Source of the DNA: Nostoc punctiforme PCC 73102
GTDB lineage: Bacteria > Cyanobacteriota > Cyanobacteriia > Cyanobacteriales > Nostocaceae
Assembly: GCF_000020025.1 (NCBI RefSeq)
Contig: NC_010628.1
Location: 5,820,001-5,852,000, forward strand
DNA length: 32,000 bases
Direction: 5' to 3'
The notes under the pieces were generated by a model that saw nothing but the letters and a program-made list of their open reading frames with translations, searched no databases and was not told where the DNA came from. Position 1 is the stretch's first letter. Every line of letters starts with the position of its first letter. Below, piece by piece: positions 1-32,000 of the stretch. A program made the translations under genes and the position numbers.

Positions 1-1331
1 GCTCTTTTGTAATGATATGATTCTGATAAAGCCAGATCCAATTGTTCGGCAATAATTTCTGGGCTTTCTTTTGCCGAATCTAGTAATAGAATATAGTGTG
101 GAGGATCGGCAGTGGGCATCAAAGTTTTAAAATTAGTTTCTTGCAAGTTCAACATAGTCAGAGCATTATTTACAAAAGTTTCTTGCAACTTTTCGCCCAC
201 CAAATCACTAATAGCTTGATGTCGTCCGATAAACTCTAAGCAGGCAGTGTGGCGATAGTAATGAGTTACCCGGATGCGATCGCCAATTCGATAACGATAC
301 AATCCGCCTTTCTGCGATAAAATGATCGTGTATTCCTTGCCAATGTTGAGTTCATGTAAACCATGCAGGGAACCAGTATCATCCTCGAACTCGAAAAATA
401 CTTCATCGAGAACTGGCACACATCCCCCAGCGACAATCAAGGGAATCGTCATTGGGGCTTCGGTTGCTAGTAGTCCTTTACCTTGAATTAATACACCTGG
501 AAATTGCGATCTTAATCCTTGCGCTTGATCTGCTGCATTGGCACTATCCCAGCAAGAAATCAGCTTCAAATTTGGCCAAAGTTGCATCCAGGAAATATTG
601 CTTTCGCCCAGGTATTGCAAGCGATGATCTGAAATCCGATTGTGTAATTCTGTTCGCAATAAATCCTGATTTTCTTGAATATATTTTAAATGTACTTGGA
701 GAAAGCTAGGGCTCCAAATAGAAATAATTTCTAATTTTTCAGCCTCTAATAATGCCAAAGCCAGTTGATGTTTAAACAAGTTCGCGTCATGCAGCCGATT
801 AAGTTTATTTGGCATCACCAACCAAGGACGCAAAAACCAACGCAACCAGCCATCTAAGTAATCTAAATCATCCTGTAAATTTTGGCTATCAGCTAAATTT
901 AATTGCGGCGAGATACAAGCATAAAGTTTGCCTGTGGAAAATTTCGGCCCATGTACAATCAAATCATGCGCCCATACACAAAACATCTGATTAAACGATC
1001 GCCGCAAAGATTGAGTATAAGGAATCCATTTTACTGCCCCACTACTGCCAGAGGTTTTTTCATAGAATAAAATGGGTTCGGGAGTGAGGGAAATTTGCTG
1101 CTGTTTCTGATTTAACCAGGGTTCGAGCGCATCATAATCTACAGTTGGCACACGCTGCCAATCATCTACAGAATGAATCCCCAAAGTTTTACCATACTCA
1201 CTCTTGATTAGGCGATCGCAAATTTCCTTCTGTACAGATGTCTGCATTAACTCTGGGTTATCCAAAGCTTGATAAAATCGCCTCGCCGTTGGCGCGAGGA
1301 TTTGCCCAAAAAGCTGAATAATCGGACGCAT
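1..1331 (-). CDS. GH3-family adenylate-forming acyl-acid amido synthetase (3'-partial, continues beyond window start)
   Basis: This ORF is absent from the supplied track because it is open to the window edge. I translated the minus strand by hand from the ATG at 1331..1329: MRPIIQLFGQILAPTARRFYQALDNPELMQ...FYEKTSGSSGAVKWIPYT...GGLYRYRIGDRIRVTHYY..., with no stop before position 1. The TSGSSG nucleotide loop and YRYRxGD are GH3-family signatures. The ATG overlaps the TAA of the upstream ORF (TAATG). Confidence 0.8.
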   Translation of the reverse strand, partial: MRPIIQLFGQILAPTARRFYQALDNPELMQTSVQKEICDRLIKSEYGKTLGIHSVDDWQRVPTVDYDALEPWLNQKQQQISLTPEPILFYEKTSGSSGAVKWIPYTQSLRRSFNQMFCVWAHDLIVHGPKFSTGKLYACISPQLNLADSQNLQDDLDYLDGWLRWFLRPWLVMPNKLNRLHDANLFKHQLALALLEAEKLEIISIWSPSFLQVHLKYIQENQDLLRTELHNRISDHRLQYLGESNISWMQLWPNLKLISCWDSANAADQAQGLRSQFPGVLIQGKGLLATEAPMTIPLIVAGGCVPVLDEVFFEFEDDTGSLHGLHELNIGKEYTIILSQKGGLYRYRIGDRIRVTHYYRHTACLEFIGRHQAISDLVGEKLQETFVNNALTMLNLQETNFKTLMPTADPPHYILLLDSAKESPEIIAEQLDLALSESYHYKR

Positions 1332-1939
1332 TATTGCACCTTTTGATTAGGATAAAGATTGGTGGCTGCTGGTAAATAAGAACCATCATCAATGACTACA
1401 CCAGCAGCAAGATTAGATCCAGCTCCCACAAAAACATTGCTGCCAATCTTGACATTTTTGACATACAACATTAAATTTTGCTTGCGGGGTTTAATGATGT
1501 GAGAATAGATACCTACACCATGCCCAATAACGACGCGATCGCCAATTTCTAACAAACTGCGATCGGCAATCTCCAATCTTGTTGTCCAGTATACATCTCG
1601 CCCCACTTTAGCACCCCACAATCGCAACCAGCATGAAAACGCCCCCGGAATCAGTCGCAGCACTGCTTCCAACACCGGAATTGCAATATAAATTACCTGG
1701 ATTTGATGACTACCCCACCAGGGACTATATTCCTTACCTTGTAGATAACTAATGCCCTCCCGCACAGGATAAACCCGTTCATGCAAGCGGTAAACTAGCA
1801 CTGGTAGCCCATAAATAGAAAGGAACACCCCCAGAATGCTGAAGATGTTGGGTGAATAGGCGAGGTAGACTATTGCTGCCCCAGTTAGCAATAATATAAA
1901 GGTGGGAAATAACGAAAGAATTTTACTTAGAACTGTCAT
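1331..1939 (-). CDS. Membrane-anchored hexapeptide-repeat (left-handed beta-helix) acyltransferase
   Basis: 202-aa ORF. The N-terminus has hydrophobic helices (LFPTFILLLTGAAIVYLAY, IFSILGVFLSIYGLPVLVY). Hexapeptide-like repeats follow (IGDRVVIGHGVGIYSHI, VKIGSNVFVGAGSNLAAGVVIDDGSYL). An ATGA start/stop overlap with the upstream ORF suggests translational coupling. Confidence 0.75.
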   Translation of the reverse strand: MTVLSKILSLFPTFILLLTGAAIVYLAYSPNIFSILGVFLSIYGLPVLVYRLHERVYPVREGISYLQGKEYSPWWGSHQIQVIYIAIPVLEAVLRLIPGAFSCWLRLWGAKVGRDVYWTTRLEIADRSLLEIGDRVVIGHGVGIYSHIIKPRKQNLMLYVKNVKIGSNVFVGAGSNLAAGVVIDDGSYLPAATNLYPNQKVQ

Positions 1940-2688
1940 GAAAATGGAAACAAAAGTTTTTGAAACAAGTTTAATGAGCTAGGAATTCCGATTATAGACG
2001 GCACTTTTTTGCTTTCATAATATGTTCCATGTAACTTATCCCAAATTTTCAGATTAGCCCCATAGTTATAATTATGTATTTCCCGACAATGATGCCAAGC
2101 ATGATCCTGTGGTAAGATTAACCAAGAACATAAAAATTGATAAAGCCAACTACTTTCAGGAATTATCAAGCTGCTATGTCGCCATAAATCTAAGGCAGAA
2201 GTTAGACTTACTCCAAGTAAATAACCTGTTGGATCGGCTAACAGATACAAAAATAAAGTGTGTATCCATAAATAAATAATTAATAAGCTCGTCCAAAGTG
2301 TGTTACGAGAAGTTCCTAAGACATCCATCTGAGTAACAGTATGATGAACTTGATGAACTTTCCACAATAATTTAGTATGTAATAAACGATGATTCCAATA
2401 ATATAAATAGTCAACTATAACAAAACTGATAACAAAAGTCGTAACTAATGATACTTTTAAATATCCTTGTTGAGCGGGTAGTAAATATTGATAAAGCCAA
2501 TAAACTAAACTAGCTTGTAGTAAAGGAATCAATATTCCTTGAATGGTTAATCCTGTAACATCTAGCAACCAATCTTCACGACTTTTAACTTTGAGTTGAG
2601 TTCGTCTAACCTGATTGGTAATAGTCCAACCAATTAATCCGAGAAAAGAGCCAAAAATTAGTAATTGTGAAAAGTTTTGTATTCCCAC
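1936..2688 (-). CDS. Fatty acid hydroxylase / sterol desaturase superfamily membrane diiron enzyme
   Basis: 250-aa polytopic ORF with three histidine boxes, HRLLH, HQVHH and HAWHH, in the canonical order. The start codon is GTG (reverse complement of cac at 2686-2688). Confidence 0.8.
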   Translation of the reverse strand: MGIQNFSQLLIFGSFLGLIGWTITNQVRRTQLKVKSREDWLLDVTGLTIQGILIPLLQASLVYWLYQYLLPAQQGYLKVSLVTTFVISFVIVDYLYYWNHRLLHTKLLWKVHQVHHTVTQMDVLGTSRNTLWTSLLIIYLWIHTLFLYLLADPTGYLLGVSLTSALDLWRHSSLIIPESSWLYQFLCSWLILPQDHAWHHCREIHNYNYGANLKIWDKLHGTYYESKKVPSIIGIPSSLNLFQKLLFPFS

Positions 2689-2716
2689 TTATGATTACAC
2701 ACACTTGATTTTAATC

Positions 2717-2749
2717 AATTACGAATTACGAATTACGAATTACGAATTA
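2717..2749. repeat. Heptamer tandem repeat (AATTACG x ~4.7), STRR-like
   Basis: Direct reading gives aattacg aattacg aattacg aattacg aatta. It lies in the 64-bp spacer between the Rieske gene and the hydroxylase gene. Short tandemly repeated heptamers are typical of heterocystous cyanobacteria. Confidence 0.9.
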
Positions 2750-2752
2750 TTT

Positions 2753-3775
2753 TCAGACCCAAAATGTAACTTTTACTGATTGATTTGGCAATAAACGCGG
2801 ATCTTCTCCACGAGATATAGCTGCCATAATTGACTCTACAAATATATGAATTGTGTCCGCAGGCGTATTATAAAATTGTGTCCCGTATTTAGCGATCGCT
2901 TCCCCCTGAATACCCAAAATTTCCACGTCTTGGCGGATAATATGTTGAGCAGTCCACCGCACAAAGGGACGCGCTAATTTATTCCAGATACCGTAGTTAT
3001 AGGTGACATCTGTGTAAACCAGAGTTGAATTATCAGTTTCTGGAATAGATTGACTGGTAATAAATAAATGACGATTGCGTGCCATTTTATACTCTACAGA
3101 AGTAATGTTTGGCATATAAAAGCGATCGCTATGTTTAATCTCTGCACTCTGTAAATTCAGAAAACGGCTGTACCATCCCAAATTACTGTTTTCGTTGCGA
3201 TACTCCACCAAAACCGAACCATTCCACCGTTCAACAGTCATCTCTAACTTTTGTTGGCGGGAAGTACGGAAAACACCAGGATGAACAAAAGCCGTATGGG
3301 GAATATCAATAAAGTTCTCCGCACAATTAGTAACATTGTTAGCAAAACGGTTAATTACCCGTACCGTCTCCCATCCTGTTTGTCCGTAGTGAGGCATAGA
3401 AAAGGGTTCAAAATCAACGCTTGGTGTATCGGCTAACCGCACATAAACATAGCCATCTTGTTCCTTGGTAGCGTAACACTTGGCTCGACGCTGCGGGGAA
3501 GGTTTGAAGTCATTTCCTTCGGCTGGAACAGCAATAACGTTTCCAACCCCGTCATATACCCAACCATGATAGGGACATTGTAAAGCACCGTTACAGATTT
3601 TACCTGATGATAGACGGCTATTGCGGTGTAAACAGCGATCGCGCAAAGCTACGGGTTGTCCATCTTCACCGCGAAATATCGCTAACCATTCTCCTAAAAC
3701 GGTGCGTGGTAATACCTTGTTAGGTTGTAGTTGGTTGCTAAGTGCGACAATATACCAAAAGTCTGCGAATTGCAT
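2753..3775 (-). CDS. Rieske [2Fe-2S] non-heme iron oxygenase, alpha-subunit type
   Basis: 340 aa. The Rieske motif is CLHRNSRLSSGKICNGALQCPYHGW (CxH...CxxH). The mononuclear iron motif is ENFIDIPHTAFVH (D-x2-H-x4-H). Confidence 0.85.
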   Translation of the reverse strand: MQFADFWYIVALSNQLQPNKVLPRTVLGEWLAIFRGEDGQPVALRDRCLHRNSRLSSGKICNGALQCPYHGWVYDGVGNVIAVPAEGNDFKPSPQRRAKCYATKEQDGYVYVRLADTPSVDFEPFSMPHYGQTGWETVRVINRFANNVTNCAENFIDIPHTAFVHPGVFRTSRQQKLEMTVERWNGSVLVEYRNENSNLGWYSRFLNLQSAEIKHSDRFYMPNITSVEYKMARNRHLFITSQSIPETDNSTLVYTDVTYNYGIWNKLARPFVRWTAQHIIRQDVEILGIQGEAIAKYGTQFYNTPADTIHIFVESIMAAISRGEDPRLLPNQSVKVTFWV

Positions 3776-3918
3776 AGTGGGTGAGAGCGATCATTTCTAG
3801 ATAAGGCTACAGGTTTAGCATAAAGTAATCCTAAAGTTTGCCGTCCGATTTATGATACAGATGTGTTATGCTGACCAATTCTCTGAATCAGGATATCAAA
3901 CTGAAACAGTCAGTCTAA

Positions 3919-4830
3919 GAGGGTGTTTGAAAAGTTTTTAGATGTTAAAGATTATGCTAATCGCCTAACCATAATCCGGATCATGGCAAGATAAATAAAA
4001 GTCTCGGATGTTTCAGGCAATAGCTCATAGTCTCTAACCAATCGCCGACATCCCATTAACCAACCAAAAGTACGTTCAACAACCCAACGTTTTTTGAGCA
4101 AAACAAAGCCCTTGGCTGGTTCTGGTCGCAAAACCACCTGCACAATCCAACGGCAAAAATTCATCACCCATTGCATAAACGAATCGCCATCAAAGCCGCC
4201 ATCAACCCAAATAGTTGTCAAGCGAGATATATTTTGTTTGGAGTGTTTGACCCGTTTGAGAACTTGTTTGCCCCCAGAACGCTCACCAACATTGGCTGCT
4301 GTTACCAAGACTTGTAGCACCAATCCCAAGGTATCAACCGTTATAAATCGCTTACGTCCTTTAATATTCTTTGCACCATCAAAACCAACGGATTGATTAA
4401 CCATCGCTGCACTTTTAACACTTTGACTGTCGATGATCGCTTCAGATGGGCTTGGGTGACGTTGATTTTCAATCCGAATCCATTCCCTGAGACGGTCATG
4501 AATTTTCACCCAAGTTCCGTCTTTACGCCAATTGCGAAAATATCTATAGACTGTCTGCCAAGCGGGAAAATCTCCTGGTAGCGATCGCCATCTCACTCCT
4601 TCTACCAGAATGTAGAAAATCGCATTGAGAACTTCCCACATATCGACTTCACGCTTACGACCACCCGGTTTCGCTTCTGGAATTAGGTCACTCATAAACT
4701 CATATTGTGCCAGGGTCAGGTTACTGGGGTATGCTTTACCCATATTCCTCTCTCGGTGCTGTTTACTATCTATTCACAGCCTATACCGAGAGAGCTTTTT
4801 TACAACTTTTCCGACTTTTCAAACATCCTC
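3919..4830 (-). mobile_element. IS5-family insertion sequence (IS1031/IS427-like size, ~912 bp) with terminal IRs and a TAA target duplication
   Basis: The left IR is gagggtgtttgaaaagt (3919-3935). The right IR is acttttcaaacatcctc (4814-4830), and the two match 16/17 as reverse complements. Flanking taa triplets sit at 3916-3918 and 4831-4833. The element encloses a single DDE transposase ORF. Confidence 0.8.
3952..4743 (-). CDS. IS5-family DDE transposase
   Basis: 263 aa. The N-terminus LTLAQYEFMSDLIPEAKPGGRKREVDMWEVLNAIFYILVEGVRWRSLP is typical of IS5-family transposases. The DDE context is IIDSQSV, WVDGGFDG and VVERTFGW. Confidence 0.85.
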   Translation of the reverse strand: MGKAYPSNLTLAQYEFMSDLIPEAKPGGRKREVDMWEVLNAIFYILVEGVRWRSLPGDFPAWQTVYRYFRNWRKDGTWVKIHDRLREWIRIENQRHPSPSEAIIDSQSVKSAAMVNQSVGFDGAKNIKGRKRFITVDTLGLVLQVLVTAANVGERSGGKQVLKRVKHSKQNISRLTTIWVDGGFDGDSFMQWVMNFCRWIVQVVLRPEPAKGFVLLKKRWVVERTFGWLMGCRRLVRDYELLPETSETFIYLAMIRIMVRRLA

Positions 4831-4952
4831 TAAATAATTATTCCATACCACTCTCAGTTAGCTGTTTTATCAAATAGAATTTGCTATTAACCTTATTCTG
4901 AAAGCAAGTAAATATACCTAAGTTAAAAGATATTGTTCCTCTGGGACTTATT

Positions 4953-6587
4953 GTGGTGTCTATTGTTGTGGGTGCAGGCTATTGGTTCAGTCAAAAACAT
5001 CAGCTTGAATCCTTTGTACAACAAATAGACTCGATCAAAATCAATCAGAATAAACCGATTGAGCCTAAAGACTATATTGCGATGAGGCGTGATATTCTTA
5101 CTTTACAGAACACGTTTAACAGTTCTGTATTTCAATTAGTTAGTGGCTTGCTTTTTTTCGTAACTGCATATACAGCATGGCTCAATCTAGTAGCTTCAGA
5201 AAAAAAACAGATAGCCGAAAGATTTGCTAAGGCCGTCGATCAGCTAGGCAGTAATGAATTAGGTGTTAGAGTGGGTGGAATTTTCGCACTCGAACAAATT
5301 GCTCGGAGTTCTCCAGAAGAACACTGGACAGTAATAGAAGTTCTAACATCTTATATTAGAGATCAATCACTGAAAGGAAAATCAGTATTTAAACCAGAAC
5401 CTGAAGTAGAGGAGAATCAATCAGGAGAATCTACATATCAATCAATTTTGAAAAAAATTAGAACAGAGCAGTCAATTTCAGTAACAACTGACATTCAAGC
5501 AGCATTAACAGTAATTTGTAGACGTAATAACAAGCAAGATCCGAGAGATATAGTTATAGACCTTAGCTTTTGTGATATTAGAGGTGCGGATCTAAAAAAG
5601 GCTAAACTCAGGAACGCTGATTTGAGAGGAGCTAAAATTTCAGGCGTTAATTTAGAAAATGCAAATCTTTCAAGTGCAAATTTACAAGGAACAGATTTTA
5701 CAAGATCGGTTCTTAAAGGAGCAAGGTTAAATAAATCCAAGTTAAACAATGCTTTACTTAATGAATCTTATCTAGAAAAAACAGATTTACAGGATTCAGA
5801 CCTAACTAGTGCCAATCTCAAATATGCCAATCTCAAGTATGCAAAACTCAATCGTGCAAAGCTTAAGCTTGCCATTCTTGTAAAAGCTGAATTACAAGGT
5901 GCTAACCTGAGTCAAGCTGAACTAAAACGTACAAATTTAAGAGATGCTATAATCGACGACGGTACTAAGCTTGATGAAAAATGGAAGCGAGTACATCAGG
6001 TAAACATGGGTGCAGGCAGAGGTAAAAATTTTGATGAATTTGATTTCAGCGAAGCAATATTAACCAATGCTGATTTTGAAGGATCTAGTTTAAAAAATTC
6101 TATTTTTAGCGGGGCAGATATTGGCGGAGCAAATTTTAGAAATGCTGATCTAGAGGGCGCTGCTTTTCGCAAAATAGGTCTGATGACTAGTCTTGATATG
6201 GCTGATTTTGGTGATGCTTATCTTAAAGGAGCGATTTTTGAAGAAGCTAGTCTCAAATGTACTAATTTCAGTGGAAAAAATAGAATAACAGATATGAGTG
6301 GAGTAGTTTTTCGAGAGGTTAATCTTGCAAGTGCTATTTTTGAGAATGTCCTTCTTAAAAAAGCAAAATTTTTTAGATCAATCCTCCAGGATACAAATTT
6401 CCGCCGTTCTAATCTCAAGGAAGCAGAATTTGACAATTGCTATTCCTATACTAACGACACTAGCTTTGAAGAAGCCAATCTTGATAAGGCTATATTTATA
6501 GGTTCTCTAGGAAGTGCAAATTTTCGCAATTCAAGTCATCAAAAGGCTAATTTCCAAGGTGCTGATAAATCATCAGCTCAGTTTTAA
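4953..6587 (+). CDS. Pentapeptide-repeat protein with N-terminal membrane segment
   Basis: 544 aa. It has long runs of A(D/N)LxG-type pentapeptides (ADLRGAKISGVNLENANLSSANLQGTDFTRS...). The start is uncertain: GTG at 4953 is the first canonical start after an in-frame TGA at 4899, and there is no nearby ATG. Confidence 0.8.
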   Translation: MVSIVVGAGYWFSQKHQLESFVQQIDSIKINQNKPIEPKDYIAMRRDILTLQNTFNSSVFQLVSGLLFFVTAYTAWLNLVASEKKQIAERFAKAVDQLGSNELGVRVGGIFALEQIARSSPEEHWTVIEVLTSYIRDQSLKGKSVFKPEPEVEENQSGESTYQSILKKIRTEQSISVTTDIQAALTVICRRNNKQDPRDIVIDLSFCDIRGADLKKAKLRNADLRGAKISGVNLENANLSSANLQGTDFTRSVLKGARLNKSKLNNALLNESYLEKTDLQDSDLTSANLKYANLKYAKLNRAKLKLAILVKAELQGANLSQAELKRTNLRDAIIDDGTKLDEKWKRVHQVNMGAGRGKNFDEFDFSEAILTNADFEGSSLKNSIFSGADIGGANFRNADLEGAAFRKIGLMTSLDMADFGDAYLKGAIFEEASLKCTNFSGKNRITDMSGVVFREVNLASAIFENVLLKKAKFFRSILQDTNFRRSNLKEAEFDNCYSYTNDTSFEEANLDKAIFIGSLGSANFRNSSHQKANFQGADKSSAQF

Positions 6588-6646
6588 TAGAGCAATAGGC
6601 TTGGTGATGGGTAGGATATATAAAAACATTGGAGTATTAACCAAAT

Positions 6647-6946
6647 TTATTGTTCTAGTGTCTGAATTGCGATATTAGCTGTTAGGTCTAACTGGCAGGC
6701 TAATCGTGTATTGGGATTTTTGGGTGCTAATGTCTCTAACATTTCCTGTTCATCAAGTTGGGGAGGAGGAATATTACCAATAATTTCAACCAAACAAGTG
6801 CCACAAATTCCAGTCCGGCAACCAAACAAAACAGGTGAATTCTGAATCGTGAGATGTTCAGACAAATTTTCATGACATTCCAGAGTGATAGGGACAAAAT
6901 TGCTACCTGGAAAGGATATCTTACAGAAGTCAGCCATAATACGCAA
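6647..6946 (-). CDS. Plant-type [2Fe-2S] ferredoxin
   Basis: 99 aa. The cluster motif is CRTGICGTC (C-x4-C-x2-C) plus the distal Cys in RLACQ. The true start may be the internal MADF. Confidence 0.8.
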   Translation of the reverse strand: MRIMADFCKISFPGSNFVPITLECHENLSEHLTIQNSPVLFGCRTGICGTCLVEIIGNIPPPQLDEQEMLETLAPKNPNTRLACQLDLTANIAIQTLEQ

Positions 6947-6955
6947 TAATTTTAC

Positions 6956-8161
6956 CTAAACAACACTTTTCCATTCCTCTCTCTGGCTCTGCGTCTCTGC
7001 GTGAGATAAAATCAAATCCTCTTTATATTCAAAACCTTGAAAAGCTCTTTTTTGAGTCGCCAAATATCGAGAAATTGAATTAGTAGCCATCAGCGACATA
7101 TCCCGATTACGTTGCCAAAGATAATCGAGCTTTTCAATATACACTTGATAAGATTTCATCGCCTCCTGATGAGTTGAAAAACTGTACTGTAATCCTTCCG
7201 ACTCCTCAGTAAAACAACGCCGCATCATTTCTTTAGCATCCATGTCATTCATCTCAAAAATAGGCGATCGCAACACCCGATAAATATTGTGATACAACGC
7301 CGGATCGTACCAGAATATCCCGTTAATCGCCGCAGAAAAATGAAAATGATCGCGCTGACATCCCAGCAATCCTAAATTAGCTACCAGTCGCTCAAAAGCA
7401 GTTGGTGGCTTAAGACAAGTGACAACATCGTGAGATATAATTGTCGAACTATTGAAGTGAAAGCTTTCATCCATAAAGTGATAATAGGAGACTTTAGCAG
7501 GAATTGGAGCAGCTTCAGGATGGGGATGTTTTTGATAATAATTGCTGAGTTTGTGCTGTACTAATTTGCCGTTTAGTGTTCGCACTCCCCTGACAGTGAA
7601 ATACTGACAAGCCAAAAAAGTATTATTCGCAGAAATCAGCCCAAAGTATTGAAGTTGAATTTTTTTCCACCAATTTTTCAGAGCATTGGTGTCAGCATAA
7701 ACCATAGTTTCTGTAAAGGGGCCGCGCATGGGGTAGGTAAAGATAAGTTCCCCAAACAACACTTGTTCAACCTGTTTGGCAATTGTGCGGAAAGCGTTAA
7801 TGTGCGATCGCTCTTGGGCGGATTCTAAATCTAAGGTATCGCAGATTAAGCGGAAATCTTCTTGAGCGTAAAGTCCGGCTGCACTGGTTTGATTGAAAAA
7901 GATAGTGGCAATTTCAGCAGAAACAATTTGTGAGTAGTAAGCTACCCAGTAAAGTTGGTTCAAAATTACACGCTGATGTTGACTGGACTGTTCCCATAAA
8001 GGTGTACCATATAGCAGGGAAAATTCCTCTGGATTCCAATACTCGTTTTGACAACCTTCATAGCGAAAATTGCTAACTGCTTCATCCATTAAAGCAGTAT
8101 GATCTTGCTGTTTGTTGCGGGTGTGGTTAATTTGTAATTTGCGATGAATAGTTTTTTCCAT
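6956..8161 (-). CDS. Soluble diiron-carboxylate protein, AurF/CylC-like (oxygenase or halogenase candidate)
   Basis: 401 aa. Candidate ligand helices are VSAEIATIFF, ESAQERSHINAF (ExxH) and FMDESFHFNSS (ExxH). The family assignment comes from motif pattern only. The 3' end (SHAETQSQRE) is built from a dispersed repeat. Confidence 0.5.
   Translation of the reverse strand: MEKTIHRKLQINHTRNKQQDHTALMDEAVSNFRYEGCQNEYWNPEEFSLLYGTPLWEQSSQHQRVILNQLYWVAYYSQIVSAEIATIFFNQTSAAGLYAQEDFRLICDTLDLESAQERSHINAFRTIAKQVEQVLFGELIFTYPMRGPFTETMVYADTNALKNWWKKIQLQYFGLISANNTFLACQYFTVRGVRTLNGKLVQHKLSNYYQKHPHPEAAPIPAKVSYYHFMDESFHFNSSTIISHDVVTCLKPPTAFERLVANLGLLGCQRDHFHFSAAINGIFWYDPALYHNIYRVLRSPIFEMNDMDAKEMMRRCFTEESEGLQYSFSTHQEAMKSYQVYIEKLDYLWQRNRDMSLMATNSISRYLATQKRAFQGFEYKEDLILSHAETQSQREEWKSVV
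6981..7016. repeat. Dispersed short repeat, core CTCTGCGTGAGATAA (copy A, inside the 3' end of a CDS)
   Basis: The sequence ctctggctctgcgtctctgcgtgagataaaatcaaa has its core at 6995-7009. Related copies lie at 14239-14253 (same orientation) and 8170-8184 (inverted, 14/15). Confidence 0.6.
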
Positions 8162-8169
8162 ATCCGTTT

Positions 8170-8184
8170 TTATTTCACGCAGAG
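8170..8184. repeat. Dispersed short repeat, inverted copy (copy C)
   Basis: ttatttcacgcagag is the reverse complement of ctctgcgtgaaataa, a 14/15 match to the core. It lies in the 39-bp spacer between the two diiron genes. Confidence 0.5.
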
Positions 8185-8200
8185 ATAAGACTGATATTTA

Positions 8201-9106
8201 TTACACACATTGATGGGCGGGGAGTGGTTCAAAGGCTCCGCGTTCTTCTAAATTTTGCAGGATAGACTGGGCTGATGTTCCCCCCATGAGCGATCGCAAT
8301 ATTTGTAATCGCGTTCCACTATGGGTTTCAGTATCTAGTTCTTCTAGAATTTGGATTTTTTGCGATCGCGTCAGATGTCCTTTCACTTGTTCGATTGCTG
8401 CAAGTACGCTTTGTGGCCCCACCTGTACCATCAACAAAAACTGTGCCAATACATCAAGAATTATTGTTTGACTGAATGCTGAAACAGTAATTTGATTAAA
8501 CAAGGTAGTTCCAGTAGCGTGATGACGGGATTCAGATTGTAAAAAACTGGAAAAAAGTTCTGCTAAGACTGGATAACGGCATTCCTTTGCTAAACGTCGA
8601 TAATGGCTTAAACCCCATCCTTCTAAAACGACTTGCAGCACAAACAACAAAACTGTTTTATCTGCACTTTCAACTACTTCTGATAGTAAGCGCAAAAACG
8701 GATCATCCGTGCTAGTTACTTCCATTTCTGGTAAAAAATCGCTAATTTGATGAAGGTGGGTAGCTTCATCAGCCGTAAACAATGCATAAAGCATTCGTTC
8801 TTCAATTGTTTCTGCTAAGAGTACCATTTTTGCCATGTAGCCAACGCCTGCTTTTTCTATGAAATATGATTCTTCTAACAGGCTGCGGTTGGCAAGTTCT
8901 AGAATAGCAGATTGTTCAGTAATATTAGATTCTTGAAAAATATTGACTTGATGTAAATTGAAAAATTCAGCATCCCAATAATTTAATTGTGGGTAATTAA
9001 CATAATTATTTTGATTGGGTAATGCTGCTGTTAATATCCGTCGCAAACGGTCATCAGAATCTGTGTGTGGTAGGTCAAAACCGACAATGTTATATTTTGA
9101 ATCCAT
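8201..9106 (-). CDS. Ferritin-like diiron-carboxylate protein (two ExxH motifs)
   Basis: 301 aa. A four-helix ligand pattern is readable: LLEESYFIEKAG, FTADEATHLHQ (ExxH), VVLEGWGLSHY and LQSESRHHATG (ExxH). Its start overlaps the upstream Rieske stop by 17 nt. Confidence 0.55.
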   Translation of the reverse strand: MDSKYNIVGFDLPHTDSDDRLRRILTAALPNQNNYVNYPQLNYWDAEFFNLHQVNIFQESNITEQSAILELANRSLLEESYFIEKAGVGYMAKMVLLAETIEERMLYALFTADEATHLHQISDFLPEMEVTSTDDPFLRLLSEVVESADKTVLLFVLQVVLEGWGLSHYRRLAKECRYPVLAELFSSFLQSESRHHATGTTLFNQITVSAFSQTIILDVLAQFLLMVQVGPQSVLAAIEQVKGHLTRSQKIQILEELDTETHSGTRLQILRSLMGGTSAQSILQNLEERGAFEPLPAHQCV

Positions 9107-10151
9107 GTTCAGGGCTAGGTGTTGATAGGGTTTGAATATTTGGATAATTAACAGTGTCCCAAGTTGCCCAGGTTAAAGCTTTCTGGTGATTAACGTGCTG
9201 AATAAATTCCAGAATAGATTGATCTGCTTTAGTGGGAGTTTTTAAATCAAACTGAATTGTCTGAAATACCTGTGTATCCCCTTTTGCAAAGTAATTACCA
9301 ACTTGCTGAGTTAACCATAACAAACCACGATTTAAAACCCATCCCCAAAATCCCGGACGCTTGGGAGTTACAAGAATTGTTTGCCCTTCAGTTTTACCAC
9401 CTTCTATCATTCGCAGTGTAAATATAATGTAGAAGTGCAGGAAATCCGGCCCTAACGTCACAGTGCCAGTACTGCCATACCAGTAACACATACTATAAGT
9501 AACTTCGTTGCGATATAGAGGACGAATTAGGCGAATTAACCAAGAATCATCCCCTCCTCGTGTAGTGTTGCTGAAGGTAATAGCATTAGGGCTGAAGTTT
9601 TGAGAATCAAATATAATCTCTAAAGGCAGATTGTGTACTGTATTGAAATGGTGAGCATCAATTGCATTAATTAGCAAGACATTGGGATGGCAGTTTTTGA
9701 CAAATTTAGTCCCCAATATATAATCACAATCTGCCTGTTCTAGTTCTGGTACAAAAGGCAGCAAACTTGGCTTTTCTTGTCCCACCCAAATCCAAATCAT
9801 GCCGTACTTTTCTGCCGTATGCCAAGTTTTAATACACACAGGTAGCGGTTTTCCCAAAGAAGGAACATCTACACAAATTCCGCGACTGTCATACTTCCAA
9901 TTATGAAAAAAACAGCGAATTCCATCACCTTCTACCTTACCTTCTGCTAAATGAGCGCCCATGTGTGGACAATAAGCATCTATAGCTACTACCTGACTAC
10001 TAACTCCCCGATAAATTGCCAGATTTCTACCTAGCAAAGTTATAGCTTTTACCTTGCCAATTTTTAATTTTTTTGATGGTAATGTCCAGTACCATCCCTC
10101 TATAAATTGTGTCGGATTGTTAAACTTTGATTGTGGGTTTGTAGATACCAT
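9090..10151 (-). CDS. Rieske [2Fe-2S] non-heme iron oxygenase (paralog of 11158..12162)
   Basis: The Rieske motif is CPHMGAHLAEGKVEGDGIRCFFHNW and the iron motif is DAHHFNTVH. I trimmed the track ORF (start 10208) to the ATG at 10151 (MVSTNPQ...). The longer version would overlap the upstream gene by 52 nt, whereas the ATG at 10151 leaves a 5-nt gap. Confidence 0.85.
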   Translation of the reverse strand: MVSTNPQSKFNNPTQFIEGWYWTLPSKKLKIGKVKAITLLGRNLAIYRGVSSQVVAIDAYCPHMGAHLAEGKVEGDGIRCFFHNWKYDSRGICVDVPSLGKPLPVCIKTWHTAEKYGMIWIWVGQEKPSLLPFVPELEQADCDYILGTKFVKNCHPNVLLINAIDAHHFNTVHNLPLEIIFDSQNFSPNAITFSNTTRGGDDSWLIRLIRPLYRNEVTYSMCYWYGSTGTVTLGPDFLHFYIIFTLRMIEGGKTEGQTILVTPKRPGFWGWVLNRGLLWLTQQVGNYFAKGDTQVFQTIQFDLKTPTKADQSILEFIQHVNHQKALTWATWDTVNYPNIQTLSTPSPEHGFKI

Positions 10152-10156
10152 AAAGA

Positions 10157-10897
10157 TTAAATGAGAACACAATCTTGCACAAATTGTAACGATGATTCTG
10201 ACTCCCACATCCGTTTTCCAGCACGAGTGAGATTGTCATAGTTAATTTCAGTTAAACAAACTAATTCATCCCCTAATCGATAGCCGGGGTTTTTTTCTTC
10301 AAAAAACTGGATATGGGGGTTACTCTGTCTTCCTGTGGGGATTTCAATTAACGCCTCACAGAGAATTTGGGGATGCGGGAAATGGACGATACCAGTTGTT
10401 TCTTGGTATAAACTACCATAGTATTCGCGTGCTAAACTCACCATCAGATTTGTAACATCGGCAGGTGTTGTAACATCATAACGCGGATAGAAATCTTGCC
10501 AAAAAGTAGGGAGAAAACGATAAGTGCGAAAACCAGAGCAAATTAGCAGCCAGTAAAGTTTATTTTCTGCATAGTGTTGACGCAGAAAATTGATAGCGGC
10601 AATCCAACTACGTGGTAGTGTTGTACTCGACCAAGCACTAGGATCAACAATAGTGTCGCCGGAATATACCACACTAATTTTTTCTCCCAAAAAAGTCTTT
10701 TGGCATAACATCAAAGTTGAAAATCCTTTGAGTGCGTTGGATGTTTCATCCCTCAACAACAAAACCCAGTTTTTGCGTTCTAGATCCATTTGAAACCCAT
10801 CCCAGGTTATACCTTGGAAGTGATTTTGCAGCAACGCATACATGGCGATGCGATCGCTTGGCTGCAAATTTTTAACAGGAATCAGCAAACTTTTCAT
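10157..10897 (-). CDS. Conserved-looking hypothetical protein, possible GNAT-like acyltransferase fold
   Basis: A 246-aa ORF with no antisense competitor of similar length, embedded co-directionally between two Rieske genes. I recognise no diagnostic motif. The acyltransferase idea rests only on general resemblance (WVLLLRDE...GFSTL...VYSGDTIVDP...WLLICSGFRTYRFLP). Confidence 0.6.
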   Translation of the reverse strand: MKSLLIPVKNLQPSDRIAMYALLQNHFQGITWDGFQMDLERKNWVLLLRDETSNALKGFSTLMLCQKTFLGEKISVVYSGDTIVDPSAWSSTTLPRSWIAAINFLRQHYAENKLYWLLICSGFRTYRFLPTFWQDFYPRYDVTTPADVTNLMVSLAREYYGSLYQETTGIVHFPHPQILCEALIEIPTGRQSNPHIQFFEEKNPGYRLGDELVCLTEINYDNLTRAGKRMWESESSLQFVQDCVLI

Positions 10898-11157
10898 TAT
10901 TCGTAAATTACCTAGACTCGATTTGTATGATATTTCATTAAAACTTTATCGACCATTATGGTAAATTTACGGTGTAATGTGACAGATTCCAGAATGGTTA
11001 TCTACGCTACAATTCTGTATTCACATCTTGCACCTTTTGCATAAGAGTTGATGTAAATCGCGCACTCTACAAAATAATTAAGATGTATTTAGATTGAGAA
11101 ACAAAACGCAACATTACCAAAGCTTTTGTTGGGTTAAGCGATCGCTAATCTAATGTA

Positions 11158-12162
11158 CTATTCTACACCCCTATTTTTTGACCATCGAGACGGTTTTAGC
11201 TGGTTTACATACTCCATATATTCAGCTAATGGCTTATCAATACTAAGGAGCAACTTTGGATTAAAGCGAATATTGTCGTAAATCTTACCATCCTCATCCC
11301 TGAGCATATAGTAAGCCAAGCGTGTACAGAATAACAAAAACTGACTCAGCAAATATCCCACAAGACCTTTACGTTTTTCAGTTACATAAATCGGTTGAAT
11401 TCTCGTTCTTCCAGGTGCAATTGGAGTATAAGCATATATCATAAACAGTGGGGGAAAAAGCCTAACATCTTTCATCATTGTTAACAACCCAATGCAACCA
11501 TGAGCATAACGCATTGAATATTGATATGTAGAACCCAGAAATCTTTGGCCTAACTTCTCTCTCCAAGTAGTTTGAGGGAATTGTCCCCGCATTGTAAAGT
11601 CTATTTGCGTCCCTAATTCGCTGCGATGTAGCGATAAATCCATTTTGATGTCTAAATGATGAATTGTTTTTAAATGTTGAGCATCAATCCCATTCATCAT
11701 ACAGATATGGTGATGGCAACTTCTTTCAAATGCAATATCAGCTTGTGCAACAATTTCTTTCCCCTTCAATTCATCAAAATCAGTCATTCCCTCTGGTGCT
11801 TCAGCATCTGGATAAATCCAGATAAATCCATACTTTTCCTCTATTGCATAAGCTTGCAATTTAGCTTGACTAGGAATTTCTGATTGACAGGGAATATTTT
11901 GACAACTTCCTGTTTCATCAAATGCCCAATGATGAAATGTACAGCGAATCCAATTACCATCAACCTTCCCAATTCCTAAATCTGTCCCCAAATGAGGGCA
12001 GTAAGCATCTAAAGCCCGTACTTGCCCATCTTCACCTCTAAAAATGGCAATCTTATGACCGCATACTTCTACAGATTTTGCTGTTTTTTTAGGGATTTCA
12101 TGACTAGGACAGGCAATATACCAACCCTTAGCAATTACATTCCAGTTATTGAATATTTGCAT
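11158..12162 (-). CDS. Rieske [2Fe-2S] non-heme iron oxygenase
   Basis: 334 aa. The Rieske motif is CPHLGTDLGIGKVDGNWIRCTFHHW and the iron motif is DAQHLKTIH. The N-terminal region is collinear with the 9090..10151 protein. Confidence 0.85.
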   Translation of the reverse strand: MQIFNNWNVIAKGWYIACPSHEIPKKTAKSVEVCGHKIAIFRGEDGQVRALDAYCPHLGTDLGIGKVDGNWIRCTFHHWAFDETGSCQNIPCQSEIPSQAKLQAYAIEEKYGFIWIYPDAEAPEGMTDFDELKGKEIVAQADIAFERSCHHHICMMNGIDAQHLKTIHHLDIKMDLSLHRSELGTQIDFTMRGQFPQTTWREKLGQRFLGSTYQYSMRYAHGCIGLLTMMKDVRLFPPLFMIYAYTPIAPGRTRIQPIYVTEKRKGLVGYLLSQFLLFCTRLAYYMLRDEDGKIYDNIRFNPKLLLSIDKPLAEYMEYVNQLKPSRWSKNRGVE

Positions 12163-12568
12163 AATTGTTTGATAGATAATTATTTAATATTTCTTGTCGT
12201 TGGCGAATATCATCTTGATATTTACCCGTCAAAATTCTAAATAACATTTTACCTAAACAATAAGAAGCCCGCCAAGAAAATACAGCATCTTGTAAATCAA
12301 TATGGCTACGCTCAAATAAAAAATGTCCGGTTAATCCCAATAATTGAGTTAACGGTAAGCTTAAGAGCAACCAAAAGTTTTGCAACTTCCAAGTATAAAA
12401 GAGTAAACCGTAAAAAAAGAATATTCCCAAAATGTGTAGAGTAATATTAATTGGATGTTGATGTTTAAGAATAAAAATATCCCAATAGTCTGTAAAAGGA
12501 TGATCTATAATTTGATTATTAATTCGATTTCTTACCCTTTGTTTAGGATTAGAATTGATATTAATCAT
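12146..12568 (-). CDS. Mpo1-like / DUF962 family membrane protein (putative Fe(II) dioxygenase family)
   Basis: 140 aa. HQHPINITLHILGIFFFYG and LTGHFLFERSH resemble the H..N...H..G and GHxxFE signatures of the DUF962/Mpo1 family, as I remember them. It overlaps the downstream Rieske start by 17 nt. Confidence 0.55.
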   Translation of the reverse strand: MININSNPKQRVRNRINNQIIDHPFTDYWDIFILKHQHPINITLHILGIFFFYGLLFYTWKLQNFWLLLSLPLTQLLGLTGHFLFERSHIDLQDAVFSWRASYCLGKMLFRILTGKYQDDIRQRQEILNNYLSNNYANIQ

Positions 12569-12603
12569 AAGGGAGTGTATGATAAATCAATGTATTTTAT
12601 ACC

Positions 12604-12768
12604 TTAATAGTCATTATCAGCCACACAAATCCCTTTACATTTAATACCGTTCGTAGCAGTGCGCTGGCAATGAGAACATAGAATTTTTTCGTTTTCTGTT
12701 TCTTGAATTATCTCTATACTAGTGCTTGCCTGTAGCTTGTCTTTTTCGGTCTGAAGTTTTTCACTCAT
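12604..12768 (-). CDS. Unannotated small ORF, 54 aa, with a Cys-rich C-terminus (CxxC-x11-CxxxC)
   Basis: It falls below the ORF-track size cutoff. My translation is MSEKLQTEKDKLQASTSIEIIQETENEKILCSHCQRTATNGIKCKGICVADNDY*. It is co-directional with, and 35 nt upstream of, the first gene of the oxygenase operon. No clear SD is present. Confidence 0.4.
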   Translation of the reverse strand: MSEKLQTEKDKLQASTSIEIIQETENEKILCSHCQRTATNGIKCKGICVADNDY

Positions 12769-12998
12769 AAGAATGGAGGGATTTTTTGCTGTTGAAATTT
12801 TACAAGTTATTTAGGAGTGATTATTGGTGAGGCACTATCTAATATAGCAAAGTCATACCTGTCCTGAATAAAGCGATCGCTCCACCTACTATAGGTATTA
12901 CTTTAATAAAAATCGTGCGTTATATTTTCGTTAACGTAGCGTACAGGAAAAGCGATGCCTACGGCGGGTTGCACCAACGCACTGGCAATTATCCTTGT

Positions 12999-13775
12999 CT
13001 ACAACCCTGATAAGTGGGCAAAAACTTTTTCCTGCCAGAAATTAATCCGGTTTTCTCGTGTTGGTGGTTTACCCATTAGTTCACGCCAAGCACCATTTGC
13101 TGCACCACTGGGATGAGGAAACTCAAGGGGTTTGACTTCTAATTTTATACTTTTAATGGCGCTACTTGCTTTTTTTCCCCAGGTAATGACCGCAAGTGGT
13201 TCAAAAATTTCTAACTCTGCCTTTAGAACTTGAATGAAGCGAGTACAATCTTGCTTGTTCAGAGGAATACCGCGATCGCAACTAGCCTCACTGACCCATA
13301 ATTTGAAAATGTCTGTGAGGTAAACTCGGTATCCTGCATCTAGTAAGACTTTGATCAAATCAAAGTATAGTCTTGTATTACGCAACTTCTCCCGACAACT
13401 CTTCAAGTGTAAAGCGTATGGTGTTGCAATACCAATTTCCTCCACTCTTTTATCACTTTTTCTTAAAGGATCTTGTCCGAGGATAACAACAGTTTTCTTG
13501 TTTGAAATATTATTGTTCTTTTCAAGGAGACTGGGAATATCGACTCCAATAACTAAAGCGTCTTCGTAGCATTTCTGAAAACTTTCGTCGTGAGAGTGGG
13601 AAATATTTCTGGGAAGCCTCCGATCGTCGGGATAGCCCTCTAATTCAAATTCTTGCTGCATCTCCTCATAGAGAGCTTGTAGTTGACCTTGTGAAATATT
13701 CAGAGCTTTAGATAATTCCTTATGCAAGGCTTCAAATTCGTTGGCTTTAAACTGAGAAAACAAGTAATCTGACAT
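12999..13775 (-). CDS. Uracil-DNA glycosylase superfamily-like protein with a ~100-aa N-terminal extension
   Basis: VVILGQDPLR resembles UDG motif A (GQDP). FPHPSGAANGAW resembles motif B (HPS). YLTDIFK lies between them. I placed the start at the ATG at 13775 (MSDYLF...); the track uses an upstream GTG at 13799. Confidence 0.5.
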   Translation of the reverse strand: MSDYLFSQFKANEFEALHKELSKALNISQGQLQALYEEMQQEFELEGYPDDRRLPRNISHSHDESFQKCYEDALVIGVDIPSLLEKNNNISNKKTVVILGQDPLRKSDKRVEEIGIATPYALHLKSCREKLRNTRLYFDLIKVLLDAGYRVYLTDIFKLWVSEASCDRGIPLNKQDCTRFIQVLKAELEIFEPLAVITWGKKASSAIKSIKLEVKPLEFPHPSGAANGAWRELMGKPPTRENRINFWQEKVFAHLSGL

Positions 13776-13843
13776 AAATTTAGAAGCTATGACCAACACA
13801 ACATAAATGTAGTTTGTCCATAACTTTCAGTAAATTGATTGAT

Positions 13844-13859
13844 ATATCAGATATGATAT
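13844..13859. promoter_or_regulatory. Palindromic operator candidate ATATCA-gata-TGATAT
   Basis: A perfect 6-bp inverted repeat with a 4-bp spacer. It lies in the 109-bp divergent intergenic region, about 25 bp upstream of the HTH gene start. Confidence 0.3.
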
Positions 13860-13884
13860 AAATTCAGTATGGAGGAGTAATTTG

Positions 13885-14199
13885 ATGGATCAATCTAAGA
13901 GAGAACGTTTGGAATCTAAAGGCTGGAAAATTGGCACAGTTTCAGATTTTTTGGAGTTAACACTAGAAGAAACTATGTTTGTTGAAATTAAGCTAGCTCT
14001 CAGCCAAAACTTGAAAGAGCGTCGACAAAAACTGATGACTCAAAGTGAACTCGCTGCTAAGATTAGTTCTAGCCAGCCTCGAATTGCTAAAGCTGAAAAT
14101 GGCGATGCTTCAGTATCAATTGAATTGTTGATTCGGGCAATGTTAGCAACAGGTGCAACTCCTCAAGATATTGGGCAGGTGATTGCTGGTGTGGGGTAA
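13885..14199 (+). CDS. XRE-family helix-turn-helix protein (HigA-like antitoxin/regulator type)
   Basis: 104 aa from the ATG at 13885, with SD GGAGGA 8 nt upstream. The HTH core is LMTQSELAAKISSSQPRIAKAENG. Confidence 0.8.
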   Translation: MDQSKRERLESKGWKIGTVSDFLELTLEETMFVEIKLALSQNLKERRQKLMTQSELAAKISSSQPRIAKAENGDASVSIELLIRAMLATGATPQDIGQVIAGVG

Positions 14200-14228
14200 A
14201 AGCAATTCTATGCTAAACTTTCAAACTT

Positions 14229-14254
14229 CTCTTTGCGCCTCTGCGTGAGATAAT
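14229..14254. repeat. Dispersed short repeat, core CTCTGCGTGAGATAA (copy B)
   Basis: The sequence ctctttgcgcctctgcgtgagataat lies immediately 3' of the amidohydrolase stop codon. Confidence 0.6.
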
Positions 14255-15961
14255 TCAAACAGGAAACAAAACCGTTCCCAACTTTTCACGCCCCAAGCGA
14301 TCGCTCACTTCACCCCCACAAACAATCCGAACCCCATTAATATAAACAGCTTGCACAATCTCATCTGAACCACGCTTAACCATCCGAGGTTCACCATCTA
14401 AAATTGGATCTGATATCTGCACCTGCGGGCTAATTGGCTGATTTAAAGCATTGGGATCGAGTAAAACTATATCCGCTTTCGCACCAACTTTGACAACTCC
14501 CGTATCAAGACAAAACCAACCAGCAGGTTCGCCGGTAACGCGGCAAATCGCAGCTTCCGGTGAAAGGAACTTCGTTGCAACTGCTTGTTTGAGCAAAGAC
14601 AAAGCTCCATCATAGTAGCCCAGGTTACGGACGTGAGCGCCAGCATCGGTAAAACCAGGCAAAATATGGGGATGCTGCATCATCGCTAAACGCGGTTTTA
14701 GGCGATCATTTGCTCCTGTGGCCACCCAGCGTAAATCTGTATCGTATTTTTGTAATGCGTGGATAAATAAATCCACTGGTTCTTGTTGGTTTTGACGAGC
14801 AATTTCCGCAAAACTTAACCCTTGCCAACTTGCTTCGGGACAGTGGATAACTTCCATCAAATCTAACTGACGATGGAATGATTTACGCCGTTTACTGAGC
14901 CATTCTTGGCGAAACTGACGACGGAATATTTCCGATGCCCATAGTTGTTGTCTTTCTTCTCGTGACTGACAGCCATTAAGTTGTGCGCCTGTGGAGAATT
15001 CTTCAAATAAGGGAGTCACAGATCCATCAGAGTAAATGGTGAAGGGTTCAGTTAGGGTTTGAAAGCGCACATTACCATTTAGAAGCCGATTCCAAATAAA
15101 AAGTAGGGGGGAAAATATTCGCCATAGGTTGCGATCGTGTACGGCATCTAAGGCTGAGAGGACAGTTAGCCGCAGTGGTTTTTGTCCAATCCCTGAACCC
15201 ATCCGCAGAATATCTACAAAGGAAGTGAGTCTTTGTAAATTGGGTGTGACTTGAAAAACGCGATCGCACCGTCGACATAAATCTGCCAACATTGCATATT
15301 CTTTAAATTTCGCGTGTTGAGAGGGAATTGTGTAGCCTTGCCATTCTCCACTCATTCGATGCCAGGGAAACATATCAATAGAAATGCCAATAAAGCCAGC
15401 ATCTATTGCATCTCTGGCTATGCGCTGCATAAGATTTAGTTCAAATTTTGTCGGCTGAACCGTTAAGCTACGTTCTAATCCCATCACATGAGCGCGTAAG
15501 GCACTGTGTCCAAACATTGGGGCAACATTAGGGCCAAGGGGTAACTGTTGCAAATGCTGTAAATATTCTGCTGGTGTCTGCCAGGAAACCGACTTTTGTA
15601 GCCATTTTGCAATCAGCCGATGTGAAAGTGTCTCTACCCTCTGAAAAATATCAGCCAGGATTTGGGGTTCTGCGATCGCAACAGACAAGCTACAGTTACC
15701 AATAACCACGCTGGTAACACCATGACGCACTGATTCGCTTAATCCTGGTGCAATTTCTAACTCTAAATCGTAATGAGTATGAATATCGATAAATCCAGGT
15801 GTCACCCATAACCCAGAAGCATCAACCACTTCACGCGCTGGGGTAGTTAAGGAGGGTGCAAGGGTGACAATTCGTCCGTTTTGAATGCCGATATCTCCGC
15901 GCACAGGTAGAGAGCCTAAGCCATCGAAAATTAATCCGTTTTGAATCAGCAAATCTAACAT
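14255..15961 (-). CDS. Amidohydrolase, N-acyl-D-amino-acid deacylase (D-aminoacylase) family
   Basis: 568 aa. The N-terminus LIQNGLIFDGLGS...GDIGIQNGRIV...PGFIDIHTHYD carries the metal-binding HxH motif. The length and C-terminal beta-domain pattern are typical of this family. Confidence 0.8.
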   Translation of the reverse strand: MLDLLIQNGLIFDGLGSLPVRGDIGIQNGRIVTLAPSLTTPAREVVDASGLWVTPGFIDIHTHYDLELEIAPGLSESVRHGVTSVVIGNCSLSVAIAEPQILADIFQRVETLSHRLIAKWLQKSVSWQTPAEYLQHLQQLPLGPNVAPMFGHSALRAHVMGLERSLTVQPTKFELNLMQRIARDAIDAGFIGISIDMFPWHRMSGEWQGYTIPSQHAKFKEYAMLADLCRRCDRVFQVTPNLQRLTSFVDILRMGSGIGQKPLRLTVLSALDAVHDRNLWRIFSPLLFIWNRLLNGNVRFQTLTEPFTIYSDGSVTPLFEEFSTGAQLNGCQSREERQQLWASEIFRRQFRQEWLSKRRKSFHRQLDLMEVIHCPEASWQGLSFAEIARQNQQEPVDLFIHALQKYDTDLRWVATGANDRLKPRLAMMQHPHILPGFTDAGAHVRNLGYYDGALSLLKQAVATKFLSPEAAICRVTGEPAGWFCLDTGVVKVGAKADIVLLDPNALNQPISPQVQISDPILDGEPRMVKRGSDEIVQAVYINGVRIVCGGEVSDRLGREKLGTVLFPV

Positions 15962-16080
15962 GATTTATTCCCTTGGCTTCCTTGCAAGTTTTAGGGTATG
16001 GCTTTGAAATTCTCTAGCACTTTATCAATAAAAAGTTTGTTTATCTTAGCCTCATATCTTCTAATTCTTTAATTCCAACT

Positions 16081-16461
16081 TCAGCGCGTATAAGGTTGTG
16101 CTGTAGTAAGGTCAGGTATAACCCTATAATGCTTAATATTGAAAGTACATAGCGTAGCTCCTCTGCCAACAGCGCAAGCGGCAATCAAAGCATCAAGTAA
16201 GCCTAAATTATCTGATAGGTGATAGCTGGTGAAATTTGATAGAGCAAGCGCACAGTCAGTTTCAGTAGGCCAAATCACGGGTAGGGGAGCAACGAGCTTG
16301 AGAGTATTGCGGACTCGTTGAGTATTTTGAGCATTTTGGATGAGTTCCATAACAACCAAGCCAGGAATGCTCGGTACTTCTGGAAGGCTGGCAAACCAAG
16401 CAATTGCAGGAGTGTGACCGCGCTGAATGTCAATCAGAATGTCTGTATCCAATAAATACAT
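16081..16461 (-). CDS. vapC: PIN-domain toxin VapC
   Basis: 126 aa. The N-terminus MYLLDTDILIDIQRG is a typical PIN start. It lies 9 nt downstream of a small antitoxin-like ORF. Confidence 0.85.
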   Translation of the reverse strand: MYLLDTDILIDIQRGHTPAIAWFASLPEVPSIPGLVVMELIQNAQNTQRVRNTLKLVAPLPVIWPTETDCALALSNFTSYHLSDNLGLLDALIAACAVGRGATLCTFNIKHYRVIPDLTTAQPYTR

Positions 16462-16470
16462 TAAATTTAC

Positions 16471-16731
16471 CTATGATCGCTCCCGTGTTTCAGCCTGATG
16501 GCGCAACTCACGAGCATAGGCTTGACTATCAGTGATATCCGGGCGTGAATTGATTACACCTTCGTTTTGCCAGTATGTAACAAGTTCTGCCCCAGTTTTG
16601 GGTAAATTATCTACAGATTTTCTTGTAAATAAAATACGTAAAATATATTCTGATAAGGGTAAATTGAGTTGAGAGGCTTCAGTGTAAAGTTCGTTTTCTA
16701 GTTCTGCTGGCAGGTTAAGGTTAATACTCAT
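16471..16731 (-). CDS. vapB: VapB-type antitoxin (putative)
   Basis: 86 aa, directly upstream of the PIN gene. LPAELENELYTEASQLNLPLSEYILRIL looks like an RHH-type DNA-binding N-terminus. Confidence 0.65.
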   Translation of the reverse strand: MSINLNLPAELENELYTEASQLNLPLSEYILRILFTRKSVDNLPKTGAELVTYWQNEGVINSRPDITDSQAYARELRHQAETRERS

Positions 16732-16949
16732 CTCGCTCTTTGTGTCTAGTTTTGATTCTAAATTTATGGTAGATTAACCGAGATAAGGGTTGGCTGTGAT
16801 TGTTTCAGAATTGCGCTCGCTTATTACTAGATATTGTCGATATACTGATAACCTTTCACCTCCCCCAATAATGGCATAGATTACCTCCTACGAATAAACA
16901 TTTATAAACAGCGGAAAATATCAATTATATCATCTTTTCCAGTGATTTA

Positions 16950-17894
16950 TTAGCCTTCTAAAGGGAGCTTACCCCATTGGTATAGTTCTTTTATAGAAGT
17001 TATTCTAAGTGCATTACAAAATTTGATTTGATACTTTGGCTGAACGAAGTTATATGGAGCTGAATATATCTCTACTATTTCTACATCTTCAGAGTCTAAT
17101 GGATTCTGTAAATTTCCTTCAATTAGCTTTTGAAAAATGCCATTGTCTAGGGATAATACGAGTACACCAATATTGTAAAGTTCGGCATAATATCGAATAT
17201 CTTGAGGTATTTTAGATATAGCCTCTTCTGGATGAGCAAATGCAAAATATGATCGATTTGCAAATCTTCGATGTGAGACAGCCTCAAAAATCCATTGTTC
17301 CCAATTTTCTAACGAAGTTTTTGCCTCTATTGTGACTATTTCTAATGAAAGTCCATTAAAGTTATCCATAGCATTAATACCAGCCAAATCTGGATTTCCC
17401 CATTTCCCCAAAGCTCGACTAGACGATACGTCAGAAGATTGGTATCCTTGAGCTATAAGCCAACTTTCTAATACGCTATATAAAAGAGATTCTTTCTGTC
17501 TTCTTATTGCTCGCGTTTCTTCAGAATTAGTTGATGTATCTGGTGAGAATTCAGCTAGCTCTTCTACTGTTTTTGCAGTGGATGATAAGTAATAACCCTT
17601 TTTCTTCCCAAGACAGTTAATAAGGCTTTCTGTATCCTTGACAGTATTTGAAAGATATTGCAAAAAAGTATTCTTTGCAAATGTTTGAAATTGCTCTGGA
17701 AATTCTTCTTTAGCCTTGTTAAATAAGTCATTACTGGGTAACGTATTAGTACTATCCAGCTTTTTGTTAATGTTCAATATGTACTCACAAGCAACCTTAA
17801 CTTTTTGATATGCTGTTAGCTGAGATAAGTCCGGCTTTTCTATAATTTCTTCTGTGTTATTTATTTGTTGTATGTCTGTATATTCGTTATTCAT
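16950..17894 (-). CDS. Putative Mrr-like nuclease: N-terminal wHTH-like domain plus C-terminal PD-(D/E)xK motif
   Basis: 314 aa. The candidate catalytic triad context is LESWLIAQG (E), GNPDLAGI (PD) and LEIVTIEAKT (ExK). GKKKGYYLSS resembles a winged-helix wing. The gene is visibly AT-rich (one 60-nt line counted at about 32% GC). Confidence 0.45.
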   Translation of the reverse strand: MNNEYTDIQQINNTEEIIEKPDLSQLTAYQKVKVACEYILNINKKLDSTNTLPSNDLFNKAKEEFPEQFQTFAKNTFLQYLSNTVKDTESLINCLGKKKGYYLSSTAKTVEELAEFSPDTSTNSEETRAIRRQKESLLYSVLESWLIAQGYQSSDVSSSRALGKWGNPDLAGINAMDNFNGLSLEIVTIEAKTSLENWEQWIFEAVSHRRFANRSYFAFAHPEEAISKIPQDIRYYAELYNIGVLVLSLDNGIFQKLIEGNLQNPLDSEDVEIVEIYSAPYNFVQPKYQIKFCNALRITSIKELYQWGKLPLEG

Positions 17895-18017
17895 CTTATT
17901 GGTATTTTCTGCTAATATTATTAATTCAAATTAAGTTTTAATGAATAATTTTATCCTTAATGTATTAAAAATTATCCAGCTTGAATCATTAAATCTCAAA
18001 CTTATGCTTATTTTTAC

Positions 18018-19301
18018 TCAATCCATTCTACCATGATGCTCAGTTTTAACCCAGTGCGATCGCTCTTTTTGCACACACATCTTTAAAGTCGTCACAATCA
18101 TCACAGGAATCCAATGCACCATGTAGAATGATCCTTGAATTGTTGCCCAAAGCAAAGACCATCCTCGTAAATTTTGAAATTGGTAAAGTCCAGCAATAAA
18201 GGCAATTGTCAAAATGATGCTGAGTAGTGTTTGCAGTGGAAATAGAACTGGATGATGACTATAAAATATTGTCCAAAGTAAATCGGGTATTAGTCCAATT
18301 GGTAGAAGAAATTGTAATAAAAAAAACAATAGTAAATCAATTTCTTTCGCCCAACCTAAAGTAAGAATTTGCGGGAAATAATCTAGGTAACGCTGATAGC
18401 CACCTTCAGCCCAACGACAACGTTGATGCCAAAGTTTCTCCCAACTAGTTACACTTTCTTCCTGAATTGATGGAACTGTAACAAACTCAATTTCTGCACC
18501 TGCTAAATAGAGTTTGAAGCAAAGATCCAAATCATCGGTGACAGTGTTCTCATTCCAACCTTGACACTTTTCTAACAATTCCCGACGAACTAACATCCCA
18601 TTACCGCGCAGTTCAGACATACCACCAATAGCAATGCGATGGGTTTGCAGAAAGCTATCACAGCACATTTCCATCTGCTGGCAACGGGTTAAGAAATTGG
18701 TATTAGCATTAGAAATCGTTTTTCGCACTTGCACTGCACCGATCGCTTGCTTCTGAAACAAAGGTACTGTTTGCTGGAGAAAATTGACAGGTAATTGAGC
18801 ATCTGCATCGCAGACTAGAATAATCTCCCCTTGGGTAAAGGGAAACACCGCATTCAACGCCCCTGATTTACCACCTTTTGATTCCCGTCGATGAACTTGC
18901 AAAGATGGAAATTGAGTTTGTAATTCCCTCAATATCTCTGGGGTTTCATCGGTGCTACCATCATCAACAATCCAGATATCTAGGGAATTGCTGGGATAAT
19001 TCAATTGGTATAGACTGTCAACTAGATTAGCCAAGACTGAACTTTCATTTTTAGCTGGAACTAAAATCAAGACTGGCGGTAAATAAATCTTACTCTCCAT
19101 CACCGCTGCATCTGGTTTTGCTACCAGCATCCGTAATGTTTGCACAGTCAGGATTGCCGTTAATCCCAGCATCAACCATTGTGTTTCTGGTAGCCAGTGC
19201 AGCAAACTCACGCCACCCCAAACTAATAAAACTACTATGGTTGCTTTGAGACGACGATGAAAGCCAATATTTTTATTGGACTGATAGGTGCTTCTTCCCA
19301 C
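18018..19301 (-). CDS. Family 2 glycosyltransferase, membrane-embedded (processive type)
   Basis: 427 aa. The motifs are VDDGSTDET, CDADA and QRCRWAEG (QxxRW), with flanking TM helices. The start is GTG and is uncertain. Confidence 0.85.
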   Translation of the reverse strand: MGRSTYQSNKNIGFHRRLKATIVVLLVWGGVSLLHWLPETQWLMLGLTAILTVQTLRMLVAKPDAAVMESKIYLPPVLILVPAKNESSVLANLVDSLYQLNYPSNSLDIWIVDDGSTDETPEILRELQTQFPSLQVHRRESKGGKSGALNAVFPFTQGEIILVCDADAQLPVNFLQQTVPLFQKQAIGAVQVRKTISNANTNFLTRCQQMEMCCDSFLQTHRIAIGGMSELRGNGMLVRRELLEKCQGWNENTVTDDLDLCFKLYLAGAEIEFVTVPSIQEESVTSWEKLWHQRCRWAEGGYQRYLDYFPQILTLGWAKEIDLLLFFLLQFLLPIGLIPDLLWTIFYSHHPVLFPLQTLLSIILTIAFIAGLYQFQNLRGWSLLWATIQGSFYMVHWIPVMIVTTLKMCVQKERSHWVKTEHHGRMD

Positions 19302-19309
19302 TTTATTTG

Positions 19310-19948
19310 CTATATCCTTTCGGTTCGTGGCTTAGTTCTGCGACGTAATAGTAACATCGTCACTGCTCCCAGAACGAAACCGCCTACACCTGCTGCAACT
19401 GCTAGAATTCGTCCCAATTGTTGAGCAGCATTTAGCACTGGGTTATTCAGCAGATTTGAGGAAAAATGCAGCGATTGAATCGTCCATTTATCTTGGAGTT
19501 TTTGCAGCACTGCTGTCCATCGCAACGCCATATCAGCTGCTTTGCCATCTTTGAAAGAGAAAGATGCGATCGCTTCTCCAGAGGCAACATCTATATCTGG
19601 AGTAAGAAATGTTCTGAGAGTATCTCCCTTCAGTTGCATTTTGATATCTTTGATGGAACTGGAAAACTGCTGATTCCAGTACTTTTCAAACTCAGGAACT
19701 TCATGAAAAATCTGGTTATCAACTGTTGTAATTGTGAAGTTTGGGTGCAAGTAAGGTTGTATTTTGGTAAAATCGCGAGTGTTTATGGCTTGCAGGGCAA
19801 TGTCCCGCGTGCGAATAATTGCATTTATCTCCTGTGGGTTGACATCTGCCAGAGCGTATTGAGGTAGATTCCAAATTACCAGCACTAACAAAACACTCCA
19901 AAGTAGCTGAGTGTATTTGTATATACTTGCCTGTCTCTGTTTCATCAT
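19310..19948 (-). CDS. Secreted/anchored NTF2-like (SnoaL/DUF4440-type) protein
   Basis: 212 aa. It has a signal-peptide-like N-terminus (LLWSVLLVLVIWNLPQYALA) and a C-terminal hydrophobic helix with a basic tail (GGFVLGAVTMLLLRRRTKPR). The fold call is weak. It lies 8 nt upstream of the GT2 gene. Confidence 0.45.
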   Translation of the reverse strand: MMKQRQASIYKYTQLLWSVLLVLVIWNLPQYALADVNPQEINAIIRTRDIALQAINTRDFTKIQPYLHPNFTITTVDNQIFHEVPEFEKYWNQQFSSSIKDIKMQLKGDTLRTFLTPDIDVASGEAIASFSFKDGKAADMALRWTAVLQKLQDKWTIQSLHFSSNLLNNPVLNAAQQLGRILAVAAGVGGFVLGAVTMLLLRRRTKPRTERI

Positions 19949-20278
19949 CTAAAAAACCTGTAGATTGAGTGACACATACCGAGAATTTTTTAATATTACT
20001 ATTCACATTTAGCACTTCTTTTGGTTGGACATAAAGAAATACAAAAAGAAGTGCCGATCGAGTCAATCAGTTTTCTCCAACCCTGATTTTAGGTTAGGTA
20101 TTTTCATTAATCTATAATTGTTGACAATCAGCCTGTATAAAAGCCGGGTTGTTTGAGAACTTACCGTGAAAAATCAGATATATTAACCAGTTGGAGATGT
20201 CTGCTGAATAACTACATTAGTTCCTTCAAATAGTAAGTAGGTTTTAACGGAGTTTACTTTATACTTCAAATGATCATT

Positions 20279-20312
20279 GTGAAGTGCGATCGCTTTCCTG
20301 ATCGCACTTCAC
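20279..20312 (-). terminator. Perfect 13-bp hairpin downstream of glgX (terminator candidate)
   Basis: The sequence is GTGAAGTGCGATC-gctttcct-GATCGCACTTCAC, 58 nt 3' of the glgX stop. No adjacent U-tract follows on the minus strand, so the function is uncertain. A HIP1 site is embedded in it. Confidence 0.3.
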
Positions 20313-20370
20313 CCTATATCACTCAATTTTTTATTTTGTCATAGGCGCGATCGCTTCTATGATTTTTGTC

Positions 20371-22500
20371 TTATGAAGCAAGACGACGTAACACTATGAG
20401 AGAGCGATCTGTAACTGGCACAGTTTGCTCACCCATAACCAACTTTCCTGGGCTAAGGAAGCGAGGTTCGTTGGTGTCAATAACTATTTCCCATTCCCTA
20501 TCCTGGAAAACATTGGGTAAAGCAAACTCAATCGTTTCGTAGTGAGCATTAAAAAATAGCAAAAAGCTTTCATCAATAATCCGTTCACCACGGCGGCCAG
20601 GAGTAACAATGCCTTCGCCATTCAAGAAAATTTCCATAGCTTTGGCATAACTAACTAGCCACTGCTTTTCAGTCATTTCGCTGCCATCGTCATTAAACCA
20701 ACCAATATCACTGATCCCAAAACCGTGAATAGGACGGCCTTGAAACCACTTACGCCGCCGAAATACTGGATGCTGATGACGAAAATAAATCAGTTCGCGG
20801 GCAAAATCTAGTAGTTCGGAATTAGACTTTTGTAAACTCCAATCACGCCAGGCAATTTCATTATCTTGGCAGTATACATTGTTGTTACCCTTCTGAGTGC
20901 AACCAATTTCATCTCCTCCTAATAGCATAGGTATGCCTTGAGACAGCATTAGAGTTGCTAAAAAGTTGCGTCGCTGACGTTGCCGTAAGCGGATTACATC
21001 TGGGTCATTAGTTTCTCCTTCTACACCACAATTCCAAGAGCGGTTATGGCTTTCCCCATCCCGGCTATCTTCGCCGTTGTCCTGATTATGTTTTTCGTTA
21101 TAGCTGACCAAATCATTGAGCGTGAAGCCATCATGAGCAGTGATGAAATTAATACTGGCACTGGGATTACGCCCGTTTGCTTGGTAAAGGTCAGGGCTAC
21201 CAGTAAAACAGTAAGCAAATTGTCCGAGGCTATCATCCTCACCACGCCAAAAATCCCTTACAGTATCACGATATCTGCCATTCCATTCAGACCAACGTAA
21301 AGGAAAATTGCCAACTTGATAACCACCTTCTCCTAAATCCCAAGGTTCAGCAATTAGCTTTACATCTGCCAGAACTGGATCTTGATGAATAATATCAAAA
21401 AAAGCTGCGAGACTATCTACTTCATATAGTTCTCGCGCTAATGCCGAAGCTAAATCAAACCGAAAGCCATCAATATGCATTTCTGTTACCCAATAGCGCA
21501 GGCTATCCATGATTAACTTCAGAACTTGGGCATGACGCACATTTAGAGAGTTGCCGCAGCCTGTGAAGTCCATGTAGTAGCGAGAATTATCTTTGACCAA
21601 GCGATAGTACACAGCATTATCGATGCCTCGTAGCGATAATGTTGGCCCTAAATGATTGCCTTCGCCAGTGTGGTTATAAACTACATCTAAAATTACTTCA
21701 ATGCCAGCAGAGTGTAAGTCCTTGACCATCTGCTTAAACTCGGTCACTTGTTGTCCGACTGAGCCATTAGCACTGTAACCAGAATAGGGGGTGAAATAAT
21801 TAATGGAATCGTAACCCCAATAGTTTTTCAGTCCTTTATTTACCAGAAATCCTGGAGAAGATAAAAAGTGATGCACAGGCATCAATTCCACAGATGTGAT
21901 TCCTAGTTGTTGTAGATATTGAATAGCAACTGGATGTGCCAGCCCTGCATAGGTACCACGTAATTCTTCTGGAATTTCTGGGTGTAATTTAGTAAAACCT
22001 CTAACGTGAGTTTCATAAATAATAGTTTCGTGCCACGGTATAGAAAGTAGTTTGTCATCTCCCCAATCAAAAGACTGATCGACAACAATACACTTCGGCA
22101 TAATTTCGGCATTATCTAAATCGGAAAAAGCTAGGTCTTGCTCTGGCGCATCTAAAGAGTAGCCAAAAATAGCTGCGGTATCGCTAATTTCCCCATCAAT
22201 TGCCTTGGCATAGGGATCAATTAATAGTTTATTAGGGTTAAAGCGATGACCAAGTTCTGGGGCCCAAGGGCCATGTACTCTAAATCCATAGCGTTGCCCA
22301 GGACCTACTCCTGGTAGATAAGCGTGCCAAACAAAATTATTTTTTTCTGTTAAAGGCAAGCGAATTTCATGATTATCAGCATCAAATAAACAAAGTTCTA
22401 CACCTGTTGCATTTTCCGAAAACAAAGCAAAATTTGTACCTTTTCCATCCCAATTAGCACCCAAGGGATATACATTCCCAGGCCATACAGCTACATACAT
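20371..22500 (-). CDS. glgX: Glycogen debranching enzyme GlgX
   Basis: 709 aa. The N-terminus VWPGNVYPLGANWDGKGTNFALFSENA and the GH13 catalytic regions (DVVYNHT, GFRFDLA, EPWD, FITAHDGFTLNDL) are characteristic. Confidence 0.9.
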   Translation of the reverse strand: MYVAVWPGNVYPLGANWDGKGTNFALFSENATGVELCLFDADNHEIRLPLTEKNNFVWHAYLPGVGPGQRYGFRVHGPWAPELGHRFNPNKLLIDPYAKAIDGEISDTAAIFGYSLDAPEQDLAFSDLDNAEIMPKCIVVDQSFDWGDDKLLSIPWHETIIYETHVRGFTKLHPEIPEELRGTYAGLAHPVAIQYLQQLGITSVELMPVHHFLSSPGFLVNKGLKNYWGYDSINYFTPYSGYSANGSVGQQVTEFKQMVKDLHSAGIEVILDVVYNHTGEGNHLGPTLSLRGIDNAVYYRLVKDNSRYYMDFTGCGNSLNVRHAQVLKLIMDSLRYWVTEMHIDGFRFDLASALARELYEVDSLAAFFDIIHQDPVLADVKLIAEPWDLGEGGYQVGNFPLRWSEWNGRYRDTVRDFWRGEDDSLGQFAYCFTGSPDLYQANGRNPSASINFITAHDGFTLNDLVSYNEKHNQDNGEDSRDGESHNRSWNCGVEGETNDPDVIRLRQRQRRNFLATLMLSQGIPMLLGGDEIGCTQKGNNNVYCQDNEIAWRDWSLQKSNSELLDFARELIYFRHQHPVFRRRKWFQGRPIHGFGISDIGWFNDDGSEMTEKQWLVSYAKAMEIFLNGEGIVTPGRRGERIIDESFLLFFNAHYETIEFALPNVFQDREWEIVIDTNEPRFLSPGKLVMGEQTVPVTDRSLIVLRRLAS

Positions 22501-23396
22501 AAGCGAATTACCAAGAACTAATTTTACTGTTAATAAAAAATTTGAAGATATGTTTAATAGTAATTAATGCAAGTTAGTTTTAAGGCTAAGGCTAATAAGT
22601 TTAAATTAACGAAAAATTACTATCTTATTGCAATTCCTATCCTGAAAAAATCTTAAAACTTGATGATAGCAAGGATCGCTTTACATTTGAAAATGGAATT
22701 TATCATCGTTAATTGATAATATTGGGAACATCCTTGTTACTTTTTAATTCATAAATATGCTAACAAGTTTCTCTGCAAATTTTTTCAGCTTCATAAATTT
22801 ACGAAAAATAGCAAATACCGACATCTATCCAAATGAATAAAATTATTTATATCAGCGTGTAGATTTACTTAAAATATCTTTTATGAGACCATCATATAGA
22901 TTTTGGCATTTACTTATTGTTGTAATATTTATATCTGATAGCAAGCATCATCTTGAGTGATAGAATTACCCAATAAATATGGGTTTCCTTTAGCCAATGC
23001 GTTGTTGTGGAAGAAATAAATTTACTATTTACTAAGTGTATTGATGTATCTTTGGCAACAAAAAATGCAGATAAAAGTGAAATTACGGGATAAGAGCAAG
23101 AATACGTTGAATTTTAAAAAGAAATATCACCTTACCATTTATGCCATCCGGTATATGTGCGCCAACCGCAGTAGCGATTAACTTAAATATTAGGAAAATG
23201 CGCGAATTGGCTGGGTTTAAGCTAAAGGGAATTAATAAAAGCCCTTTGGCTTACTTTTTGAGCAATGGTATTTACGTAAATTCTCACTGCCTACGTTTTT
23301 CAGCCTTGGGAGTTTTTAACAAGCTCACTAAGCTTTTATGCTGCCGTGTTCAGGCAAAATCTCTAGTAGAAATCAACCTGTATTAGGAAGTGGGCG

Positions 23397-24920
23397 ATGC
23401 ACATTGGATTTCTCAACCCTCAAGGCAATTTTGATTCAAACAATAGTCACATAACCAAACACCCAGATTTTGGGGGTCAACTGATTTACGTTAAGCAAGT
23501 CGCCATAGCTATAGCCGAAAAGGGACACAAAGTTGATATTCTCACCCGTCAAATTATTGACCCGGAATGGCCAGAATTTGCCCAGGCGTTTGACACTTAT
23601 CCAGGAATCGATAACGTCCGCATTATCCGCTTGCCAGCTGGGCCAAAAGAATTTCTTCCCAAAGAGTCGTTATGGACTCATCTGATTAGTGATTGGGTAC
23701 CCAACATCTTGAAATTCTATCAACAACAAGGTGGCTTACCCGATGCTATGACTGCTCACTATGCCGATGGAGGGCTGTGTGGCGTTCTAATTGAACAGGA
23801 TACAGGCATACCTTTTACCTTTACTGCTCATTCTCTTGGTGCCCAAAAGATGGACAAGCTGGAAGTCACTTCCGAGAACTTGTTAGAAATAGATGAGCAA
23901 TTCCATTTTAAATATCGCATCCTAGCCGAACGCTTGAGCATGAATCGCTCGGTCGTTAATATCACCAGTACACGACAAGAACGCTTTCAACAGTATTCTC
24001 ATCGAGTCTATCGGAGTGCAGTAGATGTAGACAACGACAACCGCTTTGCGGTGATTCCACCAGGAGCAGATTTCTCGATTTTCGGTGCAAAGGCACGTTC
24101 CGAAAATGAGAAAGCAACTGAAGAGTTCATTCAGGAGCGATTGGCACGGGACATTGAAGAGGCACGTCGAGATTTGCCTGTCATCGTAGCATCCAGTCGA
24201 TTAGAGCTTAAAAAAAACATATTAGGGCTAGTGCAAGCCTTCGCAATTAGTCCAACACTTCAGGAACGAGCTAACTTGATGTTACTTACAGGGGGACTGG
24301 ACAATCCCTTACGAGAAGAGGCTAGTGATAGCATAGCTGAAGAGGTATTAGCCCCCATTCGAGAGGTGGTCAAGGAAAACGACTTGTGGGGCAAGATTAG
24401 TGCATTTGGCTTGTTAGATCAGTCTCAAGAGTCACTGGCAGCAGCCTATCGGTTTATGGTTAAACGCCGCTCGGTATTTGCGCTGACAGCACTTTACGAA
24501 CCCTTTGGACTTGCTCCCTTAGAAGCAGCAGTTGCAGGTTTACCAGTGGTAGCAACCAAGAACGGTGGTCCTAGCGAAAGCTTGCGACAGGGAAATAAGG
24601 AATATGGCATACTCGTAGACCCAGAAGATCCTGCTGATATTGCACGAGGCTTGGAGCGGGTGCTATGTGATGCTCAAGAGTGGGACTATTTTGCCCAAGC
24701 TGGTCAGCAACGGGTTCTGAAAACGTACAGTTGGGAATCTACTGCTGAAAACTACCTGACTTTGCTTGAGCAAATTCTGTCTTTACCGGAAACCCGCCCT
24801 CGCGCCGAACTTCTACCCATCCATCCCTACTTTCGTAATCCAGAATCGCAGACCGATATTTCTTTGGAAGAATTAAGCGACCTCTACTTTGGATCTAACC
24901 AAAAGGTACTCAGTACATGA
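23397..24920 (+). CDS. Sucrose-phosphate synthase family GT4 glycosyltransferase
   Basis: 507 aa. GGQLIYVKQVA, IIRLPAGPKEFLPKESLW, HYADGGL, HSLGAQK and EPFGLAPLEA are collinear with conserved blocks of the SPS / sucrose-synthase glucosyltransferase domain. SD AGGAAG lies upstream of the ATG. Confidence 0.75.
   Translation: MHIGFLNPQGNFDSNNSHITKHPDFGGQLIYVKQVAIAIAEKGHKVDILTRQIIDPEWPEFAQAFDTYPGIDNVRIIRLPAGPKEFLPKESLWTHLISDWVPNILKFYQQQGGLPDAMTAHYADGGLCGVLIEQDTGIPFTFTAHSLGAQKMDKLEVTSENLLEIDEQFHFKYRILAERLSMNRSVVNITSTRQERFQQYSHRVYRSAVDVDNDNRFAVIPPGADFSIFGAKARSENEKATEEFIQERLARDIEEARRDLPVIVASSRLELKKNILGLVQAFAISPTLQERANLMLLTGGLDNPLREEASDSIAEEVLAPIREVVKENDLWGKISAFGLLDQSQESLAAAYRFMVKRRSVFALTALYEPFGLAPLEAAVAGLPVVATKNGGPSESLRQGNKEYGILVDPEDPADIARGLERVLCDAQEWDYFAQAGQQRVLKTYSWESTAENYLTLLEQILSLPETRPRAELLPIHPYFRNPESQTDISLEELSDLYFGSNQKVLST
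24834..24857 (+). repeat. Direct repeat, left copy (inside the 3' end of the sps-like CDS)
   Basis: CGTAATCCAGAATCGCAGACCGAT recurs at 29296-29320 as CGTTAATCCAGAATCGCAGACTGAT, with one indel and one substitution. Confidence 0.8.
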
Positions 24921-24922
24921 AT

Positions 24923-25441
24923 CTATCCCACTAATAATATTCTTTGAATCCAGATATGTATAGTAGCCAGGTCAATAAATGCATCAAAATATACCTTTCG
25001 TCGCTCCCAGCGTACAACTAAACGACGATATTTCCTTTGATACCAAGCAAAACAACGCTCTTGCTGGAATCTTGGTGCAGAAATTTTGATAGATCTGCCT
25101 TTGTTTTTCTTTGTTTTCCAGTTTCTTTTTGGTATTTGGGGTCGAATGCCCCGTTTACGTAACTTAGTACGTTGTTCTTTAGAGTCGTAGCCTTTATCGG
25201 CAGCTAGTACCTTGAGTCGTTTGCGTGGTCTACCGCGCTTTAAAGTTTTTAATTTTACTTTATCTAATAGGGGTAGTACTTGTTCCCTCTCGTTCCCGTT
25301 GGCTTGGGTTGTAGAGTTAGAAAGTGGCATTCCATTCCCCTCAGTAAGTGTGTGTATTAATATACCTTTTCCTTTGCCACCATAGGCAACTTCTTCACCT
25401 CCACCTTTCCCAGGGGGAAAAAGACCCATCAACCGCTCCAA
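24923..25441 (-). CDS. IS5-family transposase orfB (catalytic part), +1 frame relative to orfA
   Basis: The orfB frame reads GKGGGEEVAYGGKGKG...LAADKGYDS...QERCFAWYQRKYRRLVVRWERR. The listed TTG start is probably not used, so expression would need a frameshift or the copy is defective. The stop codon lies in the terminal IR. Confidence 0.7.
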   Translation of the reverse strand: MERLMGLFPPGKGGGEEVAYGGKGKGILIHTLTEGNGMPLSNSTTQANGNEREQVLPLLDKVKLKTLKRGRPRKRLKVLAADKGYDSKEQRTKLRKRGIRPQIPKRNWKTKKNKGRSIKISAPRFQQERCFAWYQRKYRRLVVRWERRKVYFDAFIDLATIHIWIQRILLVG

Positions 25442-25757
25442 ACTGCCAGTTGATGAGTCCTTTCTCCGAAGCGATCGCTAATATACGTGCTTGTAAATGT
25501 TCAAATGTTCCATCTGTACGCCACCGTTTTAACCATCGATGAGACGAGCTTTTGGATGCCCATATATCTCCCTTTGGTAAATCACACCATCGACACCCAG
25601 TAATTAGAATATACAACAAACTATTTAGTACATGACGATACGGAGCATGAGGCATTCCTTTTCCACGCTTAGATGGCTCTTGAGGAAATACATCATCAAA
25701 GAGCTTCCATTCCAGGTCAGTTAATCCTTCAAAACGCCCAGCCATCAATCGATACAC
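25395..25757 (-). CDS. IS5-family transposase orfA (N-terminal DNA-binding part)
   Basis: 120 aa. LTDLEWKLFDDVFP...YRHVLNSLLYILITGCRWCDLP...WLKRWRTDGTF is a typical IS5/IS427 N-terminus. It ends just after DGSFSP, inside a T5C5 run. Confidence 0.8.
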   Translation of the reverse strand: MYRLMAGRFEGLTDLEWKLFDDVFPQEPSKRGKGMPHAPYRHVLNSLLYILITGCRWCDLPKGDIWASKSSSHRWLKRWRTDGTFEHLQARILAIASEKGLINWQFGAVDGSFSPWERWR

Positions 25758-25854
25758 ACTCTTTTCTTGTACAATAAAATATTACCTCATTTTGGCATTA
25801 GTGGGATAGGTTCATCTAGCCTTTAAGAAGATTTGGTAGTAGGGGCGTACAGTT

Positions 25855-26042
25855 GTACATTGGTGCGAACTTAAGCTAAAACCCTTTTCAAATCTCGTTT
25901 CCAGCCAGAGTCTGGAAATGTTGCTCATTGCGGCTCTGCCTCAGCGACGGGCATTCCCAGTCGGACACTGGAAACGAGATAAGAGATAATCTTTAAAAGC
26001 TGTTTCTAGGCTGGCTTTCACGTTAAGTTGACACCAATGTAC
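25855..26042. repeat. MITE-like nested inverted-repeat element (~190 bp)
   Basis: The outer arms are gtacattggtgcgaacttaag (25855-25875) and gttaagttgacaccaatgtac (26022-26042), about 18/21 complementary. The inner perfect 13-bp arms are atctcgtttccag (25892-25904) and ctggaaacgagat (25968-25980). They extend to imperfect 29-bp arms that also contain local TTTCCAG/CTGGAAA hairpins. Confidence 0.55.
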
Positions 26043-26131
26043 GGCTGCGAATCCCTACAAGAAGGGATTGTGGTTCAAATACGGGACTTAAACAGAGTCA
26101 AATGTATTTTTGACCTTTAGCATAAATTACT

Positions 26132-28072
26132 TTAAACTTCTGGTACAGTATCATCGTCAACTGGCAGTGGCAGTGGTGGTAATGATATTGGGTTGGGTAA
26201 TTCGGCCCAAATATATCTGTGCTGATGAGATTGATGTAACCAGCCCTTTTTTAAAAAAATAAGCCAACCAAAAACCCAAACTAGTCCTTGTAAGACAAAC
26301 CCTAAAAAAAAGCATAAAACTACAAAGAAAATTTCAATATTATTGATAGGAACAAGTTCTGGTGAAAGCGAACGAACGCTTAATATTTGTATTACACTCA
26401 TCACTACAAACAAAGGCAAGAGGGCAATTGCCGAGAGGATTAACAACCAACGTCGTTTGCTCTTTGGAACGTCATTTCCAGTGTGCATTGTATATAACTT
26501 GCCAGATAACCATTTTAACGGCATCATCCACACGAAAAACACACCAGCCCATCCCAGAATATAGAGAATCAGAGTTAATATTGAAACTCTCCACAATGAA
26601 AAAGTATTAGGTATAGGTACTAGAAGACACCCCAAAACAAAACCAAATCCCAATACCAACGATAAATACACTAGTTTCATTGGTGAAAGTAAACGTTCTT
26701 CAGAAAAATCAGCCTTGTCAGCAAAGGCAGCTGCTTGGAGTTGAAGACCAACAGTAGTGGTAACTGGAAGCAAGCCAAAAGCCGTGACGAGAAAAGCAAT
26801 AATCAATAAATATATTAATAAAAGTGCCTTAACAATAATAAATGCTATTAAGACGATTGTTCGATCGTTAATGTCTTGTATTGCGTGACTAATCCAATGC
26901 ACAACTTCCCCAAGCTGACCCATTGCAGTTGCCATAATAAAACTGGCGTTGAGCGCTAGCCCGGTTAGAAGGCCTGAAATAAAAGCAACTTCATAATTGA
27001 GTCTGAAAAGCTGACGGGTATCCATTAAAGCAGTAATGCGTTCCCGATTGGTTGGATGAAGTGGTGCAAATTTTGTATGGAATTGTTTTTCGATAAGATT
27101 CCACAGTGAAAATGCAGCTTGCTGTAAACCATTCTGTTGCATTTGAGATATGACGAGTAAAACTTGCTTGCCAAAATCCTTAATTTCACTTCTGCCCGAA
27201 GAAGAATTCTTCTCAGACAGGAGTTCAATCAATGGGTTTGCGCTTCCAAGCCATTGTTTAGCACATGCATCGGCGTAATATTCTCTAACTTTCAAGATAC
27301 TATTACGAATTACTTCGACTAACAACAATAGTAAAATTGTTTTAATATTAATTTCTACAATCAATGGTATTCCTTCCCAAACAGAAGCAAGTGTTTGTCC
27401 TGAAATTAAGTCTTTAACTATAGATAAAACAACATAGGCATTGAACAGTAATAGAATAGTCAATGCCACAGGAAAAAAACATTGAGTCAGAGCAATAGCA
27501 AAAATAGTTTTATTCACATCTCTATTAGCTATGTGACCCAGTTCATGGAGAACAACTGCAATAAATGAATTTGGTAACAGAAGAAATGCTGTATACAGAC
27601 CTTTTCTAAGACAAACAAGCTTTTGTTTACCAAATCCAAAAGCCATTCCAGTCGGGCGATCGCAACCTTGACTTGTATCATCCCAAATAAATCTAGGATT
27701 TGTTGCTTTTACATTCGGAAGGGTTTCTACAATTGCTTGAACATAGTCTGCTAACTGTTGTAGAGAATTAGCTTCCTTGGGGTCTTGGCTTGAAGGTGGA
27801 AAATCTTTCCAACCCTGTTTTATAATCTTGCTATTTGCATACCATTTTGCTTGATACCATGCCCATATAAAAACAAAGAGTGTAACTGCTATAGCAAATA
27901 AAAATGACAGTAATACACTTAATTTTAATATTCCTCCGGCAATAGCATCGACTAAAACTACTGTGATACCAACAACAGCAACGACTAATAGCAAAAAACG
28001 AGAATCTGTCTCTGACGGAAAAATAAAAGGATTAAGTTGAGTTGTATTAGAGCGAAGAATAGCCTGGTTCAT
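26132..28072 (-). CDS. Polytopic M48-family zinc metallopeptidase
   Basis: The zinc motif is HELGHIANRD, with a downstream REYYADA. There are many predicted TM helices on both sides of the peptidase domain. I trimmed the start to the ATG at 28072 (MNQAIL...), which has SD GGGAGG 7 nt upstream; the track uses an upstream TTG. Confidence 0.8.
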   Translation of the reverse strand: MNQAILRSNTTQLNPFIFPSETDSRFLLLVVAVVGITVVLVDAIAGGILKLSVLLSFLFAIAVTLFVFIWAWYQAKWYANSKIIKQGWKDFPPSSQDPKEANSLQQLADYVQAIVETLPNVKATNPRFIWDDTSQGCDRPTGMAFGFGKQKLVCLRKGLYTAFLLLPNSFIAVVLHELGHIANRDVNKTIFAIALTQCFFPVALTILLLFNAYVVLSIVKDLISGQTLASVWEGIPLIVEINIKTILLLLLVEVIRNSILKVREYYADACAKQWLGSANPLIELLSEKNSSSGRSEIKDFGKQVLLVISQMQQNGLQQAAFSLWNLIEKQFHTKFAPLHPTNRERITALMDTRQLFRLNYEVAFISGLLTGLALNASFIMATAMGQLGEVVHWISHAIQDINDRTIVLIAFIIVKALLLIYLLIIAFLVTAFGLLPVTTTVGLQLQAAAFADKADFSEERLLSPMKLVYLSLVLGFGFVLGCLLVPIPNTFSLWRVSILTLILYILGWAGVFFVWMMPLKWLSGKLYTMHTGNDVPKSKRRWLLILSAIALLPLFVVMSVIQILSVRSLSPELVPINNIEIFFVVLCFFLGFVLQGLVWVFGWLIFLKKGWLHQSHQHRYIWAELPNPISLPPLPLPVDDDTVPEV

Positions 28073-28221
28073 GAAATAACCTCCCACTATTTTTTGCAGG
28101 GCAAACGCACGTAAAATATCAAACCCTTCCAAGCTAAGAATTTTAAAAAATAGCCTAAACGAGTAAACGGCTAAACACTTGCTATTAAAGTGGGTATACT
28201 ACTTTGAATACGTTTAACGTG

Positions 28222-28731
28222 CTATTTCTTGGCAAGGGCAAGTCTGGTTATTACTGAGTCAGTAACCGTTGTAACTTTGACCCATTCAATATTCTCAATA
28301 TTCTGTGTATTTACTTTATCCTCGGTAATTTTTTGAATAGTTTTTGCAATTTCTTCTAACTGTTCCTGACTAAAAAGTGGTTTTGGTTTCGGTTCTGAAA
28401 ATAAACTTCGCAACCATTGAGATGCTTCTTGAAAAATTTCCTCTCCAGTTTTTTTAGCCATTCCTTGAGCAACTTCAACTATTAAATATTCTAAGATGGG
28501 AGTAATAATAGGAAATACTACTTGTGTTAAAGTTCCTAATATAGCTATTTCTCCCATTCCCAACGGCTCATCAATGGCTTCACTAGATTCTTGTGAAAAC
28601 TTTTCTGGATTAGCAAAGTATTTATCCCGAATTCCAACGTAAAGCGGTCGTTCTTTAGGAGCCTTTTCACTCACAATGCGATATGCTACTTCATTAATCA
28701 GTTTTCGTCCCTCTTGAGTATCTGTTAGCAT
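28222..28731 (-). CDS. Hypothetical protein (169 aa), probable operon partner of the M48 peptidase
   Basis: A long ORF co-directional with, and 149 nt upstream of, the peptidase gene. It has a central hydrophobic segment (IAILGTLTQVVFPIITPILEYLIVEV) and no motif I recognise. Confidence 0.55.
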   Translation of the reverse strand: MLTDTQEGRKLINEVAYRIVSEKAPKERPLYVGIRDKYFANPEKFSQESSEAIDEPLGMGEIAILGTLTQVVFPIITPILEYLIVEVAQGMAKKTGEEIFQEASQWLRSLFSEPKPKPLFSQEQLEEIAKTIQKITEDKVNTQNIENIEWVKVTTVTDSVITRLALAKK

Positions 28732-29222
28732 TTACCATCTCCTTTACTTTCTTTGAAGAAGATTTAAAAGGGAACAAGGAAGGGGCAACAGCGAACAGGG
28801 AAATTCCCCTAATTAAAATTAGAGGATTTGTATCAGGACATATTTGTTCTTTCTACGAGACGCTGCACGAATGCATTACCTGTCTCGAAAAAAAATGTTT
28901 TTACCTCTTTTCATCAATAAATTTATGGGCTTAAAACCCAGTATTCGGTCAGTATTTTACGACTGTTGCTTGTTCTCTATTCCCTCTTCTCTGCCCGTTG
29001 GCGCAGCCGACGCACCAGAAGAGCTTGGTGACGATAATCACTAGATTCTTGAAATGAGCGCTCGAATAATAACTACATAATCAAAGTCTCACCAATAATC
29101 TTAAGGTTTTAAATATTGTTTTTGCAAAAACTTTTTTTCCATTCATCTTCTAAAAGATGTATGTACAAAAGTTCTCGTATGTTCCTTTCGAAGGATAAAT
29201 TGACGAACTGAACTTTGGAGGA

Positions 29223-29264
29223 AGCTCTGACGCGGCGACACACCAGACGCGGACAGCTTTTTTT
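29223..29264 (+). terminator. Rho-independent-terminator-like hairpin plus T7 run with no upstream plus-strand gene
   Basis: The sequence is agctctgaCGCG-gcgacacaccaga-CGCGgacagct followed by ttttttt. The stem has 7-8 bp with an internal loop and a GC core, and is followed directly by seven T residues. Confidence 0.4.
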
Positions 29265-29295
29265 GATAAGTGATTAGGCGGACATAATAATATCA

Positions 29296-29357
29296 CGTTA
29301 ATCCAGAATCGCAGACTGATGTACGCTTAGCCTTTAAATAAGCTTTAGGTAGCGATC
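29296..29357 (+). repeat. Degenerate second copy of the sps-like 3' end and its downstream flank (direct repeat, right copy)
   Basis: 29296-29320 matches 24834-24857. 29326-29356 (cttagcctttaaataagctttaggtagcgat) aligns with 25816-25845 (ctagcctttaagaagatttggtagtagggg) at roughly three-quarters identity by eye. In the sps reading frame this copy reads NPESQTDVRLAFK*. Confidence 0.6.
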
Positions 29358-29361
29358 TCAG

Positions 29362-30471
29362 CTATGAGCAGCCAGCACAAAATCTGCTTACTGCTTCGCT
29401 AAACTGCTGATTTTGTTCCATCAATGCCATGTGTCCGCCTGGTTTGATGGTGACTCTTTCAGAGTAAGGTAATTCTGCTTTCATGCGATCGCTTGCCACA
29501 GGTTTAGTTGCTATATCTGAAGCCCCACACATGACCAATACAGGCACGTTAATAGTTGCGAGTGTTTGTGCTTCGTCAAACTTTAACATTGCCAGTGTGC
29601 CACGAGCCAAAACACCAGGCGAACCCAATGCTGATAAAAAAGCGGCAAAATTGAGTTGACCGCGTGTTTCAGTACCCGTAAATCCAGATAGTTCTACGCT
29701 GATATACAGCGAACCATTGAAATACGAAAGCCAAGTCATCAACCAAAAAATTGGCCACAGCACAATAGTCAGGTATAACAAAGGTTCGAGTAGCGGTTTC
29801 TGCAATTTCCGTACCAGATTGCTAAATATGCAAGTTTTAACCGGATTGGTATAAGTAGTATCTACAAGAATTAAGCCAGCCACCCGACTACCTAATTGCT
29901 CTGGAAACAGGCGACAGAATGTTAGGTTAATCATCCCACCCATACTGTGCCCTAGCAGGATAACAGGTTTATTCCCAGCTATCGCAACAACAGCTTCTAA
30001 GTCACGGGCATATTTTTCTAGGGAGTGATCGTTATTTTTCGGTTTAGAGGATTTTCCTAACCCTGGTAGATCCCAAACAATTACTCGGAAGCGATCGCTT
30101 AATTGTCGTTTGGCATAATACCATATAGTACTGTTTGGCCCCCAACCATGTGACAAGATAATTGGTTGACCATCTTCAGGGCCAAAAAACTCAACTTGTA
30201 ACACGCTCCCATCAGGGCGTGGCAACCGTTGCACGGTCTTACTACGCATAAACTTAGGTTCCTGATTTCCAGAACGACGCAGCAGTGGCAAGCTGATAAA
30301 ACGGCCGCCAAAAGTCCACAGAACCATTACTAGTCCAGCTACTAAATAGGAAGTTCCTATAAGTTCTCGTTCGTACCACTCATAGAGAATGTAGATTCCC
30401 CCACCAAGTATCCCAACGGATAGCAGTTGAAACAGCCATATAAGTAGAAAATTATGAGGCATGAATATCAT
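29362..30471 (-). CDS. Membrane-anchored alpha/beta-fold hydrolase
   Basis: 369 aa. Two N-terminal TM helices are followed by HGWGPNS (oxyanion region) and the nucleophile elbow GHSMGG. The start could be the second Met (MPHNF). Confidence 0.8.
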   Translation of the reverse strand: MIFMPHNFLLIWLFQLLSVGILGGGIYILYEWYERELIGTSYLVAGLVMVLWTFGGRFISLPLLRRSGNQEPKFMRSKTVQRLPRPDGSVLQVEFFGPEDGQPIILSHGWGPNSTIWYYAKRQLSDRFRVIVWDLPGLGKSSKPKNNDHSLEKYARDLEAVVAIAGNKPVILLGHSMGGMINLTFCRLFPEQLGSRVAGLILVDTTYTNPVKTCIFSNLVRKLQKPLLEPLLYLTIVLWPIFWLMTWLSYFNGSLYISVELSGFTGTETRGQLNFAAFLSALGSPGVLARGTLAMLKFDEAQTLATINVPVLVMCGASDIATKPVASDRMKAELPYSERVTIKPGGHMALMEQNQQFSEAVSRFCAGCS

Positions 30472-30608
30472 GAGCCTAAACCTTGGGATACCTTTTTAAC
30501 TGCATTGTCTTTTAGGTTCATACCATAGTTAGAATCATCCAACTTTCACTCTTAGGAATGATTTCTACAGTGTTGTCAGGATGATAAAAATACTGAATTA
30601 ATAACTAT

Positions 30609-31880
30609 TTAAGAGAGTAATTGTAATCCTTTAGTCTGTAATTGCTGCTCAATATACTGCATTTGTGCGATAGTTTCTCCAGTAACGATCGCATAAAGTT
30701 CAGTGTATATTTTTCCGTACTTAGCCTTCTCTAAAGCCGATAAAATAATCAAGTCTTTGCGGTCTAATTCTGGTTTCAAGGTTATAAGGATTGATTCTAA
30801 TGTCCCCTCCATTCGGTAGCTACTGGAGTATTTAGCTACTTCTTTTCCCAGTCGCAGTAGAGTATGACGCTGCAAGCACAACGGAGTAGAACCATTAACT
30901 CGGAAATTGGCATCGATCGCGTAAAATTGTCCGTCTTGGTTTTCCAGCACATCAAAGCCAATCACACCGAAATATCCCTGTTTGTGAGCATAATCACCAA
31001 CGTTGGCAATCATTTCAAAGAACTTGCTCATGTCAGTTTTGCCGTAGTCAATCACTCCTCCTAAATAGTTGCCTTCTGGAGTGACGAGTTGTCCAGTAGT
31101 GCCGATGAGAGTTATCTCCCCGGCTTTGTTGACATAGAACTGTACGCAGTAATTCTGTACTTCATTCTTGATGAACTCTGAGACAATAATCGTATCAAGC
31201 AACTTAATATCAAGATATTTGTTAATTTCTTCAAGGCAGTAGTTTAGATCGCTGGGATTTTTGATGATATAAGTGCCTTCTCCTGAGAGTCCGTGGGAGG
31301 TTTTAATTAAGTAGGGAAATTGTGGTAGCTGAATGTCTACGATATTGACTTGGTGCAGATTGTAGCTCTTATATTTTGGACATTGCACCCCTATTTCTTC
31401 TAGCGTTACTTTGCTGAGTAAACGGTAATGGGTGTCTGAAGTAACAGCGTGTTTTTCAGGTTTTAGGCAATCAAAAGGAAATAGAGTGATGAGTTTATCA
31501 AAGCGATCGCTGTGGCTGAGATCGTCTAGATAAGTCGAGCAATCCATCATCTCAATATTGGAGTGCTTGAATCCGAAATGCTCTTGCCAGTATTCAAGCA
31601 GGGGCTTTGGTGGCGGAATAATCACAATTCCGGGAATGCGATCGCCTAAGACAGCCAGATTTTTCCAAGGCTCTTTCTGACAAATCTTATCGAAGGAGGT
31701 TTTGCTGGCTTCACTACTGCCATCTTGAATAAAATATTTTTTCCGGTTGGGATAAGCAGCCCAACTCGCAGTTGCAGGATAATTTAAGATAAATCCATAA
31801 GATCCATCTGTGATATCTTGAGCAAACAAGTCAGAAAGAGAACTGCCTTGAAAGTATTGAAAGTTATATTTTGAGTTCAT
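30609..31880 (-). CDS. ATP-grasp domain enzyme (unknown ligase specificity)
   Basis: 423 aa. PYLIKTSHGLSGEGTYII and GVIGFDVLENQDGQFYAIDANFRVNGSTP resemble ATP-grasp nucleotide- and Mg-binding segments (E/D-x-N). Confidence 0.65.
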   Translation of the reverse strand: MNSKYNFQYFQGSSLSDLFAQDITDGSYGFILNYPATASWAAYPNRKKYFIQDGSSEASKTSFDKICQKEPWKNLAVLGDRIPGIVIIPPPKPLLEYWQEHFGFKHSNIEMMDCSTYLDDLSHSDRFDKLITLFPFDCLKPEKHAVTSDTHYRLLSKVTLEEIGVQCPKYKSYNLHQVNIVDIQLPQFPYLIKTSHGLSGEGTYIIKNPSDLNYCLEEINKYLDIKLLDTIIVSEFIKNEVQNYCVQFYVNKAGEITLIGTTGQLVTPEGNYLGGVIDYGKTDMSKFFEMIANVGDYAHKQGYFGVIGFDVLENQDGQFYAIDANFRVNGSTPLCLQRHTLLRLGKEVAKYSSSYRMEGTLESILITLKPELDRKDLIILSALEKAKYGKIYTELYAIVTGETIAQMQYIEQQLQTKGLQLLS

Positions 31881-32000
31881 TAATTCCTCCGATAAATTGC
31901 ATTCATTTGTGAATGCGGTTGTTTCTATAAAACAAGCCTATTGGATTGATAAATAACACCAATAAAAAGAAATCTGAGATTTTAGCAAATTCTGGTGTAA

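What the first reader, a model, noticed from the sequence alone, without database searches (positions are those of the whole stretch)
1..12768. Oxygenase-dense gene cluster with no recognisable scaffold-forming enzyme, a candidate orphan biosynthetic system
**Seen in sequence.** About 12.8 kb of almost uninterrupted minus-strand genes.
- Redox enzymes: three Rieske non-heme-iron oxygenases (each with CxH...CxxH plus D-x2-H-x4-H), two soluble proteins each carrying paired ExxH motifs, a three-His-box membrane hydroxylase/desaturase and an Mpo1/DUF962-like protein.
- Electron carrier: a single 2Fe-2S ferredoxin.
- Conjugating enzymes: a GH3-type adenylating amide ligase, a membrane-anchored hexapeptide acyltransferase and a 246-aa unknown.
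- Several junctions show start/stop overlaps (TAATG, ATGA and two 17-nt overlaps), implying co-translation.
- There is no PKS, NRPS, terpene synthase or reductase in the window.

**Established knowledge.** GH3 enzymes ligate carboxylic acids to amines through acyl-adenylates. Yeast Mpo1 and the FA-hydroxylase family act on fatty acyl or sphingoid substrates. AurF-like and CylC-like dimetal enzymes perform N-oxygenation or aliphatic halogenation.

**Inference.** The locus may build or heavily tailor a lipid-derived or aromatic-acid-derived amide metabolite. From memory and unverified here, genome surveys of CylC-type halogenases mention an uncharacterised 'Rieske-containing' cluster class in Nostocales. 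This locus could be a member of that class, and its product would still be unknown.
Basis: partly seen in the sequence, partly recalled or inferred. Interest (0 to 1): 0.8.

Follow-up and report, generated by a model that had tools for sequence, protein, structure and literature searches.

The report
Catalogued orphan oxygenase cluster of Nostoc
This is the Nostoc punctiforme copy of a gene cluster kept together in hundreds of cyanobacterial species, encoding seven iron oxygenases, their own ferredoxin and several acyl- or amide-transfer enzymes; published surveys already list it, and nobody yet knows what it makes.

Summary

The window matches Nostoc punctiforme ATCC 29133 / PCC 73102 exactly. 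Its 401-aa CylC-like gene has the coordinates of a gene listed in the 2021 survey that defined "Rieske-containing" CylC clusters (36 clusters, no known product). The same context was drawn in 2014 as ferredoxin "fed6 cluster f".

- **Synteny:** gene order is collinear in 59 of 61 fully flanked loci, across Nostocales, Oscillatoriales and Microcystis.
- **Extent:** the conserved unit probably runs to about 19948. It adds a D-aminoacylase-family amidohydrolase, an MgdA-like GT2 and a SnoaL-like membrane protein. Mobile or defence genes are wedged between the modules.
- **CylC-like protein:** it keeps 8 of the 9 halogenase active-site residues, with Gln at the ninth, and lacks a ~55-aa insert.
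- **246-aa unknown:** it has a GNAT fold.

The most likely function is ferredoxin-driven oxidative tailoring of a membrane lipid or lipid-like amide, possibly with chlorination. This is inferred, not shown. The cluster's existence is already known; its function is still open.

The parts
1..1331 (-). GH3-family ATP-dependent acyl-acid amido synthetase. About 67 C-terminal residues are lost at the window edge. The ATG at 1331-1329 shares one base with the upstream stop codon (TAATG).
   Evidence: Pfam GH3 4e-27 and GH3_M 4e-14. Full-length orthologs are 509-511 aa and add GH3_C. The sequence shows TSGSSG and YRIGD nucleotide-binding-type motifs. NCBIfam OlsH scores only 23 bits against a 620-bit cut-off. 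The junction was read.
1331..1939 (-). Membrane-anchored left-handed beta-helix (hexapeptide) acyltransferase, 202 aa.
   Evidence: Pfam Hexapep 2e-8. The best NCBIfam match is the Pls/PosA NRPS C-terminal domain, 5.9e-11, far below its cut-off. PDB matches are maltose/galactoside O-acetyltransferases at 8e-6. TM-like segments at 1-29, 31-52 and 79-98.
1936..2688 (-). Three-His-box membrane hydroxylase/desaturase (FA_hydroxylase, 'sterol desaturase' family), 250 aa.
   Evidence: Pfam FA_hydroxylase 4e-24. The best NCBIfam match is OlsE at 1e-20, below cut-off. His boxes and TM-like segments. The ATGA overlap with the next gene was read.
2753..3775 (-). Rieske non-heme-iron monooxygenase A (340 aa, alpha-only type). 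Ortholog of Synechocystis sll1297 ('pobA').
   Evidence: Pfam Rieske 1e-22 plus VanA_C 2e-12. PDB matches: DdmC 2e-22, SxtDIOX 1e-21, NdmA 3e-20. Motifs. Orthology from Eusebio Table S4.
3918..4831 (.). Intact IS5-family insertion sequence (transposase 3952-4743, minus strand). It is an insertion and not part of the pathway.
   Evidence: DUF4096 and DDE_Tnp_1. 18-nt terminal inverted repeats at 3918-3935 and 4814-4831. TAA on both flanks. Absent from all 80 related loci.
4953..6587 (+). Pentapeptide-repeat protein (544 aa) on the opposite strand. It fills a variable slot between the ferredoxin and Rieske A genes.
   Evidence: Pfam Pentapeptide 2e-57. Found in only 1 of 80 loci, L004. L002 carries a different 231-aa pentapeptide gene in the same gap.
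6647..6946 (-). [2Fe-2S] ferredoxin, counterpart of Synechocystis Fed6 (ssl2559). Presumed electron donor to the oxygenases.
   Evidence: Pfam Fer2 5e-9. Cys43/48/51/84. Follows the CylC-like gene in 77 of 80 loci and in unrelated CylC-like contexts. Table S4 pairs it with ssl2559.
6956..8161 (-). CylC-like ferritin-like diiron protein (401 aa), candidate aliphatic halogenase or oxygenase. Ortholog of sll0266.
   Evidence: Orthologs carry PF28091 'CylC-like'. QExxH and HxxDExxH motifs are present. E83, Q116, E117, H120, H228, D231, E232 and H235 are invariant with the halogenase clade, with Q202 in place of NocO E252. Same coordinates as CP001037.1:c5828161-5826956.
8201..9106 (-). Second ferritin-like diiron protein (301 aa), subfamily unknown. 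Ortholog of sll0265.
   Evidence: E114xxH117, E162 and E192xxH195 are invariant in 16-18 orthologs. Ferritin_2 scores only 18.6 bits. No PDB sequence relative. The AlphaFold model was unusable, pLDDT 41. No profile similarity to the CylC-like family.
9090..10208 (-). Rieske non-heme-iron monooxygenase B. Listed as 372 aa from a GTG start; a start near 10151 is more likely. Ortholog of sll0264.
   Evidence: Pfam Rieske 7e-21. Motifs. Present in 75 of 80 loci. Orthology from Table S4.
10157..10897 (-). GNAT-fold acyltransferase (246 aa) with a C-terminal extension. Ortholog of sll0263.
   Evidence: No Pfam, NCBIfam or PDB sequence hit. AlphaFold2 pLDDT 87. Foldseek against PDB finds NatD and AAC(2')-Ia at 2e-5 over about 140 residues. 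Present in 72 of 80 loci.
11158..12162 (-). Rieske non-heme-iron monooxygenase C (334 aa).
   Evidence: Pfam Rieske 1e-26. PDB matches: KshA 9e-20, SxtDIOX 1e-15. Motifs. Present in 63 of 80 loci.
12146..12568 (-). Mpo1-like/DUF962 small membrane protein (140 aa).
   Evidence: Pfam Mpo1-like 4e-8, 33.9 bits against a 24-bit cut-off. Present in 57 of 80 loci. NCBI names the exact sequence 'Mpo1-like protein'.
12999..14199 (.). Inserted island: a UDG-superfamily-like gene (12999-13799, minus) and an HTH regulator gene (13882-14199, plus). It separates Mpo1 from the amidohydrolase.
   Evidence: Pfam UDG 6e-6 and HTH_3 5e-9. In compact loci the amidohydrolase overlaps Mpo1 by 4 nt, e.g. L063 3975-5699 and 5696-6106.
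14255..15961 (-). N-acyl-D-amino-acid deacylase-family amidohydrolase (568 aa). Probable upstream member of the conserved unit.
   Evidence: Pfam Amidohydro_3 7e-17. PDB matches: PpOngB de-N-acetylase 1e-25, N-acyl-D-glutamate deacylase 7e-25. Directly upstream of Mpo1 in 39 of 61 fully flanked loci, including Oscillatoriales.
16081..17894 (-). Inserted island: PIN toxin (16081-16461), an 86-aa partner (16471-16731) and a 314-aa unknown (16950-17894).
   Evidence: Pfam PIN 4e-10. These genes are absent from most related loci. The same junction holds AAA_15/DUF4435 genes in L063 and L075.
18018..19301 (-). Integral-membrane GT2 glycosyltransferase (427 aa), labelled beta-monoglucosyldiacylglycerol synthase by UniProt. 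A conserved neighbour and possible member.
   Evidence: Pfam Glyco_tranf_2_3 2e-33. NCBIfam PgaC 1e-30, below cut-off. 2 N-terminal and at least 2 C-terminal TM-like segments, like MgdA (PMC3916417). Source names. Adjacent in 10 of 80 loci, and at the opposite end of the cluster in Microcystis L075.
19310..19948 (-). Membrane-anchored SnoaL/NTF2-like protein (212 aa, 'YybH family'), always paired with the GT2 gene.
   Evidence: Pfam SnoaL_3 5e-9. TM-like segments. Found with GT2 in L063, L071, L073, L075 and L079.

Best explanation
**What it is (shown).** This is the Nostoc punctiforme PCC 73102 copy of a chromosomal gene cluster kept together across cyanobacterial orders. It has been described twice, as ferredoxin 'fed6 cluster f' in 2014 and as the 'Rieske-containing' CylC-homolog cluster in 2021. 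It encodes:
- seven O2-activating iron enzymes: three alpha-only Rieske monooxygenases, a CylC-like diiron protein, a second ferritin-like diiron protein, a three-His-box FA_hydroxylase and an Mpo1-like protein;
- one dedicated Fed6-type [2Fe-2S] ferredoxin;
- three acyl- or amide-forming enzymes: a GH3 ATP-dependent ligase, a membrane-anchored beta-helix acyltransferase and a GNAT-fold acyltransferase;
- usually also a D-aminoacylase-family amidohydrolase, with an MgdA-like GT2 and a SnoaL-like membrane protein nearby.

**How it most likely works (inferred).** Reducing power from photosystem I or FNR reaches the dedicated ferredoxin, which feeds the oxygenases. The oxygenases hydroxylate, desaturate or possibly chlorinate unactivated C-H positions of a hydrophobic, membrane-resident substrate. 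The best guess for that substrate is a fatty-acyl chain of a membrane lipid or a fatty-acyl amide. GH3 activates a free carboxylic acid as the acyl-adenylate and joins it to an amine. The two acyltransferases and the amidohydrolase add and remove acyl groups.

The result would be a conserved, multiply oxygenated lipid or lipid-like amide with a physiological role, rather than a strain-specific toxin. The product is unknown.
For: **Identity.** Eight window proteins are exact N. punctiforme sequences, and the CylC-like gene's coordinates match the 2021 survey.

**Families and motifs.**

**Co-inheritance.**
- 356 species genomes encode a close relative of the CylC-like protein.
- 59 of 61 fully flanked loci are collinear, and 34 have all eleven genes within 10 kb.
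- The compact form in L063 is a single-strand operon with overlapping junctions.

**Slow divergence.** CylC-like orthologs are 72-96% identical across many cyanobacterial genera and orders. There is no match on any of 72,556 plasmids.

**Retention after dispersal.** Synechocystis keeps nine orthologs split over several loci (Table S4).

**Membrane context.** Five proteins have TM-like segments: the hexapeptide acyltransferase, FA_hydroxylase, Mpo1-like, GT2 and SnoaL-like proteins.

**Dedicated ferredoxin.** Fer2 follows the CylC-like gene in 77 of 80 loci and also in unrelated contexts.

**Lipid-directed relatives.**
- Characterised CylC, BrtJ and NocO act on fatty-acyl chains (PMC12101540).
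- The GH3 enzyme OlsH makes N-acyl-ornithine from free fatty acids (PMC12493201).
- The best NCBIfam match of the FA_hydroxylase is the ornithine-lipid hydroxylase OlsE.
- The survey authors also proposed fatty-acid-metabolism substrates without a carrier protein.

**Expression in Synechocystis.**
- ssl2559-sll1297 is induced 32-fold under phosphate starvation (PMC4195498).
- The ssl2559 induction depends on PhoB (PMC11126600).
- sll0266 falls under iron deprivation (PMC3516471).
Against: - No product, substrate or activity has been shown for any gene of this cluster class.
- The OlsH, OlsE and Pls similarities are far below family cut-offs and show shared folds, not shared substrates.
- GH3 is absent next to the cluster in the Calothrix/Tolypothrix subgroup (L050, L055, L056, L062, L070), so the amide ligation may not be central.
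- Rieske relatives in the PDB act on small aromatic compounds, alkaloids and steroids, not on acyl chains.
- The phosphate-starvation induction in Synechocystis may be read-through from an upstream chemotaxis-like operon.
- I found no Pho-box excess in the window.
- GT2 and the SnoaL-like gene lie within 10 kb in only 10 and 7 of 80 loci, and the MgdA label is a database name I could not verify.
Confidence: 0.5

Rival explanations
1. A specialised-metabolite gene cluster whose key step is CylC-type chlorination of a free (not carrier-bound) fatty-acid-derived substrate. It would yield a halogenated natural product, as in the other CylC cluster classes.
For: The 401-aa protein belongs to the CylC-like family (PF28091 on orthologs). 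It keeps all six predicted metal ligands plus Q116 and D231. The ninth position is Gln, a variant the NocO study notes in 'a small subset' of homologs. A non-ligating residue there is compatible with the proposed open halide site. The 2021 survey files the cluster among halogenase BGCs.
Against: - It is only 27-32% identical to the halogenase-clade representatives and lacks their ~55-aa insert.
- E252A abolishes chlorination in NocO, and the Gln variant has never been assayed.
- There is no FAAL or ACP.
- Conservation of 72-96% across many genera and orders, chromosomal location and retention after dispersal in Synechocystis are unusual for a strain-specific metabolite.
- antiSMASH and CORASON did not detect this class.
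Confidence: 0.2
2. Tailoring of a polycyclic or isoprenoid membrane lipid (hopanoid-, sterol- or carotenoid-like) rather than a fatty-acyl chain.
For: The closest solved relative of Rieske C is 3-ketosteroid 9alpha-hydroxylase KshA at 9e-20. The best NCBIfam match of all three Rieske proteins is the 4beta-methylsterol monooxygenase SdmA, about 1e-20. The FA_hydroxylase family includes sterol desaturases. The neighbours include a SnoaL/NTF2 fold and a GT2 with a weak HpnI match at 2e-12.
Against: All matches are far below family cut-offs (74 bits against 600 for SdmA) and reflect the shared alpha-only Rieske subfamily. No cyclase, hpn or crt gene occurs in the window or in the 80 loci. The GT2 matches PgaC-type enzymes better than HpnI.
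Confidence: 0.1
3. A catabolic or detoxifying pathway. Rieske O- or N-demethylases and an amidohydrolase would break down an aromatic acid, quaternary amine or N-acyl-D-amino acid, with GH3 conjugating the acid.
For: Rieske A is closest to the dicamba O-demethylase DdmC and the caffeine N-demethylase NdmA. It has a VanA_C domain. The amidohydrolase is of the D-aminoacylase family. Synechocystis sll1297 is annotated 'pobA'.
Against: There are no ring-cleavage, transport or regulatory genes in the conserved unit. Five membrane-embedded enzymes and two acyltransferases are not typical of catabolism. Photoautotrophs across many habitats keep it.
Confidence: 0.07
4. Assembly of an amino-sugar conjugate by the logic of mycothiol, Nod-factor or hopanoid-glucosamine synthesis. 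GT2 would add an N-acetyl-hexosamine, the amidohydrolase would remove the acetyl group, and GH3 or the acyltransferases would re-acylate the amine.
For: The GT2 is most similar to PgaC/NodC-type N-acetylglucosamine transferases, 1e-30. The closest solved relative of the amidohydrolase is a carbohydrate de-N-acetylase, PpOngB, at 1e-25. An ATP-dependent amide ligase and a GNAT are present.
Against: GT2 is adjacent in only a minority of loci, and sources label it a diacylglycerol glucosyltransferase. This model does not explain seven oxygenases. All similarities are below family cut-offs.
Confidence: 0.05

Closest known systems
'Rieske-containing' CylC-homolog gene clusters (Eusebio et al. 2021, BMC Genomics 22:633)
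   Same: One CylC homolog, three Rieske proteins, a sterol-desaturase-family protein, a ferritin-like protein, a ferredoxin, an acyltransferase, DUF962 and no carrier protein. The exact gene is in that paper's list. Listed strains such as Nostoc sp. LEGE 12447/12450, Calothrix brevissima NIES-22 and Tolypothrix tenuis PCC 7101 are among my syntenic loci (L038, L016, L070, L059).
   Different: Nothing essential differs. This copy carries an IS and a pentapeptide-repeat gene. I place a GH3 ligase, an amidohydrolase and possibly a GT2/SnoaL pair in the conserved unit, and I assign the 'hypothetical' 246-aa protein a GNAT fold.
fed6 'cluster f / f-prime' (Cassier-Chauvat & Chauvat 2014, Life 4:666)
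   Same: The order hypothetical - Rieske - hypothetical - hypothetical - fed6 - pobA (Rieske) - sterol desaturase - hypothetical matches GNAT - Rieske B - ferritin-like - CylC-like - Fer2 - Rieske A - FA_hydroxylase - hexapeptide acyltransferase. Variant f-prime has two extra genes between fed6 and pobA, as here.
   Different: That description gave no family assignment for the 'hypothetical' genes and proposed no function.
CylC / BrtJ / NocO dimetal-carboxylate (diiron) halogenases
   Same: Same family (PF28091). QExxH and HxxDExxH motifs are present, and eight of nine active-site residues are identical.
   Different: 27-32% identity. About 400 aa rather than 450-470 aa, lacking a ~55-aa insert. 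Gln202 replaces the Glu equivalent to NocO E252. No FAAL or ACP partner. It has its own ferredoxin gene. Activity has never been shown.
OlsH-OlsI GH3-dependent ornithine-lipid pathway of planctomycetes (J Biol Chem 2025, PMC12493201), with OlsE hydroxylation
   Same: A bacterial GH3 ligase is translationally coupled to an acyltransferase and sits beside an OlsE-like FA_hydroxylase. This is the same logic of N-acylation, then further acylation, then hydroxylation.
   Different: GH3 scores 23-28 bits against the 620-bit OlsH cut-off. The acyltransferase is a beta-helix protein rather than an alpha/beta-hydrolase. There is no OlsG. Ornithine lipids are not known from cyanobacteria (my knowledge, not tested here).
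C-terminal membrane domain of epsilon-poly-L-lysine / delta-poly-L-ornithine synthetases (Pls/PosA, TIGR02353)
   Same: Two TM helices followed by a beta-helix domain align with one repeat unit of that amide-bond-forming domain, at 5.9e-11.
   Different: A stand-alone 202-aa protein with no adenylation or thiolation domain, scoring 41 bits against a 423-bit cut-off.
Alpha-only Rieske monooxygenases (DdmC, SxtT/SxtDIOX, NdmA/B, KshA)
   Same: A Rieske cluster plus a mononuclear-iron motif, with no beta subunit. E-values of 1e-19 to 1e-22 to these structures.
   Different: Substrates are unknown. The three paralogs are each conserved separately across the loci.

Membership tests
'Rieske-containing' CylC-homolog cluster class (Eusebio 2021) | A single CylC homolog in the cluster | tested here: met
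   There is one CylC-like gene, 6956-8161. No second one appears among the window ORFs.
'Rieske-containing' CylC-homolog cluster class (Eusebio 2021) | Two to four Rieske-domain proteins | tested here: met
   Three are present, with Pfam Rieske at 1e-22, 7e-21 and 1e-26.
'Rieske-containing' CylC-homolog cluster class (Eusebio 2021) | A sterol desaturase / fatty acid hydroxylase family protein | tested here: met
   FA_hydroxylase scores 85.8 bits against a 31-bit cut-off, with three His boxes.
'Rieske-containing' CylC-homolog cluster class (Eusebio 2021) | No neighbouring carrier protein or fatty-acyl-AMP ligase | tested here: met
   No PP-binding or AMP-binding hit occurs in any window ORF.
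'Rieske-containing' CylC-homolog cluster class (Eusebio 2021) | The CylC homolog belongs to the clade shared with the PriA-type clusters | tested here: met
   It is 87-96% identical to the homologs of strains drawn in that paper's Fig. S4 and Table S4 (L016, L038, L059, L070). The exact gene coordinates are listed there.
CylC-type dimetal-carboxylate halogenase | Nine conserved active-site residues (E, QExxH, E, HxxDExxH) | tested here: inconclusive
   Eight of nine are identical. The ninth (NocO E252) is Gln202, which is invariant in this clade. The paper notes the Gln variant in a small subset of homologs, and E252A inactivates NocO.
CylC-type dimetal-carboxylate halogenase | Match to the family profile (Pfam PF28091 CylC-like) | tested here: met
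   Precomputed PF28091 is on orthologs of 95-96% identity, and the name is given. The model is absent from my Pfam copy, where only AurF hits, at 20.3 bits and below cut-off.
CylC-type dimetal-carboxylate halogenase | Acts on an ACP-tethered fatty acyl substrate supplied by an adjacent FAAL and ACP | tested here: not met
   No FAAL or ACP gene occurs in the window or in the syntenic loci.
CylC-type dimetal-carboxylate halogenase | Iron-dependent chlorination activity with a diiron cofactor | not testable with these tools
   This needs enzyme assays and Mossbauer spectroscopy. The homolog sll0266 was only screened for expression and solubility.
GH3 acyl-acid amido synthetase | GH3 N-terminal, middle and C-terminal domains above Pfam cut-offs | tested here: met
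   The window fragment scores 95.6 bits for GH3 and 52.8 bits for GH3_M. The full-length ortholog in L063 adds GH3_C at 29.5 bits.
OlsH lyso-ornithine-lipid synthetase (NCBIfam NF052613 equivalog) | Score at or above the 620-bit equivalog cut-off | tested here: not met
   23.3 bits for the window fragment and 27.6 bits for full-length L063.
Rieske non-heme-iron oxygenase, alpha subunit | CxH-x(15-17)-CxxH Rieske motif plus D-x2-H-x4-H mononuclear iron motif | tested here: met
   Both motifs are in all three proteins.
Mpo1-like / DUF962 | Pfam PF06127 above the gathering score | tested here: met
   33.9 bits against a 24-bit cut-off. Dioxygenase activity was not testable.
GNAT acyltransferase superfamily (246-aa protein) | GNAT fold | tested here: met
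   The AlphaFold2 model has pLDDT 87. Foldseek against PDB gives probability 1.00 to NatD and AAC(2')-Ia over about 140 residues. No sequence-profile membership.
MgdA (beta-monoglucosyldiacylglycerol synthase), for the GT2 at 18018-19301 | Orthology to Sll1377 and UDP-glucose:diacylglycerol activity | tested here: inconclusive
   UniProt and JGI give that name to the exact sequence. The TM layout resembles that of MgdA. I could not align it with Sll1377 or check for a second copy in the genome.

The most novel reading that the evidence does not exclude
The cluster is not a halogenase 'BGC' in the usual sense. It would be a conserved, Fed6-driven pathway that makes or remodels an undescribed phosphorus-free membrane lipid of cyanobacteria. 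That lipid would be a multiply hydroxylated (perhaps chlorinated) acyl-amide or glycolipid, linked to MgdA-type glycolipid synthesis and switched on under phosphate stress.
Probability: 0.2. Interest if true: 0.8.

Novelty: already known. Interest (0 to 1): 0.4.

Why it matters
This is the most abundant class of gene context for CylC-type enzymes in cyanobacteria: 36 of 95 clusters in the 2021 survey, and relatives in 356 species genomes here. It is still without a product.

Identifying the product would settle two questions. The first is whether this clade of diiron enzymes halogenates free, non-carrier-bound substrates, which would be valuable for biocatalysis. The second is whether cyanobacteria make a widespread oxygenated lipid that has gone unnoticed.

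The copy studied here sits in Nostoc punctiforme PCC 73102, and Synechocystis has orthologs of nine of the genes. My understanding is that both are established genetic model strains; I did not check this here. If so, the question can be tested directly by knockout and lipidomics.

Tried and rejected
- **Pho box.** I searched for a PhoB/SphR-type Pho box (YTTAAYYW repeats). There were 6 matches against 10.3 expected from shuffles, so no signal.
- **Promoters and terminators.** The scan gave counts equal to shuffles and was uninformative.
- **RNA features.** Rfam and tRNA scans of the whole window found nothing.
- **Plasmids.** The core 5.9 kb has no match in 72,556 plasmid records.
- **PDB sequence and profile searches.**
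  - The 246-aa protein has no relative.
  - The 301-aa protein has none either.
- **AlphaFold2 of the 301-aa ferritin-like protein.** With 18 orthologs the model reached only pLDDT 41. It was unusable, so I ran no fold search on it.
- **Profile comparison.** The ferritin-like and CylC-like families show no relationship, probability 1.3%. I rejected the paralog idea.
- **Npun_F3358.** This locus tag from the NocO paper proved to be the other CylC homolog of this genome, the PKS-linked one.
- **Second IS copy.** The transposase remnant at 24923-25757 is not a copy of the IS at 3918-4831.
- **Synechocystis locus tags.** Literature searches gave only expression data and no function.
- **Fed6 essentiality.** The reports conflict: 'essential' in PMC4284462, fully deleted in PMC8887894. 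I did not use it as evidence.

Full report
**Source of the window.** Eight window proteins are exact matches to Nostoc punctiforme ATCC 29133 / PCC 73102 proteins on the 8,234,322-bp chromosome: ACC83043-45, ACC83049, ACC83054, ACC83058 and ACC83062-63. The 401-aa gene at 6956-8161 (1206 nt, minus strand) has the length and strand of CP001037.1:c5828161-5826956. That entry appears in the supplementary table of cylC homologs in Eusebio et al. 2021. This exact locus has therefore already been catalogued.

**The observation.**
- GH3 ligase, 1-1331, truncated by the window edge: GH3 4e-27, GH3_M 4e-14.
- Hexapeptide acyltransferase, 1331-1939.
- FA_hydroxylase, 1936-2688: 4e-24.
- Rieske proteins at 2753-3775, 9090-10208 and 11158-12162.
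- Fer2 ferredoxin, 6647-6946.
- Two ExxH-pair proteins, 6956-8161 and 8201-9106.
- A 246-aa protein with no family hit, 10157-10897.
- An Mpo1-like protein, 12146-12568.

A regex check found the Rieske and mononuclear-iron motifs in all three Rieske proteins. It also found paired ExxH in both diiron proteins, three His boxes in the FA_hydroxylase and the four ferredoxin cysteines. The TAATG and ATGA junctions were read directly. The two 17-nt overlaps follow from the ORF coordinates. No PKS, NRPS, terpene synthase or ferredoxin reductase occurs in the 32 kb.

An intact IS5-family element lies at 3918-4831. It has 18-nt terminal inverted repeats and TAA on both flanks. A 544-aa pentapeptide-repeat gene lies on the plus strand at 4953-6587.

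**Synteny.** An alignment of CylC-like orthologs was used to scan one genome per species. 356 genomes encode a close relative, and the best 80 loci were fetched. I ran tblastn of the window proteins against those loci.
- Occurrence in the 80 loci: Fer2 77, ferritin-like 77, Rieske B 75, the 246-aa protein 72, Rieske A 68, Rieske C 63, Mpo1 57, FA_hydroxylase 57, hexapeptide acyltransferase 56, GH3 50. Many of the misses come from truncated loci.
- Among the 61 loci with both 10-kb flanks, 59 are collinear and 34 hold all eleven genes. The eleven genes span 10.4-15.7 kb.
- The loci cover Nostocales, Oscillatoriales (Microseira, Aerosakkonema, Kamptonema, Planktothrix, Microcoleus), Microcystis, Coleofasciculus and Scytonema.
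- In seven loci the Rieske A / FA_hydroxylase / acyltransferase / GH3 module is absent within 10 kb. In a Calothrix/Tolypothrix subgroup GH3 alone is missing. The cluster therefore behaves as two modules.
- In Synechocystis nine orthologs are dispersed but retained: sll0263-0266, ssl2559-sll1297, sll1510-1511 and sll1849.

**True extent.**
- A D-aminoacylase-family amidohydrolase (14255-15961) lies directly upstream of Mpo1 in 39 of 61 loci. In L063 it overlaps Mpo1 by 4 nt.
- A GT2 (18018-19301) and a SnoaL-like membrane protein (19310-19948) lie further upstream in several genera. In Microcystis they sit at the opposite end, after GH3.
- Three stretches of the window lie between conserved modules:
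  - the IS and the pentapeptide-repeat gene;
  - a UDG-like gene with an HTH gene (12999-14199);
  - a PIN toxin pair with a 314-aa unknown (16081-17894).
- The IS and the PIN-region genes are absent from almost all related loci. The UDG-like and HTH genes recur in 7 and 21 of the 80 loci and are missing from the compact operon of L063.
- Other genomes hold AAA_15/DUF4435 genes at the amidohydrolase-GT2 junction.

**The CylC-like protein.**
- Its orthologs carry Pfam PF28091 'CylC-like'.
- The whole superfamily is small: 144 representatives at 50% identity among 1.84 billion proteins.
- The NocO study defines nine active-site residues in QExxH and HxxDExxH motifs.
- In an alignment with twelve representatives, E83, Q116, E117, H120, H228, D231, E232 and H235 are invariant. 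The position of NocO E252 is Gln202 in this clade.
- The clade also lacks a ~55-aa insert and is 27-32% identical to the halogenase clade.
- The paper notes the Gln variant in 'a small subset' of homologs. It proposes that this Glu sits outside the first coordination sphere and leaves an open site for chloride. It also reports that E252A is inactive.
- Halogenase activity is therefore plausible but untested. The homolog sll0266 was only screened for solubility.
- CylC-like genes in quite different contexts are also followed by their own Fer2 gene. This marks the ferredoxin as a dedicated partner.

**The two unassigned proteins.**
- The 246-aa protein has no sequence-level family. It gives a confident AlphaFold2 model with pLDDT 87, and its first ~140 residues match GNAT acyltransferases.
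- The 301-aa protein has the invariant E..ExxH..E..ExxH signature of ferritin-like diiron proteins. It could not be modelled, with pLDDT 41, and shows no profile similarity to the CylC-like family.

**Other leads.**
- The best NCBIfam match of the hexapeptide acyltransferase is one repeat unit of the membrane-embedded C-terminal domain of poly-lysine/poly-ornithine synthetases, 5.9e-11.
- The best NCBIfam match of the FA_hydroxylase is the ornithine-lipid hydroxylase OlsE.
- GH3 enzymes can make N-acyl amino acid lipids (OlsH), but this GH3 is not an OlsH equivalog.
- The amidohydrolase is nearest to a carbohydrate de-N-acetylase and to N-acyl-D-glutamate deacylase.
- The Rieske proteins are nearest to DdmC, SxtT/SxtDIOX, NdmA and KshA.
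- Sources label the GT2 a beta-monoglucosyldiacylglycerol synthase. Its TM layout resembles that of MgdA. I could not verify the orthology.
- Five of the fourteen proteins have TM-like segments.

**Literature.**
- Eusebio et al. 2021 describe the class and state that it has no known product.
- Cassier-Chauvat and Chauvat 2014 drew the same context as fed6 'cluster f/f-prime'.
- In Synechocystis the ssl2559-sll1297 transcript rises 32-fold under phosphate starvation. The ssl2559 induction depends on PhoB.
- sll0266 falls under iron deprivation.
- Reports on Fed6 essentiality conflict.
- No paper in the library assigns a product or activity.

**Interpretation.** The composition, co-inheritance, chromosomal location and slow divergence of the cluster are shown. 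The function is inferred.
- I favour ferredoxin-driven oxidative tailoring of a membrane-resident, probably fatty-acyl-containing substrate, with amide and ester acylation steps (confidence 0.5).
- The rivals are:
  - a halogenated specialised metabolite (0.2);
  - tailoring of an isoprenoid lipid (0.1);
  - catabolism (0.07);
  - an amino-sugar conjugate (0.05).
- Chance juxtaposition is excluded by the synteny.

**Verdict.** The cluster is a published known unknown, so its existence is not novel. The open question of its product remains interesting and can be tested in model strains.

Noticed in passing
window 3918-4831: An intact IS5-family insertion sequence. It has a 263-aa transposase (DUF4096 plus DDE_Tnp_1), 18-nt terminal inverted repeats and a TAA on each flank, consistent with a 3-bp target duplication. 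It sits 143 bp upstream of the Rieske A start codon, is absent from all 80 related loci, and has no second copy in the window.
   Followed up: yes
window 4953-6587; L002 12462-13157; L004 about 11578-13200: The gap between the ferredoxin and Rieske A genes is a variable slot. In Nostoc it holds different pentapeptide-repeat genes, in either orientation. Compact genomes such as L063 and L079 have no gap there. This matches the 'cluster f-prime' variant drawn in 2014.
   Followed up: partly
window 12999-14199 and 16081-17894; L063 1889-3848; L075 4313-6656: The junctions between conserved modules repeatedly hold mobile or defence-type genes. In the window these are a UDG-like gene with an HTH gene, and a PIN toxin with an 86-aa partner and a 314-aa unknown. 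In Microseira and Microcystis they are AAA_15/AAA_21 and DUF4435 genes. The cluster appears to tolerate, or attract, insertions between modules.
   Followed up: partly
L083 5898-14791 and L084 (metagenome contigs): A 391-aa CylC-like protein lies next to an ABC transporter, three ATP-grasp MvdD-like ligases and a 54-aa ORF. This looks like a graspetide (microviridin-type) peptide cluster, a context not among the seven classes of the 2021 survey.
   Followed up: no
L081 10001-11511; L082 10001-11576; L085 393-3914: CylC-like genes outside the Rieske class are also followed directly by a ~95-aa Fer2 gene. One case lies next to a PfaD/ketosynthase cluster on NCBI record CP017599.1 (L082). L085 shows a minimal core of Rieske, ferritin-like, CylC-like and Fer2.
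   Followed up: partly
window 18018-19948: UniProt and JGI label the GT2 as beta-monoglucosyldiacylglycerol synthase, which performs the first step of cyanobacterial galactolipid synthesis. It is always paired with a membrane-anchored SnoaL-like protein of unknown role. I could not check whether this is the housekeeping MgdA.
   Followed up: partly
window 24923-25757: Two adjacent minus-strand ORFs (172 and 120 aa) with transposase DDE domains, probably a frameshifted IS remnant. It is unrelated in sequence to the IS at 3918-4831.
   Followed up: partly
window 20371-24920: Beyond the cluster lie a GlgX-type debranching enzyme (CBM_48 plus alpha-amylase domains, 20371-22500) and a GT4 / sucrose-synthase-like glycosyltransferase (23397-24920). 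These are ordinary carbohydrate metabolism genes and are not conserved next to the cluster.
   Followed up: no
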